The notes under the pieces were generated by a model, which was not told the origin of the DNA, ran no database searches, and was given only the letters and a program-made list of their open reading frames with translations. Made by a program: the position numbers and the translations under genes. This document shows positions 1-64,000 of a stretch of 64,000 nucleotides of DNA, piece by piece. This DNA is from a virus. Lineage: Duplodnaviria; Heunggongvirae; Uroviricota; Caudoviricetes. Numbering within the stretch: the stretch's first letter is position 1; every line of letters starts with the position of its first letter. The stretch lies in the IMG/VR virus record IMGVR_UViG_2526164631_000023, one strand, 5' to 3'.

Positions 1-860
1 TCCCAGCCTTCAACGTGCTTGTCGGTCACCAGCAGGTTCAGCTTACGCTTGGACATCACAGTGTATTCCAGATTCAGGCGCGAAAATTCGTACTGGCGCG
101 GGTGAACAGGAATGGTGATGTTGTCCAGTACCCAGTCATACAGACGACGGTTGTCCTGGAACTCAAGCGTACACAGAGAGTGCGTAATACCTTCCAGCGC
201 ATCGCTGATGCAGTGGGTGAAGTCGTACATCGGGTAGATGCACCACTTGTTGCCAGTCTGGTGATGTTCAGCAAACTTAATGCGGTACAGCACCGGGTCG
301 CGCATCACGATAAACGGCGAAGCCATGTCGATTTTCGCACGCAGGCAGGCTTTACCTTCTTCAAAACCACCGGCACGCATTTTTTCGAACAGCGCCAGGT
401 TCTCTTCAACGCTGCGGTCGCGGTACGGGCTGTTTTTACCCGGCTGCGTCAGGGTGCCGCGGTATTCGCGGATCTGTTCCGGCGTCAGTTCGTCAACATA
501 CGCCAGGCCTTTGTTGATCAGTTCAACAGCATAGGCATGGAGTTTGTCAAAATAATCGGAGGAGTAACGGATGTTGCCAGACCAGTGAAAACCTAACCAT
601 TCAACGTCGTTTTTAATCGACTCGACGTACTCGATATCTTCTTTTACCGGGTTAGTGTCGTCGAAACGCAGGTTGCACTGGCCTTTATAGTCCTGGGCGA
701 TCCCGAAGTTCAGGCAGATAGATTTCGCATGACCAATATGCAGATAGCCATTCGGTTCCGGCGGGAAACGGGTATGTACTGTGGTGTGCTTACCACTGGC
801 CAGATCTTCATCGATGATCTGACGAATAAAGTTAGTCGGGCGGGCTTCTGCCTCACTCAT
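1..860 (-). CDS. glnS: Glutaminyl-tRNA synthetase, N-terminal ~286 codons; gene continues beyond window start
   Basis: Reverse-strand translation from ATG (complement of 858-860) reads [47 protein letters not shown]... with class I HIGH motif; recognised from memory as enterobacterial GlnS. Absent from ORF track because there is no stop inside the window. Confidence 0.85.
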
Positions 861-1015
861 TGTGGATTCCTCAAAGCGTAAACAACGTATAACGGCGTAT
901 GATCTTATAAGCAGAATAGGCTGACAACCACTAGTTGGTTAGAAATTACTTTCTATAGTTGTTTCAATAATGAGCTTTTTCATCAAGCCCACTTCTGCTC
1001 ATAAGTAAACCAGTG

Positions 1016-1095
1016 CTAAATGGTACACAATTGGCACCAAAAAGGATGTAAAGGTGCACCAAATCGGTGCTACATTGGTACACCTTTGGTTCAAT
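1016..1095. repeat. Cluster of degenerate GGTRCA / GGYACC hexamer repeats between glnS start and the small partition gene
   Basis: tGGTACAcaattGGCACCaaaaaggatgtaaaGGTGCACCaaatcGGTGCtacattGGTACACCtttGGTTCa; related motifs recur upstream of parA (2086-2260) and at 5026-5046. Confidence 0.3.
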
Positions 1096-1128
1096 AATTT
1101 TTAAGTTCTAAAACCAACCTGAAAGACA

Positions 1129-1413
1129 TTATTTTGCTTCCTCAGACTCCGCTAACATGAGGATTGCATGCCGAATCAAGTTCAATTTGCTGCGGTTCAG
1201 TTTTTTGCTTAAATCATCGAGTACGCCGTACTCATATTCATTAAAGCTCACGCGTATGGATTTAAAGTCACGCGGCGCATCTTTATCTGGAGTTTGAGTT
1301 GCAGCCTCAACGCCCGGCACCAAATCGGCTTTAATGGCGAACTCTTCAATGCGGCGCTCTAGTTCAGGGTCTTTTACAGCTTGTGCATTCACTGGCTCAC
1401 GGCGCTTAATCAC
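1129..1413 (-). CDS. Small partition protein, ParG-like ribbon-helix-helix centromere-binding partner of ParA
   Basis: 94 aa, immediately downstream of and overlapping (4 bp) the ParA gene; C-terminal KSIRVSFNEYEYGVLDDLSKKLNRSKLNLIRHAILMLA resembles RHH fold. Confidence 0.55.
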   Translation of the reverse strand: MIKRREPVNAQAVKDPELERRIEEFAIKADLVPGVEAATQTPDKDAPRDFKSIRVSFNEYEYGVLDDLSKKLNRSKLNLIRHAILMLAESEEAK

Positions 1414-2042
1414 GATAACAACTCCTTAATCAACATCTGGATCTCGCCCTTTGCTTTCCCGTTGTCCATTTCAACAACCCCCTTCCCTTCTGCCATGCAG
1501 TCACGATAAATCTTACGGTCACGGACGACAGTTTTCAGGAGTTCAAGTTGCGGGTATTCAGCAAGATATTCCCTTGCCTCATTGGCTTCGTTAACGACCG
1601 GGTTGGATGGTGCCATAGTCAGCATGGCATACGCCTTAAGTTTAGGGTTGAAATCCATCGCCTCAGCTATAACCTCAACAAGGTGCGGTAGAGTATCCAG
1701 ATCCGGCTGGGAAGGACGGAACGGCACCAGAAGCACATCTGCCGCTGTCATGCCTGTACGCATCTCACGACTGTCGCGACCAGCAGTATCGACGACAACG
1801 TACTCGTAACGTTTATCCAGATCGAGCAGCGTCTCACGAATATTATCGAACTTCTGCACGCAGTGAATGACAGGGGCAACCTCACCTGCATTACGGTCTG
1901 ACGCCCATCGAGCTGCCGTTCCCTGCTTATCAGCATCAATCAAGACGACATCTTTGTTTTTTCGGGCCAGCTCGGCACAAATATTGACGCTGGTGGTTGA
2001 CTTGCCACAGCCTCCCTTTTGACTTGCTACCAGGATAATCAT
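1410..2042 (-). CDS. parA: ParA/ParF-family partition ATPase (small type Ib, 210 aa)
   Basis: N-terminal deviant Walker A MIILVASQKGGCGKSTT; size and operon arrangement typical of type Ib partition ATPases. Confidence 0.85.
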   Translation of the reverse strand: MIILVASQKGGCGKSTTSVNICAELARKNKDVVLIDADKQGTAARWASDRNAGEVAPVIHCVQKFDNIRETLLDLDKRYEYVVVDTAGRDSREMRTGMTAADVLLVPFRPSQPDLDTLPHLVEVIAEAMDFNPKLKAYAMLTMAPSNPVVNEANEAREYLAEYPQLELLKTVVRDRKIYRDCMAEGKGVVEMDNGKAKGEIQMLIKELLS

Positions 2043-2280
2043 GTCCGCACCTCGGCTTTATTACGGCTCTATTTTCACACTAAAACGGTACCGATTTAAC
2101 ACATCAACGGTACAGCAATAGCACCATTCTTAATGCCGGGAGTATAACATCAAATCAGATGGATGCTGGTACACGTTTTGCGCCTGAATAGCACTAAATT
2201 AGTACCAAATATATACCAGTACATTAACAACACCAATTCGGCGTTGTTTTGGTGCCACTTCAACACCATTTTGACACCAA
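2043..2280. promoter_or_regulatory. parA upstream region with repeated GGTAC / TGGTGCC motifs: probable promoter-operator and/or centromere
   Basis: ggtaccg, ggtacag, gctggtacacg, agtaccaaa, ccagtacatt, tggtgccac within 240 bp; type Ib centromeres usually lie upstream of the ATPase gene. Confidence 0.35.
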
Positions 2281-2288
2281 ATTTGAAC

Positions 2289-2313
2289 AAAAAAGGCTGC
2301 AATTTGCAGCCTT
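2289..2313 (-). terminator. Intrinsic terminator downstream of parR
   Basis: Perfect 9-bp stem aaggctgca/tgcagcctt with 3-nt loop; on the minus strand followed by TTTTGTT. Confidence 0.55.
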
Positions 2314-2331
2314 AAGATAGAGTATGAACCG

Positions 2332-2676
2332 TCAATCAGGTAGAGAGTCAGCCAGATTGCGCGCCGACGCGCTTTTGGCAACAACTTGCTCCTTCACTGG
2401 CTCAATGGAGGCAGGTCGCTCTTCAACCGCAGCAGGTAGTTCCAGGAAGGATGCCAGCATTTTTCGGATCAGCTCCGGGTTATTGTCTTCGGTCAGCAGG
2501 GAAGCCAGTAATCCTGGAAGCCTGCTATCGACTTCTCCCAGCGCAAGCCCTGCCAACAATGCAGTTCTTGCCATATCGCTATGTTTTTTTATCTTCTCGC
2601 TCGCCGCCTTTTCATTGGCATAAGCCTCTGGGCGAAGATAAATCATCACTTTCTTACGTTCCTGAGACATGGACAT
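2332..2676 (-). CDS. parR: ParR/StbB-like centromere-binding adaptor of the ParM system
   Basis: 114 aa directly downstream of parM; segment HSDMARTALLAGLALGEVDSRLPGLLASLLT resembles R1 ParR as remembered. Confidence 0.6.
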   Translation of the reverse strand: MSMSQERKKVMIYLRPEAYANEKAASEKIKKHSDMARTALLAGLALGEVDSRLPGLLASLLTEDNNPELIRKMLASFLELPAAVEERPASIEPVKEQVVAKSASARNLADSLPD

Positions 2677-2682
2677 ACCTCG

Positions 2683-3663
2683 TTAACCGATTGCTTTCAG
2701 GCCATGAACAAGAGCAAGTTGCGGGTCATCCGCCACGAAGAAACGGTCATCACGAATATTAACTTGCTCGCGAATTGCATCTGCCACCAGCGGTGCGCCA
2801 CCACCGATCACCATGACATGCGTATATCCTTTAAAGTCGCCAATCACATCAAGAACGCGGGTACGCAGACGGTCAATGCTTGCGGCAATGGCCTTTTTCA
2901 CATCACCAATCGCTGATGGGTCATTGATATTGTCGTTCAGATAATCTTCATCGTGGCGGTTAATAATGAGCTGATCAACATTGTAATTTGACGTTTCGGT
3001 ATTGGCTCTGGCAAGTGCTTGCCTTACTTCCCTGGTAACCAGAGAGACGCCAAGATTCGAATCGCCAAAAACACGGGAAACTGCCGTCATTTGCCCGGCG
3101 ACCATTGAAACATCAAGGGTAGTTCCACCCAAATCGACGATAAGAACAGAATGGGCAGGGTTCAGATTGTCGCACAGGCCAATTCCTGCCGGAATAGACT
3201 CCGGGCGTACCGTAACTTTCTTAATCGTGAACACATTGCCTTTATTCAGCGTGACGGGGCGCATAAGGCTGGCTTTCTTGCGCTCGATGTTATCGAGATT
3301 GTATTGCGCGTCGTCGTCGTAAAACTCCGCCAGAGGCAGCGTGACCACAATTTCTACTTCCTGCGGCTCAATGCCACTTGTCAGCAGGGCATGGTGAACA
3401 GCCAGGACGTTAAGCGGGCTGTATTGCCATTCCACGTTATTCGTCGGCAGAACATCTGGCGAGATCAAATCATACGAATACTTTTCGTCGTCAATGACAT
3501 AGTTAAACGGCTTGCCAGCACAAAATGTTGCTGACCATCCGCGCTTAAAGCTGTTAGGGCTGATGTGAGTGCGAGTTTCCCCGTCGTGCTCCCACAGCAT
3601 TTTGATATTGGTTGAACCATCATCGATAAAAATGCGCATCTTCTTGCTCCACTTCTGAGACAC
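2683..3663 (-). CDS. parM: ParM/StbA actin-like plasmid segregation ATPase (type II partition)
   Basis: MRIFIDDGSTNIK..HISPNSFKR..WQYS..NVLAVHHALLTSG..ESIPAG..DLGGTTLD..YGDSNLGVSLVT..THVMVIGGGA: actin-fold phosphate and adenosine motifs closely matching R1 ParM as remembered. Confidence 0.85.
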   Translation of the reverse strand: MSQKWSKKMRIFIDDGSTNIKMLWEHDGETRTHISPNSFKRGWSATFCAGKPFNYVIDDEKYSYDLISPDVLPTNNVEWQYSPLNVLAVHHALLTSGIEPQEVEIVVTLPLAEFYDDDAQYNLDNIERKKASLMRPVTLNKGNVFTIKKVTVRPESIPAGIGLCDNLNPAHSVLIVDLGGTTLDVSMVAGQMTAVSRVFGDSNLGVSLVTREVRQALARANTETSNYNVDQLIINRHDEDYLNDNINDPSAIGDVKKAIAASIDRLRTRVLDVIGDFKGYTHVMVIGGGAPLVADAIREQVNIRDDRFFVADDPQLALVHGLKAIG

Positions 3664-3825
3664 ATTTGAGAATCAAAATGCAATTTTAAAAGAGAAGCAC
3701 CCAAAAATCCACACCAAAAGAGATAAAAAAGAGTGATTATTGAGTTCATTTTGAGAATATCTTAATCACCCAATGAATGATGGTCTGACAGTGAGATTTA
3801 TTTGAGAATGAATTGAGAATACAAA
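3664..3825. repeat. parC-like centromere: iterated TTGAGAAT repeats upstream of parM
   Basis: TTGAGAAT at 3666, 3751, 3802 and 3813 plus a degenerate copy near 3740, in AT-rich DNA immediately upstream of parM. Confidence 0.45.
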
Positions 3826-3905
3826 AATATTCCGAAATTTAACTCTCAGTTTGAATGACGAAATAACAAAGTGATGACAATAGGAGGATAACCAGGAGGT
3901 GAAGA

Positions 3906-4190
3906 ATGAGCGCAATAGCCACCAGCGACACCCTTTGTTCTGGTCACGGAGGATTTCCGCCGCGACTGGTAGCTGAAACTGTTCCCTGGTTCACCGTTAA
4001 CGGTAAGCCAATTGTTGTAGATGGTGCCATGTTTCCCAGTCACACTGACGGTAACAGTGCACATCCAGGGGCAGCTGTATCGACGCGAGTATGGTTTTCG
4101 ATAGGTGGAAAGGGAGTTGTCTGTGTAGGCGATCCGCTTTCTTGTGGTTCTGTTATCGCCAACGGCGAGGATATTTTTCAGGTTGCATAA
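3906..4190 (+). CDS. PAAR-like domain protein (spike-tip type)
   Basis: 94 aa with CSGHGG, VNGKPIVVDG, IGGKGVVCVGDPLSCGS repeats typical of PAAR domains; good SD aggagg upstream. Confidence 0.5.
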   Translation: MSAIATSDTLCSGHGGFPPRLVAETVPWFTVNGKPIVVDGAMFPSHTDGNSAHPGAAVSTRVWFSIGGKGVVCVGDPLSCGSVIANGEDIFQVA

Positions 4191-4993
4191 TGCTTGATTC
4201 AATAGGTGAAGTTAAAGCCTTCAAAATTCTGTCAGATGCCGGTATCTCTACACCAGAATCTATAACCATAAGCCGGGCAGCGTCTGTAAAAGCCTCATCA
4301 CTCGCCAGCGCCATACAGGGAATAGTTCACGCCGATAAAACCTATCCTGATTCTGTTTCGGCCTGGACTACTCAATTGCTTGGCTTTTCTGAACAGCTAA
4401 ATGAGGCCAGCAAAGCGTCTTCATTACTGGCTGATTCTCTTTCCCCATACACCAAGCCATCAGAGCTGTTACAGATGAAGATTGGCTGGGAATGCTACGT
4501 AAAAGGTAACGAGCTGACCCCCATACCTGCTTTCGCCCTTGTTGAGGGGATGGGGAATGTTTCCATTCCGCAATCTCTAACGGACGCATTGACGGCGCTA
4601 AAACTTGATGCTCTGAAAACCGCCATGAACGCCATTAACGCAAAAATAGAAGCTGCTGGAAGTGCTGGTGGTGATAGCAATGGTGGACAGGGTGGTGCTG
4701 GGGGCGCTCAGGCTCCAGTCATTACTCAGGATGAAATTGAAGCTTTACGGGAAGCAGTGACAGCCGCCGAAGTTTTACTCTCCGAAATTAACTCAGCAAG
4801 TGAGAGTGTCGTAGCCCTTACAGGTCGCATTAAAACGTCAACCACTCAGGCAACCAAAGGTTTAGAGAACGCTGTCGCCATCACGTTAACTGGTTCTCTA
4901 CTGGATGATGCAGTAATGAGTCCGGCAATCAGTTTAATCATGCCACAAGGCGTTATCGATGCGCTCCAAAAGAACACCAAAAAGGAACCATAG
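4190..4993 (+). CDS. Hypothetical protein with Gly-rich linker, translationally coupled to the PAAR gene
   Basis: ATG overlaps the PAAR stop (TAATG at 4188-4192); 267 aa; GSAGGDSNGGQGGAGGAQAP linker; the track start at 4091 is an upstream alternative. Confidence 0.45.
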   Translation: MLDSIGEVKAFKILSDAGISTPESITISRAASVKASSLASAIQGIVHADKTYPDSVSAWTTQLLGFSEQLNEASKASSLLADSLSPYTKPSELLQMKIGWECYVKGNELTPIPAFALVEGMGNVSIPQSLTDALTALKLDALKTAMNAINAKIEAAGSAGGDSNGGQGGAGGAQAPVITQDEIEALREAVTAAEVLLSEINSASESVVALTGRIKTSTTQATKGLENAVAITLTGSLLDDAVMSPAISLIMPQGVIDALQKNTKKEP

Positions 4994-5018
4994 CAACACC
5001 ACTTAGGAACACAAAAGG

Positions 5019-5522
5019 ATGCGAATTGGTACATGTTTAACACCAAAAATGAACCTGGAGAGGATGGTTTTGAAAAAGATAATTTTGATTGTAATTGCGC
5101 TTTTAGCCATTTCTGGAATTTACCGAACAACGACGGCAGTTATCGAACACATCAGGTATGTCCGATCGCTTGAAGACTCAAAATCACAACTGGAAAGCAC
5201 GAACAACACGCTTTCTACCGCATTACAGTTAAGTGAGAACGCTCGCTCAGCCATGCTGACCGAAAACGAAAGAATTAAAGCACTGGAAAAGGAGTACCAG
5301 CGCAAAACAGCAGAACTGAATGCCAACCTAATCAAACAACGAGAGGAAAGCCAGAATGAAATCACTCGCCTTGAAAATGCGTTGCGCCGTGCTGGGATTA
5401 ACGATGTGCGTGTGCCTGATGACGTTATCAGGATGCAGCGGGAACGGGCAAAAGCCATCAACCAGCGTGCCAGTGAAAATTACCGTAGAAGCCACCAGCA
5501 AGCCGCAGGCAAATCTGATTGA
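5019..5522 (+). CDS. i-spanin (Rz-like): N-terminal membrane anchor plus periplasmic coiled coil
   Basis: Hydrophobic KKIILIVIALLAISGIY followed by charged heptad-rich region; true start may be an internal ATG (5049 or 5064). Confidence 0.5.
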   Translation: MRIGTCLTPKMNLERMVLKKIILIVIALLAISGIYRTTTAVIEHIRYVRSLEDSKSQLESTNNTLSTALQLSENARSAMLTENERIKALEKEYQRKTAELNANLIKQREESQNEITRLENALRRAGINDVRVPDDVIRMQRERAKAINQRASENYRRSHQQAAGKSD

Positions 5523-5688
5523 TTACTCCCCTTGTTTAGTGCCAGAAGACACGCCAGTGCTGTTAAACAAGTATCCGACATACGCTGAACAGTTATTCAG
5601 CACGATCGACGAATGCAACCAACGAAACGCACTGAATAACCAAAGAAACAGGGAGATTTGGGAAGGGAAGGGGGATCAAGGCTCCTGA
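5356..5688 (+). CDS. o-spanin (Rz1-like) outer-membrane lipoprotein, out of frame within and beyond the i-spanin 3' end
   Basis: Signal peptide with lipobox LMTLSGC; SD gaggaaag 8 nt upstream of ATG; overlaps 5356-5522 of the i-spanin gene in another frame. Confidence 0.5.
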   Translation: MKSLALKMRCAVLGLTMCVCLMTLSGCSGNGQKPSTSVPVKITVEATSKPQANLIDYSPCLVPEDTPVLLNKYPTYAEQLFSTIDECNQRNALNNQRNREIWEGKGDQGS

Positions 5689-6134
5689 AGCCAGATGTCC
5701 TGGCTGTCAGCTTCTTCGAAACCGTGACAGACGTTAAAGTCACTCAAACGATACTGACGCTGACGGCCCCTATTTCGCTCATGCCAATGCATATATCCAC
5801 CAGCAAATGCCAGCGGACAATCGCTATAGTCTATGTAACCAATACCATTCCCCAAACGTGCTTCGCGCGCACCAGCTTTCCAGGACAGTAGAAAAGAGTC
5901 ACGATCCGCCAGCATAACAACAAAATCGTCCGGATCTCCGATACAGTGAAGAATACCTGCCTTACATAACTGCTTGAGCGCTTTTGACTGGCTCAGGATG
6001 TCTTCTCCGTAATACTGAAAACAATCATCAACAACAGCGGGATAGCCTGTCGGGGGATTCAGGCTGGTTGGTATAGCTGACGCGATCGCCAGCATTAAGC
6101 GATATTGTGTTTTTGATGGGTTGACGTGACTCAT
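5676..6134 (-). CDS. Hypothetical protein (152 aa, Cys/His-rich)
   Basis: ORF only; second gene of a leftward two-gene unit downstream of operator-like site at 6557. Confidence 0.3.
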   Translation of the reverse strand: MSHVNPSKTQYRLMLAIASAIPTSLNPPTGYPAVVDDCFQYYGEDILSQSKALKQLCKAGILHCIGDPDDFVVMLADRDSFLLSWKAGAREARLGNGIGYIDYSDCPLAFAGGYMHWHERNRGRQRQYRLSDFNVCHGFEEADSQDIWLQEP

Positions 6135-6150
6135 TTTGTCCCTTGTTTAC

Positions 6151-6543
6151 TCATTGTCGCCATGCATTTTTTAACTCAGGAATATCTGCCATTTCAATTA
6201 ACTTGCGAAGTCCAGCACTGACTTTCCCATTGCCAACCATAGCAAGCCAATCTCTTACAGCTTTCGGCATGTAGAGCGTTGCAGTTACCGGCTCTTCAAC
6301 CCTGGCAGGACATCCGCATACAGGCCATTTAATTGATTCCATAACTTCGGATGCCGGGGTGAGGGCGGGGACATTGAGTATATCTCTACCAGAAAACTGG
6401 ATAACGATCCGTTCAGCGAGCGAGAGTATCTCACTTTCGGCAAGAATTGATGCCAACTGCGCCTCAACAAGAAAGCGACTTGTTGTGTTCAGAGAGTGGC
6501 TCTTAGCGCCATTTTTATACGAAACAAAGATTCGATACGCCAT
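6151..6543 (-). CDS. Hypothetical protein (130 aa)
   Basis: ORF only; first gene of the leftward unit; operator-like motif just upstream of its start. Confidence 0.3.
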   Translation of the reverse strand: MAYRIFVSYKNGAKSHSLNTTSRFLVEAQLASILAESEILSLAERIVIQFSGRDILNVPALTPASEVMESIKWPVCGCPARVEEPVTATLYMPKAVRDWLAMVGNGKVSAGLRKLIEMADIPELKNAWRQ

Positions 6544-6556
6544 AACTCTAATGATT

Positions 6557-6575
6557 TGTGTTAGAAAACTAAAAT
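6557..6575 (+). promoter_or_regulatory. Operator-like motif copy a (TGTGTTAGAAAACTAAAAT)
   Basis: Member of a dispersed family of asymmetric ~19-bp sites, consensus tGTGTTAGAAA(a/t)(c/t)TAA(a/t)T. Confidence 0.45.
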
Positions 6576-6701
6576 TAAATCACATAACAACATGAGTGTT
6601 AATATATTTTATTTTACTAAACCTATTGACTAAATCACAAAGTAGGTATTGTTAGCCCGTCAAAAGAACCTTCACGCCGCGCCCGAATTTAGGGCTTAAC
6701 C

Positions 6702-8399
6702 GTGAATAAAAACATTCAGCCAGCTCGTGATCGCGAGCGCGAGATTATGAATCGGGCGGCAAGCGTCATGGCTATGACCGTCGATCCGACCACCGATGCA
6801 GCAGGCAACATGATTGCTGACCAGGCAGTAATGATGGAAAACCTGGATAAAGCAATCCAGAAAGTGCCTATGTTTGAAGGCGTAAATCCAGAGGTCGCTC
6901 GTCAGATCACTGGTGGGTGGGCTATGTCTCTGCATGAGTATAAACGTCAACATGGTCATTACCCGGCAAGTGACATCCTGGCGAACGCACACATGGCTCT
7001 TGAGCGCCTGATGACTGAATGTGCCAGTGATACCCATGAAGGCACGGGTAAGGCAATGTTTGAGTCTGTCGCGCAATCAATGCGTAGCTCTGACGGCGTA
7101 ATGAAAGTTGCTCAATATGCTGCTCTAATTCTGCCTGCCTCTCTGGGCGCTGCTACCAGTGATGCCTGTACTTTTGTTCCTTGTGATCGTGACGAGTCAA
7201 ATATTTATGAACTGGTCAACGTAGCAGGCACAAAATTCGGCACCTTCAACCAAGGTGACGAACTGAATATGCAGTCAGCTGGTGTTTATTCTCAAATGAA
7301 GCGCCTGTATGCCCTTTCCACTAAAGGGGATGGCAGCACCAAAACCTTCCAGTTCAACATCCAAAATTTTGAGGGACAATCCTGCCCGCTTCGCGCTGGT
7401 TATAACAAACTGCTGATCAACCGCAAACCGTCCAAAGTTGACGACGGCGATGGCAACCTTTATTTCAATGCTAAAGACAGCAAAGGTAATGCTTTCTCAG
7501 CGACTGCCAAAGTTGCCTATGACACTGGTGTCATTGACATTACATTTACCCAGGCTCCGCCAGAAGGTACTGAAATTGCTGTTCAGGTCGAAATTAACAT
7601 CGAGCGCAATCCAAGCCTGATTCCGGTGATCAACCAGGCTATGCGTAAGTACGAAGTTCGTCCGTCCCAGTACGTACTTGCTTCCGAACACACGGTAATG
7701 TCCGCATCCGATTTAAGCCGTGAGCACGGCCTTGAATTAGCGGCACTTCAGTTCTCCGCGATGCGCAACTGGATCTCCCATGAAACCGACATCATGCGTC
7801 TGCGCACCCTGGTATTCCATACCGTTTATGGTCGTGAATTTGATGTGGCTCTGCCGGAAGCTCAAAACTATGAGTCCTGGGTCGGTCTCCTGCGTCACGT
7901 AGTAAACGCTCTGTCTCAAGAAATGGCAAATCGTACCCTGACAACGGGTATTCGTGGCGGCTTTGCTGGTAGTGACGCCGCGAACTTCCTGCGCTCTCTG
8001 CCTCCACAGCACTTCCAGATCGCACCAGGTTACGTTCAGTCGCCGTATGTACAGTACATCGGCACCCTGTTTGGCACGATTCGTATTTACGAAGTGCCGC
8101 AACCTGTCTGTGAGCAATTCCAGGCACAGGGATATGACTTCGGGCTGGATGACATCTTCTTCTATGGGCGTGGCGAAGGCATCGGTAAAGCCGGTCTGAT
8201 TGCTGGTGATGCAGTCCCAGCAATCCCTTACGTTCACGAAACCAATCCGTCTCTCGTTAACCGTACCACTCTCTGGGGCAGTGCCATCAACGAAGTACAT
8301 CCTCGCAACGGTGAAAACTACTTCACCCGCCTGCGTCTGACTCGTGCCAAAGAAGGTGCTATCGACATGCTGACAGGCAAGGTTAACGAAAAAAAGTGA
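6702..8399 (+). CDS. Virion structural protein, candidate major head protein (565 aa)
   Basis: Large ORF opening the structural block; size close to the P1 major head protein as remembered; assignment by size and context only. Confidence 0.35.
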   Translation: MNKNIQPARDREREIMNRAASVMAMTVDPTTDAAGNMIADQAVMMENLDKAIQKVPMFEGVNPEVARQITGGWAMSLHEYKRQHGHYPASDILANAHMALERLMTECASDTHEGTGKAMFESVAQSMRSSDGVMKVAQYAALILPASLGAATSDACTFVPCDRDESNIYELVNVAGTKFGTFNQGDELNMQSAGVYSQMKRLYALSTKGDGSTKTFQFNIQNFEGQSCPLRAGYNKLLINRKPSKVDDGDGNLYFNAKDSKGNAFSATAKVAYDTGVIDITFTQAPPEGTEIAVQVEINIERNPSLIPVINQAMRKYEVRPSQYVLASEHTVMSASDLSREHGLELAALQFSAMRNWISHETDIMRLRTLVFHTVYGREFDVALPEAQNYESWVGLLRHVVNALSQEMANRTLTTGIRGGFAGSDAANFLRSLPPQHFQIAPGYVQSPYVQYIGTLFGTIRIYEVPQPVCEQFQAQGYDFGLDDIFFYGRGEGIGKAGLIAGDAVPAIPYVHETNPSLVNRTTLWGSAINEVHPRNGENYFTRLRLTRAKEGAIDMLTGKVNEKK

Positions 8400-8544
8400 T
8401 GGTGGCGAACGTGTCGGTATCACCAACGTCACTTGACGTAGATGAAGGTGAAACTATCGCCGCGAACACTTCAAAGGCACAGAAAAAACAAAGCAGAAGT
8501 AAGGCAAAAACACGCCCCTGATTAAGGGGCGTTCAGGAGAAAAA

Positions 8545-8823
8545 ATGGCAAACATTCAAGTAACTATCACGCCATCTGACGCAACAGACAAATCTTTCAC
8601 TGTTGAGTCAGATCACCCTGATATTGTCCGGGTTGATGGCACTACATGTACCGCTCTTAAGGTCGGGCAGGCAGTGCTGACAATCAAAACAAATGACGGC
8701 AATAAAACCGCACAGTGCACAGTCACTGTTAGGGAGGCACATAAAAGCGTAAGCACCGTCAGTGTTGAACCAACTACGAAAGAAGTTACCGTAGGCGATA
8801 ACTTCACGGTAAGCCAATCCTGA
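8545..8823 (+). CDS. Bacterial Ig-like (Big_2-type) domain protein, probable virion decoration
   Basis: 92 aa with beta-rich ITPSDAT..FTV..DIVRVDGTT.TALKVGQAVLTIKT..GNKTAQCTVTV pattern typical of phage Ig-like domains. Confidence 0.5.
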   Translation: MANIQVTITPSDATDKSFTVESDHPDIVRVDGTTCTALKVGQAVLTIKTNDGNKTAQCTVTVREAHKSVSTVSVEPTTKEVTVGDNFTVSQS

Positions 8824-8890
8824 TCAGAGGCTGCCCATTAACCGTGGGTAGCCTTGCCTCGTTCTCTCGCTTTAGAGGATAAGAACCAGC

Positions 8891-10549
8891 ATGAATAAGA
8901 TTAGTTTTTCGGTAGGGCAGGCAGCTGGCGTTGCTGTAATGTCAGTAAATGCTGACGCTACCCTCACCAATACCAGCGGTGGCGCATCCGTCTTTGCTGG
9001 GCTTGTAATATCGCGTCGTGGCGCACCGGGTAAGGTACTGAAAGTTGACGATACGACTTATCAAAGCGTATTAGGTTCACCGATTCACCCTCGCCAGGGC
9101 GCGGCATTTGAACCATATCGCCACGTGGAGCGTGCAGTAAAAGGCGGCTCTGGATATGTCGTTCGAGTTTGCGCTAAAGACATGAAGGTGCCGGGTATTT
9201 CTGTTTCCGTTGTGGGCAAAGCAAAAGCGGCAAAGGCGAGCAAAGAACTTTCCGTTGAACCTACTGAAACCACAGTAAATCCAGGTGACACATTAAGCGT
9301 TGGTGTTGCTTCAACTGCAACGACTCAATCAGTGACCTTCACACCCAAAGAGACGCCCCAGATTAAAGGTGGAGAGAAGGCATTATTCTTCATCAAAGAT
9401 GGTGATGCATCTCAAAATCGCACGTTATCACTAACTCGCGATGATGAAGAAAGCGAACTCTTTACGCTGACGCTGAAAGAAAAACAAACCGATGGGTCCA
9501 TTGAGGTGCTGGAAAGCCACCAAGTGTCTTTCAATCCAGAAGGCACCAACGACATGGGCCAACCAGCATGGATTCCGACACTGCTTGAAAGCCAGTCCTC
9601 TCGCATTGGTGCCGTACTGGCAGATAATGCAGAAGCATCCGCTGCTCAACTCATTTTTGAGGATGTAGCTTTTGAAGGTGGTACTGATGGAAATCTGTCC
9701 GAAATTAACGCTGCAGACTATCTGGAAGCATTAAAGGTTCTCGAAGCTTCAGAGGTTAATTACACCGCATTGCTGTCATTGGGTTGTTATGACGCATCCG
9801 CCTTAGCCGCAATCAAAAAGCTGGCTGAAGATGTTCGCGTAGACATGTTCTATGACCTGAAGGGCAACCAGACACCTGAAAACGCTATTTCAGAAGCGAA
9901 AAGCCATAGTTTTGGCGGCTCACATCAACCAAGCCGTTACTACTTCCCGCTCTCCTGCCGAGATACCTTCACTGGGATGAATGTCGTCTATGGCATTAGT
10001 TGCGACGCATTCGTAGCAAAAGCAAAAGGGGTAGCGCTGGTACCGGATGTTGGTGGTTGGCATTACGCACCGGCAGGTATATCACGCGCGATTATTGATC
10101 GACAGAACATTGCCCGAATTCCAAATATCGGTGCAGTTGATCGTGAAGCGTTCGTTCTTGCGCGCATTAATCCGGTTTCAGTTGCTGCTGATGGGTCCGT
10201 TTACATTGACGACTCTTTAACAACTTACAGCAAAAACAACTATCTGCGATTCCAGCATGTGTCTTCCTTGATGAACGCCATCGCCAGAGATTTCTATGAA
10301 GTAGCTCAGGCGATTAAGCACGAACCGGATGGCATTACCAAAGAAACGCTAATGAAAGCAATGACTGAATTGCTTGACCGTTACGTTGCAGCCGGTGCGC
10401 TGGTTACTCCACGTGACAAGTCCCAGGGTGAAGATCCATACGTTGTTCAGGTTGTCCAAAAGGACATCGATCTGTGGGAAGTGTCCTGGTCTGTTTGTCC
10501 GACCGGTACAGCTCGCCGAATCGTCGGTAAGCCAATTCTGATGCGCTGA
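8891..10549 (+). CDS. Candidate tail sheath protein (552 aa)
   Basis: Size and position beside candidate tube gene; C-terminal ARINPVSV..SVYIDDS segment sheath-like; unverified. Confidence 0.35.
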   Translation: MNKISFSVGQAAGVAVMSVNADATLTNTSGGASVFAGLVISRRGAPGKVLKVDDTTYQSVLGSPIHPRQGAAFEPYRHVERAVKGGSGYVVRVCAKDMKVPGISVSVVGKAKAAKASKELSVEPTETTVNPGDTLSVGVASTATTQSVTFTPKETPQIKGGEKALFFIKDGDASQNRTLSLTRDDEESELFTLTLKEKQTDGSIEVLESHQVSFNPEGTNDMGQPAWIPTLLESQSSRIGAVLADNAEASAAQLIFEDVAFEGGTDGNLSEINAADYLEALKVLEASEVNYTALLSLGCYDASALAAIKKLAEDVRVDMFYDLKGNQTPENAISEAKSHSFGGSHQPSRYYFPLSCRDTFTGMNVVYGISCDAFVAKAKGVALVPDVGGWHYAPAGISRAIIDRQNIARIPNIGAVDREAFVLARINPVSVAADGSVYIDDSLTTYSKNNYLRFQHVSSLMNAIARDFYEVAQAIKHEPDGITKETLMKAMTELLDRYVAAGALVTPRDKSQGEDPYVVQVVQKDIDLWEVSWSVCPTGTARRIVGKPILMR

Positions 10550-10592
10550 TTTATAACCCCCGCTAAATGATGCGGGGGAGAGAGGTTTGAAT

Positions 10593-11327
10593 ATGAAAAA
10601 TTATACTGCTGATCCTTTTATGCGTGCGATTTTCGGTTCTGGCTGCTTTGAAAGCGGTGATAAATCCACGCAGGACAATAATGATAACGCCATGCTGGAA
10701 AGCGCAGGACAGAAAGGAAAGGACACTCAACCAAAGCCCAAAGACGACATTGAAACCGCGATGATGGAAGCGGTTGAATCCCGTGCACAAGGTGATATGC
10801 GCAGCCTGGCAGCTTCCATGCTTGCTGGTTGGGTTGAAGATGGTGATCCGGAGGCTGACTCATTTGATGCATTAGCAATCACTATGGCTGGCCTGGCTGA
10901 TATCGATGAAGACACCGATTTCACCGATGAGCAAATCGATGCTTATAATGATGCACTCGCAGCTCTTGCTGATGCAGCTGTTGCGCTTGGCGCTGATCAG
11001 GATGATGTAACCGAAATGATCGACGATGAAGATGACTCAGCTGCCGAACGTGTTTATGACGCTCTTTCCGAAAGCGACACCGACATGATGGAAACAGCTA
11101 TTGCCATTTACACCGTTGCTGGTGGTGATAGCGCAATGCTGGAAGCGGTACGTAAAAAAGTGGTTCGTGATGGCAAGGTAACCATCATCCGTAAACGCCC
11201 GCGTCCTCGCCGCATGACGTCATTGCAAAAACAGGCGCTGAAAAAAGCACGCCGCAAAGCACATACATCCGTAGCGAATATCAACCGCAAAAAATCAATG
11301 CGCATTCGCAAAAAACGCGGTTTGTAA
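10593..11327 (+). CDS. Strongly acidic protein with a basic C-terminal tail
   Basis: ATG at 10593 with SD ggagagagg; Asp/Glu-rich body and C-terminal RKRPRPRR..KKARRK..RKKSMRIRKKRGL; hairpin cccccgc/gcggggg just upstream. Confidence 0.35.
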   Translation: MKNYTADPFMRAIFGSGCFESGDKSTQDNNDNAMLESAGQKGKDTQPKPKDDIETAMMEAVESRAQGDMRSLAASMLAGWVEDGDPEADSFDALAITMAGLADIDEDTDFTDEQIDAYNDALAALADAAVALGADQDDVTEMIDDEDDSAAERVYDALSESDTDMMETAIAIYTVAGGDSAMLEAVRKKVVRDGKVTIIRKRPRPRRMTSLQKQALKKARRKAHTSVANINRKKSMRIRKKRGL

Positions 11328-11376
11328 GTGACATAGGCCGTCTGCAAAGGTGGCCTCTACCTGGGAGAAATAGCGT

Positions 11377-11967
11377 TTGATTTGCGGCGCGATAATGCCT
11401 GACGGAATAAGTCCGTTAATGAAGGTTTATATCCTCTCTTCAGAGGATATGGTCGTCGGTTATATCGGTGAAGGATCTACCGCAGAACTGTCATCAATGT
11501 GGCAATCACCATTTGAAAACCAGTCAGTAGGAGGTTTGCTTGGTGGTATTAGCGCTGCGGCTGGCTCTCTTGCAGATACGCTTCAGACCGCAACCGGCGT
11601 AACAACAAAAACCCTCTTCAACTCAATGCTTGTTTGGGAAGGTCAGCAACCGCCTGAATTTAATCTGGTAATTGATTTCATGGCGACAACGAACGCGCAA
11701 CTTGAAGTGAACGCAGCCATTACAGCATTGCTGAAGATGGAATCGCCGGAACTGAACAATGTAGCGCCATTCGGTCGTCGCCCGGAGACAGTAACGTTAA
11801 ACATAGGTAGGAACATAGCCCTTACCGACGTTGTTATCAAAAGCGTGAGTTACCAACTGGACGCCCCACGCACACCGGAAGGCTATTTCACTCATAACAC
11901 GGTAACCCTGCAATGCAGCGGAAACACCTCGATTAACCGTAGCAACATATCATCTGTTTTTGTGTAG
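11377..11967 (+). CDS. Hypothetical structural-module protein (start uncertain)
   Basis: ORF in structural block; several possible starts. Confidence 0.3.
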   Translation: MICGAIMPDGISPLMKVYILSSEDMVVGYIGEGSTAELSSMWQSPFENQSVGGLLGGISAAAGSLADTLQTATGVTTKTLFNSMLVWEGQQPPEFNLVIDFMATTNAQLEVNAAITALLKMESPELNNVAPFGRRPETVTLNIGRNIALTDVVIKSVSYQLDAPRTPEGYFTHNTVTLQCSGNTSINRSNISSVFV

Positions 11968-11975
11968 GAGTATTT

Positions 11976-12467
11976 ATGTCCGGTTTTGCAAATACAAAAG
12001 CCGATATCGCTTTTCTGAAATCCCGGTTGAACAAAAACCTGGCAGCGGGCGAAAAACTTATTGGTTCAGAATTCTGGATGACTATTAAAGGTTACGAAAA
12101 ACTATCTGTACTTGTTCGTACCACTCAGTTGCCGGAAATGACTCGCGAAGACGTGGAAGACTATGGTCCTGGCGGCATGAAGATCAACCAGCACGGGCCA
12201 TTGCGTAACTCAGGTGAATTCCAGGTTACCTGCTCTGAAACCATCGAAGGGGATGTTCTGGCCGCCGTAAAACAAATGGTATATGGCAAAGAATATCTGG
12301 AAATTACCTTACAGGCAGCGGCTGAATCCAATAGCGGTAACCATAAAGGTCTGATCCGCACATATTATCACTGCAAAGTGTATTCCGACGCAGTGGACTT
12401 CTCCACCGAAGACGTAACAGCAGTCGTTAAGCCTTCCCTGCGTATTGTTTACAACTGGGTAGAGTGA
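11976..12467 (+). CDS. Candidate tail tube protein (163 aa)
   Basis: Size and position after candidate sheath; SD aggag upstream of ATG. Confidence 0.35.
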   Translation: MSGFANTKADIAFLKSRLNKNLAAGEKLIGSEFWMTIKGYEKLSVLVRTTQLPEMTREDVEDYGPGGMKINQHGPLRNSGEFQVTCSETIEGDVLAAVKQMVYGKEYLEITLQAAAESNSGNHKGLIRTYYHCKVYSDAVDFSTEDVTAVVKPSLRIVYNWVE

Positions 12468-12519
12468 TCTCTTTCCCGCCCTTGTGGCGGGAACTCCTTG
12501 TATTTGAGTTGTAGGTACG

Positions 12520-13071
12520 ATGACACCAACCGAATTATTAGAAAGCGTTAAAGCACGATTTAATCCACTGCTTGTGCGTGAAGAAGAAACGCTGAAAGCC
12601 TTCCTGATCAAAGCTCTGACCACGTATCAGGACAGGGCAGGGGTAGTGAAAACGTTAAAACTTGAAAAAGCTGGTGGTACTGCAATCCCATTACCAGAAG
12701 ATTATCTCTCTCTGGTTCATGTTACCGACAACAATGGCCTGTTGGTCTATTCGGATGAATTATCCGGATTTATTGAATTAGAGCTAACAGGTTCAGAGCG
12801 CTGGCCTTTTCGAATGCTGTATCTGGTTAATCTACACGACAGAAAGCTGGATGAATGGCAAGTGCCTCCTGCAATCATTGGAATGCTGGAGGAATATCTA
12901 GAGGCGCTTATCAATGTAAGAAATGTCGCCCGGCAGCGTAGAGCGTCCATCGACGGGAAATTTGACTACTCCGATCTGCCCGATGAAGCCACGCTATATG
13001 CCCGCGTGCAGGAGATTGAGGAAAAAATGTCCTCAAACCGGGCCATTATTCCGGGGGCTACCATTTTTTAA
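12520..13071 (+). CDS. Hypothetical protein (183 aa)
   Basis: ORF only. Confidence 0.3.
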   Translation: MTPTELLESVKARFNPLLVREEETLKAFLIKALTTYQDRAGVVKTLKLEKAGGTAIPLPEDYLSLVHVTDNNGLLVYSDELSGFIELELTGSERWPFRMLYLVNLHDRKLDEWQVPPAIIGMLEEYLEALINVRNVARQRRASIDGKFDYSDLPDEATLYARVQEIEEKMSSNRAIIPGATIF

Positions 13072-13086
13072 CGCTGGAGGCGCAGA

Positions 13087-13794
13087 GTGAGTATTTTCAG
13101 CAGCGTTGGTAGAACGTTGACCACCGCATTGTCATTTAACACGAAATCATTCACCAGCAACCTCATTAGCGACATTCTTGATAAAGCCATATCAGGCGGC
13201 GGGGTAAGCGGGAATTACAGTAGCGATATTGCCTACGGGAAAAATATTGTTGCTGCCGCTATGCGTATCCGTTACGCCCAGGGGTGGCAGTGGACCGTTG
13301 AAGTGGATGGCCTGAACGGCTTCGATATGTTCGTGAAGGATATCACCTACAGCAGTGGAAACATTGAGACAGAAAGCAAGGTGATCGGCAGCGTAGAATT
13401 CAGCAAGCCAACCTATGTTAGCGCCGGACCGGTCACTATGACCGTGAGGGATACCGAAGATGGCAAGATCATGGACTGGTTCAAAGAGCGTCGTTCTCGT
13501 GTAACAAATCCTGATGGAACAATAAACCTTCCTCCGGAATATCTGATGAAAATCCGTGTCTACCGGGTAACTCAGGACGGCGGAAAAGAACTGGAAGAAG
13601 AAATGCGCGTATTTCCTACACAACTTGGGGAAATCACTCGCTCACGTGATCAGGTGTCAGAGTTCTTGTCATACCCAATCACTTTCCAGAAATACACATC
13701 TGCAGGCTCAGGTGTTTCTGCTTTGGTCAACGGTGCCGCTGGCATGGCTACAAGTGCGTTAAAGGGGGCTATCAGTGGAGTGATCAAATTCTGA
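13087..13794 (+). CDS. Hypothetical protein (235 aa)
   Basis: GTG start with SD ggagg; ORF only. Confidence 0.3.
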   Translation: MSIFSSVGRTLTTALSFNTKSFTSNLISDILDKAISGGGVSGNYSSDIAYGKNIVAAAMRIRYAQGWQWTVEVDGLNGFDMFVKDITYSSGNIETESKVIGSVEFSKPTYVSAGPVTMTVRDTEDGKIMDWFKERRSRVTNPDGTINLPPEYLMKIRVYRVTQDGGKELEEEMRVFPTQLGEITRSRDQVSEFLSYPITFQKYTSAGSGVSALVNGAAGMATSALKGAISGVIKF

Positions 13795-13805
13795 AATGCT
13801 TTAAT

Positions 13806-14028
13806 TATGTGTGCTGTAGGGAAAGGTTTACGTTAAATGTGTGCTGCCGGGAAACCCCATTGCTCAAGATGTGTTGTAGAGGGAATGGTAATGGCAACAT
13901 GTGTGCTGGAGGGGAATTTCGCATGTAAAGAGCGTCATTTATCCCTCCAGCACACATCTGAAATAAGCAATCCTCTGAAATTCCCTCCACCACACATCCA
14001 GACATGAAACTATCCCTTCAGCACACAT
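13806..14028. repeat. incA-like iteron array downstream of repA: ~7 RepA iterons in both orientations
   Basis: ATGTGTGCTG(t/c/g)(a/c)GGGAA copies at 13807, 13836, 13869, 13899 and reverse copies CAGCACACAT at 13948, 13989, 14020. Confidence 0.8.
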
Positions 14029-14892
14029 TTAATCTGTTGGTTTAAGTTTCGGATTCCGAGAGTGAACGATAATGAAGTTTTCACGACCTTGCTTTTCAAT
14101 GGTGCAATCGAGATAACCTATTGTTTTTAACTGGTCTATAGCTTTTTTTATCGTTCTGTTTTGCTCACTTACCGATGACATCAAGGCTAATCTTTCACGT
14201 ATTCTGGCAAATGAAATAGGTATTGGACGTGCCGGGAGGCTTTCTATAAAGGTATATATGGCCTGGGCTGCTTCTTTTTTAGGTAAAGCGCGAAGTGCGT
14301 GTTGCTGTAGAAGCACCCGATAGTCTAGCTGGAAGATTTCCCATAACTTGGAATCAGCCTCCAGTTCAACGACATCTGTTTCAAAGTCAAAATATCCCGT
14401 TTTAAGCAGGCCAGTATTGTAGCTTCCACGAGCACTTTTCCCTCTTTTGAATGAGATGCCTTTGTTGCGTAACCGACCTAAAGAATCGTGGATCGTGTTT
14501 CTTAATTTCCCATCAAGTCGCTTAGATGGAAATCCGCACGCCTTTGCAAATTCTTGAAAAGAAAGGCGAATTGTATTCGATGATAAGCCATACTTGCTAA
14601 ATGAGTAGATTACCCCAATCCAGACTTTGAAATCAGTATCCATGTCCAAGCGAGGGCCAGTGATCTTGATGTTGTCGTAGCCTTCTGCTTGAGCTATTTC
14701 CAATTTGGAAAAAACAGATGATGCATCTATCTCGTTGTTTTCACCCTGTTTTTTAGTTGGTTTAGGGACGAAAACACCAAGCCGCATAAGTGCGACAGGT
14801 TGAACAGTATTGTTCGAATTAACTGTTAATTCTTTAGCCTTGCTTTCAATGTCAGCATAAAGAATATCAGAGATAAATGACTTATCCATCAA
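14029..14892 (-). CDS. repA: Plasmid replication initiator RepA (P1 R-replicon type)
   Basis: 287 aa beginning MMDKSFISDILYADIESKAKELTVNSNNTVQPVALMRLGVFVP, closely matching P1 RepA as remembered; flanked by cognate iterons. Confidence 0.85.
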   Translation of the reverse strand: MMDKSFISDILYADIESKAKELTVNSNNTVQPVALMRLGVFVPKPTKKQGENNEIDASSVFSKLEIAQAEGYDNIKITGPRLDMDTDFKVWIGVIYSFSKYGLSSNTIRLSFQEFAKACGFPSKRLDGKLRNTIHDSLGRLRNKGISFKRGKSARGSYNTGLLKTGYFDFETDVVELEADSKLWEIFQLDYRVLLQQHALRALPKKEAAQAIYTFIESLPARPIPISFARIRERLALMSSVSEQNRTIKKAIDQLKTIGYLDCTIEKQGRENFIIVHSRNPKLKPTD

Positions 14893-14949
14893 TAAGTTAC
14901 CGTCATGTTGTGAATAAAGTTTACGACAGTGGATATCCGGCTTTTTTTC

Positions 14950-15050
14950 CCATCAGCACACATCCTACATCCCGCCAGCACACATGTAAAACCCTCCAGC
15001 ACACATATTTTTCCCGTCAGCACACATCGTTCTCCCTCCAGCACACATCT
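14950..15050. repeat. incC-like iterons: five direct CAGCACACAT-containing repeats at ~21-bp spacing upstream of repA
   Basis: Copies at about 14954, 14976, 14997, 15019 and 15039. Confidence 0.8.
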
Positions 15051-15089
15051 GAATAGTGGTTAAAGCCTTATGTGGCGCGGCCTGAAGAG

Positions 15090-15160
15090 CTACGGGATCT
15101 ATTTGGTACTATATGGATCTAATCAGGATCTATATATTGGATCTATCCTGTGGATAAAAA
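15090..15160. promoter_or_regulatory. oriR core: GATC repeats and a DnaA box
   Basis: gggATCTatttggtactatatgGATCTaatcagGATCTatatattgGATCTatcc then TGTGGATAA (reverse complement TTATCCACA) at 15149-15157. Confidence 0.65.
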
Positions 15161-15243
15161 AGAAGAATTACAAAGCTCCACCCAATTTCACACACTACCT
15201 ATCCTCCAACGAATAAACAGACATCTGCTTATCGGAGGAATAC

Positions 15244-16065
15244 TTGAACATTCCAAAATTCCCATTGCCTTCCCGTCCTGAGACAGAAATTCAGTTCCAC
15301 GCCCCTACCGTGAAGGATGCGCTGAAATATTCTGACCTGAACCCGGCAGAAGATGAGGCAACTACTACAGAGTACCTTAACTCTATGCAGGATGGTGAAA
15401 TTAACGACAGTGCTTACTGGACAGTCCAAGATCGCAGAACTGCCCTTTGGTGGATATTTGTTAATTCGCGCCCCGATGCAGTAATGACCTACTCCTATGA
15501 GTGCAGTCACTGCGGTAATACGCATCATGCAGATATTAACCTGAGCGACCTGGCCCAAACAGTAGAAATACTCACTGTACCTCCTTACGTGAAAACCAAC
15601 GTACCAGTAAATGGAGTACCAACTGACTGGATACTTAAACCATTAACCGGGAAAGGTGTGGAACTCCTTGAACGAATGCGAGCGTCACTTCCTGATATGA
15701 AAAGTCCCGAATACAGTGCTGGCGTAGCACGGATGCGAATTGCTGAACTCGCTTTATGCACGGCGCTTGAAGACGATCCGGAGGACTTCACGCAGGCCGC
15801 TAACCGACGCTTTGACATCATTGAAAGCATGGCGCTTGAAACCGAATTTACTCCGCTTGTGGCTCGCATACAGCTTATGCAAAAAGACCTACGCCACGGC
15901 CTGAAAATGTCTATTGAGAGAGGCTCAAGCCGACTGATCCTGCCTCCGCAACATTGCAAAAACGCTAAGGAGGGTGCAGATGTGACAACCACACTGTACG
16001 TCCCCTTTCTCAATAGAGAGTTTATCCCATCAATTAGATCTGAATGGATGGCTAACCATTATTAA
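15244..16065 (+). CDS. Hypothetical protein with Cys/His cluster (CSHCGNTHH)
   Basis: TTG start 6 nt after strong SD ggagg; 273 aa. Confidence 0.35.
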   Translation: MNIPKFPLPSRPETEIQFHAPTVKDALKYSDLNPAEDEATTTEYLNSMQDGEINDSAYWTVQDRRTALWWIFVNSRPDAVMTYSYECSHCGNTHHADINLSDLAQTVEILTVPPYVKTNVPVNGVPTDWILKPLTGKGVELLERMRASLPDMKSPEYSAGVARMRIAELALCTALEDDPEDFTQAANRRFDIIESMALETEFTPLVARIQLMQKDLRHGLKMSIERGSSRLILPPQHCKNAKEGADVTTTLYVPFLNREFIPSIRSEWMANHY

Positions 16066-16079
16066 CAACCTGACTCTGT

Positions 16080-19000
16080 ATGGATATCAGCCCGTTAGTG
16101 ACGTTGAACAATTGCCACAATGGCGAGCACTCCATATGTCAAAAGCCCTGGAAGAAAAATACAAAGCTCAAGCCGGGAAACGTTGTCGCCGCTGGTAAAA
16201 GAGAGGTTATTTTGAAAGAGAATAAAGACCGTATCGCAATAATTGACGCTATTCAGGGGGCGAGCACAAACGAACTTAAGGCTCTTGCTGAGATCAAAGA
16301 CGCCATTCTCTCTGGTAGAGGGTCTATAACTCAACTTGGTGAAAATCAAGGTAAAGTAAGTCAAAGACTATCCCGTAGACTCATAGCAAGCGAACCCTAT
16401 GTCTCTGGTGATGCCAAGAATACCCAACCTAACCCATATATAAAACGCCTTCCGATGAAAAAAGGGAGGAAGCAGGTCAACAACGGAGAAGAACGTCTCA
16501 TTGTTGCAACCAACACATCAGAGCGCGTTCATTTTGCGTCATCACTCCAGTCCGCCCAAAAGTTGAAAGGTTCTGTGCCAGTAGCCGCTAATTCTGCTCC
16601 TCTTGAACCACAATCCCCCCAAAGCCAAAAAGGACCGCTTCGGGATAGTAATGGACGCTTTGTATCCCAGAAAAACAACGAAGATATAGCCAGAAAAAAA
16701 GAATGGCAGAACGCACGTAAGGCCGACGCCAAACTACAAGAAGGCTTCCTCCGGAAATTAGGCTCCATTATAGGGGTAGATGGCAATCAGTCTTCCAGTG
16801 AAGAGTCTTTAACAGATGCCGCAGGTATCGGCGCTGGTGGTCCGTTGTGGATAGCTGCTCGCGGCATGTACGACATTACTAAAGAGATCACAGGTAAAGC
16901 AGAATCTCTTAAAGAATGGATAGAAAAGGGGAAAGGTGAGGCTTCATCTTCGAAAGCGACATCACCAGCTATCACTTATCCGGCGGTGGTGAATACTCAA
17001 AAAGCAACCTCTGCAACAGCATTTAATAATGCTGTTGAGACAAAATCAGCACAAGCAGTAGAAGAGCAAACAAAAATTCTTCAGACCAATGACAACAAAA
17101 TAATTGATGGTCTGGAAAATGTCTCCGACGAAGTAGTTAAGCTACGCAAATCAGTATCTTCTGGAAATAAGTTCGGCTTAAGTGATCTCTGGAGAAATCG
17201 AGCAAGCAGAAGAAATAAAATCAATATTGGCGATCAGGCTGGTAAAAATAAACGGAACAAACCGAAAAGGAAAGGTCGCAATCTGGGGAAAAAAGCCCTT
17301 TCTGTTGGTGAAAAAGCCGCTGCCGGAAGCGCTGCTGCTGGAGCTGGTGCCGGAGCTGCAAAGACTGTTAAAACAAAGGTTAGTAAAGCCAAAGACATCA
17401 GCACCACAAGCGACGCATCTAAGGGTATTGCTAAAGAAACAAAAAACACAGCAAAGGCAGTTAAGCCAGCAGGTGTTGTTGCCGAAGAGGCCACAATTAA
17501 AACAGGTGAAACTGTTGCAAAGAAAAAAACCGAATCCGTAGCCCTCAAAAGTGCTGCAAAAATAGGTGTTAAATCAGCGGCTTCTACAGCTGCAAGAGCT
17601 ATCCCGATCATCGGATCGCTGGCTATGGCGGGATATGACGCTATAGATGGTTACACTGATACAGATGCGCAAAAGGCAGCCTTTGGATTAAGTGACGATG
17701 ATGCTGTATCCGAACAGCAAAAAACGGCTTACGCAACAGCTAATGTGCTCGATATGGGGGGCTTGGTGTCGGGCACAACGAACTTGATAGGGAAAGGAAT
17801 TTCTGCGCTAGGATTTGAAAGAGCAGGTGAAAAACTTCAGAATTTTGATACCGGAGATATTGCTCGTGGTGTTAACGGCGCGGTAGATATCAACAAATCT
17901 GTTTTTGGTAGCCTTAAGGATACATTTTTATCCACTGACGAAAACACGAAACAAGTAAAAAAAGCTGTTGAAGACGGCACCAAAAAAACTGTCGATGCGA
18001 TTCATTCTCTTGGTGAACAATTACAAGGTGGGCGTAATGGCGAGGATGGAGTTGGTGAGCACGGGTATACTTCTCCAACTGAATTTAGTGCACCTGCCAA
18101 CAACACCATTGCAGCGGATCTGAATATTGGCGGCAGCAACGCTAAAAACCGCAATTACCGAAATAATAATCTCGGCAATCTTGTTTTTGCCAACCAGGAA
18201 GGGGCGACGCTGGAATCGCCAAATGTAAAAGGTGAACAACGTTTTGCGCGATTTAACACACCTGAAGAAGGGATCAGGGCACTGGCAAACCAGGTTTCCA
18301 GCTATTACAACGGCACCAGTGCCGCAGCGGGATATCAGAAGTTACAGACGGTATCCAGCATCATTTCAAAATGGGCACCGCCAAATGAGAACAATACTAA
18401 CCAATATATTGATAACGTCAGTAAATATCTTGGTGTATCGCCTAATGAAAAAATAGATGTCAGCAAACCAGAGGTTATGACGCAATTAGTTCGTGCAATT
18501 GCGACGAAAGAAGGCGGAAATCCGGCAGTTAATAATGAGTTCATTAAGAACGCACTTGGAGCATTTAACACAAACACTGGTCGATGGGAGGGACAATTCT
18601 CTGACGAAACATTGGCGCGGATTAATAAAATTCAGAAAGAAAATGGTGGTCAGCTAATTGCCCGCGATTCGCAATATAGTGTTGGTCGCAAGGTAAAATA
18701 TGCTAATGGAAAATCTCCAGCTCAACCAGTTTTGAATGCCGTTCCGACAGCAACACAACAGCCAATTGAGGTTGCACAACATGCCCAGGCAGTCAAAAAG
18801 CCACAAAAAACAGGTAACCAACCACAACCGATTAATCCAGAGAACGCTGATGTTAATACCGGCTCTCCATCGAGTTTGCTTGAGCGGTTAATCGCAATAA
18901 ATGAAAGCGGAATCAGTGGTGCAAGTAATTTATTTGGCGGCGCGGCTACCAGCCTTGCTGGAACAAGTCTGGACCTGGTAAAGGATTTTGCGTTAGCTAC

Positions 19001-19949
19001 TTCGTTTGGTTCTATATCTTCGCTTTCCGAAAAAGCGAAAGGAATGGATCAGGCTCTTACTGAAAAGATATCCGGCTTAACCGGTAAATCTTTTGGATTT
19101 AAAAAAGCTTCTCAAGTGGCTGATATCGCAACAGCCATACAACAAAAACGCGCTGTTAATCGTGATACAGAAATCATTGATCTACTTCCGGGAGATCAAG
19201 TATCCCCTTCTACTCCGAAAACTCCACAGCAGGAGCAGGCTCTAGCAATCAGCCAGGCTATAGAGGGAGCTGCGCCAGTAGTTGCCTCTGGAAAACGAAC
19301 TATCACGGCACCAAGTGATGTGCAGATTTATGACAACGGCTACAAGGTGGTTACAGGTGAGGATAAGAGCTTCTTTGGTTCGCTATTTGATTCCACGGTG
19401 TCAGGGATTAAACAGACAGGAACCGCAGCAATTCCTGCCGTTGGCGATAACCTTTCACGACTTGTTGGGGGGATTGATAGTACAGGGATATTGAACGATC
19501 TTGTAATGCAGTCTACTGGGCAGAATAGTGCGATTGCGCGAGCTATTAGCCCATTAACAAGAAATGTTGGAGACTGGCTGAATGGGGGGATTCAACAAAC
19601 CGCTAATAGCATTAGGGGAATAGCAACTGGTGCCAATAACGCCATATTTGGCTCTGCTTCAGCTGTGCAAGAACCTTTTCTTGCTATGCCGCCACAACTC
19701 CCTACTGTAACCGATCTCGCACGAAGCGGAATAAGACAACCATTAACTACTGACACTATAAATAACGATCCTGCTATGTTGAAGGCGCTGGATAACATCT
19801 GCTCTATCCTGAACGATCTGCTGAATGTGAGCAAGAACAATACAAAAGGCGATCCGGATAATGTTGTCAAAACATCGCAGCCGCAGCCGCGACCACGTGC
19901 GAGCACAACTATTAATGACCAGTCGCTGGATGCTCTGCTTGAGGATTAA
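16080..19949 (+). CDS. Tail tape-measure / virion injection protein (P1 Sit-like), 1289 aa
   Basis: Very long low-complexity Ala/Gly/Lys-rich protein upstream of baseplate and fibre genes; start uncertain. Confidence 0.5.
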   Translation: MDISPLVTLNNCHNGEHSICQKPWKKNTKLKPGNVVAAGKREVILKENKDRIAIIDAIQGASTNELKALAEIKDAILSGRGSITQLGENQGKVSQRLSRRLIASEPYVSGDAKNTQPNPYIKRLPMKKGRKQVNNGEERLIVATNTSERVHFASSLQSAQKLKGSVPVAANSAPLEPQSPQSQKGPLRDSNGRFVSQKNNEDIARKKEWQNARKADAKLQEGFLRKLGSIIGVDGNQSSSEESLTDAAGIGAGGPLWIAARGMYDITKEITGKAESLKEWIEKGKGEASSSKATSPAITYPAVVNTQKATSATAFNNAVETKSAQAVEEQTKILQTNDNKIIDGLENVSDEVVKLRKSVSSGNKFGLSDLWRNRASRRNKINIGDQAGKNKRNKPKRKGRNLGKKALSVGEKAAAGSAAAGAGAGAAKTVKTKVSKAKDISTTSDASKGIAKETKNTAKAVKPAGVVAEEATIKTGETVAKKKTESVALKSAAKIGVKSAASTAARAIPIIGSLAMAGYDAIDGYTDTDAQKAAFGLSDDDAVSEQQKTAYATANVLDMGGLVSGTTNLIGKGISALGFERAGEKLQNFDTGDIARGVNGAVDINKSVFGSLKDTFLSTDENTKQVKKAVEDGTKKTVDAIHSLGEQLQGGRNGEDGVGEHGYTSPTEFSAPANNTIAADLNIGGSNAKNRNYRNNNLGNLVFANQEGATLESPNVKGEQRFARFNTPEEGIRALANQVSSYYNGTSAAAGYQKLQTVSSIISKWAPPNENNTNQYIDNVSKYLGVSPNEKIDVSKPEVMTQLVRAIATKEGGNPAVNNEFIKNALGAFNTNTGRWEGQFSDETLARINKIQKENGGQLIARDSQYSVGRKVKYANGKSPAQPVLNAVPTATQQPIEVAQHAQAVKKPQKTGNQPQPINPENADVNTGSPSSLLERLIAINESGISGASNLFGGAATSLAGTSLDLVKDFALATSFGSISSLSEKAKGMDQALTEKISGLTGKSFGFKKASQVADIATAIQQKRAVNRDTEIIDLLPGDQVSPSTPKTPQQEQALAISQAIEGAAPVVASGKRTITAPSDVQIYDNGYKVVTGEDKSFFGSLFDSTVSGIKQTGTAAIPAVGDNLSRLVGGIDSTGILNDLVMQSTGQNSAIARAISPLTRNVGDWLNGGIQQTANSIRGIATGANNAIFGSASAVQEPFLAMPPQLPTVTDLARSGIRQPLTTDTINNDPAMLKALDNICSILNDLLNVSKNNTKGDPDNVVKTSQPQPRPRASTTINDQSLDALLED

Positions 19950-19954
19950 TACTG

Positions 19955-20329
19955 ATGCTTTACGAAATAGACGCAAGACTTCAAACGAATGAGAGCGGTG
20001 TCATTATTGCAGAAGGAAGTACCGCAGCATGGATGGCCCGACTTGAGGAGTGGCTACGAACCCCTGAAGGGAGTGTTTATGGTTTACCCTCTTGGGGGAG
20101 TCCAATGGAAGAATTTAAGCATGAACCATTCGGCTCTGAAACTTCGCACATAGTTGAAGTGGCTATTGAAGGGAGAATGATGAAAAAACTACGACAAGAC
20201 TTGCCAGGTTTGGATGTGCAGGGGATTCGTTGCACATCAATTTCTGAAGATTCTTTATTAATTAGTTTTTATGCGAAAGGTGGGAGCATGGATATTGTTA
20301 TGCAGAAATCAAGTGGGGTGGGCGCGTGA
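19955..20329 (+). CDS. Small baseplate protein (gpW/gp25-like size)
   Basis: 124 aa, SD gagga; overlaps next gene by 4 bp. Confidence 0.3.
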   Translation: MLYEIDARLQTNESGVIIAEGSTAAWMARLEEWLRTPEGSVYGLPSWGSPMEEFKHEPFGSETSHIVEVAIEGRMMKKLRQDLPGLDVQGIRCTSISEDSLLISFYAKGGSMDIVMQKSSGVGA

Positions 20330-21756
20330 CGATTACAGAATTACTGGACAAATTTAACGCCAAGTTAAATGAAAACACATGGTGGTCACGATTTGTAAAT
20401 AGTCAGTTTGTGCAGATGCACGCTATATTCGGATCGCAGCTTATTTATATTGCCCGTACATTTGCAAGCCGCGGCCTCACTGAGGGACTTATTTCAACGG
20501 CAACGCGTCGCTCAAGTATTTTAGCGGTTGCTGAAGACCGTAGCTACGTAGGGCGATTTGTTAGTGCTTCATACGGAACAACGTCTATAACCAATAAAAC
20601 TGATCGGGATATTACGTTACCAGCCGGGGCTGAATTGCTTGCCAATGACCAAACACCTTTGGCAATTATTAACAGTGTTGTAATTCCTGCTGGAGGAACT
20701 GTTTCTGGCGTAGAAACTAAACAGCATGAAGCTGTTAGCATTACATTTGATATTGAGAAGGAAACTTTATTTCTGACATTGTTGCTTTCCAGAGAGTTAA
20801 CAAAAGAAGTCTCTAGCCTGGATGTTTATGTTATTACAGATGGAGTAGAAGAAAAATGGACATATAACCCATTATTTAGAATGTCCAGAGACAAGAGTAA
20901 GCACTATTCATTGGCATATAAACCTACAGAACAACTTGGAGTCAAGTTTGGTGATGGTTCTATGGGTATGATGCCTCCAGCAGGCTGTCAGGTTCGAATC
21001 GATGTTATGGCTAGCCTTGGCGACTATACTTTGGCTGAAGGACAAAAGTTAGAACCGGCTGGAAATATCGCTCAATATGTGGAGTCACTAGAGTTTAAAA
21101 CTGATTCGATCATTACCGGTGGTAGTGGTATGGAAACTACAGAAGAAACTCGAAATCGTGCTCAGTATTATGTTGCATACGATGAACAAGTGGTATGGGG
21201 CGGTGATTATCGCCAATTCATTCAGAATGTTGTTCATGGAACTTCATGGTTGAACGTTTGGGGCGAAGCGTTGCAAGAGAAAATAACTGGGTTTGACGTT
21301 CGAAACATAAACAAGATTTTCTTTTGCGGACATAAGCCAGGTGTAAGCCAGGCTCAGCTAAAATCAGAAATACTGAAAGCTCTAGAGAATGTTCCAAATG
21401 AGTTGAACAAGCGGTTTGAGTATGTAGATACAAATGAACAACCATTTACTATAAAATTTACAGGTATTGCACGTAAAAATGTTCTGATAGACGACGCTCA
21501 AAATGCTATTAAAGCAGCGTTGGAAGATAATTTTGGTCGTGATTCGTCATCATTCAGTTTATTACTACAGAGTGATGATGATTCTCAGCAATGTTATGCA
21601 CAGGTAAAAGTTAAAGATATTTGGCGAGTAATAGAGTCGCTGGATATGTTTCTCTCTTATGACATAACAATACAAAATATGAAAGATGCAGTTTACTTTA
21701 ATGACTTCATTTATCTTGACGTGAAATCTTCAACGTTCAGCATTTCTTACCCGTAA
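20326..21756 (+). CDS. Candidate baseplate wedge protein (476 aa)
   Basis: Position and size within baseplate operon. Confidence 0.3.
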   Translation: MTITELLDKFNAKLNENTWWSRFVNSQFVQMHAIFGSQLIYIARTFASRGLTEGLISTATRRSSILAVAEDRSYVGRFVSASYGTTSITNKTDRDITLPAGAELLANDQTPLAIINSVVIPAGGTVSGVETKQHEAVSITFDIEKETLFLTLLLSRELTKEVSSLDVYVITDGVEEKWTYNPLFRMSRDKSKHYSLAYKPTEQLGVKFGDGSMGMMPPAGCQVRIDVMASLGDYTLAEGQKLEPAGNIAQYVESLEFKTDSIITGGSGMETTEETRNRAQYYVAYDEQVVWGGDYRQFIQNVVHGTSWLNVWGEALQEKITGFDVRNINKIFFCGHKPGVSQAQLKSEILKALENVPNELNKRFEYVDTNEQPFTIKFTGIARKNVLIDDAQNAIKAALEDNFGRDSSSFSLLLQSDDDSQQCYAQVKVKDIWRVIESLDMFLSYDITIQNMKDAVYFNDFIYLDVKSSTFSISYP

Positions 21757-21766
21757 TGAGGTTAGC

Positions 21767-22612
21767 ATGAAAGATAATTGGCTTAAGGAACGATTAACTA
21801 AAGTAAAACAGGATTCACATCTCTGGAGTGCATTTATAGACGCTTTACAGGATGTCTGGAATGAGGCAGTAGAACCAATATTAACAAGAATAAGTAACAG
21901 AAAATCCTTCTTCACTATGGACAGTGAGGACATGGATGCCCGCATTGCTGAATACGGGCGTTTTTTCGTTATCACTGAAAAAGATAAGGACCGTAGGCCA
22001 ATGCTGCTGGCGCAACGTTTAGATGAAGTGCACTTTAAAGGCACTATCTTGCCTATTGAGCAGACATTCTGGCGTGAATTCGGTTGTATTCCTGTTAGTT
22101 GGGAACCGCTGTATGCACCTGTAAATATAGAAAAACACCCCTATGGTTCATATTTTGCGACCGAAATAGAAATACCTACGGCACAGGCTCAATTCGGTGA
22201 GTTCTTCCTGACATCAAGGGGGCTGGTCGTTGTTGATCAGAACAAGCTATATCGCTCATATGGAGAGCAGGATAAAGAAGCCGCTGTGCAGAAATTGTTA
22301 TCTGACTTCGAAACAGTAATAGCCCCTTTGTTGCCATTGCATATTGTTTTTGATGGCGTCTCGTTTCGGCTTAGTGCTGTATTCCCTGAAGTGGCAGAAA
22401 TACTAAATTGCTTGTCTACGGATGTTTCGGTAATTGAAGGTGTTTATGTTACTGAGAGTATGGCTGATATGCTATCCCGTAGTGATACCTCCTGCCAGGT
22501 AAACAATATTTCTCTTAACGCCATACCGAACAGAACGGCAGAAAAGCAATTACATCTTGATGTAACCCCACTCGATGCGTGGCCTTTGGATTACCACCTT
22601 CAACCTGTTTAA
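21767..22612 (+). CDS. Candidate baseplate/tail protein (281 aa)
   Basis: Position only; followed by hairpin cttccccc/gggggaag at 22618-22640. Confidence 0.3.
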   Translation: MKDNWLKERLTKVKQDSHLWSAFIDALQDVWNEAVEPILTRISNRKSFFTMDSEDMDARIAEYGRFFVITEKDKDRRPMLLAQRLDEVHFKGTILPIEQTFWREFGCIPVSWEPLYAPVNIEKHPYGSYFATEIEIPTAQAQFGEFFLTSRGLVVVDQNKLYRSYGEQDKEAAVQKLLSDFETVIAPLLPLHIVFDGVSFRLSAVFPEVAEILNCLSTDVSVIEGVYVTESMADMLSRSDTSCQVNNISLNAIPNRTAEKQLHLDVTPLDAWPLDYHLQPV

Positions 22613-22706
22613 TAATTCTTCCCCCAAATGCGGGGGAAGAACAACGGAAATCACAAACTGAGCATACTCTCCTTTGGTTCATTGCTTATGAAGGGGCTAT
22701 GTTCGT

Positions 22707-23153
22707 ATGGCTGAAAATTTAAAGGCAAGAGATGGTAACCGCCTGTATAAGGCGCAATTGCTTTCCTACTATTATTCACGCCGCGCTGAGTCGGCGATCG
22801 GCAAAGGTGCGCGTTTTGTTATCTCTAAGGCGTATTGGTGCAAATCTAGTCTGGTAACTGCTAATGGTGCAGGAGGCTGGAATATAGCGGACATTCCACT
22901 CGATTTTAAATTGAGAAACGCTCAGCAGTTTGCTGTGTCCGATCTGATATTGTCCAGTGTGGATGGGATTATCACTATCAATGCAGCCTTCCCTCAAGAA
23001 AGAATGCCGGATAACACGCCTTACGACTTTAACACGCTTGTGCTTGTTGATGCTGAGGAACAGGCTTTTGCTGTGCTTTGCACCCAGCAAGACACCCTCT
23101 ATAAAGGTAAACGTTACAGTATTCTCATGACAATCGAGCAAGTTGAGGGTTGA
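22707..23153 (+). CDS. Tail-fibre operon protein (R-position), 148 aa
   Basis: Immediately upstream of and overlapping the tail-fibre gene. Confidence 0.35.
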   Translation: MAENLKARDGNRLYKAQLLSYYYSRRAESAIGKGARFVISKAYWCKSSLVTANGAGGWNIADIPLDFKLRNAQQFAVSDLILSSVDGIITINAAFPQERMPDNTPYDFNTLVLVDAEEQAFAVLCTQQDTLYKGKRYSILMTIEQVEG

Positions 23154-26100
23154 TTATGGGTGCTGATAAAACGAACAACATAATGACACTATCCTCTGGT
23201 GTCTCACAGCCGTTGCTTGCTGATGTTCAATATTTCGAACTCTATAGTAGTTCGGCTCTTAACAGAAAACTTAAAAATATTGTTTTGCCGGGCTTTTACT
23301 GTGGATTTGAACCAGTTCCCGGCGCAGGGTTGAGAGTCCGTATAACTTCTGAAAACTCAGAAGGTAAAGGGGCTGCTTCAGTAGATGTAAATAATGTTCA
23401 GATATCCGTTCAGCAAATAGAAGATGTGACTGTCTCGGTAAAGGCTGGGGCTACCAACATTATTGTGCTAGAAGCCAATTTTGAACATGGTGTAAAAACG
23501 ACACAGGTAGAGAGCGCATCTTCTGTCAGTGCTGCAAGAATTTACGCGCGTACGGACAATACTATTGGGCAGAATCAAATTGAATTATGTCGAGTTATCG
23601 TGCCTAACGGCGCAACGGCTGTGACGAAAGAAATGATTGTGCTTAAATACCGGGTTAACCGTGCTGTTGGTGTCGAATTCTCTAATGAAATAAGCAGTAC
23701 AGAAGAAAGAAAAGCGGCTACACCTCTGGCTGTCAAAACTCTCCATGATTTGGTTGATACAAAAGCTCCGCTCGATAGTCCACATCTGTCAGGTACGCCG
23801 ACAGCACCTACGGCCTCACAAGGCACAAATAGCACGCAGATTGCAAATACAGCCTTTGTTAAGGCAGCTATAACTGCACTTATCAACGGTGCACCTGGCA
23901 CACTGGATACGCTGAAAGAAATAGCGGCTGCGATCAATAACGACCCGAATTTCAGCACAACTATCAACAATGCCCTGGCTCTCAAAGCGCCTTTGGCAAG
24001 CCCGGCGTTCACAGGTACGCCGACAGCACCTACGGCCTCACAAGGCACAAATAGCACGCAGATTGCTACGACCGCTTATGTAAGAGCTGCCATATCCGCA
24101 TTGGTTGGTTCATCACCAGAAGCTCTTGATACCCTGAATGAGCTTGCCGCAGCACTTGGTAATGACCCGAACTTTGCGACAACAATGACAAATGCGCTGG
24201 CAGGCAAACAGCCTCTGGATGCAACTTTAACCGCTCTTGCTTCCCTTGCGACTGGTGCAAACAAACTGCCTTATTTCACGGGTAAGGATACGGTAGCTCA
24301 GACTGATTTAACGTCAGTCGGTCGCGATATTCTGGCTAAAACAAGCATACTGGCCGTTATCCAATACCTTGGTTTAAGAGAACTCGGTACCAGCGGTGAA
24401 AAGATCCCCCTGTTAAGCACAGCTAACACATGGAGTGCGCGCCAGACTTTCAACGGCGGGATCACCGGGGCGCTGACAGGGAACGCCGACACCGCGACGA
24501 AATTGAAAACCAAAAGGTCGCTTCAAGTTGACCTCCAAAGTGATAACGCCATCGACTTTGATGGTTCATCAAATGCTCTTCTGGGCATAAAAGGTATTTT
24601 ACCAATTACTCATGGGGGATTAGGTGCATCCAGCGTCTCTGGAGGGCGTACTAATCTTGGATTAGGTGTTGCGGACGTCCCCCAATTTAAGGGTATCAAT
24701 CTTGTTAACTCAACAGACGCTGATTTAGCCGCGTCAGGGATTGTAAGTGGTTATCTGAATAATTCAGCTGGGGTACAGAGGAGTCGTTTCAGAATTTATT
24801 CAGAGATAAGGAGTGGCAACCGCTCATGGCTGACGTTACATCTACAATCTGATACCAACACCAATAAATATGCCGGATTAGACATTGACGGTAACTTTCT
24901 GATTACCGGAGATAGCAAATGCCGAGCATTAGAACCAACTGATGCAGCGTTAACAAGAAAAAATATTGATGTTTACAGCAAAGCCGAAGTAGACCTTAAA
25001 AAAGGGATGAAATTCACCAGAGTCAATGCTCCTTCTGGAGCTGAAGAGGGTAAATTCTATCCTGTAGTCATCAAGAGATCTGCAACGAGCAATGGTGAAC
25101 TTGCTTCTCGGGTTATTATTTCCACTGCGTCGCGCCAAGCTGCACATCGCATGAACAACTGCGAATTCAATGGTTTTGTGATGCCTGCTGGTTGGAGTGA
25201 CAGAGGGCGGTACGCATACGGGATGTTCTGGCAATATCAGGATGCAGAACGGGCGATTCATTCTATTGCGATGAGCAATAAAGACGATGAAGTTAGCTCA
25301 GTTTTTTATATTGAAGGCGGAGCATTTCCAGTATGCGTTCTTGTGGAGGAGGGGCTTTCTGTTGTTGTCCCTACAACGGATTATATTGTTGGACAAACCA
25401 CATACAAATGGGGGGCTACCAACCCTAAAGCTGAATGTATAGCTGCCGACATAATTATTGATTTTAGCAATGGTCGTGGTTTCTATAGCTCTGGAAACCT
25501 CAATGGTAATGCTGCAACAGCAACTAAATTACAGACCGCCAGAACAATCAACGGAGTAACCTTCGATGGCACTACTGATATTTCGTTGACACCAGAGAAC
25601 ATTGGCGCGCTGTCTCTATCCGGAGGCACATTATTAGGAGGTCTGACAGCTCCATTACTTACCACTAAAAGCGATCTTATTTTTAGTAGCCATACAAGCC
25701 GTCATATCCGCTTTACATATACGAAAAATGACGGCACAACACTAACTGATGGGTACATATTTAAAGATGGCGTCGATAACCCTAACAGACGACCAGGCAT
25801 CCGGATAAATTGTGCTGCGCCGAATAAAGAAACCGGCAATGGTACTAATTCAGGTGATTGGATATTCGGTGAAGATGGCATTTTTACCATGCCGGGTGGC
25901 ACTGTTCTTCGGGGAGGAATCAATAGCAATGGCGTGCCGCAAAGTGAGTATAAACATGACATGCTCACGTCAGTTGTTGACGATGCAAAAATGTATCTGC
26001 GACGTTTCCGCTCCAGCACAGGTGCAAGCATATGGCATGAAACAATAGAGAATAATGTTTATCGCTTATGCACAGGAACAACTGACGCTCAGGAAGAGTT

Positions 26101-27475
26101 AGTCTTGAGGACTGGTTCCTATGCGAAATTCGCTGGCGAGATTATTTCCAAATCGGCGAATGGTCTGCGCATTGTCTATGGCAACTATGGATTCTTTATC
26201 CGAAACGATGGTTCAAGCACATACTTCATGTTGACCGATTCGGGTAACAGCCTAGGAACCTATAATAGGTTAAGGCCGCTTATCATTAACAATGCCAATG
26301 GTGCTGTTACGATCGGTAATGGACTCAATGTTACTGGCGGCATCAATGGTAGTTTGAACGGTAATGCTGCAACTGCAACAAAACTGCAAACAGCACGCAC
26401 AATAGGCGGTGTGTCATTCGATGGCTCCGCCAATATCAACCTGCCGGGTGTAAACATTGCTGGTAACCAGAACACAACCGGTAATGCAGCGACAGCGACC
26501 AAGTTGCAGACAGCATGTACTATCAACGGCGTCTCGTTTGATGGTTCTAAAGATATTGAACTTAACCCACGGTCTATAGGCACGATCAACTCCACAACAA
26601 TGTCTTTTAGTGGTGGTGCTGGATGGTTCAAGCTAGCAACTGTAACCATGCCACAGGCCAGTTCCGTGGTTTACATAAGCCTGATTGGTGGTGCAGGGTA
26701 TAACGTTGGCTCCCCGCATCAAGCAGGCATCTCTGAGCTGGTTCTGCGTGCCGGAAATGGAAATCCAAAAGGTATTACTGGTGCATTATGGCGACGGACC
26801 TCGGTTGGATTTACTAATTTTGCATGGGTGAATACATCTGGTGATACCTATGATGTTTATGTTGAAATAGGTAATTACGCCACAGGTGTTAATATTCAGT
26901 GGGATTATACCAGTAACGCCAGCGTAACGATTCATACATCACCAACTTATACAGCGAATAAACCAACAGGCCTGACAGATGGAACTGTATATGTAATTTA
27001 CAGTTCGCACATTAAACCGACTGCTGCTGATGTTGGGGCGTTGTCATTATCTGGAGGTCAATTGAATGGTGCACTGGGCATCGGAACATCCAGTGCTCTT
27101 GGCGGTAACTCGATTGTTTTGGGTGATAATGACACGGGCTTTAAACAAAATGGCGACGGTAATCTGGACGTTTATGCTAATAACGTCCATGTTATGCGCT
27201 TTGTCTCCGGCAGCATTCAAAGTAATAAAACCATAAATATTACAGGGCGTGTTAACCCCTCGGATTACGGTAACTTTGATTCCCGTTATGTGAAAGATGT
27301 TCGCCTGGGTACGCGTGTTGTTCAATTGATGGCGCGTGGTGGTCGTTATGAAAAAGCCGGACACGCAATTACCGGATTAAGAATCATTGGTGAAGTAGAT
27401 GGCGATGATGAAGCCATCTTCAGACCAATACAAAAATACATCAATGGCACATGGTATAACGTCGCACAGGTGTAA
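23150..27475 (+). CDS. Tail fibre protein S: constant N-terminal part fused to the currently expressed variable C-terminal cassette
   Basis: 1441 aa with repeated GNAATATKLQTARTI(N/G)GV(S/T)FDGS motifs and C-terminal ..INGTWYN; shares internal segments with reverse-strand cassette. Confidence 0.8.
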   Translation: MIMGADKTNNIMTLSSGVSQPLLADVQYFELYSSSALNRKLKNIVLPGFYCGFEPVPGAGLRVRITSENSEGKGAASVDVNNVQISVQQIEDVTVSVKAGATNIIVLEANFEHGVKTTQVESASSVSAARIYARTDNTIGQNQIELCRVIVPNGATAVTKEMIVLKYRVNRAVGVEFSNEISSTEERKAATPLAVKTLHDLVDTKAPLDSPHLSGTPTAPTASQGTNSTQIANTAFVKAAITALINGAPGTLDTLKEIAAAINNDPNFSTTINNALALKAPLASPAFTGTPTAPTASQGTNSTQIATTAYVRAAISALVGSSPEALDTLNELAAALGNDPNFATTMTNALAGKQPLDATLTALASLATGANKLPYFTGKDTVAQTDLTSVGRDILAKTSILAVIQYLGLRELGTSGEKIPLLSTANTWSARQTFNGGITGALTGNADTATKLKTKRSLQVDLQSDNAIDFDGSSNALLGIKGILPITHGGLGASSVSGGRTNLGLGVADVPQFKGINLVNSTDADLAASGIVSGYLNNSAGVQRSRFRIYSEIRSGNRSWLTLHLQSDTNTNKYAGLDIDGNFLITGDSKCRALEPTDAALTRKNIDVYSKAEVDLKKGMKFTRVNAPSGAEEGKFYPVVIKRSATSNGELASRVIISTASRQAAHRMNNCEFNGFVMPAGWSDRGRYAYGMFWQYQDAERAIHSIAMSNKDDEVSSVFYIEGGAFPVCVLVEEGLSVVVPTTDYIVGQTTYKWGATNPKAECIAADIIIDFSNGRGFYSSGNLNGNAATATKLQTARTINGVTFDGTTDISLTPENIGALSLSGGTLLGGLTAPLLTTKSDLIFSSHTSRHIRFTYTKNDGTTLTDGYIFKDGVDNPNRRPGIRINCAAPNKETGNGTNSGDWIFGEDGIFTMPGGTVLRGGINSNGVPQSEYKHDMLTSVVDDAKMYLRRFRSSTGASIWHETIENNVYRLCTGTTDAQEELVLRTGSYAKFAGEIISKSANGLRIVYGNYGFFIRNDGSSTYFMLTDSGNSLGTYNRLRPLIINNANGAVTIGNGLNVTGGINGSLNGNAATATKLQTARTIGGVSFDGSANINLPGVNIAGNQNTTGNAATATKLQTACTINGVSFDGSKDIELNPRSIGTINSTTMSFSGGAGWFKLATVTMPQASSVVYISLIGGAGYNVGSPHQAGISELVLRAGNGNPKGITGALWRRTSVGFTNFAWVNTSGDTYDVYVEIGNYATGVNIQWDYTSNASVTIHTSPTYTANKPTGLTDGTVYVIYSSHIKPTAADVGALSLSGGQLNGALGIGTSSALGGNSIVLGDNDTGFKQNGDGNLDVYANNVHVMRFVSGSIQSNKTINITGRVNPSDYGNFDSRYVKDVRLGTRVVQLMARGGRYEKAGHAITGLRIIGEVDGDDEAIFRPIQKYINGTWYNVAQV
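24357..24382. other. gix/cix-like 26-bp recombinase crossover site (site A), in frame inside the fibre gene
   Basis: TTATCCAATACC TT GGTTTAAGAGAA matches remembered Gin-site TTATCCAAAACCTCGGTTTACAGGAA at ~20/26; encodes VIQYLGLRE. Confidence 0.5.
26132..26365. repeat. 234-bp inverted repeat, copy 1 (inside S), ~98% identical to reverse complement of 29167-29400
   Basis: Both copies encode EIISKSANGLRIVYGNYGFFIRNDGSSTYFMLTDSGNSLGTYNRLRPLIINNANGAVTIGNGLNVTGGINGSLNGNA. Confidence 0.8.
26196..26221. other. Candidate crossover site B inside the inverted repeat
   Basis: TTATCCGAAACG AT GGTTCAAGCACA; left half fits Hin-family half-site; inverted copy at 29310-29335. Confidence 0.3.
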
Positions 27476-27478
27476 ATT

Positions 27479-28006
27479 ATGCAGCATTTAAAAAATATTA
27501 AGTCAGGAAATCCAAAAACAAAAGAGCAATATCAGCTAACAAAGAATTTTGATGTTATCTGGTTATATACAGAAGACGGTAAAAACTGGTATGAGGAAGT
27601 AAATAACTTTCAGGACGACACCATAAAGATTGTTTACGATGAAAATAATATTATTGTCGCCATCACCAAAGATGCATCCACGCTTAACCCTGAAGGTTTT
27701 AGCGTCGTTGAGGTTCCCGATATTACAGCCAACCGCCGCGCTGATGATTCAGGAAAGTGGATGTTTAAGGATGGAGCTGTAGTTAAACGGATTTATACGG
27801 CAGACGAGCAACAACAACAGGCCGAATCACAAAAGGCCGCATTGCTTTCCGAAGCTGAATCAGTCATCCAACCGCTGGAACGCGCTGTCAGGCTGAATAT
27901 GGCAACAGACGAGGAACGCACACGACTGGAAGCATGGGAACGCTACAGTGTTCTGGTCAGCCGTGCGGATACGGCAAATCCTGAATGGCCACAAAAACCA
28001 GAGTAA
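27479..28006 (+). CDS. Tail fibre assembly chaperone (U/Tfa) for the current cassette
   Basis: 175 aa; N-terminal half ~70% identical to reverse-strand paralog 28035..28568; starts 4 nt after S stop. Confidence 0.8.
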
Positions 28007-28010
28007 AAAT

Positions 28011-28030
28011 TAAGGCCCGATAGCGGGCCT
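28011..28030. terminator. Bidirectional hairpin between convergent U and U' genes
   Basis: aaggcccgatagcgggcctt: 7-bp stem aggcccg/cgggcct. Confidence 0.45.
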
Positions 28031-28034
28031 TCTC

Positions 28035-28568
28035 TCATTCTGGTTGTTCGGGAAACGTTACTGGCAGGCCGGAAGTGTCTGTAGATTCGACTTTCTGCGC
28101 ATAGAGCATCCACTCGGTTAATTTTTGTTTATTCTCGTCGGAAATGATGCCCAGCCGTAGCTGTGAGTCCCATAGCTGGGTTTTATCCCTGACAAGTTGC
28201 AACAGGCTTTGCTTTTCATTTTCCGCTTGTTGCCTCTGCTCTTCCTCGGTATAAGTTCGCTTTATCACTACGCCATCTTTGAACATCCATTTCCCCGAAA
28301 TATCAGCCCGGCGATTTGCTGTAATATCAGGTAATTCAACGACGCTTGCACCCTCTGGATTAATTGCTGAAACATCCTTTTCAATACAAATAATAACGCC
28401 GTTATGGTCATAGACCATTTTCAAAGTGTCTGGCTGGAAATTCTTTTGTTCCTCATACCAGTTTTTTCCATCATCTGAATAAAGCCATTTGATGTTAAAT
28501 TGCTTTGTTAGCTGGTATTGCTCTTTTGTTTTAGGGTTGCCAGCAGTAATGTTTTTTAAGTGCATCAT
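28035..28568 (-). CDS. Alternative tail fibre assembly chaperone (U')
   Basis: 177 aa paralog of U on the opposite strand, directly downstream of the alternative fibre cassette. Confidence 0.8.
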   Translation of the reverse strand: MMHLKNITAGNPKTKEQYQLTKQFNIKWLYSDDGKNWYEEQKNFQPDTLKMVYDHNGVIICIEKDVSAINPEGASVVELPDITANRRADISGKWMFKDGVVIKRTYTEEEQRQQAENEKQSLLQLVRDKTQLWDSQLRLGIISDENKQKLTEWMLYAQKVESTDTSGLPVTFPEQPE

Positions 28569-28570
28569 CG

Positions 28571-30241
28571 TTAAATACTCCCCGCGTTATACCACGTCCC
28601 ATTAATGCAATACTGAATTGGCCTTGCCTGAGTTGTATCAATTAATTCATCACGGTTTCCGTTAACTGAACCCGTAACGACATAACCTGACCTGTCAGAC
28701 CAGCCGGGACCATTCCATGTCTGAACAGATGACAGACCGCCAAGGCGAATACCTGTAATAAACCTTGAGTTACATTCTGCCTGCGTGTATGCACCAACAT
28801 CTCCCGCAGAGGGTTTGCGGGTCGTGGTGTAAAACTCTGACCAGTCAGCCTCAAATCCATAACCATCACGCGCTGAACGATAAAAGATACCGCCGTTTTT
28901 ATAATTCACGCGGAACTGTACAGCAGGGCAACTCCCCGCATTCATATTAAAGTGGAGGATTAATGTCGATGCGCCACCAATGTTTGCGTTATAGACCCCG
29001 CTATTCCAGTTCCAGCCAACAGCTTTATCATTTGCGACCCTGCTTCCTGTTTGCCCTAGAGCAAACGCACCTACATGACTTGCTTTTAATGTGATATCGG
29101 AGGAACCATCAAAAGCCACGCCACTTATTTTTCTGGCAGTTTGTAACTTTGTAGCCGTAGATGCATTACCGTTCAAACTACCATTGATGCCGCCAGTAAC
29201 ATTGAGTCCATTACCGATCGTAACAGCACCATTGGCATTGTTAATGATAAGCGGCCTTAACCTATTATAGGTTCCTAGGCTGTTACCCGAATCGGTCAAC
29301 ATGAAGTATGTGCTTGAACCATCGTTTCGGATAAAGAATCCATAGTTGCCATAGACAATACGAAGACCATTCGCCGATTTGGAAATAATCTCGCCAGCAG
29401 CAGTTAATCCGCCAGTTAACGCTCCTCCAGATAGTGGTAAAGCTCCGACATCAGCCGCAGTAGGCTTGTTTTTAGTGTTATACGCTCTGCGCCATCCTGG
29501 TGAATAACTTGTGCCATTAGACACATAGATAAATTCAGCATTAGTGAGTGCGCCAGATACACTTGTCATCGTTGCCGTTGTTATTCGAATGGTGTAATTG
29601 TTGGTATTATTGCTGAATACTTCTATCACAGCACCCGCCAGTGGAATAATGCCACAACCAGTTTCACTGTCTGGTATGGATGCACTATTTGCATACGCCC
29701 AAGCACAACGAGCGAACCATGCTTTCGTATTGAATGCCCCGTTATTTTGCAACAAAGTAACTAACTGGGCTGTCGTTATTGACTCACCGTTATTACCTGT
29801 TGTTAACCAACCAGTAGGAGATGCCGGGCAACCAATATTTGCTGGTGACAGTGAAATATTCGCAGAACCGTCAAATGAAACCCCATTAATGGTACGTGCT
29901 GTTTGTAATGTCGTGGCAGACGCCGCATTTCCTGTTGTGTTCTGGTTGCCCGTTGTATTTACGCCCGGTATGGAGTCTTTCGATGTATAGACCTGTGCCC
30001 ACTCAGACCATGCCGCACCTGTGTAATCTCTTCGGGAGCGAATGAAAACTGGCGCATGTGCACCGCTCGTACCACTCCAGCCAATAAGCAACTCGCCCTC
30101 ACCAGCAGCACTCGCACCTTTCATGTGCAATACGTTGCCATACGTGGTCGGGTAGCTATTGTTGTACGCCTCGTACATTTGAATGCCAGCAGCGCCTTGA
30201 GTAGAGCCGCTTAACGCCGTAACTCGGCCACGAGATACCAA
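28571..30241 (-). CDS. Alternative tail fibre C-terminal cassette (Sv'): promoterless, no credible start
   Basis: Track start is TTG without SD and frame closes 15 codons upstream; fibre repeats (GNQNTTGNAASATTLQTARTINGVSFDGS) and C-terminal ..INGTWYNAGSI. Confidence 0.7.
   Translation of the reverse strand: MVSRGRVTALSGSTQGAAGIQMYEAYNNSYPTTYGNVLHMKGASAAGEGELLIGWSGTSGAHAPVFIRSRRDYTGAAWSEWAQVYTSKDSIPGVNTTGNQNTTGNAASATTLQTARTINGVSFDGSANISLSPANIGCPASPTGWLTTGNNGESITTAQLVTLLQNNGAFNTKAWFARCAWAYANSASIPDSETGCGIIPLAGAVIEVFSNNTNNYTIRITTATMTSVSGALTNAEFIYVSNGTSYSPGWRRAYNTKNKPTAADVGALPLSGGALTGGLTAAGEIISKSANGLRIVYGNYGFFIRNDGSSTYFMLTDSGNSLGTYNRLRPLIINNANGAVTIGNGLNVTGGINGSLNGNASTATKLQTARKISGVAFDGSSDITLKASHVGAFALGQTGSRVANDKAVGWNWNSGVYNANIGGASTLILHFNMNAGSCPAVQFRVNYKNGGIFYRSARDGYGFEADWSEFYTTTRKPSAGDVGAYTQAECNSRFITGIRLGGLSSVQTWNGPGWSDRSGYVVTGSVNGNRDELIDTTQARPIQYCINGTWYNAGSI
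29167..29400. repeat. 234-bp inverted repeat, copy 2 (inside Sv')
   Basis: Reverse complement nearly identical to 26132-26365. Confidence 0.8.
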
Positions 30242-30265
30242 TGTATTAATGTTGGTTTAAGAGAA
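30240..30265. other. Second gix/cix-like site (site C), same orientation as site A
   Basis: AATGTATTAATG TT GGTTTAAGAGAA; right half and next ~130 bp identical to site A flank. Confidence 0.4.
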
Positions 30266-30568
30266 CTCGGTACCAGCGGTGAAAAGATCCCCCTGTTGAG
30301 TACGGCTAACACATGGAGTGCACGCCAGACTTTCAACGGCGGGATCACCGGGGCGCTGACAGGGAATGCCGACACCGCGACGAAATTGAAAACAGCACGC
30401 ACGATTGGCGGTGTGGTATTTGATGGCTCGGCCAATATCAACCTTCCAGGTGTAAATACAACAGGTAACCAGAACACCACCGGGAATGCTGCTACCGCGA
30501 CAAAACTTGCGACGGCAAGAAACATCAACGGTGTTAAGTTTGATGGCTCAGGCGATATCAAGGTTTAG
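30252..30568 (+). pseudogene. Third, short tail-fibre 3' cassette (S'') lacking a start codon; possible remnant
   Basis: First 142 bp ~96% identical to 24369-24510; encodes ..GLRELGTSGEKIPLLSTANTWSARQTFNGGITGALTGNADTATKLKTARTIGG..GDIKV; stop overlaps invertase stop. Confidence 0.5.
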
Positions 30569-31125
30569 GATTGAAATGATGACGCCGGAAACTTCTTATA
30601 AAGCGTGGAAACAGCCACATCATAGATGATTGCAACCTGCTTACGGGGGATGCCCTTCTCCAGCAATCGCCGCATTTGCTGCCATGTTTCTTCTTGGTAT
30701 TTAGGCCGACGCCCACCTATACGACCTTCTGCGCGAGCTGCATCAAGTCCAGCGCGTGTACGTTCAACGATAAGCTCGCGTTCCATTTCTGCCAGCGCCC
30801 CCATTACGTGAAAGAAAAAGCGCCCCATTGGTGTACTGGTGTCGATGGAGTCAGTGAGACTCCGGAAGTTAATGCCTTTGTCACGAAGCTCTTCCACCAG
30901 CACAACCAAGTGACGCATGCTGCGCCCAAGACGATCTAACTTCCATACGACTAGGGTGTCACCTCTGGAAAGCATACGGAGAACCTTTTTTAACCCAGGG
31001 CGTTCAGCCTTTTTGCCGCTCGCCTTATCCTCAAAAATTAGCTCACATCCTGCGCTTTCAAGGGCGTTTCGTTGTAAAGCTGTGTTTTGGTCATTAGTTG
31101 ATACGCGAATGTATCCAATAAGCAT
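30565..31125 (-). CDS. Serine DNA invertase, Hin/Gin/Cin/Min family
   Basis: From ATG (complement 31125) MLIGYIRVSTNDQN..GDTLVVWKLDRLGRS..MGALAEMERELIVERT.. with catalytic Ser in the YxRVST motif and C-terminal HTH; SD aagggg upstream; track start 31185 is an in-frame upstream extension. Confidence 0.9.
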   Translation of the reverse strand: MLIGYIRVSTNDQNTALQRNALESAGCELIFEDKASGKKAERPGLKKVLRMLSRGDTLVVWKLDRLGRSMRHLVVLVEELRDKGINFRSLTDSIDTSTPMGRFFFHVMGALAEMERELIVERTRAGLDAARAEGRIGGRRPKYQEETWQQMRRLLEKGIPRKQVAIIYDVAVSTLYKKFPASSFQS

Positions 31126-31229
31126 ATGTCCCCCTTGTATGTTAAGGAGGGAGATTTTAGAAGATGTCCTGTAAGGAAATAACAAACTGACTAAGTTAGT
31201 GGCGCATTAGATGTTATTTCTGGAGGGGT

Positions 31230-31556
31230 ATGTTTGCAGATTATGAAAATCTGGCTGTAGTAGTCATAACATCCCTACTAAGTGGAACCGGCGTATTCCT
31301 TCTCGGAGTTAGAGACGGGCGCATTTCTGCGTCCCTGCTCAATCTTGCGAGTGAATTGTTTACTGCGGTAACAGCCGGGCTTGCGGGGTATGGGGTGGCG
31401 GTTAGCCAAGAATGGCCTGAAGGTATCATTTTCTGCGTTGTTCTGATTGCCAGTAACAACGGTAGTGAAATTTTACAGGGCTTAAAGTCCAGAGCTAGTA
31501 ACGTCTTGAATCTCTTAAGCGTAATAGCGAATGGGGGAAAAGGTGGAGAGAAATAA
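31230..31556 (+). CDS. Holin-like small membrane protein (P1 LydA position)
   Basis: 108 aa with hydrophobic segments; SD ggagggg; first gene of a long rightward operon. Confidence 0.4.
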   Translation: MFADYENLAVVVITSLLSGTGVFLLGVRDGRISASLLNLASELFTAVTAGLAGYGVAVSQEWPEGIIFCVVLIASNNGSEILQGLKSRASNVLNLLSVIANGGKGGEK

Positions 31557-32002
31557 TGGGTAACTTTGGAAATTATTTCATTTTTATCATGGCATTTGTT
31601 GCCATCATTGACCGTTTCATTTTTCGTCGCAAGAGTGTTGAGATTTTGAGTATTGGTGACGCTGTAGTGAAAGAATCCGCTATAGCATTTCCTGTTTCGC
31701 TACGTGTTAAGCGAAGCTGGGTCAGCAATGCTCAAATCGAATATTGGTTGCAAGACCTGAAAAATCCATCTGTGGTTATTTCAGGGAAAACGCGACCAGT
31801 TGACGCCTCAAAACGCGGTGAGAGAGAAGAGTATTTGCTCATCGATACGAAATATCTTGAGCCAACGAAGTGGGATCTGAAAGTCACATTGACTAACGGT
31901 AACTGTCGACTGAATCCGCTTTATCGCATTTTCCCTATCAATGACTGCATAGAGCGCCAGTTTACGATCGAAAAGCGTGAAGGAGACTGGGATGTCAAAT
32001 AA
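31556..32002 (+). CDS. Membrane-anchored protein (P1 LydB position; possible antiholin)
   Basis: 148 aa, N-terminal hydrophobic FIFIMAFVAIIDRFIF; start overlaps previous stop. Confidence 0.35.
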   Translation: MGNFGNYFIFIMAFVAIIDRFIFRRKSVEILSIGDAVVKESAIAFPVSLRVKRSWVSNAQIEYWLQDLKNPSVVISGKTRPVDASKRGEREEYLLIDTKYLEPTKWDLKVTLTNGNCRLNPLYRIFPINDCIERQFTIEKREGDWDVK

Positions 32003-32612
32003 GAATAATTATGTTCTTCTTAATTATGATGAGTTAAACGAAAAGGGGCTGTCAAAACTCGTCAAAGAAATCAGCAAAGGTGGTTACAAGATAGCGAGGG
32101 TGATCCCTGCAAGTAATGGCAGGAAGAAAGATGGGATCATGACGCGCACGTTTACCCTTATTGGTATTGATGAACAGACAATGGAAGTTCAGGTTAACGA
32201 TACCGGTGATATATCTGGGATCAAACTGAATGGTAAAACAGTACCGTTCAAGCCAGTAAAAACAATGTCGGCTTTGGGGCAATCTCTTGCGGCTTTATTT
32301 AATCGCGGAGCAACTTCTTTCCAGAAGTCATTAGCTCGAAAACTTGCTCGTGCAGCAAAAAATATTGATGACGGAAATAAGAAGCGGCAGGGAGTTAAAT
32401 CTAACGCTCAGAAATTAGCTGAAGCGAAAGAATCACGTGATGCACTCCGTGAAGATATCGCTAATGCTAACGACAAACTGTCTAAACTCCAGAGCAAGTC
32501 AGACAAAGTAATGCAAGATACGGGTAATGTTAAAGCTGCCTTGTCTCAGGAAGTAGCTAAGACACGTGCTCTTAAAGAAGAAATCGCGCGCCTGGAGGAT
32601 GAGCATGATTAA
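31992..32612 (+). CDS. Coiled-coil protein (P1 Hdf position)
   Basis: About 206 aa from internal ATG (MSNKNNYVLL); track ORF starts 31977. Confidence 0.3.
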   Translation: MSNKNNYVLLNYDELNEKGLSKLVKEISKGGYKIARVIPASNGRKKDGIMTRTFTLIGIDEQTMEVQVNDTGDISGIKLNGKTVPFKPVKTMSALGQSLAALFNRGATSFQKSLARKLARAAKNIDDGNKKRQGVKSNAQKLAEAKESRDALREDIANANDKLSKLQSKSDKVMQDTGNVKAALSQEVAKTRALKEEIARLEDEHD

Positions 32613-34541
32613 CAATCCTTTACGAATTAATATTCAGTCTACTTTTGCTGATACGATCCCCGGCTATATGCCAAGTCGCTGGTCTTCAGAAGAATTAAGC
32701 GAAGATGACCTGATTTTTGAGGCGGCGACCTTAGAAGATATTGAGCTTGCCTATATGGGCAATGAAATTCTGGTTGTGTCTGACGAAGCTATGTTTGAGT
32801 CCATAACTACAACCAGAATTCGGTTAGCTCAAACAATGCGAGCTTTCGTCCGTGCGCTGAATCGTGGCCTGAATGGTACGAATATTATGGCAGGGACTGA
32901 TGAAGCCGGGACCGATGAAAATGGACGTAATTGTATTGGTGGTGCGATTATCGGTCGTGTACGTCGGGTAGCTAATATCCCTGTTTTGACCGCGCAGATA
33001 CCGCTTACTGACGGGCAGAGTACAAGCATAATTTTCCACTCTCCAACAGCTGACGGGGCAAAAATAAAGAGTAACGACGAGCTTGTTGCATTTCAGTTTT
33101 TACTTAATAAGCGTAACGTAACTCACGTTGTCGCCCCGATTGGTGGGAGAGATGTTTCTTTAAGCCAGGTATGCCAGGCGCTATCTAATTTGATTGAGCG
33201 TAACAGCGAAAAATTTAAGAAGGCAAAAGAGCGCCAGGACAAAATGAAGGCAGATATTGAGAGTTATCTCAATGAAGCAGATAAACTGGCAGAAGAACGG
33301 TCAATAATGATTGATCAGGTGGACGTTGCGCAACGTGGGCTGACTGAAAAGCGTGCTGCTCTTACGGAGATGCAAAAAAACTTGATGCCCAGAAAGCCAT
33401 CAACGAGGAATTACAAGCAAAACGCGATAAATTGTTGTCTGCTAAAGGTGAAAAAACGAAAGAACGAGCGTTTAGCGACCAGCTGCGACATGTAAAACAT
33501 AATCTTGCCATTGACGGAAAAACAGTGCTGGATAATGGCGCTGAAGTTAATTATGTCACGTCCGGCAGTGACAATTTCGTTACGATAGTAGCACCTGAAG
33601 GTAAATTCAGTATTGATGCCAGTGCTGTCAAAGGAGGCAGTTTGGCAGATGCTGCAACCAAATTACTTAAAGCCTACCGAGAGCATAACGCAGATAAATA
33701 TAAAGTTGATGTGTTACCAGGCCAGCAGGAAGACCCCGAACCACCACAGACAGACCCCGAGACGAACCCAGTATCACAACCAGAGAGCCAGGATGTAGGT
33801 AAATACCACTATGCACTTCAATCTCGCCCGGCTGGTGTTGGTGCTGTGCCGGATGGAAATAAAGCCGTGCTTGATCGTCCTGACCAGGCTGATCAGTATT
33901 ACGAATATGCTCGTCACGGTATCATTACGTATGACCGTAAACTGACAGATGAAGAAGTCAGCCAGTACGAGTTGCTCTATCTTCCTGATGAAGATGAGCT
34001 GAAAGATTTTGCAGGCCAATTGGTTGTGTCCAGCATGTCGAAACATATTGATGGCTATGTAGACCTGTTTGGCAGTGACCTGAAAACATTCAAGGCGCAA
34101 GTGAAAATTCTTTTCCGCAAAGCGTTTCCAAACGTGGCGTATCCACTTGGTGATGGGGAGAACCTTTTCATTATGGACGTATATAACGCCCTTCAAAATC
34201 ATTCAAACGAAGTAACGCCAGAGCCTGAATTAGCACCTGTAGTTGAGCCAGAATCACACCCACAAACAGCACCAGAGCAACAGCCAACGCCGGAAGACGC
34301 TGAAGAAGCGGCAACTGAAGCTGATCAGGAAGCAGATAAAGCACTGGAGTACCTAAAATCCGTCCCGGTGCAGTTTACATCTCGCGATCTGACGGTAATC
34401 AGTGCCGAACTTGACCATGTGCAGGAAGCTGCAAACGCTCTTATCAGTGCTGGTCGATACGACGAGAACGAATCAACGGTTGGCGCAGCAGTTGACTACC
34501 TGATCAACATTCTGGCTGAAATTCAGCAGGGAGGTGCTTAA
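32604..34541 (+). pseudogene. darA-like virion antirestriction/head gene split by +1/-2 frameshift in an A7 tract (33374-33380)
   Basis: ORFs 32566..33495 and 33432..34541 overlap in different frames; one extra A gives a continuous ~645-aa protein (..TEMQKKLDAQKAINEELQAKRDKLLSAKGEK..), size close to P1 DarA as remembered. Confidence 0.5.
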
Positions 34542-34915
34542 TGACTATCTCTGTTTTAGACCGTCTGAAATTGGGTAAAGAGCTATCAGATTTAATGCAG
34601 GCGCAGAAAACCGCGCCAGTATTACAACGCGTCGCCATTGGTAAGCAGATTGTTGATCTGATGCTTAAACTGGGGTTGGGTACTGCCGCTCAACCGATGT
34701 CGGAACCGCAACCACAACCACAGTCTGATCCTGTTGCAGATGAAGTTCCTAAGATAGTGACTGACTTCCTGGGCGGCGTGTTCACAAAGTCCACACAAAT
34801 GGAATTTATTGATGCGCTGCGTGGGATCTCAAACTATGTTGGCGAGTTCCTTACGTTGGAGCAGGCTAAAGAACAGACCATAAGCTGGGTGAAAGCCAAC
34901 GGTTATGCCGGGTAA
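34541..34915 (+). CDS. Hypothetical protein (P1 DdrA position), 124 aa
   Basis: ATG overlaps upstream stop; followed by a terminator. Confidence 0.3.
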   Translation: MTISVLDRLKLGKELSDLMQAQKTAPVLQRVAIGKQIVDLMLKLGLGTAAQPMSEPQPQPQSDPVADEVPKIVTDFLGGVFTKSTQMEFIDALRGISNYVGEFLTLEQAKEQTISWVKANGYAG

Positions 34916-34918
34916 TCA

Positions 34919-34941
34919 AAAGGGGGCGAAATGCCCCTTTC
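34919..34941 (+). terminator. Intrinsic terminator after the holin/darA-like operon
   Basis: aagggggc gaaat gccccctt then T-rich tcacttctctgttctc. Confidence 0.5.
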
Positions 34942-34997
34942 ACTTCTCTGTTCTCACATAAATCACACTCTTTTTACACTCACAGCTTTCTCTATAG

Positions 34998-36395
34998 TTG
35001 GAGTGTATTTTGAACAAATCAGTTACTTCTGCGCTTTCCGAGGCCGCAGATATTAACAGCGTCATTGCTCTGGTTTCTTCATTAGAGAGGAAAGAAACAC
35101 GCCTGGGGCGAAGTAGCTACGTAGTCACCAGCAAAGGTGCAGAGGTAAAGACGGCTTTTAAGGTCGTTGATGCCAGCAGTCTGATCATTTCGAACAACCT
35201 TGACGGTATGATTAACCCGGCCTTCCCGGAAGAACTCCAACCACGAGATCGTACCCGGCTATCCAGCAAACTCCAGGTTAACCGTATTGCCTCCAATTTA
35301 CGCCCGGCACAATTAACGGATTCCGGTATGAGCAGCCACGGAGCGCCGATAGTTGGTCCGGACAACGTTGTTGAATCCGGCAACGGAAGGAGTATGGGTA
35401 TCTGGCGTGCCTATGAGCAAGGACAGGCGGATGAGTATCGCCAGTACCTGATCGACCATGCGAAAGAGTTTGGTCTGAATCCTGACGAAATTTCGCAAAT
35501 GTCTATGCCCGTACTAGTGCGAGAAAGACTCACAGATGTAGACCGCGCTCAATTTGCCCGCGATTCAAACATTAGCGATCTGCAAGAGATGGCAGCAAGT
35601 GAAAAAGCGTATGCGGATGCGCAATTTCTCACTGAGAGCGTCATGGCGCTATTTAATCCTTCAGATGATGGAAATCTGCTGGCGCGGTCCAATGATGCGT
35701 TTATTCGTGCGTTTTTGCGCGAAATTGGCGATACAGCGACGGCAGGCTTGCTTACTGCCGATGGGCGTCCCACGAAACAGCTTATCGATCGCATCCAGAA
35801 TGCAATTTTTGCCAAAGCGTACAAGGATGAAAGGCTTGTTCGGCTAGTGTCGGAAGAGCCAGATCCGGAAATGCGTAATATCCTGACCGCATTAAATACG
35901 GCAGCCAGCGATTTTGCGCAAATGCAGTCGCTGTCTGGCGACGCTCACCATGACGCAGTAACAGGCTTAGTGGACGGTATAGAGCAGGTTAATGGCCTGG
36001 ATACACAGGCGATAGCAGCACTCCAGGAAGCAATTAATCTTGTACGTGAAGCCAAAGACAACGGTCAGGCCGTTGAAGAAGTGATCGCCCAAAGGGGGTT
36101 ATTCGGCGACAGTACACCGGAAGCTGAGGCATTGGCGTTATTCATCGTAGCAAATAATCGCAGTGCGAAGCGTATGGGGGCAGCATTCAAAAAAATGGCG
36201 CAAAAAATCAACGACGAGCTGACTCATAAACAACAGGCATTGGGCGATATGTTCGGCGGTGGCGATGTTGATCTGCGTCGTATTTTGTCTGCTGTATCTG
36301 ATGAAATTGAGGGTGAATTTGGCGAAGGGAAAGGTCTGAACTTTGCTATGTTTGAAAATTCTACAGATCTAAATAATTGCCGTACGGAAAACTAA
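34998..36395 (+). CDS. Hypothetical protein, 465 aa (start uncertain)
   Basis: ORF only; upstream AAATCACA late-promoter-like motif. Confidence 0.3.
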   Translation: MECILNKSVTSALSEAADINSVIALVSSLERKETRLGRSSYVVTSKGAEVKTAFKVVDASSLIISNNLDGMINPAFPEELQPRDRTRLSSKLQVNRIASNLRPAQLTDSGMSSHGAPIVGPDNVVESGNGRSMGIWRAYEQGQADEYRQYLIDHAKEFGLNPDEISQMSMPVLVRERLTDVDRAQFARDSNISDLQEMAASEKAYADAQFLTESVMALFNPSDDGNLLARSNDAFIRAFLREIGDTATAGLLTADGRPTKQLIDRIQNAIFAKAYKDERLVRLVSEEPDPEMRNILTALNTAASDFAQMQSLSGDAHHDAVTGLVDGIEQVNGLDTQAIAALQEAINLVREAKDNGQAVEEVIAQRGLFGDSTPEAEALALFIVANNRSAKRMGAAFKKMAQKINDELTHKQQALGDMFGGGDVDLRRILSAVSDEIEGEFGEGKGLNFAMFENSTDLNNCRTEN

Positions 36396-36459
36396 ACCAA
36401 CCGCTGAAATCACATACTGATTATGCTGCCGCAAAACTGGAAACAATTTGCGGTGATTC

Positions 36460-38142
36460 ATGGCAACGAAAGACAAAAACAAAGGCTTTCTGTCAGCATT
36501 GAAGAAAGCCTTCAACGGTGGTGATGTTACGCCCGCCGATCCGGTCGTTTTTACGAGCGGACATAGTGTCGTTGCTCGTTCCGGCCTGTCTGCTTTACGT
36601 CCAGGCATCCTGGGGAGCAATGGCGATGGCATTACGAGTGAAGCAGATTCAATTTCTTTATCCGCTGAACTGCCCGGCGAGCGCCTGCAAAAGTACAACA
36701 TCCTGGAAACGATGGCTAAAAGCCCGACTATCTCGACGGCTTTAAACATTCACATTGCACATGCGCTTGCGCCTTCAAAAAAAACCGGACAAGCATTTAT
36801 CCTTTCGCCAAAGGATGGTTCCGATGCCGAGGCAGTAAGTAGATGTGAAGAGTTAACCGCTGATTTGGGGGCGATGATTAATGACGGACTTCCTTCATGG
36901 GCCATGATTATGGCGATCTTTGGGGTGTCTTATGTCCGACCTTATGCTGAACAGGGCAGGGGGATAACAGGCATTGAGTCCAGTTATTACACTCTGCCAC
37001 ACTTCGTCCAGGAGTTTTATCGTGGTAGCCAGCTGGTAGGTTTCAGTGGTGATTACATTCTGGATACGCATAGTTTGCGCAGAGTAATAACCGAACCGTG
37101 GAATCTGGTTTCCATGAAAAATCCCTATTGGACGCCACAGCATAAAGTTATTCCGGTTAGCTACGGCACAAAAGGGTACTCACTGTTAAGTGATCAGGCT
37201 GATAAGCCGTTAATGGAGACGCAGAATTACGGAACTTCATTCCTGGAATACAGCTATGAACCTTACCTTAATTTATGTGCTTCGCTCGCCGCGCTGAAAT
37301 CAACGCGAAATAATGCAGCCAAAATTGACCGCCTGATTGCTCTTACGACGAACACACTGGACCCGGTTAATGCGGCGAACTATACGCGTGGCGTCAGCCA
37401 GGCATTGAAGCGTCATAGTGACCTGGTGGCGCAAAGGTCGATTAATGCCAACGCTATTCCGACTGTGCTTAACCATCTGATACCTGTTATGGGAGACGGG
37501 AAGAACGGCATCACCATTGATACGCAATCCATACCCGCAGATATCAGTGGTATCGAAGACGTTATGTTTCACCTCCGGCAGCTTGCTGCAAGCCTCGGCA
37601 TTGACGCAACAATGCTTGGCTGGGCTGATCAGATGAGCGGAGGGCTTGGAGAAGGCGGCTGGCAGCAAACTGCTATCCAGGCTGCATTGCGTGCGAACTG
37701 GATCAGACAGGCCGCCCAGCGAACTATTTATCGGCTTCTGGACATTCACCTCGCTTATAAATACGGCAAGGTTTACACCGAAACAAACCGCCCTTATGAC
37801 GTGCAATTCAACTCAATGAACACAGCTATCCAGGAAGAGGAAAACCGAGAACTGGATGCACGCGCCAACTTTGTTGCTGTCATCTCCCAAATTATGGACC
37901 AGATCCAGAACAACCCGAAACTGGCTGGTAGCGACGCGTTTATGCGTTATCTGTTCACTGAGCAGTTGCACATCGACGATGACACTCTCAACACCATGAT
38001 CAAAGAGTTTAAGGCGAATGAATCAGAGCAAAACAACGAGCATGGTATGTACGAATCCGCGCCGTTGTCGTCCGGTGACGATCCGGAAAACTGGACGCCA
38101 GAACAGTTAATAAACTTTGCAAAATTTGTGATGAGCAATTAA
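36460..38142 (+). CDS. Candidate portal protein (560 aa)
   Basis: Size and position immediately upstream of candidate protease/scaffold gene, as in P1 prt-pro; unverified. Confidence 0.4.
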   Translation: MATKDKNKGFLSALKKAFNGGDVTPADPVVFTSGHSVVARSGLSALRPGILGSNGDGITSEADSISLSAELPGERLQKYNILETMAKSPTISTALNIHIAHALAPSKKTGQAFILSPKDGSDAEAVSRCEELTADLGAMINDGLPSWAMIMAIFGVSYVRPYAEQGRGITGIESSYYTLPHFVQEFYRGSQLVGFSGDYILDTHSLRRVITEPWNLVSMKNPYWTPQHKVIPVSYGTKGYSLLSDQADKPLMETQNYGTSFLEYSYEPYLNLCASLAALKSTRNNAAKIDRLIALTTNTLDPVNAANYTRGVSQALKRHSDLVAQRSINANAIPTVLNHLIPVMGDGKNGITIDTQSIPADISGIEDVMFHLRQLAASLGIDATMLGWADQMSGGLGEGGWQQTAIQAALRANWIRQAAQRTIYRLLDIHLAYKYGKVYTETNRPYDVQFNSMNTAIQEEENRELDARANFVAVISQIMDQIQNNPKLAGSDAFMRYLFTEQLHIDDDTLNTMIKEFKANESEQNNEHGMYESAPLSSGDDPENWTPEQLINFAKFVMSN

Positions 38143-38155
38143 CCGGAGGGAAATA

Positions 38156-39154
38156 ATGCAATCACTGAATACTGTTACGGATCGCTTCTCCCTGGTAGAG
38201 AAAATCCGCAAACACACACCGCAGAACAACCGAAATTACGTCATTCAGTCGGTACGAGACACATTCAACTCGCCAGAAACAAAAGAGCGTATCGCGCTGG
38301 GTGAGATGTATGGTTATTACGGTCATGGTCGCCGGGCGATGCACTATAACAAAACGAAAAGCCTGAACTTGCCGGAAGTCTCTGTTGTGATGGTAGATGG
38401 GAAGCCTGTTGTATTGGAGAACGTGCCGTCAAACAGGACTATCGACATTTCGATTGACGACAACGGCATTGTTACTCATACGCAGGAAATACTGAATACA
38501 GACACCGGGCATATTGTTCAGGGCATGATTAATTCTGGTGCTGGTGGTTGGTCGTGGGCTACATCTGGTCCAGATTCATCGGTATCCCTGGTAAAGTCTT
38601 TCCACGGCTTTGATTACGTAACTGTGCCTAACTATATCAGCCTCGACAAGAAAAGCCTGATGCTTGAATCAGCAGAAGAGCGCGATGCGGCTATTCATGC
38701 AGCACTTATCGAACAAGGTTTTACCGATAACGCTGCTACGGATCTGGTTCACCACTTTTCAGCAATGAAAAATCAGCAAGCCATGCTCGAATCTGCACAT
38801 CGTGAAGCCCTGGAATCAGAATTGATGCTCCTTGAAGTGGAAAACATACAGCTTCGAGATAAGCTGCGCGCTCAAACAGCGATGATGGAAAGCCAGGGGG
38901 AAAATGCAAAGCAATGCCGCCGGATTTTGCGTGAAGCTATCCAGGAAATGCCTGTTTTTATCAGCGCAGAACAGCGCCGGGCGCTCTGCCGTATGCAGTC
39001 TGAAGATGATGCCCGCATAGTGGCTGCGATGCTTGAATCTCTTGGGGCAAATGCTACTTATGGCTTACCGGTATCAGGCAAGAAAGAACCAGAGTTATCA
39101 CCGAAGGAGAACAAAAACACTACCCCGTTACTCTTCGTTTCCAGAAGGGGGTAA
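38156..39154 (+). CDS. Candidate prohead protease/scaffold protein (332 aa)
   Basis: Globular N-terminal domain (GYYGHG, GGWSWATSG) plus long C-terminal coiled coil; position after candidate portal. Confidence 0.35.
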   Translation: MQSLNTVTDRFSLVEKIRKHTPQNNRNYVIQSVRDTFNSPETKERIALGEMYGYYGHGRRAMHYNKTKSLNLPEVSVVMVDGKPVVLENVPSNRTIDISIDDNGIVTHTQEILNTDTGHIVQGMINSGAGGWSWATSGPDSSVSLVKSFHGFDYVTVPNYISLDKKSLMLESAEERDAAIHAALIEQGFTDNAATDLVHHFSAMKNQQAMLESAHREALESELMLLEVENIQLRDKLRAQTAMMESQGENAKQCRRILREAIQEMPVFISAEQRRALCRMQSEDDARIVAAMLESLGANATYGLPVSGKKEPELSPKENKNTTPLLFVSRRG

Positions 39155-39164
39155 TCGCCTTGTT

Positions 39165-39184
39165 AAGTTAAATTTCTAACATAG
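39165..39184 (-). promoter_or_regulatory. Operator-like motif copy g (reverse: CTATGTTAGAAATTTAACTT)
   Basis: Matches dispersed operator consensus. Confidence 0.4.
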
Positions 39185-39269
39185 TGTATTTATATACACT
39201 GTTGATCCTGGTGGATGGGATCGAGTAGGATCGCGGTCACTGCTCCGGTAGCGACTGCCAAAAAAGCAA

Positions 39270-39292
39270 AAGCCGCTGAGAAGCGGCTTTTT
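39270..39292 (+). terminator. Intrinsic terminator after candidate protease gene
   Basis: aagccgct gaga agcggctt followed by TTTT. Confidence 0.6.
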
Positions 39293-39354
39293 GGGTGTAT
39301 AAATCCACTGCCATAGATTTATACGGTAGATAGATTTTTTCACGGAACTATCTG

Positions 39355-39843
39355 GTGAGTATTTTAAATTCAGTTTCAGTAACTTTCAACACTTCTGAGT
39401 ATAAAAACAACACTGAATACCACAAAAAAATCAAAGGTCATCAGTTGAGTTTTTTTGCTCGTCATAGCGGTCTTCTTTCCCCTTCACATAGCGCCATTAT
39501 TGCCGAGTTCGCCAACCTGGCAGGGTCTACCGATGAATACATGATCCGTCGCTCATATGCTGATATGTCCGAGATTACAGGACGCAGTATTTCTACTGTG
39601 CGCCGGGCATTTGCTGAAGCGACGAAGTGCGGAATGCTTGTTAAGCAACATCAGGTAGCGAATAACAATGCCCAGGTGTGTAACGTATATCGGTTTACGA
39701 CACAATTTCTCCACTTCATTCATGTAGCAATGGAGATAGGGGGTAAGCAGGGCATCAAATTTGCCAACGCCACAAAACTGGTTAAGCAGTTGATTTCAAA
39801 GGTTCGTTATTTTTTGAAACTGGGACCCCCCTGTTCAAATTGA
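39355..39843 (+). CDS. Helix-turn-helix DNA-binding protein (162 aa)
   Basis: MSEITGRSISTVRRAFAEATKCGML resembles an HTH. Confidence 0.4.
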   Translation: MSILNSVSVTFNTSEYKNNTEYHKKIKGHQLSFFARHSGLLSPSHSAIIAEFANLAGSTDEYMIRRSYADMSEITGRSISTVRRAFAEATKCGMLVKQHQVANNNAQVCNVYRFTTQFLHFIHVAMEIGGKQGIKFANATKLVKQLISKVRYFLKLGPPCSN

Positions 39844-40316
39844 ACAAGTCCCCCCATGTTCAAAATGAACAGCCAATAGAAAATAAGAGTCACTCTATAG
39901 CCAAAAGAAGAGAAAGATCATGCGCGGTTCAGCCAAAGGCTTCACCAGCAGATAGTTCTCAAACGGCTAACGTGGTGCTGGATAAAAAACCAGTAATCAG
40001 GGAAGAACATACCAACCACTGCCTGGCGGCGGCAAAAGCGAGAGCTGCAAAGCGTCGTTCAGACGAGGGGCACGCAAAACGGCAGGCTCTGTATCGTACC
40101 GCTGAAAAGCTGGCAAAAAAATTTGCATGGATACGTAGTGCCGCTACCGCAGTGAATAAGCCTAAACAATCCAGTGCCCTGGATTTCTCAATGGATTATT
40201 CTGGCTCCCAGGGGTGTGCAACCATTGGTGAAGCCTTTGACCTGATGAAACAGCGTGGCTATCGGTCTGAATTTGACCGTGAGGATTGGTCAATCCCGGC
40301 TGGCTTTAGGGGATGA
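39840..40316 (+). CDS. Hypothetical basic protein (158 aa)
   Basis: ORF overlapping previous stop. Confidence 0.3.
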   Translation: MNKSPHVQNEQPIENKSHSIAKRRERSCAVQPKASPADSSQTANVVLDKKPVIREEHTNHCLAAAKARAAKRRSDEGHAKRQALYRTAEKLAKKFAWIRSAATAVNKPKQSSALDFSMDYSGSQGCATIGEAFDLMKQRGYRSEFDREDWSIPAGFRG

Positions 40317-40368
40317 CCTGTGCGTCTACAAAACATCCCAATGATCGGAAAATGCTCGCTCAATAATT

Positions 40369-40387
40369 TGTGTTAGAAAATTAATTT
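40369..40387 (+). promoter_or_regulatory. Operator-like motif copy b (TGTGTTAGAAAATTAATTT)
   Basis: Heads a ~400-bp non-coding leader upstream of the small ORF and Rha-like gene. Confidence 0.45.
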
Positions 40388-40731
40388 GATGTTTCTAAAT
40401 CGGAATGTATGATCTGCATCATCGACTGAAGTCATCCATTGCTGAAATTTTTAGTTGATCTTCCATGTTTTCAGGCTTATATTCATGTCGTCGTAGCAAA
40501 TTCTGCGACCGGGTTTAGCAGCCTGAATACGAATGCGGACAACCGCAGATATCCGATATTGCGGTATTTTTGTGTCCGTAAAACCACGTTACGCCCGAAT
40601 TATGGTGGGGCGTGATGGGGAGGCTTCGGCCTGCTGGTTTCATTCGTGCCAGTCTGCTAACCCCGTCACGTCCTGCCACCCGTTTAGCAGCGGGTGCGCA
40701 GGTTGTTAAACCTACGAATGAGGCCGTAACT

Positions 40732-40956
40732 ATGGTTAATGCCAATCCTTGCTCGCGCCCGGAATTTATCTGGCGTTTCCACTCCCTGCAAAAACACTGC
40801 GATCACTTCGCAATTGCCGCAACTGAAAAAGAAGCCCGTTCTCTGATCCCTGATCAACATGGCGTCCTGACTGGCCGTTTCTCTACTTCATCACAACCAA
40901 ACACTAATCCTTGGTATCGCAATATTACCAATCCCGGAATTGCGGAGGCACACTGA
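40732..40956 (+). CDS. Small ORF (~74 aa) whose stop overlaps the start of the Rha-family gene (P1 icd-like arrangement)
   Basis: ATG at 40732 with SD gagg; TGATG overlap at 40954-40958. Confidence 0.3.
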   Translation: MVNANPCSRPEFIWRFHSLQKHCDHFAIAATEKEARSLIPDQHGVLTGRFSTSSQPNTNPWYRNITNPGIAEAH

Positions 40957-41663
40957 TGGATATCTGCATTCTTGAAAAGCCATCAATGACCAGCATTGAG
41001 ATCGCGGAGCTGGTGGGAAAACGTCATGACAATGTGAAGCGTACCATTGAAACATTAGCCGAATCCGGCGTTATTGTTCGTCCTCAAATTGAGGATGAAC
41101 CAAAAATAGATGTAATGGGGCGTTCTCGATTAATTCAGGTGTTCCGATTTAGCGACGAGCAAGGCAAACGAGACAGTATCATTGTAGTCGCACAGCTTTG
41201 TCCTGAGTTTACTGCCCGGCTGGTGGACCGCTGGCGCGAACTGGAAGAACAAGCACGCCAGCCGTTGACCGAAATAGAGATGATCGCCGCAATGGCTGCA
41301 AATGCAGTTCAGCAGCAAAAGCGGCTTCATGTTGTTGAGTCAAAGGTTAGCCAGGTGGTAGAAACCGTCGAGCAAATCAAGAAGGGCAACATGCCGGAAG
41401 GTTACATTGGCTACCGCCAGCTGGCGGCAAAATGCGGCCTGACCGAAGCCAAATGTCGCAACCTGGTTAACGCTTACCGGATTCCCACCGATACACATGA
41501 GTTTTTAACTCCAGAGGGGGTATTGTCGCGTCGTTCCATCGTGGCCTTATCTCCCTTCATGAATGCTTTTAACCGGATGATGTCGGAGGCTGAACACCGA
41601 GGAAAACGCTGGTATCACCCCAAAATGGGGCAATTCCAGGTGATCGGTTGGGGAGGTGAGTGA
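40956..41663 (+). CDS. Rha-family phage regulatory protein / antirepressor-like
   Basis: N-terminal MTSIEIAELVGKRHDNVKRTIETL typical of Rha domain; ATG at 40956 with SD ggagg. Confidence 0.6.
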   Translation: MDICILEKPSMTSIEIAELVGKRHDNVKRTIETLAESGVIVRPQIEDEPKIDVMGRSRLIQVFRFSDEQGKRDSIIVVAQLCPEFTARLVDRWRELEEQARQPLTEIEMIAAMAANAVQQQKRLHVVESKVSQVVETVEQIKKGNMPEGYIGYRQLAAKCGLTEAKCRNLVNAYRIPTDTHEFLTPEGVLSRRSIVALSPFMNAFNRMMSEAEHRGKRWYHPKMGQFQVIGWGGE

Positions 41664-41860
41664 TGGACATCATGCAGGCGGTAAAAAAAATCAGGGAAGG
41701 ACATGCTGAAGTGTGCCGCCGTAAAGCATGGAGTGTTGGTGTATGGGCCTGGCCTGATAATTACTCTACTACCGGATGGTTTTGTATTAATGGACTCCAG
41801 ATCCGGGAAGTTGATTTATCGACGGCTGATATAGTCGGTAATGATTGGATCGTGACTTGA
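41660..41860 (+). CDS. Small hypothetical protein (66 aa)
   Basis: ORF overlapping previous stop. Confidence 0.25.
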   Translation: MMDIMQAVKKIREGHAEVCRRKAWSVGVWAWPDNYSTTGWFCINGLQIREVDLSTADIVGNDWIVT

Positions 41861-41892
41861 AGCGTGATGCCCCGGCCTGGCCGGGGCTTTTT

Positions 41893-42378
41893 TCATGCCT
41901 CATTAGTTGAGGTTGCTGCGTCTCCGACTGGTAACAGAGCGGTATTGCGTGGTTCGCCAGCAGGCCAGCGATAGCCAGACACTCTTGATGTTGGGAATGC
42001 GCGAATATTAACCGCATCCCCCTGGTTCCCACCCAGGACAAGCAGATCGCCATTGGCGCGGCGTCCGACAACGAAGCCTACGTGCCCACCGCCTACGCGG
42101 GTAAATACAACGATACATCCGTATGCCGGTGTATCTAATTTCTCGCCCCAATCCAGATAGGATTTTGCCGACTCAAATCTTGTTGAGCGGATGCCTACAC
42201 GTTCCAGCATTGCACCGACAAATGCTGCGCACCACGGCGTTTCATCGTCTTTAATTCCGCCGCGCTTGATGTCGCGCCAGAACTGAACGATTTCAGGGTT
42301 GTGTTTAGCGCCTTTTATTTCAGTCAGGCCAATGTGCTTACGGGCTTCAATTAGCCAGCGAGGTTCAATGTTTGCCAT
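41893..42378 (-). CDS. CHAP/NlpC-P60-like Cys-His peptidase domain protein
   Basis: ETPWCAAFV (Cys) and GGHVGFVV (His) spacing typical of CHAP-type hydrolases; divergent from the DarB-like gene. Confidence 0.45.
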   Translation of the reverse strand: MANIEPRWLIEARKHIGLTEIKGAKHNPEIVQFWRDIKRGGIKDDETPWCAAFVGAMLERVGIRSTRFESAKSYLDWGEKLDTPAYGCIVVFTRVGGGHVGFVVGRRANGDLLVLGGNQGDAVNIRAFPTSRVSGYRWPAGEPRNTALLPVGDAATSTNEA

Positions 42379-42453
42379 ATTTTTCTCCCGGTCATGGGTT
42401 AATAAGTAGGCAAACTATGGGGAGTATGTGATTTTGACGGTAGTATCGTCCCC

Positions 42454-45400
42454 GTGAAAATAACATTCTCCATACCCTCTCAACCGTACCGCATAGCGGA
42501 ATTTTTACGGTTTAGAGGGGGAAATCCTTTGGACAAACTACTTCATTCAATCAGTGAAGCCTCCAGCTTAGGCGAACTGATTGAAATTGTTAGTCGGTTG
42601 CATAAATTACGAGCTGTTGCGACCTTTGGCGTCAGGAAAGCCGATGGCGTCAGTATTCAGAAAACACGCCGGGCAGCAAACAATGCCGCAGTAAATCTTC
42701 TTAATTCCCTTCCGCCCGGCTTCGATGGGGCGAAATTAACTGACGAACAACGTCAGATTCTTGCCGGGTATACCGGTGAAGGCGGCCTGACAGATGGTGA
42801 GGGCAGCCAATACGAATACTACACGCCACAGTTTATGGCTGAAGGTATATGGGATCTGTTTGCTGGCTACGGTATTGATGGCGGGCACGTACTGGAACCA
42901 TCAGCGGGCACAGGTATTTTCCAGGAGACAAAACGACAGGGCATGATAATGACCAGCGCCGAACTGTCTCCGATTTCCGGTCGAATAAACCAGCTTTTGC
43001 ACCCGGAAGACGATGTGAATATCGGGGCGTTTGAGGCGCTGGCGGCGAAAGACGCAATGTATGATCACGCTGTTGGTAACGTACCGTTTGGTGAAGGGCG
43101 TTCCGGTGTCGCCGGGCTTGATCCGGCATATGCAAACGAGAAGAACGTTGGCAATTACTTTGTGCTGCGCACGATCGACAAGGTTAAGCCTGGTGGGCTT
43201 ATCGTATTGGTGGTGCCGAATGGCATGACCGATGGTGCGAAATATAAAAAATTGCGCGATAAAGTCAGCCGTAAAGCGGAATTTTTGGGCGCGCATCGTA
43301 TGCCTTCCGGTACGTTCAGTGAATCAGGTACAGATACCGTGGTGGACGTATGGGTATTGCGTAAACACCCGGAAGCCTTCCTGGAGATGATCCCCGATAC
43401 GGATGATTCGACGCTCAAATCGGCAAACGTCCTTTGGGATACCTTCCTCAAAGGAAAATGGTTTACAACCGAAGGGAAGCGATTTGTTTACGGCGACATG
43501 GAACGTACCAGCTTCCGCAATACCCTGGTGGTGAAAAAAGACGGTCGTGTATCCAATGAGTCGATGAAAACCGCGCTATCTCGTCGCTTTGATAGTCGCA
43601 TCAATTGGGATTTGCTCGGCGTAACTACTCAGGCATGGCAGGGCGCGAAAGTGGGCGATAAACGCCTTGTAGGCGGTATCTGGCATGAGTTTGATGGTCT
43701 GAAATGGGTTAAGGACACGACAACCAAATCCTCCGCGCTTGATGTAAGTCGATATGGTGTTTCGACGTTTGGCGATCTGCAGATCGCGTTTCAGTCAACA
43801 AATGGCATTCTGGCTTTGTCATGGGACCAGATATCGGCGATCGCGTCTGACTATCCATCGGTTGTCAGTGATGAAGTGGCAGCAATGATTCGCTTTGCTG
43901 GCAAGCAGCGAGAAAAAGACAGGGAGCGCGTTATGCGCGGTGCACTGATAGGTCAGTTGATCAACAAGGCACTTGATTTGCGTAACCTGGGGGTGAACGT
44001 TGATGACAAACTGGCAGATGCATCCCGCCTGGCGGCAGCAGAAGTTGCGAAGTATGGACCACCGCACGCGATTAAGCTGAATGGGCTTGCTGAAGCTGGC
44101 GCTAAAAACTGGATGACGTTCACTGGCAATGTGAAACAGGATGGTTCCACTTCTGACCTTCTGGCAGGGCGACTTGATGTAACGGATGGTGCTGCCGGTA
44201 TTGACTTTACGCGTCCTGAACAAGTGATAGCACATCTTTTTAGTGATGTAGCCCTTAATCCTATAACGCTGGGCGACTTTCGTGAGGCGTTTGCTGGTGA
44301 ACTGCCAGAGGACGACGACGCGGCCCTTGAATACCTGGCGAAATTTGATGATATCGCTATTGATGGGTATGGCTGTCTGCTGCCGATGGACCGCGCCACC
44401 AGCGGCGATGTTGCAACCAAAACAGCACTGCTGATGGGCTGGCGTGATGCGTCAACAGGTGAGCAGAAAGCGAACTTTGAGCGTCAGTTGGCGAAAATCG
44501 AAGAGAAACGTATTTTCACGCCACTAAATAAAGTCACCGTTAATCTGAATGCCCGCTGGCTGGATCGCCGCTTGATAAAAGAGTTCCTGGCAGAGCAGGG
44601 CTATGACGAGTTTAAGTACACTGAACCTGATCTGAAGGTCGTCGATGGCATTCTGGTATCTCCGGACGATTACGAAGGTAAGGACGGGGTATTTACCGGC
44701 TATCAGCTACGAACCGTAAACGGCAAAAACGGGAATGAGTTCAAGAAGGCCAACAATAAAGACGGCTTCCTGAACCAGTTAGAAAACTACCTGAACGGTG
44801 TTAAACCGCGTGGGCAGAACGCTAACGAGTACCTGGATAAAATTGCTCAACTGGAAGTTAGTTTTAACGACTGGTTACGCACTCACCCGCAGGCTGATCA
44901 GATAGCCCGCGAGTATAACGACGCATTCAATGGTTTCATTCCGTTCACGCATTCTGACGCACCGCTTGGCCTGGAAGGGCTTAGTGGAAAGCGCATTCCT
45001 CTTACTTATCAGAATGAAGAAGTTCGGCGCTTGTCAGAAGATGGGCGCGGCATCATGGGATTTGGTACCGGGCTGGGTAAAACCACGACCGCGCTTGCGC
45101 TTGAGGCGTATAACTTCGAAACAGGTCGCACTAAACGCACGTGTATTGTTGTTCCGAAGGCGGTTTATCAGAACTGGTATCACGAGGCACAGAGTTTCTA
45201 CAGTGCTGATGCCTTCGCCAATATGATGTTTATCGGTTTGGATGAAGTTCGTGATGACAGCGGAAATATTCTGACCGCGCCGGTGCTTGATGAAAATGGC
45301 GAACCACGCCTCGACAGTAACGGGCAGCCTCTTACCAGAAATGTTGTGAAAGAGTCCGCCAGCGCCGTTATCGTTCAGCGTATGAACATGATCCCGTCGT

Positions 45401-48400
45401 CAAATTGGCGAACGGTCATCATGACAAAAGAACAATTCGCGTCTATCCCGCTACGAGAAAAAACCATCGAGGAGAACTCACAGCAAGCTGTCTTTAATGC
45501 TGTGGAAATGGGGCGTCTTGACCTGGCGTCCGGTAAACACCGTGATGCGCAGAAGAAGAACAAGATTAAGGATCAGGCCGCGAATACCGGTACAACGAAG
45601 AAGCAGAATATCCCGTACTTTGAGGATATGAACTTCGATAGCGTGATTGCCGACGAGGGGCATAATTACCGCAACTCCTTTAATGCCGGGCGTGAAGCGG
45701 GACAACTGGCATATTTGCCTAACCCGGCAGTATCCAAGATGGCCCGCGACATGGCTGTAAAAGCTGCGTACATGATGAAACGCAACAACGGGCGTGGTGT
45801 AGTCATGCTGACGGCAACTCCGCTGGTGAACAGTCCGATTGATGCCTTCAACATGCTGTCTACTGTCATTCCGCAGGAAGAGTGGATGCGCATGGGTATT
45901 GTTACGCCGGATGATTTCGTTCGCGTGTTCGGCAAAACAGCCACAGTTCAGGTTCAGAAAATTTCCGGTGAGGTGGAAGAGAAGCAGGGGCTGGTGGGCT
46001 TCCAGAACCTTGATGGTCTGCGTGGTATTTTCCACCGTTGGACCACTCTGAAGACTGCCGCAGATGTCGGAGCGACGGTTAAAATTCCCGATATCATCGA
46101 GAACACCTTGCAGATCCCGATGACAGGGGAGCAGGAGGCTGCTTATGAAGAGCTTCGTAAGCGTGCTCAGGAGTTAAGTCGCAATGATGAGCTGACAGTC
46201 GATGAAAACGGGCATATCACTAACGACAAACCGGATGATTTCATCTTCTCCATCATCCGCGACATGGATAAGGTTGCTATAGATCCGGATCTGTATGCCA
46301 GTGCGATTACATTCCAGTTCCCCGTTGAGCTTGCAGACAAGGTAAAAGCTATTGCTGATGCCCTGCCAAAAGTCGCAGGCGGTAAAGTGGCAGATGATGC
46401 AGACGAGGCCGAAGAAGACGGCGCTGGTGGACTGGTCAGTACGCGTACCAGCAAGGTAGTGAAGACCACCTTTAGTGAACATCCGGCGCATGTTGAAATA
46501 CGCGCCAGCATTGAACTGGAAGCTGAAATACTGAAGGCCATTGCTGCCGCCGGGATTGATCTGCAGCAGGTATCACACCCCATCCCACCGAAGTATGCCG
46601 CGCTGATCGAAAACCTTCGTGAAGGTCTGAAGAACGGTAAACAAATTGTCTTCATTGATGAAAAAGCCCAGCACCAGAAGCTGCGCCGTATTATCGCCAG
46701 TGCACTGCAAATGCCGGAGCAGGAGATAGGCATTATCAATGCGACGACCGTTAGCCAAGCTGGCGGCATCAAGCTGAAGAAGGTGAATAAACCGACTGAA
46801 CCTACTCCGAATAAAAACGGTGAATACAAAGAAGGGGCATGGGAAACCTACTACAGCAAACTTGCCCAATATGAGGATTATCTCTCAGCTAAAAATGATG
46901 CTGGCCTTGAGGGCATGGAAGGTATTGCCGCCGACTATAACGAAGGTCGCACGCGCATCATAATCTGTAACAAGAAGGCTGAAGTAGGTATTAACCTGCA
47001 CATCGGGACAACCGATATCCACCACCTGACACTACCCTGGACACCAGCCAGTATCGACCAACGAAATGGGCGCGGTGCGCGCGTAGGGTCACCGCAAGAG
47101 AAGGTCAATGTTCACTACTATTGTGGCAAAGGCACATTCGATGACTTCCGTCTGGATACGCTTAAACGTAAGAAAGACTGGATCAAGATGGTGATGACCT
47201 CCGACATGTCAGAGATCGCCAATGGTGATGCGGATGATGCTGATGAACGCGCCATTATGCTGGCGGCAAACCCGGAAGAACGCCGCGCAATCATGGCTCG
47301 CCAGGCGCAAGAGCGTGAAGAACGTCTGAAACTGAAAGCACAGCGCGAGGCCAACAATGCTCTCGATATCTACCTGAAAGCGGCAAACGCCGCCGGAAAA
47401 GATATCGGCATGATGGAGACAGAACTGAAAAGCGCGATGGAACAGATAGAGTATTACCAGCGAAATCTTGACGACCTGATAAAAGCGGGTACGAACAGGA
47501 ATGGGCAAAAATACGCGCTTGAGCAGTTGAGTAGCTACAGAAAACGTGCGCGGGTGCTGCGGTTTGCGATCACCAGGGCAAAAGACGCGGATACCATAAT
47601 GAAACGCTCTCGTGGTGATGTGGAGCGCGCTATTAAGTCTGGTGTGCTGGATATCAGTATCGATGTTATTCAGAACCCACAGGAATATATGCGCACTGAC
47701 AAGAATATCCTGTTGCATAAAGGTAGTTATTACCGTGCAGTCATTGATGATCGCGAAACAACAGCGATTGTCCGGGTGGAAAAAATTGACGGTGAAAAAG
47801 CACAATACCTCTGCCGTATCGCCTGGCTGGATAGAGCAAGTCGTTACGCTCGAGCACCGGGGTCAATCATTACATTGCCGTTTGACTCTGTGATTGAAGC
47901 GGTAACTTTTGAAGAGGGGGTAGCTGAATCGCGCGCAACGGCTGCGCGAGGTGTTCAGTGCCACCAGCTATCAACAATACTTACTCGCGATCAGTTCTAT
48001 GATGCTATTCGCAATGGGGTAATGAATGTTATTGCTGGTAAACCTGGTAATGCATGGGGCGGTGGGTCAGCTATTAAATACTGGGCATATCGCACAGATG
48101 ATGGTCAGATCGCGCTGTCATCGGCCTATGATGGCGTGATAGGCCAAAAAATCGGGCGAGCATCGGATATAGCACCTGAGCGATGGATATATCCTGATGG
48201 CAACGACGAGGCGCTGAAGCGTGAAGTGGCAAAAATACAAGCCAGTGATAACCCGCTGAATATCGTGGACGGCGAGGGATTCCTCCAGGCATTGTATGGG
48301 TATGATTACATCCAGGGAATGCAGGCATGGGGCGCACAGGCAACGATGGATGATGTTGCCCAGGAGTTCGAAAACTGGATGGCTGGGCGTGGTCTGTCAG

Positions 48401-49365
48401 GTCGTTCGCTTAATAAAGTCACTTCTGAAGATATTCTTAGCTTGTTCCGCAAACCGTCCGGAGAAGGTCTGGAATCATTCTGGAGGACCGTGCTGGCATA
48501 CCGTTTATTCCAGGGCAGGATGAAAGCCTTTAGCAATATCGATGATATTGAACGGATGTTTAATCAGGTCAAGATCGCGAAAATTAAGGCGAAGATCGAA
48601 AAAACACGTTCTGCGCTGGTGGCCTGGCGCGATGCATTGTTTGAGCAATATAAATCACTCAGTGATGCAGATGGATGGGCGGCATTGGAACAGCTGGCGA
48701 ATAATGGGGTAGATGGAGCGAAACTCGCCATTGTTCAGGCTGATAACCCCCTGGAATCACCGGCAGCACAGTGGATTAAGGTGGGGGCTGTCATCAATGC
48801 ATTTGATGAAAAACACATTAGTAAGGACGATTTTGCTGATGCTGTTTCTGTTAATCGCCTGGTAGAAATGGCTACCCGCCGCGCCCGTGAGTTGAAAGAC
48901 GGCGACTATGTGAATGAGTTGCCGGATACGCTCAAATCGGCAACGTGGCAGGACTATGTATCGCTGAAAAACGGCGGGGCCACTGAATCAGAGATCGCGG
49001 AAAGGCTTGAGCAGGCTGAAAGCAAAAGAGAAGAGCAGGCGGCAGTGGCTGAAGCCAGAGCTGATGAAGCGGCGAATGATGACTATATCATTGTGGTTAA
49101 TGATAAGCCGATTCGCGCTAAGGCGCGTGTTCGCGGGCGCTGGTGGAGCGTCAGCGAGGACGTTGGCGCGGTTTATCTCATTGCCGACCAACCAGGTTCC
49201 TCGACAATACGGAACGCCAAAGACGCGATTAAGAAGATTGGCGGGCGTTTCTGGAATTTTGAAGCAAACCCGGTTGCTGATGTGAACTTTGACCGTCCTG
49301 CATGGATGGTATCTACGCGTTACTCGGTAGATGAACTGCGTAAAATAATCGCCGATGCGGCCTAA
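42454..49365 (+). CDS. darB: DarB-like giant antirestriction protein: N6-adenine methyltransferase plus SF2 helicase (2303 aa)
   Basis: MTase motifs VLEPSAGTGIF and VGNVPFGE; helicase GFGTGLGKTT and DEGHNYRN; size close to P1 DarB as remembered; start uncertain. Confidence 0.75.
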   Translation: MKITFSIPSQPYRIAEFLRFRGGNPLDKLLHSISEASSLGELIEIVSRLHKLRAVATFGVRKADGVSIQKTRRAANNAAVNLLNSLPPGFDGAKLTDEQRQILAGYTGEGGLTDGEGSQYEYYTPQFMAEGIWDLFAGYGIDGGHVLEPSAGTGIFQETKRQGMIMTSAELSPISGRINQLLHPEDDVNIGAFEALAAKDAMYDHAVGNVPFGEGRSGVAGLDPAYANEKNVGNYFVLRTIDKVKPGGLIVLVVPNGMTDGAKYKKLRDKVSRKAEFLGAHRMPSGTFSESGTDTVVDVWVLRKHPEAFLEMIPDTDDSTLKSANVLWDTFLKGKWFTTEGKRFVYGDMERTSFRNTLVVKKDGRVSNESMKTALSRRFDSRINWDLLGVTTQAWQGAKVGDKRLVGGIWHEFDGLKWVKDTTTKSSALDVSRYGVSTFGDLQIAFQSTNGILALSWDQISAIASDYPSVVSDEVAAMIRFAGKQREKDRERVMRGALIGQLINKALDLRNLGVNVDDKLADASRLAAAEVAKYGPPHAIKLNGLAEAGAKNWMTFTGNVKQDGSTSDLLAGRLDVTDGAAGIDFTRPEQVIAHLFSDVALNPITLGDFREAFAGELPEDDDAALEYLAKFDDIAIDGYGCLLPMDRATSGDVATKTALLMGWRDASTGEQKANFERQLAKIEEKRIFTPLNKVTVNLNARWLDRRLIKEFLAEQGYDEFKYTEPDLKVVDGILVSPDDYEGKDGVFTGYQLRTVNGKNGNEFKKANNKDGFLNQLENYLNGVKPRGQNANEYLDKIAQLEVSFNDWLRTHPQADQIAREYNDAFNGFIPFTHSDAPLGLEGLSGKRIPLTYQNEEVRRLSEDGRGIMGFGTGLGKTTTALALEAYNFETGRTKRTCIVVPKAVYQNWYHEAQSFYSADAFANMMFIGLDEVRDDSGNILTAPVLDENGEPRLDSNGQPLTRNVVKESASAVIVQRMNMIPSSNWRTVIMTKEQFASIPLREKTIEENSQQAVFNAVEMGRLDLASGKHRDAQKKNKIKDQAANTGTTKKQNIPYFEDMNFDSVIADEGHNYRNSFNAGREAGQLAYLPNPAVSKMARDMAVKAAYMMKRNNGRGVVMLTATPLVNSPIDAFNMLSTVIPQEEWMRMGIVTPDDFVRVFGKTATVQVQKISGEVEEKQGLVGFQNLDGLRGIFHRWTTLKTAADVGATVKIPDIIENTLQIPMTGEQEAAYEELRKRAQELSRNDELTVDENGHITNDKPDDFIFSIIRDMDKVAIDPDLYASAITFQFPVELADKVKAIADALPKVAGGKVADDADEAEEDGAGGLVSTRTSKVVKTTFSEHPAHVEIRASIELEAEILKAIAAAGIDLQQVSHPIPPKYAALIENLREGLKNGKQIVFIDEKAQHQKLRRIIASALQMPEQEIGIINATTVSQAGGIKLKKVNKPTEPTPNKNGEYKEGAWETYYSKLAQYEDYLSAKNDAGLEGMEGIAADYNEGRTRIIICNKKAEVGINLHIGTTDIHHLTLPWTPASIDQRNGRGARVGSPQEKVNVHYYCGKGTFDDFRLDTLKRKKDWIKMVMTSDMSEIANGDADDADERAIMLAANPEERRAIMARQAQEREERLKLKAQREANNALDIYLKAANAAGKDIGMMETELKSAMEQIEYYQRNLDDLIKAGTNRNGQKYALEQLSSYRKRARVLRFAITRAKDADTIMKRSRGDVERAIKSGVLDISIDVIQNPQEYMRTDKNILLHKGSYYRAVIDDRETTAIVRVEKIDGEKAQYLCRIAWLDRASRYARAPGSIITLPFDSVIEAVTFEEGVAESRATAARGVQCHQLSTILTRDQFYDAIRNGVMNVIAGKPGNAWGGGSAIKYWAYRTDDGQIALSSAYDGVIGQKIGRASDIAPERWIYPDGNDEALKREVAKIQASDNPLNIVDGEGFLQALYGYDYIQGMQAWGAQATMDDVAQEFENWMAGRGLSGRSLNKVTSEDILSLFRKPSGEGLESFWRTVLAYRLFQGRMKAFSNIDDIERMFNQVKIAKIKAKIEKTRSALVAWRDALFEQYKSLSDADGWAALEQLANNGVDGAKLAIVQADNPLESPAAQWIKVGAVINAFDEKHISKDDFADAVSVNRLVEMATRRARELKDGDYVNELPDTLKSATWQDYVSLKNGGATESEIAERLEQAESKREEQAAVAEARADEAANDDYIIVVNDKPIRAKARVRGRWWSVSEDVGAVYLIADQPGSSTIRNAKDAIKKIGGRFWNFEANPVADVNFDRPAWMVSTRYSVDELRKIIADAA

Positions 49366-49401
49366 CAGATAAGGAGCGGCCCCAACCGGGGCCGAATTTG
49401 A

Positions 49402-49836
49402 ATGACGACATTAATTGACACTGTAAAACCGACGGAATCCTACCTTGATGACAATTTGCCGCAGGCGCTCAATGGCAGGAGTGAAGAGGCGTTTCTGGAT
49501 GCATATCTGAATGGCATGGTGGAAAGGCTGAAACGAGATCCACAGCTTTATCACCTTTATGGGCCGTGGTGGCCTGCGCTTAAAACGTTATTGCTGGAGC
49601 GCGGCGACATATCATTTGGACAAGTTGTAGATAGTGATGTGGCAGAGATCTACAAAATGAGTCGCCCGGCGCTTACGGTTTTGGCTGGGCATCTGTATTC
49701 GAGCGATCGCCTGGAAAATGACGCGGTATACAATCCTGTTCATGCTCTGGAAGTCGCACCTTATGCCGATGATACAGAGCCATACGTGTACACAAGTTAC
49801 GACGAGTCTATAGAGAAATATCGAATCATGGGGTAG
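49402..49836 (+). CDS. Hypothetical protein (144 aa)
   Basis: ORF only. Confidence 0.3.
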   Translation: MTTLIDTVKPTESYLDDNLPQALNGRSEEAFLDAYLNGMVERLKRDPQLYHLYGPWWPALKTLLLERGDISFGQVVDSDVAEIYKMSRPALTVLAGHLYSSDRLENDAVYNPVHALEVAPYADDTEPYVYTSYDESIEKYRIMG

Positions 49837-49838
49837 CC

Positions 49839-50099
49839 ATGCGAAAGAATCGTAGGTTTACGGTCGAAGACCTAAAGGAATATTCCATATCGAAGGGGTA
49901 TATCCTTGAGTTCCACCGATACAAGAAGGTTTTTACGCTGCGAAAAGCAGAAAACCCTGCGAACTGGAGCTGGATATACTTTCCTCACACCGATGATAAG
50001 TTGGTAGAACTTGTTGATGATTTAACCTATGAAGGTTGGTTGATCGCAATCGACAAGACAATCAAAGAATTATCCGAACAGGATAAAATAACCCTTTAA
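49839..50099 (+). CDS. Hypothetical protein (86 aa)
   Basis: ORF only. Confidence 0.3.
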   Translation: MRKNRRFTVEDLKEYSISKGYILEFHRYKKVFTLRKAENPANWSWIYFPHTDDKLVELVDDLTYEGWLIAIDKTIKELSEQDKITL

Positions 50100-50270
50100 A
50101 AATAACAGGTTGGGTAAATGCCATGCGATTTACCCTCCTTGTTGATTAAGGTCACTCTTTACTCTAAAAGCAAATCCGACCTGTTGCATATAGACCATCC
50201 TTGAGTAGTATCTCTCTTGTTTTACAAATCTAACGTTGTTGTTATTATTTCGCATATTTACTATCAATGA

Positions 50271-50287
50271 GTGTGTTAGAAAAATAG
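50271..50287 (+). promoter_or_regulatory. Operator-like motif copy c (GTGTGTTAGAAAAATAG)
   Basis: Upstream of the VRR-NUC gene. Confidence 0.4.
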
Positions 50288-50433
50288 CGCGAAAGAGAAG
50301 GCGTCGCAGTGAATATTCTGAAACATCCCCACATGCCGCAGCTCTTAGAGAACTGGAGAAAAACCCAGATCTAATCAAAAGGAACCATGAGCATTACGAG
50401 CAGGTTCGCGTCCTGGACTGGTTGTATCGCAAT

Positions 50434-50730
50434 ATGCGTTATGTGTATGAGCATACTCACGCCACTCCAAACGGTGGTCTGCGAGGCATAAGGACGGCAA
50501 TAAAAATGGTGGCAGAGGGCCAAAAGAAGGTATATCCCGATCTTTCTATAGACCTTGCTTGTGGGGGATACCACGGAATGCGCATTGAGATGAAACATGG
50601 GAGAAATCGCCTGACTCCCGAACAACTCGTCTGGATGACTCGCCTCACTGAAGCCGGTTACTACTGCTTTGAGGCGCGCAGTGCCGCTGAAGCCATAAAA
50701 GCTATCACGGAGTATGTTTGTCTTGATTAA
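50434..50730 (+). CDS. VRR-NUC domain nuclease (PD-(D/E)xK superfamily)
   Basis: YPDLSIDL..GMRIEMKHGRNRLTPEQLVWMTRL matches VRR-NUC pattern; the 5' part of track ORF 50236..50730 covers the operator, so start likely internal. Confidence 0.45.
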   Translation: MRYVYEHTHATPNGGLRGIRTAIKMVAEGQKKVYPDLSIDLACGGYHGMRIEMKHGRNRLTPEQLVWMTRLTEAGYYCFEARSAAEAIKAITEYVCLD

Positions 50731-50744
50731 ACGGAGAAATCGTT

Positions 50745-50945
50745 TTGCGTTTACTTAACGTGGCAGAACTTATCCCTGCAGGAACTAATGCTATCGCTCG
50801 TCGTCGCTCATGGCAGCAGGCTCTATGTATTGAGATCTCGAAACGTATCAATGGAAGTTTTGAAGCTCGCAATATTGTTACTGGCGATAAGGTTCACATA
50901 ACCCCGGAAAGTGCAAGCGCTGATGATTGGGAGTTTGTACATTGA
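50745..50945 (+). CDS. Small hypothetical protein (66 aa)
   Basis: ORF only. Confidence 0.25.
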   Translation: MRLLNVAELIPAGTNAIARRRSWQQALCIEISKRINGSFEARNIVTGDKVHITPESASADDWEFVH

Positions 50946-51241
50946 GCAAAAAATATTATGTGAGTCTGGCGTTCGCTGACGATGCGGGGAGGACGCGGAG
51001 TATCACGTTGAGCACACCGGTTAAGGCTGTGACAGCGCCGTTAATCCGTGAAGCTCTCAGAGAGCTGGAATTGGGGGAAAACTCGGCACTGTTGTCGGTT
51101 AGTTGGTTCGGGAAAATGTCAGAGAAACAATACGTGGATGGAGTTACCCCAATAACAGTAATGAGGCTACTTTCATTGCTGCAATGGGCCATCGTACCTG
51201 TATTTATCGCGTATCTTATTTATCAGGCTGCAACACAGTAA
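50927..51241 (+). CDS. Small membrane protein (104 aa, C-terminal TM)
   Basis: C-terminal VMRLLSLLQWAIVPVFIAYLIY hydrophobic segment. Confidence 0.3.
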   Translation: MGVCTLSKKYYVSLAFADDAGRTRSITLSTPVKAVTAPLIREALRELELGENSALLSVSWFGKMSEKQYVDGVTPITVMRLLSLLQWAIVPVFIAYLIYQAATQ

Positions 51242-51248
51242 TTGCATA

Positions 51249-51275
51249 AAAACCCGCCAATTAGCGGGTTTTTTG
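51249..51275 (+). terminator. Intrinsic terminator
   Basis: aacccgc caatta gcgggtt followed by TTTTGTTT. Confidence 0.7.
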
Positions 51276-51315
51276 TTTATTGCATCTTCCGATACCGTCA
51301 TCAAACTAATAAAAT

Positions 51316-51333
51316 ATGTTAGAAAACTAATTT
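51316..51333 (+). promoter_or_regulatory. Operator-like motif copy d (ATGTTAGAAAACTAATTT)
   Basis: Immediately upstream of gene at 51340. Confidence 0.4.
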
Positions 51334-51339
51334 AAAAAA

Positions 51340-52563
51340 GTGACGGGAACAGCAATGAGTCAACACACTGATACTTCTAATCTGGAAATTATCTCGACAG
51401 CAATTGAAACGCTGCGCACACAAATCGCTCTTATACAGAAACGGAATCCGGGTGATGACCTGTCAAAGCGACTGCACGAGAGTGTCATTGCCACTACAGA
51501 TAACCTGGTGGCGGAAATCAACAAGCTGCTTGATGATGGGGCAGTTGATTACAATAAGCTGGTGGATCAGTTTGAGGAATACCAACAAGCAGTTAATGAT
51601 GGCTTGATCCGTTTTTCACAAGTCACAGGCGTATCAGCGACAGTTGAAAGCCTGGGTGATGCAGTTAATCAATTTGCCGCGAATATGCGTAATGAGATCG
51701 GCAATCTGGAAGCGCGTCTTGAACAGGCAAATACACTGCGTAAATCTGCCGAAGCCGATTTGAACCGTTACAAAAAAGACTATCCGCCAAGCCTGACAAA
51801 GCGGCTGGATGTTGCGGAGAAGGATAACCGCACGCTGAAAAGAGAGCGCCGGGAACTAAAAGAGCGTTTAACCAAGCTCAATCAGCAATGCATTGATTAT
51901 CAAGGCGAAGGCGTCACACTGCGTAAAAAGTTGGCTACAGCGCAGAGCATTATCGAAACATTAAAGCGAGAGTGCTCACAGCTTGGTCACGATCTGAACC
52001 GTGCTTGTGGCATGGGACAAAGACCAGAGACATTTCCACTTATGTATGATGGAAGGGATGCCATTGCCTACATCCATGAGTATCCGCACGGCCTGGTTGC
52101 GGAAACTGGGCAGCGTGGCGAAGCACTGCTGACGGCTAATTACCATCAACAAATCAGAACCAATCGCCTGTTAACGATGGATGTGATCCCATCGGTATGG
52201 GGAACGCCGCTTTACTATCGCCTGCCGGGCTTCGAAAAGGACTGGAATACCGACATAGACGAATGTCTCGCAGATAAAATTATGGCGTACCTGGAGACGG
52301 ATTTTCCGCGCTTATATCGCCGGATTATGGACTCTAAGGATGCGCCAATCGATGAATTAAAAATGCGTCCGGAGACGCTGGAGGCAATCAAGCAGACGGA
52401 GTTTGATACTGTATTCAGTGTGGCCTGCATTCCAAGCTGTTTCCATGAAAGCATCCCGTTCATGCAAGGAGATCGTCGTCAGGAAATCATTGACGCTTGC
52501 CGGGTATGGGCGAACGAATGGGATAAGAAGAATGGGGGTGTAGAAGATCTTTATGGGAAATAA
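51340..52563 (+). CDS. Hypothetical protein, N-terminal coiled coil plus C-terminal globular domain (407 aa)
   Basis: GTG start; alternative ATG at 51355. Confidence 0.3.
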   Translation: MTGTAMSQHTDTSNLEIISTAIETLRTQIALIQKRNPGDDLSKRLHESVIATTDNLVAEINKLLDDGAVDYNKLVDQFEEYQQAVNDGLIRFSQVTGVSATVESLGDAVNQFAANMRNEIGNLEARLEQANTLRKSAEADLNRYKKDYPPSLTKRLDVAEKDNRTLKRERRELKERLTKLNQQCIDYQGEGVTLRKKLATAQSIIETLKRECSQLGHDLNRACGMGQRPETFPLMYDGRDAIAYIHEYPHGLVAETGQRGEALLTANYHQQIRTNRLLTMDVIPSVWGTPLYYRLPGFEKDWNTDIDECLADKIMAYLETDFPRLYRRIMDSKDAPIDELKMRPETLEAIKQTEFDTVFSVACIPSCFHESIPFMQGDRRQEIIDACRVWANEWDKKNGGVEDLYGK

Positions 52564-52564
52564 T

Positions 52565-52582
52565 GTGTTAGAAATCTAAAAT
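52565..52582 (+). promoter_or_regulatory. Operator-like motif copy e (GTGTTAGAAATCTAAAAT)
   Basis: Start of the non-coding region upstream of the tRNA cluster. Confidence 0.4.
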
Positions 52583-52720
52583 CACAATTCGAATGTATTG
52601 ATTGTGAAGATAACTTAACATAGAATTTTCCTTGCTGGTGGGCGGTACCCACGTTTCGCTTGCTGGGCTTGATAGTCACTTATTGGTTATTGTTCGCCCA
52701 CCAGCATTTAACAAATTAAA

Positions 52721-52737
52721 GTGTTAGAAATGTATAG
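52721..52737 (+). promoter_or_regulatory. Operator-like motif copy f (GTGTTAGAAATGTATAG)
   Basis: Second copy in the same non-coding region. Confidence 0.4.
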
Positions 52738-53798
52738 TAATGCAAGAGCACGCTTTGGCACCGTGCAGGCCAAAGTTCAGCAGGTTTAGTGCGGAAAGTG
52801 GTTTCAGAGAGAGCACTTTGCGGAGTAAACGACAATACATGTTGAGCCACGGAAGGTCTTTTTAAGGTGTTCATTGATGATGGTCCGGCAGAGAGTAACG
52901 GTACATGCTGCATCTAATCATCAATGCACATCTTCAACATTAAGGAGGCATAGGGATTTTTGTGGCGGTTACCTTTTGCCCTGAGTCTCCTTAATGTTGC
53001 GGTAATGCACCTATGCGGATGTGGCCTTGCATTGTGTCTTGAAAGAATGGGGTAAGGCCGGGGATATCCCCAGGGGGAGGCACCCCCGCTGCAACGAACA
53101 GCCACAGACGGCAGTCGAGTGATGGAAACGTGTAAAGACTTTAAACCTCGTTACGGCTGGCGTGGCAAACGCGACAACCGAGACAGAGCGGTGACGGGCG
53201 GAGAGAGTGCCGCATCAAGAAAGAAGCCGACTTGTGATCCCTTTCAGCGGGCATTTGAAAGTGAATCCAGCTCAGGCAGTCGGCTTCTTTCTTGTGTGAG
53301 ATGTAGCGTATTTGCCCATCTTCGGGTGGGCTTTTTTAGGGTTTTCGTCATGGTTAGCGACTTTGCGGCGGTTTAGAAACTGACCATTAAAGTAAATGCA
53401 AACGATGATCTGATGATGGTAGCGGCCTAAGAAGCCAGACGCCACGGGGTATGAGTCGTCCCCCGTCAAAAAAATCGACCGCAGAGTGTCCCCGTCTGTG
53501 TATTAGGGAACGGGGAGGCATAACAGGCAAGGGCGCTGGTGTGATTAACCAGATGAATGAGAAGGGTCAGGTCTTTCTGGTCAGCGCCCTTACCTGTTGC
53601 GTCCTTCCCGCGTAACAGCCATTGCTTAATGGCATCCTGGGAGAACTTCTTGTAACGGGTATATCCCGTCATGCTGAAGGCGCTAATCACGCTGGAAGCC
53701 AGGGTTGTGCATCCCCTGTTACCGAATTGCAGCCAGGGCGCGGTGCGCCGAAAAGCATACGGAGGTGGAAGCCCTCGCCGGAGACGTACCCGGCAAGT

Positions 53799-53874
53799 GA
53801 TGGTGTAGCTCAGTAGGATAGAGCAGCAGCCTTCTAAGCTGTCGGTAGGTGGTTCGAATCCACCCACCATCGCC
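53799..53874 (+). tRNA. tRNA-Arg (anticodon TCT)
   Basis: Hand-folded cloverleaf: acceptor gatggtg/caccatc, T-arm ggtggTTCGAATccacc, anticodon loop cTTCTAa, 3' CCA encoded. Confidence 0.65.
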
Positions 53875-53879
53875 AATTT

Positions 53880-53967
53880 AGGGGAGTTAGTCCGTAGGGG
53901 TAGCGGGGTAGACTGTAAATCTACTGTCATTGCGACTCGGGTGGTTCGACTCCATCACTCCCCACCA
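53880..53967 (+). tRNA. tRNA-Tyr (anticodon GTA), long variable arm
   Basis: Acceptor ggggagt/actcccc, anticodon stem-loop gtaga-cTGTAaa-tctac as in E. coli tRNA-Tyr, T-loop TTCGACT, CCA encoded; D-arm irregular. Confidence 0.55.
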
Positions 53968-53971
53968 AATT

Positions 53972-54047
53972 GCCGGTTTAGCTCAGTTGGTAGAGCAGTC
54001 GCTTTGTAAGCGAATGGTCAGCGGTTCGATCCCGTTAACCGGCACCA
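53972..54047 (+). tRNA. tRNA-Thr (anticodon TGT)
   Basis: Acceptor gccggtt/aaccggc, D-arm gctcAGTTGGTAgagc, anticodon loop tTTGTaa, T-loop TTCGATC, CCA. Confidence 0.65.
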
Positions 54048-54501
54048 ACACAACAGGTAAGAGCATTTGTAGAGTTCGACTCTCTACCGTGGGCTTTTTC
54101 CCGCGATGCGAGCCATAAATGCTCTTACCGTTGTGATGAAGTGCAGCTCTTTGAAGCAACCAGAAGATAAGCATCTGGCTTCACAACATAAACCGCAGGA
54201 ACGACCAATAAACGGTAGTCCGTATGGAGAACACCCCGTTGAGGAAGAGGTCTGGCCGGAACCGTAACCGGCACTACAACGTTGAGAACACTGGCGTAAC
54301 GGGGTCATATCCCAATCTACGAATAAATGTTGCGTTGCAGCGTGACAACCAGTGTTCTCAACATTGTGGTGAATGCGCAGGCTGATGCGCGAAAGACATT
54401 GCAGCTATTGCGGAAAAGAGCTGTTCGGCGGGGCAATTAAACGCCCGTGAGAGTCTGAAATAACCGCAAGCCGGAGATCAGCACCGGTCGCCACAATAAC
54501 G

Positions 54502-54588
54502 GGAGAGTAGGGAGCATGGTGCTCAAGCGGTCTTGAAAACCGTCCCATTGCGCAAGCGATGATGGTTCGATTCCATTACTCTCCGCCA
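54502..54588 (+). tRNA. tRNA-Ser (anticodon TGA), long variable arm
   Basis: Acceptor ggagagt/actctcc, anticodon stem-loop gcggt-cTTGAaaa-accgt (as in E. coli serT), T-loop TTCGATT, CCA. Confidence 0.55.
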
Positions 54589-54879
54589 GTGCAACGTTAA
54601 GAGTATTTGGCTAATTAAGCGAATGCCGGAAGCAGAACCGGATCACCAAATGCGTACAGGCGTCATCGCCGCCCAGCCAGCCAAGTGCTCTTACCATTGC
54701 GGTGAATGCGGCTAAGCGCACGCGGAACAGTTAAAACAGTAAAGGTGGTCTTTTTACTGGCGTAACGAGAATCCATAAGTGATCCGGCGTTAATTGTTAA
54801 CTGGTTAACGTCACCGGGAGGCACCCGGCACCGCAACCTAACAGCAATGGCGTTTTGTCTTAAAAGGTGGCTGCAAGTG

Positions 54880-55008
54880 ATGGATTTTTGGGCGTTTGCC
54901 GATAAAAACCCGGAGTGGACATTATTGTTTCTGCTGGTGGTTGCATACGGGGTAGAGCAAGCGGCAAAAGCCTTACGCGGTTCTGGCAAAAAGCGTAAGC
55001 GTAATTAA
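54880..55008 (+). CDS. Candidate small hydrophobic peptide (42 aa) between tRNA-Ser and tRNA-Ile
   Basis: SD aaggtgg 9 nt upstream of ATG; MDFWAFADKNPEWTLLFLLVVAYGVEQAAKALRGSGKKRKRN. Confidence 0.25.
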   Translation: MDFWAFADKNPEWTLLFLLVVAYGVEQAAKALRGSGKKRKRN

Positions 55009-55017
55009 CAGTAATCT

Positions 55018-55093
55018 GGCCCTTTAGCTCAGTGGTTAGAGCGGGCGACTCATAATCGCACGGTCACCGGTTCAAGTCCGGTAGGGGCCACCA
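55018..55093 (+). tRNA. tRNA-Ile2 type (anticodon CAT, ileX-like)
   Basis: ggccctttagctcagtggttagagc..gactCATAAtcgc..ggttcaagtcc..aggggccacca is near-identical in layout to E. coli ileX as remembered. Confidence 0.7.
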
Positions 55094-55545
55094 CATTTGG
55101 TTGTAACACGGCGTATGGCACATGCGTCGTTAGCGGTCTGGTGTAGCTGTTAGGTACCTTTTACTAACACTGCATGGGCACACCAGGTAGCCGGAATGTG
55201 CAAGCCCCGTTCATAGCGTCGGACTGCGGATTCACCATCCTGGCGATTCGGTGTGACAGCCGGAAGAGCACGGCGCACAACAGGAAAAGGCGTTTAATTA
55301 GCGTGAGCGCCGTTTCCGTTGTGGTAATTGCGGCTATGCGCTCGTGACGAAGCCATTTTCATTCACTACGTTCTGATAAGTGACGTCGCCAGGAGTGGCT
55401 AACCTGGCAGGTGGAGGCACCACCGCCACAACTCCTTTCAATTCATCATATAGCCGCTCAGGCTGTACCCCTTAATTAATACGAAGTTACGACATCACTA
55501 CCGGTACTTCCGGGGGATAGTCGCGCGTGTAAAAAAGGAGACGTT

Positions 55546-56121
55546 ATGTTAATGGCGAACGATAACGCATATGCAGAAGAAGATCTCATTTTGAGTGACT
55601 TCATAGGGAAGCGGGAACGCTGGACCAAAAAGCGAGAGGAACTTTACGCCTCATTAGTTCGCAAAGGCGTCAATATCGAAACCGCACAGAGCGGTGATAT
55701 GACAGTGGTAAGCGTGGATTTGCACGGTGTAAGCGTGTCAGCAATCAATCATGAGCCATACGTTGCGTTATCCGAGTCAATGGTAAGGTTAGTTAAGTTC
55801 CTGAAGTACACAGAAGCGAATAATGTAATCATTGGCAAAAAGAATATCCCTTTTTCCTCGGCTTTTTACTGGATGATGAAAGGGCTTGATGCCCGGCGGA
55901 CATCATGGCCTAAAGGGAGCTATATATCGATGTTCCGTGGCAGCATTGGCAGCAAAGAAAAGCTCTTCGAATTCTTGCCGGAAGAGGCATTCGATATTGT
56001 GGAAGGGTGCGATGTGATGGTGATGCCTCGCCTGGTAATGATGAATGGTGATTTACAGGCGCAGACAGACTGGTTTGCAACTGGTGTGGATATTATCGCG
56101 ACTGACTGGGAGGCTTTCTGA
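55546..56121 (+). CDS. Hypothetical protein (191 aa), C-terminal ..ATDWEAF
   Basis: ORF; C-terminus resembles small phage DUF-type domains. Confidence 0.3.
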   Translation: MLMANDNAYAEEDLILSDFIGKRERWTKKREELYASLVRKGVNIETAQSGDMTVVSVDLHGVSVSAINHEPYVALSESMVRLVKFLKYTEANNVIIGKKNIPFSSAFYWMMKGLDARRTSWPKGSYISMFRGSIGSKEKLFEFLPEEAFDIVEGCDVMVMPRLVMMNGDLQAQTDWFATGVDIIATDWEAF

Positions 56122-56513
56122 TGTACGGGACTACCAAATTAAGCACTCAACAGGCCACCAATATGGAGTGGTCTATCGCTAACTGTAAGATCGTGTCATG
56201 CAATGCCACGCGTACTGATGTGGGCCATAAAAGCACTATAACAGGCTATCTAGTAATGACCACCAGGGGGATGAGGGTTAGATTTCGCTGGAAAGCAGAG
56301 CAAGTAACGCCATTCAGAGAGCCATCAATGCCGCTGCAGGTTGAGCAGGATTATCTATGTTTACCAGAAATAGATGGAGGAATGCTGGTGGAGTCTGATG
56401 GTAGTAAGGCTGATTTTGAAGCCAATTTGAAGCTGGCACAGGCCGTAATCAATAGTTATCGCGGACAGTGGATCGCAAAAGTGAAACATGTTGTTCGTTT
56501 GTCTCGCTGGTAG
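56121..56513 (+). CDS. Hypothetical protein (130 aa)
   Basis: ATG overlaps previous stop. Confidence 0.3.
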   Translation: MYGTTKLSTQQATNMEWSIANCKIVSCNATRTDVGHKSTITGYLVMTTRGMRVRFRWKAEQVTPFREPSMPLQVEQDYLCLPEIDGGMLVESDGSKADFEANLKLAQAVINSYRGQWIAKVKHVVRLSRW

Positions 56514-56620
56514 TGTTAGGTATTTAATATTAATTTTCTAATATAATCATCTTTTTACCAGTCTATACAGTTTTAACATTCTCATTATCATCCCCTCGGT
56601 CATTTCCTGCCGGGGGATTA

Positions 56621-57013
56621 ATGGAACAAATCAGCAGCGCAGAAATTGCGGATATCATGATCAGGGCTGACTGCTATCTGACAGTCACTGAAATTACCAC
56701 TCTCGCCAAAGAAAAATACCCTCATCTCCATGTTTCACGAGTAAGTGTAACTAACATCATTCGTCATTTTGTTCGTTCAAGCAGGGCAATCTGTGAGCTT
56801 GATGATCGTGTTTACCCACGAAAATACTGGTTGCATGGCCTGAACGGATATCAGTTCAAGGTGCGTGGGCGAACCCCTGAATACGGCAGTTTACTGGTTA
56901 AAAACTGTAGCAGGAAATCAGTCGAACAGGCGCGAAAAGAGCAACGAGAGCTGGTGGACATGGCGAATAAGCTGTGGAATGCCGCCGTTAAAAAGCGTGG
57001 TGTTGCTTTATGA
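56621..57013 (+). CDS. Hypothetical protein (130 aa), possibly DNA-binding
   Basis: ORF upstream of and overlapping (ATGA) pacA start; degenerate operator-like sequence at 56511-56550. Confidence 0.3.
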   Translation: MEQISSAEIADIMIRADCYLTVTEITTLAKEKYPHLHVSRVSVTNIIRHFVRSSRAICELDDRVYPRKYWLHGLNGYQFKVRGRTPEYGSLLVKNCSRKSVEQARKEQRELVDMANKLWNAAVKKRGVAL

Positions 57014-58374
57014 GTCTGGTTAATTGGGAGGAGCACCGCGCCCGCTTTATAGCGTTGCGTGAAGAAAAAGGGATCACTGTAAAGGAATACTGTGAGGAGC
57101 ATGGCCTTAGCTTCAATACAGCCAGAAAGCATCTCAATATGAAAAAAAATGAGGTGCGGTCGCAGGTAAAGACAACAAAAAAAAGCACCAAATCACCTGA
57201 AAAAAAACGGGCAGGAAGAGCAACAAAAAAGCAGGAAGAGGGTGCAGAAAAAACAAAATTTACAGAAATTGACAATTCGCAGGGCGCAGGTTCTTTCCGA
57301 AGTATGCCGAGAAAGAAAACTTCGGATCATGAAAATAATTTAAATAATAACAATGAGATAAAAGAATCCGTCAGGAGATCATTGCGCGAAAAAATGGCGA
57401 AAATGATCCCCGAAGAAGATAAAAGTGCCCCAAAAATTGAGGGATCTTCTGCAATGATCCCTGACGGTGCTGTGCAGCGTGCCACATTGCCAACTACGAA
57501 TGTGGCTCGCGATATGATGAAGAACGGCGCAGAAGAACACCTGCGGTTAGCAATTCAAATGGCGCAAGAGCGCGCACTTCAGTATCAAAGCATTGTTGAT
57601 CAGGAGGCCGAACGTCTACAGGCGGAAATAGACACCTTGGGCGATAAAGAGCCAGAAGGAATGCACCCTGGGCAGCGCCTTCTCGGTCTAATCAGTGACG
57701 CGGCCTACTACATGAATGATTTTATCAGTAGGTTGGCAGCTATATATCAGTCCGAACAAAAGCTGCGACAGGGGGATGAAAAGCTTCGTCAGAGCGCTCG
57801 CCAGCAAGCATTCAAAGAGGCTGAGGCCAGAGAAAAACTCGAATTAGCACGCCTACAGGCCGAACAGCGTGGCAAAGAGATTGAATATCGCATTGGCGCT
57901 GACGCACGCGCAGCCAGAGTTATCGCCGCCGCTATACGTATGCGTGAGCGCGAGGAACTGGATGATATCGGTGTTGCTGAATACATCGAGCGCCAGGGTG
58001 TCAGCGTCCCGGCTATCCTCGCGGCGCGCGCGGCGAAAGCTATCACTCTTCTCGAACCACCTGTTTCTGACGTCAATGATGTTGATGATGAACAGCTGGA
58101 CAAAGAGGCAAGGGAGTTTGCAACGCTTCAGGCTAACCATCCGCTATGGCTGGCAGAGCGCCGGGCGGATGTGGCAACCATTGTTGAAGAATTGGGTTGC
58201 GGAGATTACGACCGCAATGGCGAGCGTAAAGCTGGAGAATTCGAGGCCAACGACGAAGAGCTGGATATTGACCCTTCGGCAACGGCTGAAATTTACGGTG
58301 ATTATGATGCATCTGATGCAGGGTATGACGCCGGAGATGATGATATCGCGATAGAACCGCCGGAGGATGATTAA
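57010..58374 (+). CDS. pacA: Terminase small subunit, PacA-like (454 aa)
   Basis: Directly upstream of and overlapping the large terminase gene; N-terminal HTH-like region, acidic C-terminus; contains a GATC cluster. Confidence 0.5.
   Translation: MSLVNWEEHRARFIALREEKGITVKEYCEEHGLSFNTARKHLNMKKNEVRSQVKTTKKSTKSPEKKRAGRATKKQEEGAEKTKFTEIDNSQGAGSFRSMPRKKTSDHENNLNNNNEIKESVRRSLREKMAKMIPEEDKSAPKIEGSSAMIPDGAVQRATLPTTNVARDMMKNGAEEHLRLAIQMAQERALQYQSIVDQEAERLQAEIDTLGDKEPEGMHPGQRLLGLISDAAYYMNDFISRLAAIYQSEQKLRQGDEKLRQSARQQAFKEAEAREKLELARLQAEQRGKEIEYRIGADARAARVIAAAIRMREREELDDIGVAEYIERQGVSVPAILAARAAKAITLLEPPVSDVNDVDDEQLDKEAREFATLQANHPLWLAERRADVATIVEELGCGDYDRNGERKAGEFEANDEELDIDPSATAEIYGDYDASDAGYDAGDDDIAIEPPEDD
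57320..57605. other. Candidate pac site: cluster of six GATC-containing repeats inside pacA
   Basis: GGATCATG, AGATCATT, TGATCCCC, GGATCTTC, TGATCCCT, TGATCAGG within ~280 bp. Confidence 0.3.
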
Positions 58375-59882
58375 TGGCTGGCGGGCGCAAGGTTAAATGC
58401 GTCACCAGAGATCCACGCTGGCGCGATATGGTAATCAAATACCGCTACAACTTTACCCAGGCTGTTGTCGATATTTTTGGGATGTTCCCCTCCCACCAGC
58501 AGCAGCAGATCATTCAGTCCGTACAGGAAACGGGGAGTAGGACTACCGTCACGTCCGGACACGGAACGGGGAAGTCGTCCCTTACCGCGATGTTGCTGTT
58601 GATTTTTATGATCCTGTTCCCCGATGCCCGTGTCATCATTGTTGCTAACAAGATAGGCCAGGTAAAAACAGGCGTATTCAAATACGTTAAACAGTATTGG
58701 GCGAATGCAGTTAAGCGTCATGGGTGGTTGCAGACCTATTTTGTCCTCTCTGACACCATGTTTTATGAGCGCTCCCGTAAGGGGATTTGGGAAGTTCTCT
58801 GCAAAGGTTATCGACTCGGCAACGAAGAAGCGCTGGCGGGGGAACACGCGGCACATTTGCTTCTAATTCTGGATGAAGCATCTGGTATATCTGATAAGGC
58901 GATCGGCGTAATGACCGGTGCTCTTACTGAAGAAGATAACCGGATGTTGATGCTATCCCAGCCAACAAGGCCAAGTGGTTATTTCTACGATTCGCACCAT
59001 TCTCGAGCAAAAACCCCAGGCAACCCGAAAGGGATCTGGACAGCAATTGTTCTTAACTCGGAAGAATCACCGTTCGTCACACCACAATTCATCAAGGAGA
59101 AGCTTCTGGAATATGGCGGGCGCGATTCTATTGAGTACATGGTCAAGGTGCTTGGTCAGTTCCCACGAGAAATTAACGGCTATTTGCTTGGTCGTGATGA
59201 ATGCGATCGCGCTGCTCGCCGCAAGGTGTTGTTGGAGAAAAACTGGGGATGGGTGGCAACGGCTGACGTTGGTAATGGGCGAGATAAGTCGGTCCTCAAC
59301 ATCTGCAAGGTATCAGGTCACAGGGATAAGCGGCGCGTTGTTAACTTTAAGGTAATGGAGATGCCTGGCACTATGGACCCATTGGCCTTTGCTGACTTCA
59401 TATATAACGAATGTACGCCGGAAAAATACCCGAATATAACAATCGCGGTTGATGCTGATGGTTTTGGTTCTGATACGTGTGCGCAGTTGGTGCGTCGTGG
59501 TGCGAACCCGGTACGTATTCGGTGGGGAAAACCCATGTTTGCGAACAAAGACAGGGAGCGATTTGTTAATCAGCGTGCCTACGCAAATATTATGGCGCGT
59601 GATGCCATAAAGTCAGGGCGTATGCGGATAGACAGTGACCCTAAAACGGCAGAGCAAGCGTCAAAAATCCCCTTTTTACTGAATGAAGAGGGGAAAATGG
59701 CGATGATGCGCAAAGAGCACATGCGGCAAAAGCTAAACATCAAATCGCCTGACCGATGGGATACCTACTGCTTCACTATGCTGGTGGACTATGTGCCTGC
59801 TAATGAAGATATTGGTGCCGAAATGGCAACTTTCCGAGATCAGGTTCTGGCGGATATCGAAATGCCGGATCTGGATATATAA
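58374..59882 (+). CDS. pacB: Terminase large subunit, PacB-like (502 aa)
   Basis: Walker A TSGHGTGKSS, Walker B LLILDEASGI, C-terminal nuclease region with acidic residues (AVDADGFG). Confidence 0.8.
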   Translation: MAGGRKVKCVTRDPRWRDMVIKYRYNFTQAVVDIFGMFPSHQQQQIIQSVQETGSRTTVTSGHGTGKSSLTAMLLLIFMILFPDARVIIVANKIGQVKTGVFKYVKQYWANAVKRHGWLQTYFVLSDTMFYERSRKGIWEVLCKGYRLGNEEALAGEHAAHLLLILDEASGISDKAIGVMTGALTEEDNRMLMLSQPTRPSGYFYDSHHSRAKTPGNPKGIWTAIVLNSEESPFVTPQFIKEKLLEYGGRDSIEYMVKVLGQFPREINGYLLGRDECDRAARRKVLLEKNWGWVATADVGNGRDKSVLNICKVSGHRDKRRVVNFKVMEMPGTMDPLAFADFIYNECTPEKYPNITIAVDADGFGSDTCAQLVRRGANPVRIRWGKPMFANKDRERFVNQRAYANIMARDAIKSGRMRIDSDPKTAEQASKIPFLLNEEGKMAMMRKEHMRQKLNIKSPDRWDTYCFTMLVDYVPANEDIGAEMATFRDQVLADIEMPDLDI

Positions 59883-59884
59883 AA

Positions 59885-59901
59885 GCCCCGCGGTGCGGGG
59901 C
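59885..59901. terminator. Hairpin between convergent pacB and repressor-position gene
   Basis: gccccgc ggtg cggggc. Confidence 0.4.
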
Positions 59902-59910
59902 CGGTGGTGA

Positions 59911-60948
59911 TTACCAGAGCTTTGCGGCGTGCTGCGTTTGGGGGAATGTGTATCCGTAACGTTCTTCGATTGCTTTGCCGTATTTTTTACGCGCTTCATT
60001 CAGTTTGATGCCGGTCAGGTCGTCTCCAGAGGCCATCATTACGTCTAACAATTCCAGATCCATTTTATCCAGCCTTGCCATTGCTTCACGCGATGTACGA
60101 ATCTTACGTTCAATGATATGGCGAATGGCCGGATCGGCATCCTCCAGCATCTTAGCGGATTTCTGCTTAAGGTTTTCGTTGCGAATATCGATGTTCCTTA
60201 AGATGTACGACTTCGCAACGTAGCTTGGCTGGTGTTTTTCCAGGTCACGAACACGATATAAGTTAAAATCGCCGAGAAGGCTGCAAGGTACCGATTCGAC
60301 GCCAGAATAAATTGTAATGCTCCGGCGTTCACCAACATTATTGACAACGGGGATCGTTGTCTTCGGTAGTCTTGCGAAAACCAATGCGCCATGTGCGCCA
60401 ACTCTAAAGCGAGAAAGGGCATTGCTGCCTTCGATGTTTGTTGTCAGCACAACATCTGTATATGCCTCTTTACGCGCCCGGTAGATCTCGCCTTCAGGCT
60501 CAGCTTCAAAGAAGCGCTGTTCTTCTTCAAGAGCACCTACGATTTGAGAAAAAACCCTATTTTTCAGGCTTTTCTTTATGATTTTGTCGTATTTTTTGAG
60601 CAATTGCTCACGTGTAAATGTACGTGTTGTTGTAGCGCTTTGCACAACAACATGCGTGCTTTGATTGGTGTCCTCAATGATGAATGGGATCGGAGAATAT
60701 ACAGACTCAACAATGTTCGACGCTTTGCCGTCGGCATCGCGACACATGTCAACGAAGGCTTTCCATTCAGCAAGACATTTTTCAGCTTCTTCTAATATGT
60801 TTTGGTCATGCGTTAATGCAACATGGCGGAATTCCTCGCCAGCATAACTGGTATCATGGAAAACAGAGTTTGCGACCACCAGCTCTTTCCACCGTTCAGC
60901 GGTTTGCAGGAACCGTTTGTACTCTTTCTCGATCGACTTCTTACTCAT
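59911..60948 (-). CDS. Protein at the P1 c1 position (345 aa): candidate master repressor
   Basis: Divergent from the recombinase across the rox region; operator-like motif overlaps its upstream region; no sequence-level confirmation. Confidence 0.3.
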   Translation of the reverse strand: MSKKSIEKEYKRFLQTAERWKELVVANSVFHDTSYAGEEFRHVALTHDQNILEEAEKCLAEWKAFVDMCRDADGKASNIVESVYSPIPFIIEDTNQSTHVVVQSATTTRTFTREQLLKKYDKIIKKSLKNRVFSQIVGALEEEQRFFEAEPEGEIYRARKEAYTDVVLTTNIEGSNALSRFRVGAHGALVFARLPKTTIPVVNNVGERRSITIYSGVESVPCSLLGDFNLYRVRDLEKHQPSYVAKSYILRNIDIRNENLKQKSAKMLEDADPAIRHIIERKIRTSREAMARLDKMDLELLDVMMASGDDLTGIKLNEARKKYGKAIEERYGYTFPQTQHAAKLW

Positions 60949-60960
60949 TATTCCTACTCG

Positions 60961-60980
60961 ATTTAGTTTTCTAACATAAA
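60961..60980 (-). promoter_or_regulatory. Operator-like motif copy h (reverse: TTTATGTTAGAAAACTAAAT)
   Basis: 13 bp upstream of the repressor-position gene start. Confidence 0.45.
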
Positions 60981-61157
60981 ATTACTATGACAAATTTATG
61001 TCGAATAACAGAGTGAGTAAAGGATAGAGCTGTGATTTTTTGTCATCAATTTTAGAAAACCAACTGTATAAACCACACTTCGCAAATTAAAGACCATGAA
61101 GGCAACGTGTTACTGGTCAGAATCAATCTGTGATGGATTAAAAAAATCGCCATTTTA

Positions 61158-61189
61158 TAACTTTAAATAATTGGCATTATTTAAAGTTA
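61158..61189. other. rox-type recombination site (Cre/lox-like 14-4-14 palindrome)
   Basis: TAACTTTAAATAAT TGGC ATTATTTAAAGTTA: perfect 14-bp inverted arms around 4-bp spacer; reverse complement of the rox sequence as remembered. Confidence 0.8.
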
Positions 61190-61341
61190 GGCTATAATCA
61201 TGTGTAGATGAACAGTGTTGACATCACTGAAAATACGTGCCTCGAATCAAAGGCTTGTATTTTGAAAATTAACTTATAGCTACCCTGTCATTTTTATATT
61301 TTTCGCGTAGCGTCATCTGTATATAGAGGTCAAATAGTTTC

Positions 61342-62370
61342 ATGAGTGAATTAATTATCTCTGGCAGTTCCGGTGGTTTTCTGCGCAACATTGGCAAAGA
61401 GTACCAGGAAGCCGCAGAAAACTTTATGCGGTTCATGAATGACCAGGGGGCTTATGCGCCGAATACTCTGCGCGACCTCCGGTTGGTGTTTCATTCCTGG
61501 GCGCGCTGGTGTCACGCTCGCCAGCTTGCCTGGTTTCCGATCTCACCAGAAATGGCCCGCGAGTATTTTCTTCAGCTGCATGATGCCGATCTGGCTTCGA
61601 CCACCATTGATAAGCACTACGCCATGCTGAACATGCTGCTTTCGCATTGTGGCCTTCCGCCACTTTCGGATGATAAAAGTGTTTCTCTGGCTATGCGGCG
61701 CATCCGGCGCGAAGCGGCAACTGAAAAAGGCGAACGAACAGGCCAGGCTATACCGCTTCGGTGGGACGATCTGAAACTGCTCGACGTCCTGTTGTCCAGG
61801 TCAGAACGGCTGGTAGACCTGCGCAACCGGGCTTTTCTCTTTGTTGCATACAATACGCTGATGCGTATGTCGGAAATATCGCGTATTCGTGTAGGTGATC
61901 TGGACCAAACAGGTGACACTGTCACGCTACATATTTCACACACGAAGACAATAACGACCGCCGCCGGGCTTGATAAGGTGCTTTCCCGTCGCACTACTGC
62001 TGTGCTGAATGACTGGCTGGATGTTTCCGGGCTTCGTGAACATCCTGACGCGGTGCTGTTCCCGCCGATACACCGTAGCAATAAGGCCAGGATTACGACA
62101 ACGCCCCTTACTGCACCTGCAATGGAGAAAATATTCAGCGACGCCTGGGTGTTGCTGAATAAAAGGGATGCCGCGCCAAACAAAGGGAGATACCGGACGT
62201 GGACCGGGCATAGTGCTCGTGTCGGGGCCGCTATCGATATGGCTGAAAAGCAGGTGTCTATGGTGGAGATCATGCAGGAAGGAACCTGGAAGAAACCGGA
62301 AACACTTATGCGGTATCTGCGCCGTGGCGGTGTGTCTGTGGGGGCTAATAGCCGCTTGATGGATTCGTAA
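61342..62370 (+). CDS. dre: Tyrosine site-specific recombinase of the Cre family (Dre-like)
   Basis: 342 aa with Cre-like blocks VSLAMRRIRRE, AFLFVAYNTLMRMSEISRIRVGDL, WTGHSARVGAAIDMA, LMRYLR (catalytic R..HxxR..Y); adjacent to rox-type site. Confidence 0.85.
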   Translation: MSELIISGSSGGFLRNIGKEYQEAAENFMRFMNDQGAYAPNTLRDLRLVFHSWARWCHARQLAWFPISPEMAREYFLQLHDADLASTTIDKHYAMLNMLLSHCGLPPLSDDKSVSLAMRRIRREAATEKGERTGQAIPLRWDDLKLLDVLLSRSERLVDLRNRAFLFVAYNTLMRMSEISRIRVGDLDQTGDTVTLHISHTKTITTAAGLDKVLSRRTTAVLNDWLDVSGLREHPDAVLFPPIHRSNKARITTTPLTAPAMEKIFSDAWVLLNKRDAAPNKGRYRTWTGHSARVGAAIDMAEKQVSMVEIMQEGTWKKPETLMRYLRRGGVSVGANSRLMDS

Positions 62371-62371
62371 A

Positions 62372-62389
62372 TTAAATTTCTAACACATC
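62372..62389 (-). promoter_or_regulatory. Operator-like motif copy i (reverse: GATGTGTTAGAAATTTAA)
   Basis: Immediately downstream of recombinase stop. Confidence 0.4.
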
Positions 62390-62431
62390 TTTTTAGATTG
62401 ATATCTTTGCTGTAAAGTACCCTCGCCTATT

Positions 62432-62788
62432 TTGGAGGGTGCTTTGCAGAGTCAAATCACGGAATCAAGACGCTTCACGGTGGATGGTTACACCGTAACC
62501 TTCGCCGCTGGTGTTAAGAACAGTCATGCTGTCGTTGTATTCGGCATCATGACCGGGCTTGAGGCCGTCACTGTGTTTACCCTCGAAAAAAACTGGCGAA
62601 ATCTGGAGGAAGCAGAAAGCTACGTCCGGAAAGTAACCATCATTGCCGCCGAAAAACTCCTGGCCCACTATCAGGAAAATTATCGCACTATGGTCGAGAA
62701 GATTAATCTCGCTTTCACTCGCCCCACTACCGGCTTTATTGCACCGGATACTAATGCAGGTCGCTATCCTGCAAGGGGGCGTCGGTGA
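62432..62788 (+). CDS. Hypothetical protein (118 aa)
   Basis: ORF only. Confidence 0.3.
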   Translation: MEGALQSQITESRRFTVDGYTVTFAAGVKNSHAVVVFGIMTGLEAVTVFTLEKNWRNLEEAESYVRKVTIIAAEKLLAHYQENYRTMVEKINLAFTRPTTGFIAPDTNAGRYPARGRR

Positions 62789-63261
62789 AAACTTATTACA
62801 CATCTCTGAATTGTTACCCGTCTTCCTATCCAGAATTGTCCGGGAAGCTGTTAGCTCTATTAGCTAAAGCACCTACGGAATGGTTTAAGCCAGTCATTAT
62901 CAATCCACACTTCCTGGATTACGGATCTGTTCGCACTCGTAACGAACTCAAAAACCTACTGGCGCATGGATTCATTCGACACCGTGCCGGGAAAGGCTAT
63001 CAGTTAGCGATTGCGCCAGAAGAGGCCGTGCGGCTATTCGCATATCGTGACAGCCAGACAAAAGCTCGGGTAATAGCTCAAATACTTCATAACGGCAGCA
63101 CCTATGCCCGCCAGTTTGGCGGCGATACGTCGCAGTTCTTGCGGGCGGTGCGATCGCTGGAGGAGCAAGGGGTTATTGAAAGTTCCTGTCTTCCTGTTCC
63201 TACCGTTCCACATATCAAACGTCGGGTTTACACCTTCACGCAGAGAGCTAAAAAACAATGA
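62785..63261 (+). CDS. Hypothetical protein (158 aa)
   Basis: ORF only. Confidence 0.3.
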   Translation: MKTYYTSLNCYPSSYPELSGKLLALLAKAPTEWFKPVIINPHFLDYGSVRTRNELKNLLAHGFIRHRAGKGYQLAIAPEEAVRLFAYRDSQTKARVIAQILHNGSTYARQFGGDTSQFLRAVRSLEEQGVIESSCLPVPTVPHIKRRVYTFTQRAKKQ

Positions 63262-63752
63262 TTTACGTAAAAGTGAAACGCCTACATCCGGCAGCAAAAC
63301 TTCCAGCTTATGCCACCTCCGGATCGGCGGCGATGGATTTTGAGGCTGTTGAAATAAAACCATGCGTCGATAGCAATGGTGCAATTTCCTCAAGCTGGTG
63401 GGTGTATACCGGACTGGCTATGGAGATCCCGCCCGGCTGGTGTCTGAAACTCTATCCGCGATCCGGATTGGGCTGCAAAAAACATACTCGCCTGGCTAAC
63501 TGCGTAGGAATTATCGACTCCGATTATCGCGGCGAAATCATGGCAAAACTGATTACTGATCCCGGCGGGGAAGGCGTTTGTCTCAAGCCTGGAATGGCTG
63601 TCATGCAAGGAATTTTTGAGCGTGTTGAACAAGTCTCACTAGTCGAGGTTGAGGAACTCAACGAAACGGAACGTGGTGCTGGTGGCTTTGGTAGCACATC
63701 GGAAGGCCACTTTGAAATTAAGCGTTCACCGCTTCAGTACGAAAAGTTATAA
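63258..63752 (+). CDS. dut: dUTP diphosphatase (trimeric dUTPase)
   Basis: Motifs AMDFEAV, PRSGLG, GIIDSDYRGE, RGAGGFGSTS. Confidence 0.8.
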   Translation: MIYVKVKRLHPAAKLPAYATSGSAAMDFEAVEIKPCVDSNGAISSSWWVYTGLAMEIPPGWCLKLYPRSGLGCKKHTRLANCVGIIDSDYRGEIMAKLITDPGGEGVCLKPGMAVMQGIFERVEQVSLVEVEELNETERGAGGFGSTSEGHFEIKRSPLQYEKL

Positions 63753-63765
63753 GCAGAGAAAAGAC

Positions 63766-64000
63766 TATGAATAACATGGCAACGAAAGAGCTTTTTAAGC
63801 TCCTTCCCAAATACAAAGCTCACAAAAACGTTAGTGCATCGAAAATCAAAAATGTTGTTATTTTCGGAGTAACTGATGCCCCACTTTGGGGCAGCATCGA
63901 ACTCGTTGAACCTAAAGGGGCAACAGTTTGTGTTGACGCAATGTTTTTACAAAAACACCGACCAAAAACTGGCGGGTATCTGATCGTTTATGAAAACGGT
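63766..64000 (+). CDS. Hypothetical protein, 5' part (runs off window end)
   Basis: ATG at 63766, open to window end. Confidence 0.25.

Follow-up and report, generated by a model that had tools for sequence, protein, structure and literature searches.

The window analyzed here, a 64-kb stretch of DNA taken as a whole, is from a phage D6-like plasmid prophage. A candidate partition operon lies on its minus strand, and a pair of overlapping lysis genes lies farther along on the plus strand:

1410..2042, minus strand: gene for a small ParA ATPase of the Walker type, ParF-like and 210 aa long; its Walker A motif is deviant (QKGGCGKST)
1129..1413, minus strand: gene for a candidate centromere-binding protein, 94 aa, with a predicted C-terminal ribbon-helix-helix (RHH) at about residues 50-94
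5064-5522, plus strand: Rz-like i-spanin gene (PHROG Rz-like spanin families 214, 89 and 456 for this gene and the next taken together)
5356-5688, plus strand: Rz1-like lipoprotein gene, overlapping the Rz-like gene, with a lipobox, LSGC, in its translation

With 210 aa and no N-terminal DNA-binding domain, the ATPase has the size (~200-220 aa) and architecture of type Ib partition ATPases. It matches the Pfam families AAA_31, MipZ, CbiA and VirC1, and its best PDB match is TP228 ParF (4dzz), over the full length and with an E-value of 6.6e-19. The NCBIfam ParA_partition model scores it at 165 bits, under the cut-off of 180.

The gene for the 94-aa protein, the start of which overlaps the parA stop by 4 bp, is labelled 'hypothetical' in the D6 GenBank record, where no repeat feature is annotated in this stretch. 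Its product has no Pfam match (E<=0.01) and no NCBIfam match, belongs to PHROG 9169 (function unknown), and finds no PDB sequence at E<=10, whether used as a single sequence or as a 52-sequence profile. A basic N-terminus (MIKRRE), the basicity of which is conserved in the family, is followed by a flexible middle. In the AlphaFold monomer, residues 51-57 are extended and residues 59-72 and 76-93 form helices, with a pLDDT of about 90 there and a mean of 75. The best Foldseek matches are nearly all RHH proteins (ParD, TacA, CopG, Arc, AmrZ and ParG 1p94), with rmsd values of 1.3-3 A and E about 1; no sequence homology to ParG or omega was detected, and the resemblance to ParG is at fold level only. 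A first, word-indexed homology search returned close relatives only, and tblastn gave no E. coli matches beyond D6-like plasmids. An exhaustive representative search returned 98 clusters, all unnamed; the family comprises 533 clusters. Across the family, the predicted DNA-reading strand (K51, I53, R54, V55, F57 and N58) is invariant or nearly so, which fits the unchanged motif described below.

An earlier note on this DNA described GGTRCA and GGYACC hexamers at three sites, shared with CACCAAA and AAAAGGATG strings, and every string that it named was located in the sequence. On the plus strand, GGTRCA is found at 1022, 1053, 1077, 2109, 2168 and 5028, GGYACC at 1033 and 2087, and CACCAAA at 1035, 1057, 2275 and 5041, while AAAAGGATG occurs only twice on that strand of the 64-kb window, at 1040 and 5013. 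The motif is indeed common to the three sites, but the hexamers are not unrelated words: the three regions align in 11-bp register, and the hexamers, CACCAAA and AAAAGGATG are pieces of one 11-bp unit. Iterative refinement of a weight matrix gave the consensus T-T-G-G-Y-A-C-C-A-A-A, a degenerate near-palindrome (TTGGYACCAAA) with a GGnnCC core, the ideal form of which is TTGGTACCAAA. Units are spaced 11, 22 or 33 bp apart, with hardly any exceptions, and make up four arrays at the three sites. The locations had thus been placed correctly, but the true arrays are longer than the extents first claimed (1016-1095, 2086-2260 and 5026-5046). Together with the control elements between them, they are:

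1010..1096, no strand assigned: site A, eight 11-bp slots (out-of-sample scores 37.7 and 38.6)
2063..2128, no strand assigned: site B1, six 11-bp units in leader/operator position, preceded by the putative promoter and followed by the parA start codon
2141..2149, minus strand: putative extended -10, TGTTATACT, of the parA operon promoter, read by eye in the gap between B1 and B2
2166..2292, no strand assigned: site B2, about twelve units upstream of the putative promoter, ending at the parMR terminator
2293..2313, minus strand: intrinsic terminator hairpin, AAGGCTGCAAATTGCAGCCTT, followed by TTTTTG and kept in all D6-like relatives
4960..5047, no strand assigned: site C, eight 11-bp slots, 2.7 kb from site B (out-of-sample scores 36.2 and 26.9)

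Individual units are weak matches. Window-wide, TTGGTACCAA at up to two mismatches gives 29 matches against 29 expected, with no enrichment, and the clustering of GGYRCM-like words in 90-bp windows is modest and ranks the sites weakly. Word counts were replaced by a phased-array statistic combined with leave-one-site-out matrix training. Over-representation, which the earlier note had suggested as a check, is weak for single words, but the phased 11-bp array statistic is decisive. A matrix from site B alone scores site A at 37.7 and site C at 36.2; one from site A alone scores site B at 36.8 and 27.0 and site C at 26.9; and one from site C alone scores site B at 39.5 and site A at 38.6. B2 reaches 51.9 with the site-B-trained matrix and 36.8-44.4 with site B excluded from training. 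The maximum over 40 dinucleotide shuffles of the whole window is 24.4, and the next real locus scores 18-21. No further arrays were found in the window or in the complete 97-kb plasmid, where the next best score is 21.5. The period of 11 is unique (scores of 42-51 versus at most 26 at other periods within 7-15). An Rfam search of 800-5800 found no RNA family at E<=1, and a literature search with the motif string returned primer sequences only.

It could be argued that there is no specific protein site here, and that the pattern represents phased A-tracts in bent AT-rich intergenic DNA or a chance similarity. The lack of window-wide enrichment for single units would be compatible with this explanation, and A-tracts do recur every 11 bp, because the units end in AAA. 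However, the best-conserved positions of the unit are those of its G/C core (G4 and C7) and not of the A-tract, the array scores are 1.5-2.5 times the dinucleotide-shuffle maximum, the unit cores of site C are invariant in a five-lineage alignment, and the same core is present at homologous operons in seven distant loci. Chance similarity was rejected, and we consider an explanation of this kind extremely improbable.

Site B occupies the region between the two partition operons. The terminator closes the upstream parM-parR operon and forms the left boundary of the control region of the type Ib cassette. B1 includes a 22-bp tandem pair (2073-2094 and 2095-2116), and the phasing of B2 is interrupted by a single 6-bp slip at 2210/2216. 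The unit at 2166-2176 overlaps the expected -35 position. A consensus promoter scan called nothing at site B, because the -35 is poor, and the extended -10 is therefore one that we infer with the support of its conservation: the TGnTATACT element between B1 and B2 is conserved, and AGTATA[A/G]CA is the sole conserved block in an otherwise unalignable spacer in all six of six D6-like lineages. Site B cannot be aligned between these lineages, yet phased units are always present, and its divergence, judging from these comparisons, is turnover under constraint. With B1 and B2 flanking the conserved putative extended -10, short repeats are found at and adjoining the operon promoter, as in type Ib centromeres.

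Site A is located 3' of the small gene's stop codon, with glnS on its other side, and the slot at 1042-1052 (AAGGATGTAAA) is a degenerate unit. The array is retained in D6, pEHP91H1-2, an S. dysenteriae plasmid and an E. marmotae plasmid, even with a different flanking gene. By analogy, we infer that it may be a downstream centromere-like array, its position matching that of parC2 in pB171.

Sites A and B do lie around the partition genes, as the earlier note had stated for all three; the third site instead fronts the spanin (lysis) genes. Site C spans the last 11 codons and stop of an upfB-like ORF, the end codons of which are overlapped by the first three units, and the 70-bp spacer preceding the Rz-like gene. 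Like site A, it contains a degenerate unit (5015-5025, AAGGATGCGAA). It is present, with scores of 37-57, in all six D6-like lineages checked with the 94-aa protein, and absent, with scores of 5-10, from all four relatives checked that lack it.

The plasmid collection contains 134 records related to the D6-like phage-plasmids. The same motif and 11-bp phasing also flank homologues of the ParA and small-protein genes in plasmids of Serratia, Aeromonas, Rahnella, Arsenophonus, Marinobacter and Hahella and in a metagenomic contig. The homologous pairs show 46-58% identity where measured, and these seven distant elements have other replicons and no ParMR genes next to the pair. When a matrix built from D6-like sequences only was applied to these seven unrelated loci, the top arrays were located upstream (32-63) and downstream (34-50) of the homologous operon, with a background below about 20. 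Six of the seven have both upstream and downstream arrays; the Aeromonas locus has upstream arrays only, and a Tn3-family transposase gene 3' of the operon. In Serratia, Aeromonas and Arsenophonus, the arrays contain clear promoters of the form TTGACA/TTGCTA-17 bp-(-10). The Serratia plasmid has additional arrays on either side of a fertility-inhibition (PFIN) gene. The 'remote' array in Hahella is the product of a restriction-modification cassette inserted into the downstream array, and remote arrays therefore need not be functional innovations. In P1/D6-like plasmids of Citrobacter, Leclercia, Enterobacter and Acinetobacter, which lack the 94-aa protein, all arrays are absent; two of these four have a different small partner and other repeats (GTCACA-type), and the rest have no partner nearby. 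The repeats form one phased family that is unique within the plasmid and strictly associated with the gene pair across distant plasmids.

The parMR operon directly adjoins site B, and the arrays could in principle be bound by its type II adaptor (StbB/ParR-like, 114 aa) or, as iterons, by the replication initiator. ParR of plasmid R1 uses 11-bp iterons, and R1 parC has ten of them, bound by an RHH protein. The repeat units of R1 form two blocks, one on each side of the operon promoter (PMC5016525), much as repeat blocks are found here on both sides of a putative promoter. Unlike R1 parC, which belongs with an actin-like ParM motor, the arrays go with a Walker-type ParA, and the window's ParM system has its own repeats: TTGAGAAT, likewise spaced by 11 bp, occurs at 3656-3823 upstream of parM and fills the position expected for parC. 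Moreover, plasmids without ParMR and with unrelated rep genes (repA, RepB and Replicase/PriCT) also carry the ParA/94-aa pair together with GGnnCC arrays, and no array is located near repB in the full plasmid. Both ParR-binding sites and Rep iterons were rejected on these grounds, and binding by either protein is very improbable. Phage repressor sites were also rejected, because the arrays occur in non-phage plasmids as well.

We think it likely, from the comparative sequence evidence, that the arrays are the DNA sites acting in cis in a type Ib (ParF/ParG-like) partition system on the D6-like phage-plasmid, with putative centromere/operator sites. The suggestion that the 1129..1413 product may bind them, also made in the earlier note, is supported by the comparisons: the 94-aa protein is the candidate binder because the arrays bracket its operon, surround its promoter, recur with its homologues and vanish without it. 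In type Ib systems, the centromere is an array of repeats found at the promoter of the operon, and the RHH proteins that bind it double as repressors (PMC5016525; PMC3074162). In the mechanism proposed for the D6-like system, one RHH dimer of the 94-aa protein would bind each near-palindromic 11-bp unit, with its GGnnCC core and T-rich and A-rich flanks. With a spacing of 11 bp, successive dimers would sit on roughly the same side of the helix, and cooperative coating of the array is therefore proposed. At site B, where arrays lie to either side of the parA promoter, the bound protein would repress its own operon and at the same time assemble a partition complex, and site A, just past the operon, may be a second centromere-like site comparable to parC2 of pB171 par2. 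Once on the DNA, the protein would use its basic N-terminal tail to stimulate the ParF-like ATPase, which would position plasmid copies over the nucleoid. Site C would be a third array for the same protein, either adding to the partition complex or acting on the adjacent spanin genes.

Several known systems are relevant to this model. As in TP228 ParF-ParG-parH, a ParA of about 210 aa, with ParF itself as its best PDB match, is paired with a small protein encoded downstream of it, flexible at the N-terminus and with a C-terminal RHH domain, the latter predicted here. The TP228 centromere/operator at the operon promoter is formed by degenerate short boxes and AT-rich spacers (PMC3130281; PMC5016525). 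The boxes there are tetramers, whereas an 11-bp phased GGnnCC near-palindrome is found here; here there are, in addition, arrays 3' of the operon and a third site at a distance, and no sequence similarity to ParG could be detected in the 94-aa protein. In pB171, ParB is about 90 aa long and autoregulates through parC1, around which two par operons diverge and which they share. The par2 layout is parC1-parA-parB-parC2 (PMC4270457), and the D6-like locus resembles it in having arrays upstream (site B) and downstream (site A) of a small parA-parB operon adjoined by a type II ParMR operon. It differs in that its two par operons run one after the other in the same direction, separated by a terminator, and in the presence of a third site. 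The arrays of pSM19035 are both centromeres and operators of different genes, and all three omega sites are promoters. There, a single RHH protein, omega, has several separate arrays, each with 7-10 contiguous short repeats (PMC5016525). The likeness to this delta/omega system (parS1, parS2 and parS3) lies in arrays at several places on the plasmid for one protein, here a candidate; omega, unlike the 94-aa protein, uses 7-bp heptads without spacers, the genes of its system do not form one operon, and its host is Gram-positive. The linear phage-plasmid N15 reportedly has partition sites dispersed from its par operon, some of them beside phage genes. N15 has a type Ia SopAB system with inverted-repeat sites. 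The D6-like element is likewise a phage-plasmid with candidate partition sites away from the par operon, but its system is probably type Ib.

For site C, it may be that the array is mainly an operator or roadblock and not a centromere, through which the protein keeps Rz/Rz1, or read-through from upfC-upfB, silent in the plasmid-prophage state; we regard this as possible but on balance doubtful. From the end of the array it is 9 bp to the Shine-Dalgarno sequence downstream and 17 bp to the Rz-like start codon, and in the relatives without the 94-aa protein the upfB-like and Rz-like genes abut with no spacer. The extra arrays flanking PFIN in Serratia and the three separate omega sites of pSM19035 (PMC5016525) are also consistent with regulation. 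However, reading by eye and a consensus scan gave no convincing sigma-70 promoter at site C, and a regulatory role there is therefore speculative; RHH arrays repress by promoter occlusion, an elongation roadblock not being established for them, and regulation would be compatible with a simultaneous centromere role. Partition proteins that double as regulators, such as omega of pSM19035 and KorB of RK2, are analogues for such a function. A more elaborate version, which we consider unlikely, is that the adaptor has been recruited as a regulator of the prophage state, site C silencing or insulating Rz/Rz1 and so coupling partition to lysis control, or else that site C and sites A and B loop the region. 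Recruitment would entail that the array between upfB and the spanin genes was acquired only in lineages with the 94-aa protein; looping would draw into one complex a 4-kb region in which the type Ib operon and the type II (ParMR) operon are both located.

The arrays most likely add a further case to a class of plasmid segregation systems that is already well known. Site C, before the lysis genes, is the only part that could reach past textbook partition biology. D6-like phage-plasmids are frequently found in E. coli, Salmonella and Shigella, and their second partition module, so far annotated only as 'AAA family ATPase + hypothetical protein', gains a putative centromere/operator motif (TTGGYACCAAA every 11 bp) and a candidate binder, from an uncharacterised family of more than 500 sequence clusters over gammaproteobacterial plasmids. 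These would provide testable sites for plasmid stability, incompatibility and regulation, and a signature by which the system may be annotated elsewhere.

A single repeat unit underlies the three regions around the partition genes that an earlier note had flagged for GGTRCA/GGYACC hexamers. When these regions are laid out in 11-bp register, one unit is arrayed in all of them, with the consensus TTGGYACCAAA in an iteratively refined matrix (the window and three D6-like relatives), constrained most tightly at G4 and C7. Start-to-start spacing is 11, 22 or 33 bp, nearly without exception. The ideal decamer TTGGTACCAA reads the same on both strands, and thus both GGTRCA (a good left half) and GGYACC/CACCAAA (a good right half) appear, as do weaker copies of the same peaks in a minus-strand scan. 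The strings listed in the note are all found in the window. The AAAAGGATG strings, which occupy one in-phase slot each in sites A and C, resemble degenerate GGAnCC units; long palindromes in distant relatives have GGTACC at the centre and GGAACC, GGAGCC and GGTTCC units 11 bp to each side of it. An independent repeat finder returns a 33-nt match (76% identity) between sites A and C, one copy of the 12-mer TGGTACAYRTTT at each of the three sites, and a 22-bp tandem pair in B1.

Arrays and neighbouring genes in the window
1-860, minus strand, full glutaminyl-tRNA synthetase gene (glnS), ending at 860
1010-1096, site A
1129-1413, minus strand, 94-aa ORF
1410-2042, minus strand, 210-aa ParA
2063-2128, site B1
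2166-2292, site B2
2293-2313, minus strand, terminator
2332-2676, minus strand, StbB/ParR-like gene
2683-3663, minus strand, parM
3906-4190, plus strand, PAAR/upfC-like gene
4190-4993, plus strand, upfB-like gene
4960-5047, site C
5064-5522, plus strand, Rz-like spanin gene
5356-5688, plus strand, Rz1-like lipoprotein gene, overlapping the Rz-like gene

Single-unit counts are not informative, and an array score was therefore adopted, in which a matrix trained on a single site is run on the other sites and its positive scores are summed over seven slots at 11-bp steps. Out of sample, a matrix from B only scores 37.7 at site A and 36.2 at site C; one from A only, 36.8 and 27.0 at site B and 26.9 at site C; and one from C only, 38.6 at site A and 39.5 at site B. 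Forty dinucleotide-shuffled windows give a top score of 22-24.4. The runner-up real locus in the 64-kb window (23754-23830, score 18-21) is treated as noise, falling inside the shuffled range (maximum 22-24). Only period 11 works, with scores of 42-51 versus at most 26 for periods 7-15, and an array-score scan of the complete 97-kb plasmid finds no further arrays. On these grounds the repeat family stands at all three sites, with extents corrected to longer ones than first reported.

From 850 to 5200 the sequence matches the E. coli plasmid NZ_CP066033.1 (97 kb) at 100% identity and phage D6, which is a P1-like plasmid prophage, at ~92%. The same stretch has matches in 134 plasmid records. Immediately downstream of site A comes glnS, which is oriented like the par operon, and no terminator was detected between the two. 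In some relatives (L003, L004) glnS is absent, and the array is followed by a hairpin terminator and a Dam methylase gene.

ParA matches TP228 ParF over its full length (E 6.6e-19) and is, by sequence, a ParF-type ATPase. Its 94-aa partner has no sequence match in Pfam, NCBIfam or PDB, belongs to a PHROG family without known function, and retrieves 533 clusters in a profile search, all unnamed except for one "CopG domain" label. Invariant or near-invariant residues in the family are M1, K3, R4 and R5, and K51, I53, R54, V55, P56, F57 and N58. The AlphaFold model (52 sequences) is extended at 51-57, followed by helices at 59-72 and 76-93, with pLDDT ~90 there. Nearly all Foldseek matches to the PDB are ribbon-helix-helix (RHH) proteins (ParD, TacA, PutA, CopG, Arc, AmrZ, AtaR and ParG 1p94), with an rmsd of 1.3-3 A across 40-50 residues; the E values of ~1 are what a domain of this small size would be expected to give. 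The model thus points to a probable RHH domain preceded by a flexible N-terminal tail of basic character, as is usual for type Ib centromere-binding proteins (PMC3074162; PMC5016525), although at the sequence level the protein falls outside the ParG family. The partition system is type Ib by architecture.

Five D6-like lineages were compared: D6, pEHP91H1-2, pHX138.33gt_1, a Shigella dysenteriae plasmid and an E. marmotae plasmid. Among them, the site B sequences are too divergent to be aligned, and all retain 11-bp-phased arrays; the flank of site A differs in lineages without glnS, and there too the phased array is kept. Flanking genes of D6-like plasmids share ~92-99% identity, but the small protein shares only ~75% between the window and D6 (1129-2331 versus L001 1780-2988), and the region upstream of parA is unalignable, inside a megablast gap. 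Evolution or recombination runs much faster in the type Ib cassette and its control region than elsewhere, with the motif consensus unchanged.

Plasmids of Serratia, Aeromonas, Rahnella, Arsenophonus, Marinobacter and Hahella, as well as a metagenomic contig, carry a homologous ParA/small-protein pair, on different replicons without ParMR. Small-protein identity is 46-54% for the four aligned (Serratia, Aeromonas, Rahnella, Arsenophonus) and 46-58% by tblastn. At these loci, the highest-scoring arrays under a D6-trained matrix fall exactly on the upstream side of the operon (32-63) and directly after it (34-50), over a background below about 20. The exception is Aeromonas, where arrays lie upstream only and the operon is followed by a Tn3-family transposase gene. 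None of four P1/D6-like plasmids without the 94-aa protein (Citrobacter, Leclercia, Enterobacter, Acinetobacter) has arrays (maximum scores 13-18); they have either no small partner nearby or one of another kind, at whose promoter GTCACA-type repeats lie. In Citrobacter (L012 4563-4716) and Leclercia (L013 3026-3134), other small ParA partners of 97 and 96 aa, with a KSRPVTVSLTD strand and upstream GTCACAYTG-type repeats, hold the same genomic position. This looks like module replacement, with cis sites changed to match. A conserved 78-aa gene without a Pfam match diverges from parA in Aeromonas (L006 1422-1658), Marinobacter (L014 1923-2159) and Hahella (L016 1910-2146), and may be co-regulated with parA since the two share the array-bearing intergenic region.

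This association of motif and protein across plasmids rules out three other binding partners. The arrays follow the ParA/94-aa pair into plasmids without ParMR, which excludes the ParR-like protein; that protein has its own TTGAGAAT repeats upstream of parM (3656-3823). Rep iterons are excluded because the arrays accompany the pair across different replicons, and phage repressors because the arrays occur in non-phage plasmids. The TTGAGAAT copies (about 3666, 3739, 3750, 3802 and 3813, partly 11 bp apart) are conserved among D6-like relatives and occupy the position expected of a type II parC centromere serving the StbB/ParR-like protein.

Between B1 and B2 sits AGTATAACA; across six D6-like lineages it is the one conserved block in a spacer that cannot otherwise be aligned. 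Read on the gene strand, TGTTATACT fits an extended -10 element of a putative parA promoter; the -35 element would be expected under the unit at 2166-2176, and the leader lies under B1. The promoter is kept as putative because a consensus promoter scan made no call between B1 and B2. The Serratia, Aeromonas and Arsenophonus homologues have good TTGACA/TTGCTA-17 bp-(-10) promoters within their arrays. B2 stops where the upstream parMR operon has its strong terminator, which makes the ParA operon a unit of its own.

A distance of 2.7 kb separates site C from site B. Units 1-3 of site C encode the C-terminal residues of the upfB-like protein; the final clear one (5037-5047) stops 9 bp short of the ribosome-binding site (5056-5062) of the Rz-like gene. 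The Rz-like and Rz1-like genes (5064-5688; hypothetical orf55 and orf54 in the D6 record) overlap in different frames, and the latter runs past the end of the former, being overlapped rather than embedded. Site C is present in six of six lineages with the 94-aa protein (scores 37-57), with invariant unit cores in a five-lineage alignment, and in none of four relatives without it (5-10), in all of which the upfB-like and Rz-like genes abut, 1-14 bp apart. Two distant plasmids have extra arrays. The "remote" Hahella array is the far half of a downstream array split by an inserted restriction-modification cassette (methylase and NotI-like restriction, L016 3285-5400), and the sequence after it matches that after the Marinobacter downstream array. 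In Serratia, arrays lie either side of a fertility-inhibition gene, beyond the IS256 (L005 2860-4068) that follows the downstream array. Remote arrays can thus arise by insertion; site C is not explicable in this way, because it lies inside a conserved phage gene block. No promoter-like element was found in site C, which may be an accessory centromere, a spanin-gene operator or insulator, or both.

That the arrays exist, form a real cis-element family and accompany the ParA/94-aa gene pair is solidly supported by sequence comparison. The steps beyond this we infer by analogy to TP228 ParFG-parH, pB171 par2 and pSM19035 omega. Small RHH-protein dimers would sit on GGnnCC units, one per 11 bp, roughly along a single helix face. 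Occupancy of site B would both repress the parA promoter and form the partition complex, and the basic N-terminal tail would activate the ParF-like ATPase. Site A would form a second complex, like parC2 of pB171 par2, whose downstream position it shares (PMC4270457). The layout also resembles R1 parC in its 11-bp period and its promoter between two blocks, and pSM19035 parS1-3 in having multiple separate arrays for one RHH protein, omega. The dispersed arrays recall the dispersed sites of the phage-plasmid N15.

The 94-aa protein family and its motif appear undescribed in the literature covered. The gene is called hypothetical in the D6 record and is labelled "cop", without analysis, in one paper (PMC6799933); a text search for the motif string returns primers only. 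The general interest of the system is modest overall, and the lysis-adjacent site C is the sole point worth an experiment.

Follow-up and report, generated by a model that had tools for sequence, protein, structure and literature searches.

Predicted tandem type II and type Ib partition systems in a D6-like phage-plasmid

The region described here is probably a double par locus in tandem arrangement, carried by a D6-like plasmid prophage and composed of a type II and a type Ib partition system. We find parM, parR, parA, and a small partner gene together on the minus strand of the window (the whole 64-kb stretch of DNA that was analyzed). The original prediction was that two complete partition systems of different types lie in tandem. 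This is borne out by domain and structure matches, cis repeats, and intact genes, which identify a type II ParMRC system and a type Ib ParA with a predicted ribbon-helix-helix (RHH) partner. The open reading frames sit where the prediction placed them, and all are read from the minus strand; better starts are 2670 for parR and 3639 for parM.

The two operons had been described as adjoining. They are tandem neighbors, but they do not strictly abut: 289 bp lie between them, and this interval contains an intrinsic terminator as well as a separate promoter/operator. The terminator is kept in D6 and in an Escherichia marmotae relative. The range first proposed for the locus (1129-3825) also leaves out a second cluster of ParA-side sites. 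An Rfam search of positions 800-4000 returned no RNA family.

Table 1. Predicted features of the double par locus (window coordinates)
Feature	Position	Strand	Basis or detail
parC-like centromere/operator and promoter region, type II	3640-3825	-	Iterons, candidate promoter
ATTCTCAA iterons (minus-strand reading)	3813-3820, 3802-3809, 3791-3798 (AATCTCAC), 3751-3758, 3666-3673	-	
Degenerate iteron	3655-3662	-	3 mismatches
Candidate sigma-70 promoter of parMR	TTAAGA 3765-3760, 18 nt, AATAAT 3741-3736	-	One iteron in spacer
parM, actin-like segregation ATPase, 318 aa	2683-3639	-	PF06406, PF21523, R1 ParM
parR (StbB), predicted centromere-binding adaptor, 112 aa	2332-2670	-	PF10784, 2jd3, phrog_8671
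Intrinsic terminator of parMR operon	2293-2313	-	9-bp stem, then TTTTTTGTT
Upstream cis region, parC1-like, type Ib	2080-2285	-	~11 GGTRC/RYACC(AAA) sites at multiples of ~11 bp
Extended -10 promoter of parA operon (TGTTATACT)	2149-2141	-	Flanked/overlapped by sites
parA, small deviant-Walker-A ATPase (KGGCGKS), 210 aa	1410-2042	-	ParF 4dzz, NF041546, phrog_164
Partner, ParG/ParB-like, 94 aa	1129-1413	-	Gene pair with parA, weak RHH evidence
Downstream cis cluster, parC2-like, type Ib	1010-1095	-	7 GGTRC-type sites, 9-20 bp apart, mostly ~11 bp

Element identity and conservation of both loci

The element belongs to the D6-like (P1-g2) phage-plasmids and shares 99.97% identity with NZ_CP066033.1. 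In a set of 5,426 complete E. coli genomes, such elements account for 77 plasmid records. The gene set, its order, and its position between upfC and glnS/dmt are shared with orf58-61 of phage D6 and with other P1-g2 elements. In the closest fully annotated relative, a RepB replicon lies ~10 kb from the par loci. In the D6 GenBank record (MF356679), three of the four genes are already labelled (StbA, StbB, and a "possible ParA"), and orf61 is listed only as hypothetical. In the papers examined, we found no functional study of this element or of D6.

The contrast drawn in the original prediction with the single type Ia ParA/ParB system of P1 stands because the element is a D6-like phage-plasmid and not P1. 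By gene annotation, the 99.97%-identical plasmid, the closest fully annotated relative, has no P1-type (large, type Ia) ParA or ParB. The double locus would account for the inheritance of D6-like phage-plasmids without P1 parABS.

None of the four genes is disrupted, and each shows purifying selection (dN/dS 0.02-0.08 where computable); the inactivating lesions that had been named as grounds for refuting the prediction are absent. For parA compared with D6, dN is 0.085 and synonymous sites are saturated. The two loci occur together in ~118 D6-like plasmids, and the E. marmotae relative has the same tandem order even though nucleotide identity in its parM drops to 81%.

These data bear on whether only one of the systems contributes to stability, the other being a dispensable passenger. 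SCP1 offers a precedent, as it carries two par systems of which one matters under laboratory conditions. In addition, parA is frameshifted in one relative (NZ_CP031917.1), which may reflect a pseudogene or an assembly error, and the ParA cassette appears exchangeable between otherwise identical backbones. However, a dispensable locus should have decayed in some lineages, whereas here both loci are intact, strongly constrained, and co-retained across the D6-like plasmids and the more distant E. marmotae relative. We therefore regard a passenger system as rather improbable.

The type II system

The type II system resembles R1 ParMRC, the prototype of its class. ParM matches PF06406 (7e-69), PF21523 (4e-55), and, along its entire length, R1 ParM structures (E=2e-110), and it keeps the phosphate-binding motifs DDGSTNIK and DLGGTTLD and the adenosine-binding motif IGGGA. 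The mechanically called frame opens at a GTG at 3663; we prefer the downstream ATG, which corresponds to R1 ParM residue 1 and to the RefSeq and D6 annotations. The gene is 99% identical to D6 orf58 (dN/dS 0.02).

The parR gene lies directly 3' of parM after a gap of 12 nt, within an open reading frame spanning 2332-2676. Its product matches the StbB/ParR family PF10784 (Plasmid_stab_B, 3.5e-11) and phrog_8671, annotated 'partition protein' (9e-60), and is detectably related to the pB171 ParR structure 2jd3 (E=1e-6). It is 99% identical to D6 orf59; its sequence similarity to R1 ParR is only remote.

A set of iterons precedes parM. Four of the five exact copies of TTGAGAAT in the window, counting both strands, fall on one strand within 155 bp (3666-3820). 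Successive iterons are spaced by 11, 11, 40, 85, and 11 bp, so that two gaps are of 11 bp, or three if the degenerate copy is counted. A promoter-like site lies among the iterons, as in R1. R1 parC has ten iterons, whereas ~5-6 copies of a different sequence are recognizable here. This cis region is 97% identical to that of D6, and related xTCTCA or AACCTCA iterons occur 5' of parM in the E. marmotae and Proteus relatives. Judged by its sequence, the operon belongs to type II, having a ParM with nucleotide-binding motifs, a downstream ParR, and upstream phased iterons around a putative promoter. The parM leader also holds RYACCAAA-like sites at 3696-3718.

The type Ib system and its candidate cis sites

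ParA is a ParF-like ATPase that lacks an N-terminal DNA-binding domain. It aligns end to end (residues 4-209) with TP228 ParF (4dzz, 206 aa; 7e-19) and matches phrog_164, 'ParA-like partition protein' (9e-56). It also matches NF041546 across residues 2-207 (1e-48), with a score of 165 bits that falls just under the 180-bit cut-off. There are more than 1000 homologues; the best 120 listed are 67-100% identical, and many are on gammaproteobacterial plasmids.

The partner, whose GTG start overlaps the parA stop by 4 nt (GTGA), looks like an RHH protein. The sequence and model evidence for this is individually weak but convergent. Searches of Pfam and NCBIfam with the partner gave no match, and nothing was found when its sequence was compared with the PDB. 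Residues 47-93 have weak Arc-like and CopG profile matches (best PHROG E=0.002), and members of the partner family match RHH Pfam families. An AF2 model has a strand-helix-helix C-terminus, and a Foldseek search with it retrieved mostly RHH proteins with ParG first, none of them significant (best E=0.78). A profile of 74 partner sequences found RHH proteins in the PDB only at E ~0.1 (best 0.08). A 10-sequence profile matched only RF2, which we judged spurious.

From N- to C-terminus, the partner comprises a basic tip (MIKRR), a conserved helix at residues 16-28, a linker, and a predicted RHH domain at residues ~50-93. This predicted layout, in which an RHH domain comes after a flexible basic N-terminus, is that of TP228 ParG, although no sequence similarity between the two proteins is detectable. 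Within Escherichia, tblastn (E<=1e-3) matches the partner only in D6-like plasmids; a close relationship to pB171 ParB is therefore improbable. The genes annotated as hypothetical, D6 orf61 and its relatives, likely encode centromere-binding adaptors.

Candidate binding sites flank the operon on both sides. The original prediction gave each operon its own repeat array, and there are indeed real, non-random repeats at each. The ParA-side repeats, however, are short degenerate sites and not a tidy tandem array, which leaves each single site uncertain. Among the 100-bp bins of the window, GGTRC/GYACC is most frequent in 1021-1120 (6 sites) and 2081-2180 (5 sites), against an average of 0.34 per 100 bp. 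The bins that rank next (~10.0 kb and ~23.8 kb) fall within coding sequence and tail-fibre repeats and were therefore discounted as additional centromeres. The upstream sites overlap the putative parA promoter, which was identified by reading the sequence and not by a consensus scan; this promoter island persists in D6, although the sequence around it cannot be aligned. A ~200-aa ATPase without an N-terminal regulatory domain, preceded by repeats that overlap its inferred promoter, points to type Ib.

The sites are conserved across the wider family. The GGTRC/RYACCAAA motif is found on the flanks of homologous operons from four other genera, and the parA-partner gene pair is kept in Serratia, Aeromonas, Rahnella, and Arsenophonus plasmids. 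An unbiased 5-mer count over the flanks of six homologous ParA-partner operons ranked GCACC, ACCAA, and GGTAC at the top (6.7-7.7 fold). Among the four distant relatives alone, GGTAC was the top 5-mer (6.3 fold) and was present in all four. We predict that small ParA systems of this family, carried by gammaproteobacterial plasmids, share this binding motif.

The downstream cluster lies past the end of the chromosomal glnS homology (~947), and its position raises the question of whether the ParA/RHH pair is a regulatory or positioning module (e.g., for glnS or late genes), with the GGTRC clusters acting as transcriptional operators only. glnS follows on the same strand 145-230 bp downstream of the cluster, and no strong terminator separates the two. 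Furthermore, the paper on the Salmonella plasmid pYU39_89 lists 'cop, parA, stbB and parM', in which cop (copy-number control) may correspond to the partner. An equivalent cluster is nevertheless found in distant relatives and, together with the operon, in the E. marmotae relative, which has no glnS; we therefore rejected a glnS operator as the main explanation. In Aeromonas, Rahnella, and Arsenophonus, the homologous pair sits on unrelated plasmids, no more than ~1-1.5 kb from a replication-initiator gene, with the motif on both flanks and no ParMR beside it within the stretch shown. PADLOC gave no match beyond the P-loop and no defence system. A purely regulatory role is thus very unlikely.

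The least probable reading is that the repeats reflect chance or base composition and that the real centromeres are elsewhere. The sites, 5-8 bp long, are indeed short and degenerate, and a loose GKYACCAAA scan with 2 mismatches had no window-wide excess (an uninformative result), but the densest bins of the 64 kb sit exactly on both operon flanks, the exact type II repeats are clustered on one strand, and the motif recurs independently in distant relatives.

Proposed partition mechanism, known systems, and cassette divergence

Two partition systems would operate side by side at the locus. In the type II system, ParR dimers would bind the ATTCTCAA iterons 5' of parM to form a partition complex. 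This complex is expected to repress the promoter embedded among the iterons and to capture the ends of ATP-bound ParM filaments, whose growth would push sister plasmids apart. Transcription of the type Ib locus would start at a dedicated extended -10 promoter located past the parR terminator. The partner's predicted RHH domain would bind the GGTRC/RYACCAAA sites upstream of parA and downstream of the operon. Autoregulation is expected, since the upstream sites overlap the parA promoter. The partner's basic N-terminal tail may then stimulate the ATPase of nucleoid-bound ParA dimers, leading to even plasmid spacing along the nucleoid. The analysis establishes the identity and integrity of the genes, the constraint on them, and the repeats with their conservation across the family; DNA binding by each adaptor, autoregulation, and any effect on stability are inferred. 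Relative to the type Ib prototype TP228 ParF/ParG/parH, the differences are the motif and the presence of sites on both sides of the operon.

A close known counterpart is the double par locus of the E. coli virulence plasmid pB171, in which par1 is a type II ParM/ParR system and par2 is a type Ib ParA/ParB system with parC1 and parC2. Both loci place an actin-type system next to a small-ParA system with an RHH adaptor (predicted, in the present element) on one replicon, with cis sites 5' and 3' of the type Ib operon. The pB171 operons are reportedly divergent and share a common central parC1, whereas those described here follow one another on a single strand, divided by a terminator, and each has a repeat family of its own upstream. 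The host elements also differ, being a virulence plasmid in the case of pB171 and a phage-plasmid here. By analogy with pB171, the type II and type Ib systems might be cross-regulated, possibly through the RYACCAAA-like sites in the parM leader.

Type I-RHH and type II systems co-occur on 971 PLSDB plasmids, with pB171 as the prototype. Because the combination is known from pB171, the present locus is a well-built but ordinary example. Dual systems of both types are well documented, and our understanding of partition mechanisms is unchanged. The tandem arrangement is possibly new, as is the presence of an anciently diverged ParA cassette inside a near-identical backbone.

The divergence of this cassette is sharp. 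Compared with D6, ParA is 85% and the partner 76% identical, and the region upstream of parA is largely unalignable. At the nucleotide level, the ParA cassette (~900-2330) is 52-86% identical within a backbone that is 98-100% identical. The cassette is an anciently diverged allele relative to that of D6, and this sharp divergence in a near-identical backbone makes it a candidate incompatibility or exchange module. It is conceivable, if on balance unlikely, that in D6-like phage-plasmids the near-invariant ParMRC is a fixed core and the type Ib cassette (defined as ParA, the N-terminal half of the partner, and the promoter/operator) is an exchangeable module, perhaps with cross-regulation between the two. 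If so, recombinational swapping of the cassette could allow escape from par-mediated incompatibility with co-resident relatives or provide a fit to different hosts.

Two adjacent partition loci of different types

The window carries two partition systems in tandem. Four open reading frames on the minus strand form a type II locus, parM and parR, and a type Ib locus, parA and a gene for a 94-aa partner protein. This is the arrangement that the original prediction proposed for 1129-3825, and its claim that each system has its own repeats also holds. We consider it probable that this double locus functions in partition. The original prediction had named an inactivating lesion as one finding that would count against it; as far as sequence can tell, neither system has one, and a check of the four partition genes found no lesions.

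Features of the partition region and of the element, in window positions; dS and dN are relative to phage D6
Feature	Position	Strand	Description	dS	dN
parM	2683-3639	minus	best start ATG 3639; 318 aa; two ParM Pfam domains; R1 ParM structures at E=2e-110, full length	0.11	0.003
parR	2332-2670	minus	best start 2670; 112 aa; PF10784; pB171 ParR structure 2jd3 at 1e-6	0.05	0.004
parA	1410-2042	minus	210 aa; KGGCGKS; residues 4-209 align to TP228 ParF (206 aa)	saturated (pS 0.80)	0.085
partner gene	1129-1413	minus	94 aa	1.7	0.13
TTGAGAAT repeats	3666-3820		upstream of parM		
RYACCAAA-like sites	3696-3718		GCACCCAAAAA and ACACCAAAAG		
terminator	2313-2293		9-bp stem, 3' of parR		
upstream peak	2081-2180		5 GGTRC/GYACC sites		
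extended -10 element	2149-2141		TGTTATACT		
downstream peak	1021-1120		6 GGTRC/GYACC sites		
downstream cluster	1010-1095		outside the range of the original prediction		
glnS	1-947	minus	95-96% identity to the E. coli chromosomal gene		
initiator gene	14030-14890		RepB family		
C4 region	40477-40683		C4 antisense RNA and a1/b1 target elements (Rfam)		
tRNA cluster	53799-55093		Arg-TCT, Tyr-GTA, Thr-TGT, Ser-TGA, Met-CAT		

What this analysis adds is modest: a proposed role for a hypothetical partner protein, a predicted family-wide motif on both flanks of its operon, and divergence at the level of the cassette. [quoted passage not shown] The combination itself is already known. What defines the pB171 locus is that a type II and a type Ib system lie next to each other, and a 2026 survey found type I-RHH (ribbon-helix-helix) together with type II systems on 971 PLSDB plasmids.

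Substitution patterns relative to phage D6 (MF356679) indicate purifying selection on all four partition genes, and the nucleotide-binding motifs of ParM are intact. With a cut-off of 90% identity, ParM occurs in 118 plasmid records; the partner is present in 119 records of Escherichia, Salmonella and Shigella. A divergent E. marmotae element keeps both loci in the same tandem order.

The type II repeats are concentrated upstream of parM. The 64 kb contain five exact TTGAGAAT copies (both strands counted), and four of these lie there, all on one strand; with degenerate copies included, the spacings are 11, 11, 40, 85 and 11 bp. One copy falls inside the spacer of a promoter-like site. In an E. 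marmotae relative, parM is preceded by xTCTCA iterons, some of them spaced by about 11 bp, and a Proteus relative (ParR 43% identical) has AACCTCA copies at 11-bp spacing. Two RYACCAAA-like sites also lie between the promoter-like site and the parM start. These could mediate cross-regulation as in pB171, but two such sites may be chance.

The ParA partner and its candidate binding sites

ParA is small and type Ib-style. The NCBIfam ParA_partition model matches it end to end (165 bits, below the cut-off of 180). The parA stop overlaps the GTG start of the partner gene (GTGA), with an AAGGAG box upstream. In tblastn searches, the partner gene immediately follows a ParA gene in D6-like plasmids as well as in plasmids of Serratia, Aeromonas, Rahnella and Arsenophonus. 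In the last three genera, a replication-initiator gene lies within about 1-1.5 kb of the pair, and the surrounding stretch examined has no annotated ParMR.

Weak but convergent evidence suggests that the partner is a ParG/ParB-type ribbon-helix-helix adaptor. Alone, it has no match in Pfam, NCBIfam or the PDB by sequence search. Its AlphaFold model comprises an extended segment and two helices (59-72 and 76-93; pLDDT 73-88), and Foldseek returned mostly ribbon-helix-helix proteins with ParG at the top, none of them significant. An exhaustive HMMER search gave 125 cluster representatives, nearly all small proteins. Among 74 members scanned, the matches were to NikA-like (14), RHH_1 (8) and RHH_7, TacA or TraY models, all ribbon-helix-helix families. 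Residues 47-93 weakly match the PHROG Arc-like profile and, with the family profile, CopG and HP0222 in the PDB. In the alignment, an invariant basic tip at the N-terminus (M-x-K-x-R) and a conserved helix are joined by a variable linker to a C-terminal block that is again conserved (KxIRVxFNxxExxxLxxLxxKxxRSKLNxIRxA). Indirect comparison revealed no close similarity between this family and pB171 ParB.

The ParA operon is flanked by the two highest GGTRC/GYACC densities of the whole window (mean 0.34 per 100 bp), and of the window's 14 RYACCAAA matches, seven lie within 1034-3718. When 5-mers were counted without bias in the flanking regions of six homologous operons, GCACC, ACCAA and GGTAC ranked highest; with only the four distant relatives included, GGTAC led (6.3-fold, 4/4 loci). 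Across genera, ParA is 67-74% identical and the partner 46-58%, yet the GGTAC-type motif persists. Since it recurs across homologous operons, the motif is a family property, as a conserved ribbon-helix-helix recognition strand would predict. The upstream sites flank and overlap the extended -10 element, a conserved island relative to D6 in an otherwise unalignable stretch, which suggests autoregulation.

The downstream cluster does not belong to the captured chromosomal glnS segment, since homology to chromosomal glnS ends at about 928-947, short of the cluster. A D6-like plasmid of E. marmotae without glnS has an equivalent cluster. On these grounds the cluster is best read as a candidate second site like parC2 of pB171, and a glnS operator is disfavoured. 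The glnS gene, which encodes glutaminyl-tRNA synthetase, directly follows the ParA operon and shares its strand; the glnS start codon ends at 866, and no strong terminator separates it from the partner gene. D6 also carries glnS (orf62).

A divergent cassette in a D6-like element

The type Ib cassette is far more divergent than its surroundings. Positions 1-9000 are 98-100% identical to D6 except for about 900-2330 (52-86%), exactly the cassette and both site clusters. Given the saturation at synonymous sites, the cassette is an old allele placed by recombination in a conserved backbone, not a product of recent diversification. Partner alleles in D6-like plasmids form at least three classes (about 99%, about 81% and 72-79% identity). 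Partition genes are reported to be frequently exchanged between phage-plasmids and plasmids, by which, the authors of that report suggested, incompatibility may be avoided. The divergence and allele classes fit such exchange, although they do not prove incompatibility avoidance.

The contrast with P1 drawn in the original prediction was correct, and is explained by the element being D6-like. E. coli plasmid NZ_CP066033.1 is 99.97% identical to the window, and its annotated genes include no P1-type ParA or ParB. The window has a RepB-family initiator, about 10 kb from the partition loci. D6 is 89% identical across the partition region. Pfeifer & Rocha chose NZ_CP066033 and D6 as the two representatives of P1-g2, a subgroup of the P1-like phage-plasmids, and the separation of partition genes from the replicon has already been noted for this subgroup. 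The D6 GenBank record lists StbA (orf58), StbB (orf59) and a “possible ParA partitioning function” (orf60), and a paper on a Salmonella D6-like plasmid groups “cop, parA, stbB and parM” into a single partition system.

The window lacks one IS100 that in NZ_CP066033.1 is flanked by a gene for a head protein and a hypothetical gene (window 34008-34012), and its tail-fibre segment (about 24360-30560) is rearranged or inverted relative to that plasmid. In another D6-like plasmid, NZ_CP031917.1, parM is annotated shorter (918 nt) and parA has a frameshift downstream of its LLDAD motif (about 2010-2700 of that record), which may be real decay to a pseudogene or an assembly error. Elsewhere, the window carries a cluster of five tRNA genes and a C4 region that corresponds to the P1-type immI immunity region.

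Follow-up and report, generated by a model that had tools for sequence, protein, structure and literature searches.

A PAAR-like gene and the gene for a 267-residue protein that follows it form a real pair in the 64,000-nt stretch of viral DNA analyzed here (IMG/VR record IMGVR_UViG_2526164631_000023; hereafter, the window), and this pair is of a kind described in January 2026—UpfC and UpfB of phage P1—rather than a new toxin system. We put at roughly three in four the probability that the two genes are the D6-lineage orthologues of P1 upfC and upfB and that their products belong to the cell-puncturing device of the tail. The window itself is an E. coli D6-like phage-plasmid of the P1 family: over positions 3700–5200, identity is 97.5% with Escherichia phage D6 and reaches 100% with an E. 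coli plasmid, this stretch occurs in 119 E. coli, Salmonella and Shigella plasmids, and the window is collinear with D6 over its first 24.5 kb. In the D6 record, the two genes are labelled 'similar to P1 upfC' (orf57) and 'similar to P1 upfB' (orf56). Under the assignment proposed here, two 'hypothetical' genes on more than 100 phage-plasmids of E. coli, Salmonella and Shigella would become genes for virion spike-tip components, and filing them under the spike tip, not as a toxin module, matters for the cargo annotation of these resistance-carrying elements. Moreover, the comparative data provide independent genomic support for the P1 assignment, which was based on medium-resolution density. 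What is new here is the strict coupling of PAAR and UpfB genes, the conservation of an operon of four genes, the higher rate at which the tripod gene diverges and a candidate late-promoter motif. The features on which the analysis draws are collected in Table 1.

Table 1. Features of the spike-tip locus and its surroundings, in window coordinates.
Feature	Position	Strand	Remarks
PAAR-type spike tip protein, 94 aa	3906–4190	+	Probable P1 UpfC orthologue; T4 gp5.4 analogue
Shine-Dalgarno sequence AGGAGG	3894–3899	+	6 nt ahead of the PAAR ATG; read from the sequence
UpfB-family protein, 267 aa, all-alpha	4190–4993	+	Presumed spike-tip 'tripod' subunit
Codons of Gly-rich disordered linker, residues ~157–175 (GSAGGDSNGGQGGAGGAQA)	4658–4714	+	From pLDDT and family alignment
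Late-promoter-like motif AAATAACAAAGTG-ATG-ACAAT	3861–3881	+	Made up of a conserved box and a -10-like ANNNT; 25 nt ahead of the PAAR start
Motif site upstream of capsid gene	6632–6652	+	
Motif site upstream of R/S tail-fibre genes	22648–22668	+	
Motif site upstream of holin-like/LydB-like pair	31177–31197	+	
Motif site upstream of portal gene	36407–36427	+	
Motif site upstream of endolysin gene	42414–42434	-	
Small ParA-like protein	1410–2042	-	
StbB-like protein	2332–2676	-	
ParM	2683–3663	-	
Four TGAG-N5-6-TTGAGAAT repeats	3656–3823		Divergent parM/PAAR intergenic region; copies at 3656, 3741, 3792 and 3803 (families D1/D2)
Rz-like i-spanin	5070–5522	+	N-terminal TM segment and coiled coil; PHROG 214, E 3.9e-15; P1 PpfA equivalent
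o-spanin lipoprotein ORF, overlapping the i-spanin	5356–5688	+	LSGC lipobox with Cys27 (numbered from the first ATG); P1 Mlp equivalent

A reading of the letters made without database searches (the sequence-only reading) had proposed a PAAR-like gene at the head of the pair, and the searches bear this out. The Pfam PAAR_motif model scored marginally below its cut-off on the 94-residue ORF (26.4 bits against 27; E 8.2e-6), PHROG 281 ('PAAR motif') matched the protein with an E of 1.3e-28, and the best match among PDB sequences in a phmmer search was the solved UpfC of P1 (9vyi_A, E 1.8e-35), with which the protein shares 56% identity over 94 of 94 residues. T4-type gp5.4 spike tips, 9f4b and 5iv5 among them, were also recovered by phmmer at E 5e-7 to 4e-5 (1.8e-5 for 5iv5, T4 gp5.4 itself). 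The NCBIfam equivalog T6SS_PAAR_dom, on the other hand, reached 33.7 bits where 124 are required, and a score this far under the cut-off marks the 94-residue protein as a phage spike tip and not as a T6SS PAAR. Four residues (H14, H46, H53 and C80) are identical to those aligned with them in both P1 UpfC and T4 gp5.4 and are invariant across 14 lineages of the family; they occupy what we take to be the positions of the apical His3-Cys metal site of PAAR structures, metal binding being a prediction. Additionally, purifying selection acts on both genes: dN/dS is ~0.05 for the PAAR gene and 0.15–0.20 for its neighbour, and ratios as low as these indicate that both ORFs are real genes.

For the second gene of the pair, a longer version beginning at an ATG at 4091 (300 residues, same frame) was considered and rejected, because all homologues begin at MLD. 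The 267-residue protein aligned over its full length with P1 UpfB in a BLASTP comparison (27% identity over 262 residues, E 3e-22) and matched PHROG 1559 ('unknown function', E 5e-111), the one family found for it across Pfam, NCBIfam, PADLOC and PHROGs; a search of the PDB sequences gave chance matches to Gly-rich linkers and nothing else. When a D6-type profile was run exhaustively against 1.84 billion representatives, just 72 clusters at 50% identity were retrieved, nearly all of them 245–265 residues long and aligned end to end, with the P1-type UpfB clusters appearing at E 1e-27 to 1e-35—a result that describes UpfB as a small, single-domain family. Among the sampled members, the family is confined to contigs of ~80–93 kb from Enterobacterales; one distant member, P0092, had no match among deposited phages.

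Structure prediction with AF2, based on a 35-sequence alignment, gave a confident all-alpha model of ten helices (pLDDT 89, pTM 0.81), the longest of which extends over 58 residues (180–237), and the predicted fold resembles generic helical bundles only. The Gly-rich flexible linker that the sequence-only reading had pointed out reappears in this model, where it joins the N-terminal helical part to the long helix and where the pLDDT drops below 50 at residues 160–172; gaps and changes of composition are more frequent here than anywhere else in the family alignment, and the length of the segment differs among members. Residues 1–22, 90–118 and 218–259, by contrast, form conserved blocks. Taken together, the confident all-alpha model and the linker are consistent with the alpha-helical tripod of P1. 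Foldseek searches against BFVD returned weak matches (E 1.5e-3 to 4e-2; TM 0.4–0.6) to DUF7217 or uncharacterised proteins of ~190–475 residues from four phages, i.e., Pectobacterium phage Wc4, Serratia phage 3M, Escherichia phage FEC14 and Salmonella phage 38; the DUF7217 proteins, from the Pectobacterium, Serratia and Escherichia phages, gave E 1.5e-3 and TM 0.46–0.58. No member of the UpfB family matched DUF7217 in Pfam, and a literature search on this domain also came back empty.

The experimental counterpart of the pair comes from cryo-EM work on P1 (PLoS Pathog 2026, PMC12810830), in which UpfC caps the gp5 trimer as a monomer and UpfB is assigned to a helical 'tripod' anchored on UpfC—the tripod being an AlphaFold3 model fitted into medium-resolution density, not one built de novo. 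The authors of that study speculate that gp5, UpfC and UpfB constitute a membrane-piercing apparatus (PMC12810830). A later P1 paper counts three alpha-helical UpfB molecules on UpfC, a stoichiometry that differs from the three trimers of the earlier work (PMC12810830). The sequence-only reading had set against its own proposal the plainer view that both proteins are ordinary tip components; the cryo-EM placement (PMC12810830) approaches that view, with the tripod, as a medium-resolution fit, as the part that stops short of it.

Set beside the P1 locus and its PDB entries (UpfC 9vyi, baseplate 9VZK), the window displays the same order and orientation of upfC, upfB, i-spanin and o-spanin genes, the same adjacency of these four genes to plasmid maintenance genes and the capsid gene, and a UpfB of the same length and helix pattern, with a low-complexity linker at the corresponding place. 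The differences lie in the sequence of UpfB (just 27% identity), in the junction of the two genes (eight bases between the upfC stop and the upfB start in P1; a one-base TAATG overlap in the D6 type), in the partition module (P1 ParAB as opposed to ParM/StbB and a small ParA) and in the promoter-like motif of the D6 lineage, which is absent from the P1 locus.

T6SS PAAR proteins often require dedicated chaperones, and the 267-residue protein could likewise be an assembly chaperone or adaptor that helps the PAAR cone fold or load on the spike and is then absent from the mature virion. The stop/start coupling of the two genes suggests a co-translational partnership of this sort; furthermore, an LC-MS/MS analysis of P1 virions, which missed UpfC and gp5, leaves UpfB unmentioned (PMC9024508), and a second P1 baseplate study (preprint) makes no mention of UpfB, which is absent from its model. 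We nevertheless regard such a helper role as quite improbable: the tip density in the P1 cryo-EM map fits UpfB, T4 gp5.4 and other PAAR tips load on their spikes with no UpfB-like gene adjoining, recombinant gp5.4 joins particles in vitro (PMC12407873), and 267 residues with a long helix and a linker would be large for the helper of a 94-residue cone.

The sequence-only reading had described the second gene as coupled to the PAAR gene and overlapping its stop, and this is indeed what the letters say: the ATG shares one base with the TAA stop (gcaTAATGctt). To see how widely this arrangement holds, we can turn to a comparison set of D6, P1 and 37 IMG/VR loci (39 in all, or 40 with a distant P1-like locus, L040). 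A PAAR gene whose product is 52% to 100% identical to that of the window lies directly upstream of the UpfB homologue in each of the 39 loci (39/40 counting L040). The one-base overlap, as TAATG or TGATG, was found in the window and in 37 of 39 further loci, the exceptions being P1, with its eight bases between stop and start, and L037, with a one-base spacer; in the loci compared that have the overlap, AGGT or GAGGT is located within the final PAAR codons. UpfB diverges faster than its partner, as illustrated by paired identities (PAAR/UpfB) of 88/60, 64/45 and 52/28%. T4-like and Chaseviridae phages carry no UpfB-like gene, and their PAAR gene sits inside the baseplate operon instead. In L040 (IMGVR_UViG_2609460227_000001, 2662–6765), ~3 kb separate the PAAR and UpfB genes; the insertion carries a DNA methyltransferase gene with a reading frame that is broken in the contig, and this methyltransferase-like frame ends in a TAATG overlap with the UpfB start. 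The PAAR gene of L040 is split over two frames (a frameshift or a sequencing error), and its capsid gene comes directly after the UpfB homologue, without spanins downstream.

A tight coupling to a PAAR gene, a flexible linker and a rate of non-synonymous evolution 3–4 times that of PAAR are also properties to be expected if the 267-residue protein were a PAAR-borne effector, i.e., a toxic or host-modifying cargo on the tip in the manner of T6SS effectors—the kind of pair, with toxicity on expression, that the sequence-only reading had implied. Two observations from the literature point the same way, namely that the tip assembly of contractile phages enters the periplasm (PMC12407873) and that the later P1 paper calls the function of UpfB unclear. 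The likeness to T6SS extends to a PAAR fold that sharpens a VgrG/gp5-type spike and to a partner gene directly downstream. However, the defining marks of an effector were not found: no toxin, enzyme or T6SS-adaptor domain (DUF4123, DUF1795, DUF2169) was detected in the protein with Pfam, NCBIfam or PADLOC, no immunity-like gene follows it (the next two genes being the spanin pair), the setting is that of a phage late operon, and the protein is homologous to P1 UpfB from end to end. The toxic-pair proposal is not supported by these comparisons, and we consider an effector of this type very improbable.

Lysis genes adjoin the pair on its downstream side, as the sequence-only reading had suggested, in the form of an i-spanin gene and an overlapping ORF with a lipobox (Table 1). 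The Rz-like spanin PHROGs matched downstream of the pair were 214, 89 and 2466; the i-spanin has a TM score of 2.5, and the P1 Mlp ORF carries an LSGC box identical to that of the window. The P1 equivalents are described in PMC9025707, where their spanin function is a prediction. Across the comparison set, a TM-anchored ORF of 149–188 residues is located at -58 to +71 nt after UpfB in 39 of the 40 loci, and in the same 39 a second ORF overlaps it. The LSGC lipobox is present in the second ORF of 31 of the 39 loci, the regular expression being without a match in L025 and L029-L033/L035. The conserved unit consists of tip, tripod, i-spanin and o-spanin, matching upfC, upfB, ppfA and mlp of P1. 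In the D6 annotation, the start of orf54 (73 residues; L001 13771–13992) is set 37 codons after the first ATG; since the signal peptide and the LSGC lipobox are lost with the annotated start, the longer ORF is the plausible gene.

An operon shared with i- and o-spanin genes in 39/40 loci, where stop and start codons often abut, could also mean that the 267-residue protein is a lysis accessory working with the co-transcribed spanins in envelope disruption late in infection, and the promoter-like motif that precedes the operon also precedes the holin and endolysin operons. To this reading we assign hardly any probability. The protein lacks both a signal peptide and a TM segment (its Kyte-Doolittle hydropathy over 19 residues peaks at 1.39) and would therefore remain cytoplasmic, the UpfB gene of the spanin-less L040 is coupled to a PAAR gene and not to spanins, and UpfB is assigned to the virion in P1. 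The interval from the spanins to the capsid gene contains two convergent ORFs on the minus strand (5676–6134 and 6151–6543); they match PHROG 8101 and 7830, both of 'unknown function', and the corresponding position in P1 is held by upfA, repA and parAB.

The promoter-like motif, with the general form AAATMACAWASTG-N3-ANNNT, is conserved ahead of the PAAR gene throughout the D6-like loci L001–L021. The pattern AAATMACAWASTGNNNANNNT has six sites in the window against 0.04 expected—an enrichment that is partly circular, since the pattern was derived from the same sites, so that the actual argument lies in positions and orientations. In this respect, all five further sites are correctly oriented and located just ahead of their operons (Table 1). 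In P1, Lpa-dependent late promoters with a conserved 9-bp inverted repeat drive operons of these kinds. The motif probably represents the late-promoter type of the D6 lineage, and we infer from its placement that the spike-tip operon would be a late operon. A palindrome upstream of the PAAR gene (AACTNNNAGTT) was examined as a promoter element and discarded, as its occurrence is at chance level; sigma-70 and terminator scans were at chance level as well.

On the other side of the pair, the partition genes reported by the sequence-only reading are in place, i.e., those for ParM, an StbB-like protein and a small ParA-like protein, upstream and on the minus strand. The four repeats between parM and the PAAR gene are probably parC-like centromere iterons of ParM/StbB lying outside the spike-tip operon, a function read solely from their position upstream of parM.

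If the two proteins are indeed the D6-lineage counterparts of P1 UpfC and UpfB, their action may be pictured as follows. The 94-residue PAAR protein would fold into a small metal-stabilised cone, one copy of which would cap the blunt end of the trimeric gp5 β-helix spike, while the 267-residue protein, translated from the same late mRNA by stop/start coupling, would bind the cone and form a helical tripod protruding below the baseplate. Upon contraction of the sheath, this tip assembly would be the first part of the virion to be driven into the outer membrane and would continue with the spike into the periplasm, to be shed before the passage of DNA. The assembly would be accessory and dispensable for plaques in the laboratory. 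In P1, deletion of upfC left plaques normal (PMC9024508), and CRISPRi knock-down of upfB or upfC was scored as non-essential, with normal plaques (PMC10695390).

T4 gp5.4 offers an analogy for such a role: it, too, is a small PAAR cone that sits on a gp5 β-helix and has the conserved His/Cys ligands, and, as with P1 UpfC, it is not needed for plaques. It confers a 1.55-fold fitness gain per cycle and is required on hosts with deep-rough LPS (PMC12407873). From this analogy, a conditional, non-essential contribution of the tripod to penetration or fitness is to be expected, and on some envelope or LPS variants, penetration would probably be inefficient without the tip assembly. We likewise infer, by comparison with the characterised phages, that the D6-type proteins would act as the P1 pair does and that the tripod would have a role in penetration. 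The product of a small neighbouring gene in T4, gp5.1, is a possible partner of gp5.4, as modelling has led to the proposal that it binds a face of the cone. The T4 arrangement differs from that of the window in that gene 5.4 stands beside gene 5 in the baseplate operon, without a UpfB homologue.

A more far-reaching version of the penetration role, which we consider unlikely, would make the UpfB family the phage counterpart of PAAR-borne cargo that acts on the envelope after delivery by the spike tip. The linker would release the UpfB helices beyond the outer membrane, where they might sense or bind LPS or an inner-membrane component and open a path for the DNA or, alternatively, counter an envelope-level exclusion system. 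Such a function would explain both the evolution of UpfB, several-fold faster than that of the PAAR cone, and its place in an operon with membrane-fusing spanins.

Returning to the spike-tip assignment, the distance of the pair from other baseplate genes was given as ~15 kb by the sequence-only reading. This estimate holds roughly for the wedge gene (a PHROG baseplate protein) at 20326–21756, but not for the spike and hub: in D6, the homologues of genes 5 and 6 are located ~7–9 kb upstream, beyond the left end of the window, with the P1 gene 5 homologue itself ~7 kb upstream of the PAAR gene. At its left edge (1 to ~850, minus strand), the window begins inside a glutamine-tRNA ligase gene next to the partition genes, which corresponds to orf62 in the D6 annotation (L001 7494–9155) and is borne by the phage-plasmid.

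Follow-up and report, generated by a model that had tools for sequence, protein, structure and literature searches.

Introduction

Recognition of the Chi octamer by the RecBCD enzyme of E. coli is established (PMC5041463). Chi enrichment was described in the phages P1, P7, D6 and NGUA22 (Subramaniam and Smith, bioRxiv 10.1101/2021.07.08.451572; Adv Genet 2022; restated in PMC12315714), with sites on both strands, a higher density near the packaging start, and RecA/RecBCD-dependent circularisation of headful DNA as the proposed role (10.1101/2021.07.08.451572). The excess, its distribution and its explanation are therefore already known for these phages. P1 needs both RecA and RecBCD, its yield being about 20-fold lower without them, a dependence reported for P1 only (PMC12315714; 10.1101/2021.07.08.451572), and according to the literature the P1 concatemer comprises about four genome copies. 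LLS-class lambdoid phages are also rich in Chi, have no Rec module and grow better with RecBCD (PMC12315714); their sites lie beside the packaging site and are oriented for RecBCD entering from that end (PMC12315714).

A 64,000-nt stretch of viral DNA, analysed over its whole length and called the window below, showed the same phenomenon in the same lineage. It is a plasmid-borne D6-type variant, 95–98% identical to D6, and differs in nothing essential from the published P1-group phages. What is added to the published work are null models that preserve codons, the occupancy of permissive sites (32–60%; host, 20%; pac-distal arc, 11%), the finding that Chi positions in P1 and the D6 type are mostly non-homologous, and a plus-strand bias upstream of pac.

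Identity of the phage-plasmid

The window was aligned to D6 with 95.3–97.6% nucleotide identity over 87–90% of the query, and the synteny of D6 was retained, including pacA-pacB-c1-rox-dre. The E. coli plasmid NZ_CP066033.1 is at least 99.97% identical to the window over most of the plasmid. The host of this near-identical record is E. coli, and that of D6 is E. coli C600. As judged from these alignments, the window is a D6-type (P1-related) plasmid prophage of E. coli. Phage P1 itself (Punavirus P1) was considered and rejected, as only patches amounting to 3–7% of the query matched it, at 88–92% identity; the proteins of the window share about 47% mean identity with their P1 orthologues.

A sequence-only reading of this DNA had taken Chi richness as support for assignment to the P1 family. 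Gene content and synteny place the window in the P1 supergroup, so that this much of the assignment stands, with P1 itself excluded. Chi richness lends it no support and is not diagnostic of the group, because Chi is abundant also in LLS-class lambdoid phages and in the E. coli chromosome. That P1 is rich in Chi was correct (50 sites counted, in agreement with PMC12315714), and the D6 count (53 sites) also agrees with the published one.

Chi sites in the window

An exact scan of both strands for the enterobacterial Chi sequence (5'-GCTGGTGG-3') gave 30 matches, 20 on the plus and 10 on the minus strand, where about 1.7 were expected (about 18-fold). All sites listed are exact matches.

1989..1996, +, Chi octamer (GCTGGTGG)
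2784..2791, -, Chi octamer
3919..3926, -, Chi octamer
4664..4671, +, Chi octamer
5492..5499, -, Chi octamer
5797..5804, -, Chi octamer
11118..11125, +, Chi octamer in gene 21-like tail gene
12670..12677, +, Chi octamer in pmgC-like gene
16833..16840, +, Chi octamer in sit-like gene, the last ahead of the Chi-poor stretch
30894..30901, -, Chi octamer in cin, whose P1 counterpart (98% identity) has Chi at the same position
38540..38547, +, Chi octamer in pro-like gene, position common to P1
41009..41016, +, Chi octamer
41219..41226, +, Chi octamer
44396..44403, -, Chi octamer in darB-like gene, antisense, position common to P1
45990..45997, +, Chi octamer in darB-like gene, position common to P1
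46423..46430, +, Chi octamer in darB-like gene; D6 has no Chi here and reads GCTGGCGG
47961..47968, -, Chi octamer in darB-like gene, antisense
48615..48622, +, Chi octamer in darB-like gene
49139..49146, +, Chi octamer in darB-like gene
51558..51565, +, Chi octamer in pmgS-like gene
52634..52641, +, Chi octamer
52698..52705, -, Chi octamer
54933..54940, +, Chi octamer
56384..56391, +, Chi octamer
56950..56957, +, Chi octamer in lpa-like gene
58493..58500, -, Chi octamer in pacB, antisense
59780..59787, +, Chi octamer in pacB
60876..60883, -, Chi octamer in c1, sense
63394..63401, +, Chi octamer
63678..63685, +, Chi octamer; D6 has no Chi here and reads GATGGTGG

The sequence-only reading had tallied 13 of these sites, which was too low, and had opened its range at 4664, when the earliest lies at 1989. 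Its ten plus-strand coordinates were all exact; among its three minus-strand coordinates 3919 was exact, and those given as 52697 and 58490 were corrected to 52698 and 58493. The plus-strand sites beyond its list start at 1989, 41009, 41219, 45990, 48615, 51558, 56384, 56950, 59780 and 63394.

The flanks of the 30 sites are unrelated, so that the sites are independent occurrences and an origin as copies of a repeat family was ruled out. Purines at +4 to +7 on the 3' side are known to raise Chi activity (PMC5041463); such a favourable flank modulates activity and is not part of the definition of Chi. These purines were not enriched at the 30 sites (63/120, equal to base composition).

Chi excess and codon choice

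The strong over-representation that had been claimed for Chi held under composition-corrected models, namely Markov models of order 5 or lower and shuffles that preserve codons. Dinucleotide shuffles of the window contained 1.66 sites on average and at most 6, against the 30 observed. For the plus strand, 0.84 (order 0), 3.7 (order 3) and 7.0 (order 5) sites were expected by Markov models and 20 were observed; for the minus strand the corresponding expectations were 0.71, 1.65 and 2.87, with 10 observed. At order 3 the Poisson probabilities were 3e-9 (plus strand) and 9e-6 (minus strand); at order 5 they rose to 4.5e-5 and 8e-4, respectively. Only the order-6 model took up the excess (15.7 sites expected on the plus and 6.2 on the minus strand), because it is fed by the heptamers of Chi itself; for the same reason it is invalid as a refutation of the excess.

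Shuffles that kept each protein and the codon usage of each gene yielded a mean of 8.3 sites and a maximum of 13, and Chi ranked first among all octamers under a synonymous-codon null. Its 24 one-mismatch neighbours were enriched just 1.5-fold (97 against 64 expected). Codon contexts that permit Chi were filled in 27 of 84 cases (32%), where 5.55 (6.6%) were expected from codon usage (P = 5e-11); the corresponding occupancy in E. coli K-12 is 20%. The excess thus arises through the choice of synonymous codons and is specific to the exact octamer.

Of 27 sites within genes, 21 lie on the coding strand, 11 of them in the CTG|GTG frame. There were 21 sense sites where 3.45 were expected, and 6 antisense sites where the expectation was 1.85 (P = 0.012); since both are enriched, codon pairs alone are insufficient and selection acted at the level of the DNA. 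The sense/antisense ratio was not above that predicted by the codon-preserving shuffles (P = 0.12). The suspected bias in Chi orientation proved not to be an independent feature, as the 20:10 split is not significant by itself (P = 0.10) and parallels the surplus of plus-strand genes, and once gene strand was controlled for, the D6 type showed no remaining strand preference.

Distribution around the packaging start

The following features were used to describe the distribution of the sites.

16841..38539, no strand assigned, Chi-poor, pac-distal stretch of 21.7 kb with a single Chi, which carries the late structural, tail-fibre and dar genes
57010..59882, +, pacA and pacB terminase genes, which set the packaging direction (rightward in the window)
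57325..57456, +, candidate pac (packaging start), inferred from where GATC is most densely clustered in the window
61158..61189, +, rox, the counterpart of lox in D6 (identical to the rox annotated in AY753669)

The candidate pac comprises 5 GATC in about 130 bp, 314–445 nt from the start of pacA, which corresponds to the relative location of pac in P1. The pac of D6 is annotated in no record, and the position used here is that of the GATC cluster.

Chi was most frequent around the packaging start and scarce across the circle from it, the pattern of the P1 group. The segment that spans the packaging start (38.5–64 kb) had a density of 0.78/kb, and in the Chi-poor stretch the single site equals the chance level (0.86 expected). 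Mean densities were 0.47/kb in the window, 0.53–0.58/kb in whole phage genomes and about 0.22–0.24/kb in E. coli. The E. coli chromosome resembles the window in having the same octamer, read by the same RecBCD, over-represented and mainly on the coding strand; it differs in that its sites are almost uniformly spread with a leading-strand skew, whereas those of the window range from dense near pac to chance level far from it.

In the D6-type plasmid (Fisher P = 1e-4) as in P1 (P = 6e-6), 41–60% of the permissive contexts in the pac-flanking arcs were occupied, and 11–13% of those in the pac-distal arc. Compared with the host, where 20% of such contexts are filled, occupancy in the pac-flanking arcs was higher (47%, P = 6e-6). 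The late-gene block, Chi-poor in both P1 and D6, is inverted between them and is pac-distal in each; because the Chi-poor arc is the same block in both, pac position and gene-block identity are not fully separable. Tail genes 26 to 5 and darB lie in different pac-proximal arcs in P1 and D6 and are Chi-rich in both. Between 38.5 and 57.3 kb, an arc of roughly 19 kb that leads up to the candidate pac, 12 plus-strand and 3 minus-strand sites were found; the arc upstream of pac in P1 has 13 and 5, respectively, and 4 of its plus-strand sites are antisense to their genes.

Orthologous segments contain 15 sites in the window and 19 in P1, at equal densities, with only 4 positions in common. Individual sites of the window were retained in D6 no more often than random octamers (26 of 30, background 83%, P = 0.39), a comparison of low power and uninformative at about 4% divergence.

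Discussion

We consider it probable that the octamers are true Chi sites, selected for circularisation of the injected, terminally redundant, headful-packaged DNA by host RecBCD and RecA. That D6-type phages depend on RecBCD, and that circularisation is the step served, we infer or take from the literature. Headful packaging would start at pac inside pacA, so that the virion DNA would be linear and terminally redundant and would need circularising after injection. For DNA of the first headful, rox would offer an alternative, site-specific route; later headfuls would need homologous recombination, because only the first has rox in both repeats. The ends of the injected DNA would be entered by host RecBCD, which a correctly oriented Chi would switch from degradation to the loading of RecA, and recombination between the terminal repeats would follow. 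About four successive headfuls are predicted to end downstream of pac, where Chi is dense in both orientations, and RecBCD would thus soon encounter an active Chi. In the 20 ORFs that have no orthologue in P1, no recognisable match to recombinase, exonuclease or RecBCD-inhibitor families was found; many small ORFs carry no assigned function. The only recombination-related proteins in the D6 annotation are Ref-like and RdgC-like. LLS phages are cos phages with 20 of 23 sites on one strand, whereas the D6 type and P1 package by headful and carry Chi on both strands (20:10 in the window, 33:20 in D6), as would be expected with ends on both sides.

The excess might instead be a by-product of coding and of amelioration to E. 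coli, with no selection on Chi itself, since Chi holds the frequent codons CTG, GTG, GCT and GGT and an E. coli-adapted phage would inherit host-like oligonucleotide usage. The predominance of coding-strand sites (21/27, 11 in the CTG|GTG frame), the sense/antisense ratio within the shuffle prediction, the strand split that tracks gene direction and the mild enrichment of the one-mismatch neighbours all accord with such an origin. It is already largely refuted, and we regard it as very improbable: preserving the codons leaves 8.3 sites (13 at most) where 30 are found, permissive contexts are filled at 32% instead of 6.6%, antisense Chi is enriched as well, and the enrichment differs between regions of a genome whose genes all share one host. 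Measured alike, the phage also exceeds the host in density (0.47–0.58/kb against 0.24/kb) and in pac-flanking occupancy (47% against 20%), and P1 relatives use CTG about half as often as E. coli (10.1101/2021.07.08.451572). A link to replication, with Chi enriched on the leading strand from the plasmid origin as an aid to the repair of collapsed forks, is the least credible reading and was rejected after control for gene strand, which abolished the strand preference of the D6 type. Rightward of the RepB-type origin, which lies at about 14–15 kb in the window, 16 plus-strand and 6 minus-strand sites were counted and the GC skew is positive, but the other replichore has no opposite bias (18 plus and 15 minus in the 0–45 kb arc of the whole circle), the origin itself sits within the Chi-poor arc, and a skew does not account for Chi being more than twice as dense as in the host.

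Another reading is that the arrays protect concatemers or plasmid copies from RecBCD instead of aiding circularisation, the enzyme gaining entry where the pac cut leaves an unpackaged end, at the tails of rolling circles, or where the low-copy plasmid prophage is broken. The same logic has been proposed for LLS-class lambdoid phages, which have a like arrangement adjoining cos, and for Chi-protected rolling-circle plasmids. The plus-strand sites that prevail at 38.5–57.3 kb (12 against 3) have the orientation met by RecBCD travelling upstream from the pac cut, the upstream arc of P1 is similar (13 and 5) with 4 plus-strand sites antisense to genes, and no virion ends fall in this arc under the published headful model (10.1101/2021.07.08.451572). 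Given that about 90% of the genes in this arc are on the plus strand, the upstream orientation bias of the D6 type is not significant (P = 0.12–0.37), and general protection of the plasmid predicts an even density round the circle, where the observed density is uneven. As a replacement for circularisation we think protection unlikely, and it overlaps with that explanation more than it excludes it.

Circularisation by RecBCD and RecA, our preferred explanation, does not by itself explain the mostly plus-strand Chi in the ~20 kb upstream of pac, where headful ends are not expected. We suggest tentatively that this array (38.5–57.3 kb) may have a second role, outside the published circularisation model: RecBCD entering the unpackaged end of the pac cut would be stopped there, and the remaining concatemer would be protected or recombined during lytic growth. 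The protective role proposed for Chi in LLS-type cos phages is analogous. If this were true, P1-group phages would have two functionally distinct Chi fields, one on each side of pac.

Chi in this phage-plasmid is a clear case of selection on a short DNA motif through synonymous codons, with Chi present at about half of the positions close to the packaging start where it could be encoded. The findings support the view that some phages use the RecBCD of their host rather than inhibit it. The findings also bear on the recoding or engineering of P1- and D6-type vectors, because the loss of Chi near pac may lower infectivity.

Identity of the window

The window was 95-98% identical to phage D6 across about 90% of its length. 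Its identity to the E. coli plasmid NZ_CP066033.1 (the D6-type plasmid; positions 78556 to 12594, reverse complement) was 99.97% or higher. Unlike the plasmid, the window carried no IS100 in its darA-like gene (about 34008-34012), and its Cin-invertible tail-fibre segment (about 24.4-30.5 kb) was in the opposite orientation. Matches to P1 and P7 were confined to short patches, which fell in the tail-fibre gene (its constant part), in cin and in the tRNA region, and orthologous proteins of the window and P1 had a mean identity of 47%. The gene layout pacA-pacB-c1-rox-dre was found. The window thus belongs to a relative of the D6 type and not to P1 itself, and the interpretation given in the sequence-only reading was supported in part; Chi richness, which it had cited for the family assignment, is not diagnostic of the family. 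Two features were located as follows.

57325-57456: densest GATC (Dam site) cluster of the window, inside pacA; candidate pac (packaging start)
61158-61189: rox, exact match

Chi number and composition controls

An exact search for Chi (GCTGGTGG, the octamer recognised by RecBCD) returned 30 copies, 20 on the + strand and 10 on the - strand, with mutually unrelated flanks; dinucleotide-preserving shuffles of the window averaged 1.66 copies and never exceeded 6. The over-representation put forward by the sequence-only reading was thus confirmed, also under the composition-corrected models described below. Its ten + strand coordinates were all right and one of its three - strand coordinates was exact, the other two being shifted by 1 and 3 bases; its tally was too low, with seventeen sites overlooked (the first site lies at 1989).

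On the + strand (20 observed), Markov models predicted 0.84 copies at order 0, increasing to 7.0 at order 5; on the - strand (10 observed) the predictions increased from 0.71 to 2.87. P was ≤ 8e-4 at each of orders 3 to 5. The order-6 model nearly reached the observed counts (15.7 and 6.2, respectively), only because the heptamers of Chi itself feed it. Synonymous codons were shuffled within each gene, preserving all proteins and per-gene codon usage (300 runs), and this yielded a mean of 8.3 Chi (sd 2.1, maximum 13) vs the 30 observed. Under the same null, Chi ranked first among all octamers and its 24 one-mismatch neighbours were enriched only 1.5-fold; genes held 21 sense copies (3.45 expected) and 6 antisense copies (1.85 expected, P = 0.012). 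The encoded proteins permit Chi at 84 positions, and 27 of these (32%) carried it, vs 6.6% predicted from per-gene codon usage (P = 5e-11). The enrichment persisted in these tests, and therefore did not vanish on correction for composition.

Strand orientation

The 20:10 split between strands was not significant by itself (P = 0.10) and is accounted for by the direction of the genes: 17 sense and 4 antisense copies lay in the 48 kb of + strand genes, and 4 sense and 2 antisense copies in the 11 kb of - strand genes. The sense:antisense ratio in the window was not above that predicted by the codon-preserving shuffles (P = 0.12). The antisense enrichment argues for selection on DNA and not on codon pairs.

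Position relative to pac

Chi spacing was very uneven, with 0.78 sites/kb at 38.5 to 64 kb; between 16.8 and 38.5 kb, a span of 21.7 kb, Chi occurred once. The relative position of the candidate pac corresponds to that of pac in P1; its hexamers (GGATCA, AGATCA, TGATCC, GGATCT, TGATCC) are similar to the TGATCA/G repeats of P1 pac without matching them. This cluster probably represents the D6-type pac, for which the records examined carry no annotation. Chi sites of the D6-type plasmid, D6 and P1 were mapped around the entire circle, starting at pac and following the packaging direction. In all three, Chi was dense in both orientations over the first 30-45 kb downstream of pac, dense and mainly + in the ~20 kb upstream, and sparse in the pac-distal arc. 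Occupancy of permissive sites was used as a measure independent of composition.

Occupancy of Chi-permissive positions by distance from pac
Circle; downstream; upstream; far; Fisher P for near against far arcs
D6-type plasmid; 50%; 41%; 11%; 1e-4
P1; 60%; 41%; 11%; 6e-6

The difference between near and far arcs was still significant when the arcs were set as fixed fractions of the circle. In 150 kb of E. coli K-12, occupancy was 20% (Chi at 0.24/kb); the pac-flanking arcs exceeded this host value (47%, P = 6e-6), and the far arc was indistinguishable from it.

Turnover of Chi sites

Orthologous segments contained 15 Chi in the window and 19 in P1, only 4 of which had position, frame and orientation in common, one of them in cin (98% identical). 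Density was ~0.5 sites/kb in both lineages, and so is kept up while single sites turn over. Between the window and D6, 26 of the 30 sites were conserved, no better than a random-octamer background.

Other features of the window

1 to about 860, - strand: glnS (glutaminyl-tRNA synthetase), entered by the window start; NZ_CP066033.1 77697-79358
39355-40317: repL (lytic replication initiator), in two ORFs
53799-55093, + strand: tRNA cluster, Arg-TCT, Tyr-GTA, Thr-TGT, Ser-TGA and Met-CAT
GCCCGGCG, e.g. at 3093, 24000, 28306, 36672, 38330, 38975, 39601, 42667, 43110, 49664, 55891, 58159 and 61962
TGGTGATG, e.g. at 113, 259, 8204, 47189, 47223 and 47613

glnS is carried by the phage-plasmid and is annotated in D6 too; temperate phages do not usually carry such a gene. 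The split in repL comes from one T missing from a homopolymer run (39810-39815; T6 in the window vs T7 in NZ_CP066033.1 and D6), which is either a true loss of lytic replication, the prophage then being defective, or a sequencing error. The D6 record has three tRNAs in the region corresponding to the cluster of five (Ser, Thr and Asn), and the tRNA set therefore differs between close relatives.

Of GCCCGGCG there were 13 copies, 6 on the + strand and 7 on the - strand, whose coding contexts were unrelated (~1.9 expected from codon-preserving shuffles), and of the related GCCGGGCG there were 11 (2.2 expected). Full D6 had 10 and 14 copies (2.6 and 2.2 expected), and P1 had 12 copies of GCCCGGCG (4.2 expected); no explanation was found for these excesses. 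TGGTGATG had 18 dispersed sites, mostly on the coding strand (4.2 expected); it overlaps the Chi core TGGTG, and its excess may reflect closeness to Chi or the codon context.

Relation to published work and proposed role

P1 growth requires RecA and RecBCD, yield falling ~20-fold without them, and P1 has 50 Chi sites clustered by the genome ends (PMC12315714; bioRxiv 10.1101/2021.07.08.451572); P1 packages about four headfuls, rightward from pac. For P1, P7, D6 and NGUA22, Subramaniam and Smith (bioRxiv 10.1101/2021.07.08.451572) described Chi densities 2-3x that of E. coli, probably selected for circularisation, and an inverted pac orientation in D6; a 2025 Genome Research paper restates the enrichment for P1 and relatives (PMC12315714). 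Given this explicit statement, the phenomenon is already known in P1-related phages. The additions made here are quantitative: codon-preserving nulls, occupancy measured against that of the host, and the comparison showing that Chi sites are mostly non-homologous between lineages.

The published headful-end argument leaves the + biased array upstream of pac unexplained. Four of these + sites in P1 are antisense to their own genes; in the D6 type the bias was inseparable from gene direction. The array resembles the arrangement of Chi in LLS-type phages (lambdoid cos phages without a Rec module and with high Chi density; PMC12315714).

No recombinase, exonuclease or RecBCD inhibitor was found among the 20 ORFs without P1 orthologues, and the recombination-associated proteins annotated in D6 are Ref-like and RdgC-like only. 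Host RecBCD and RecA would circularise the terminally redundant, headful-packaged DNA, and Chi would be selected at places where DNA ends occur. Reliance on host RecBCD/RecA for circularisation, with its functional steps taken from the literature, is the best-supported reading.
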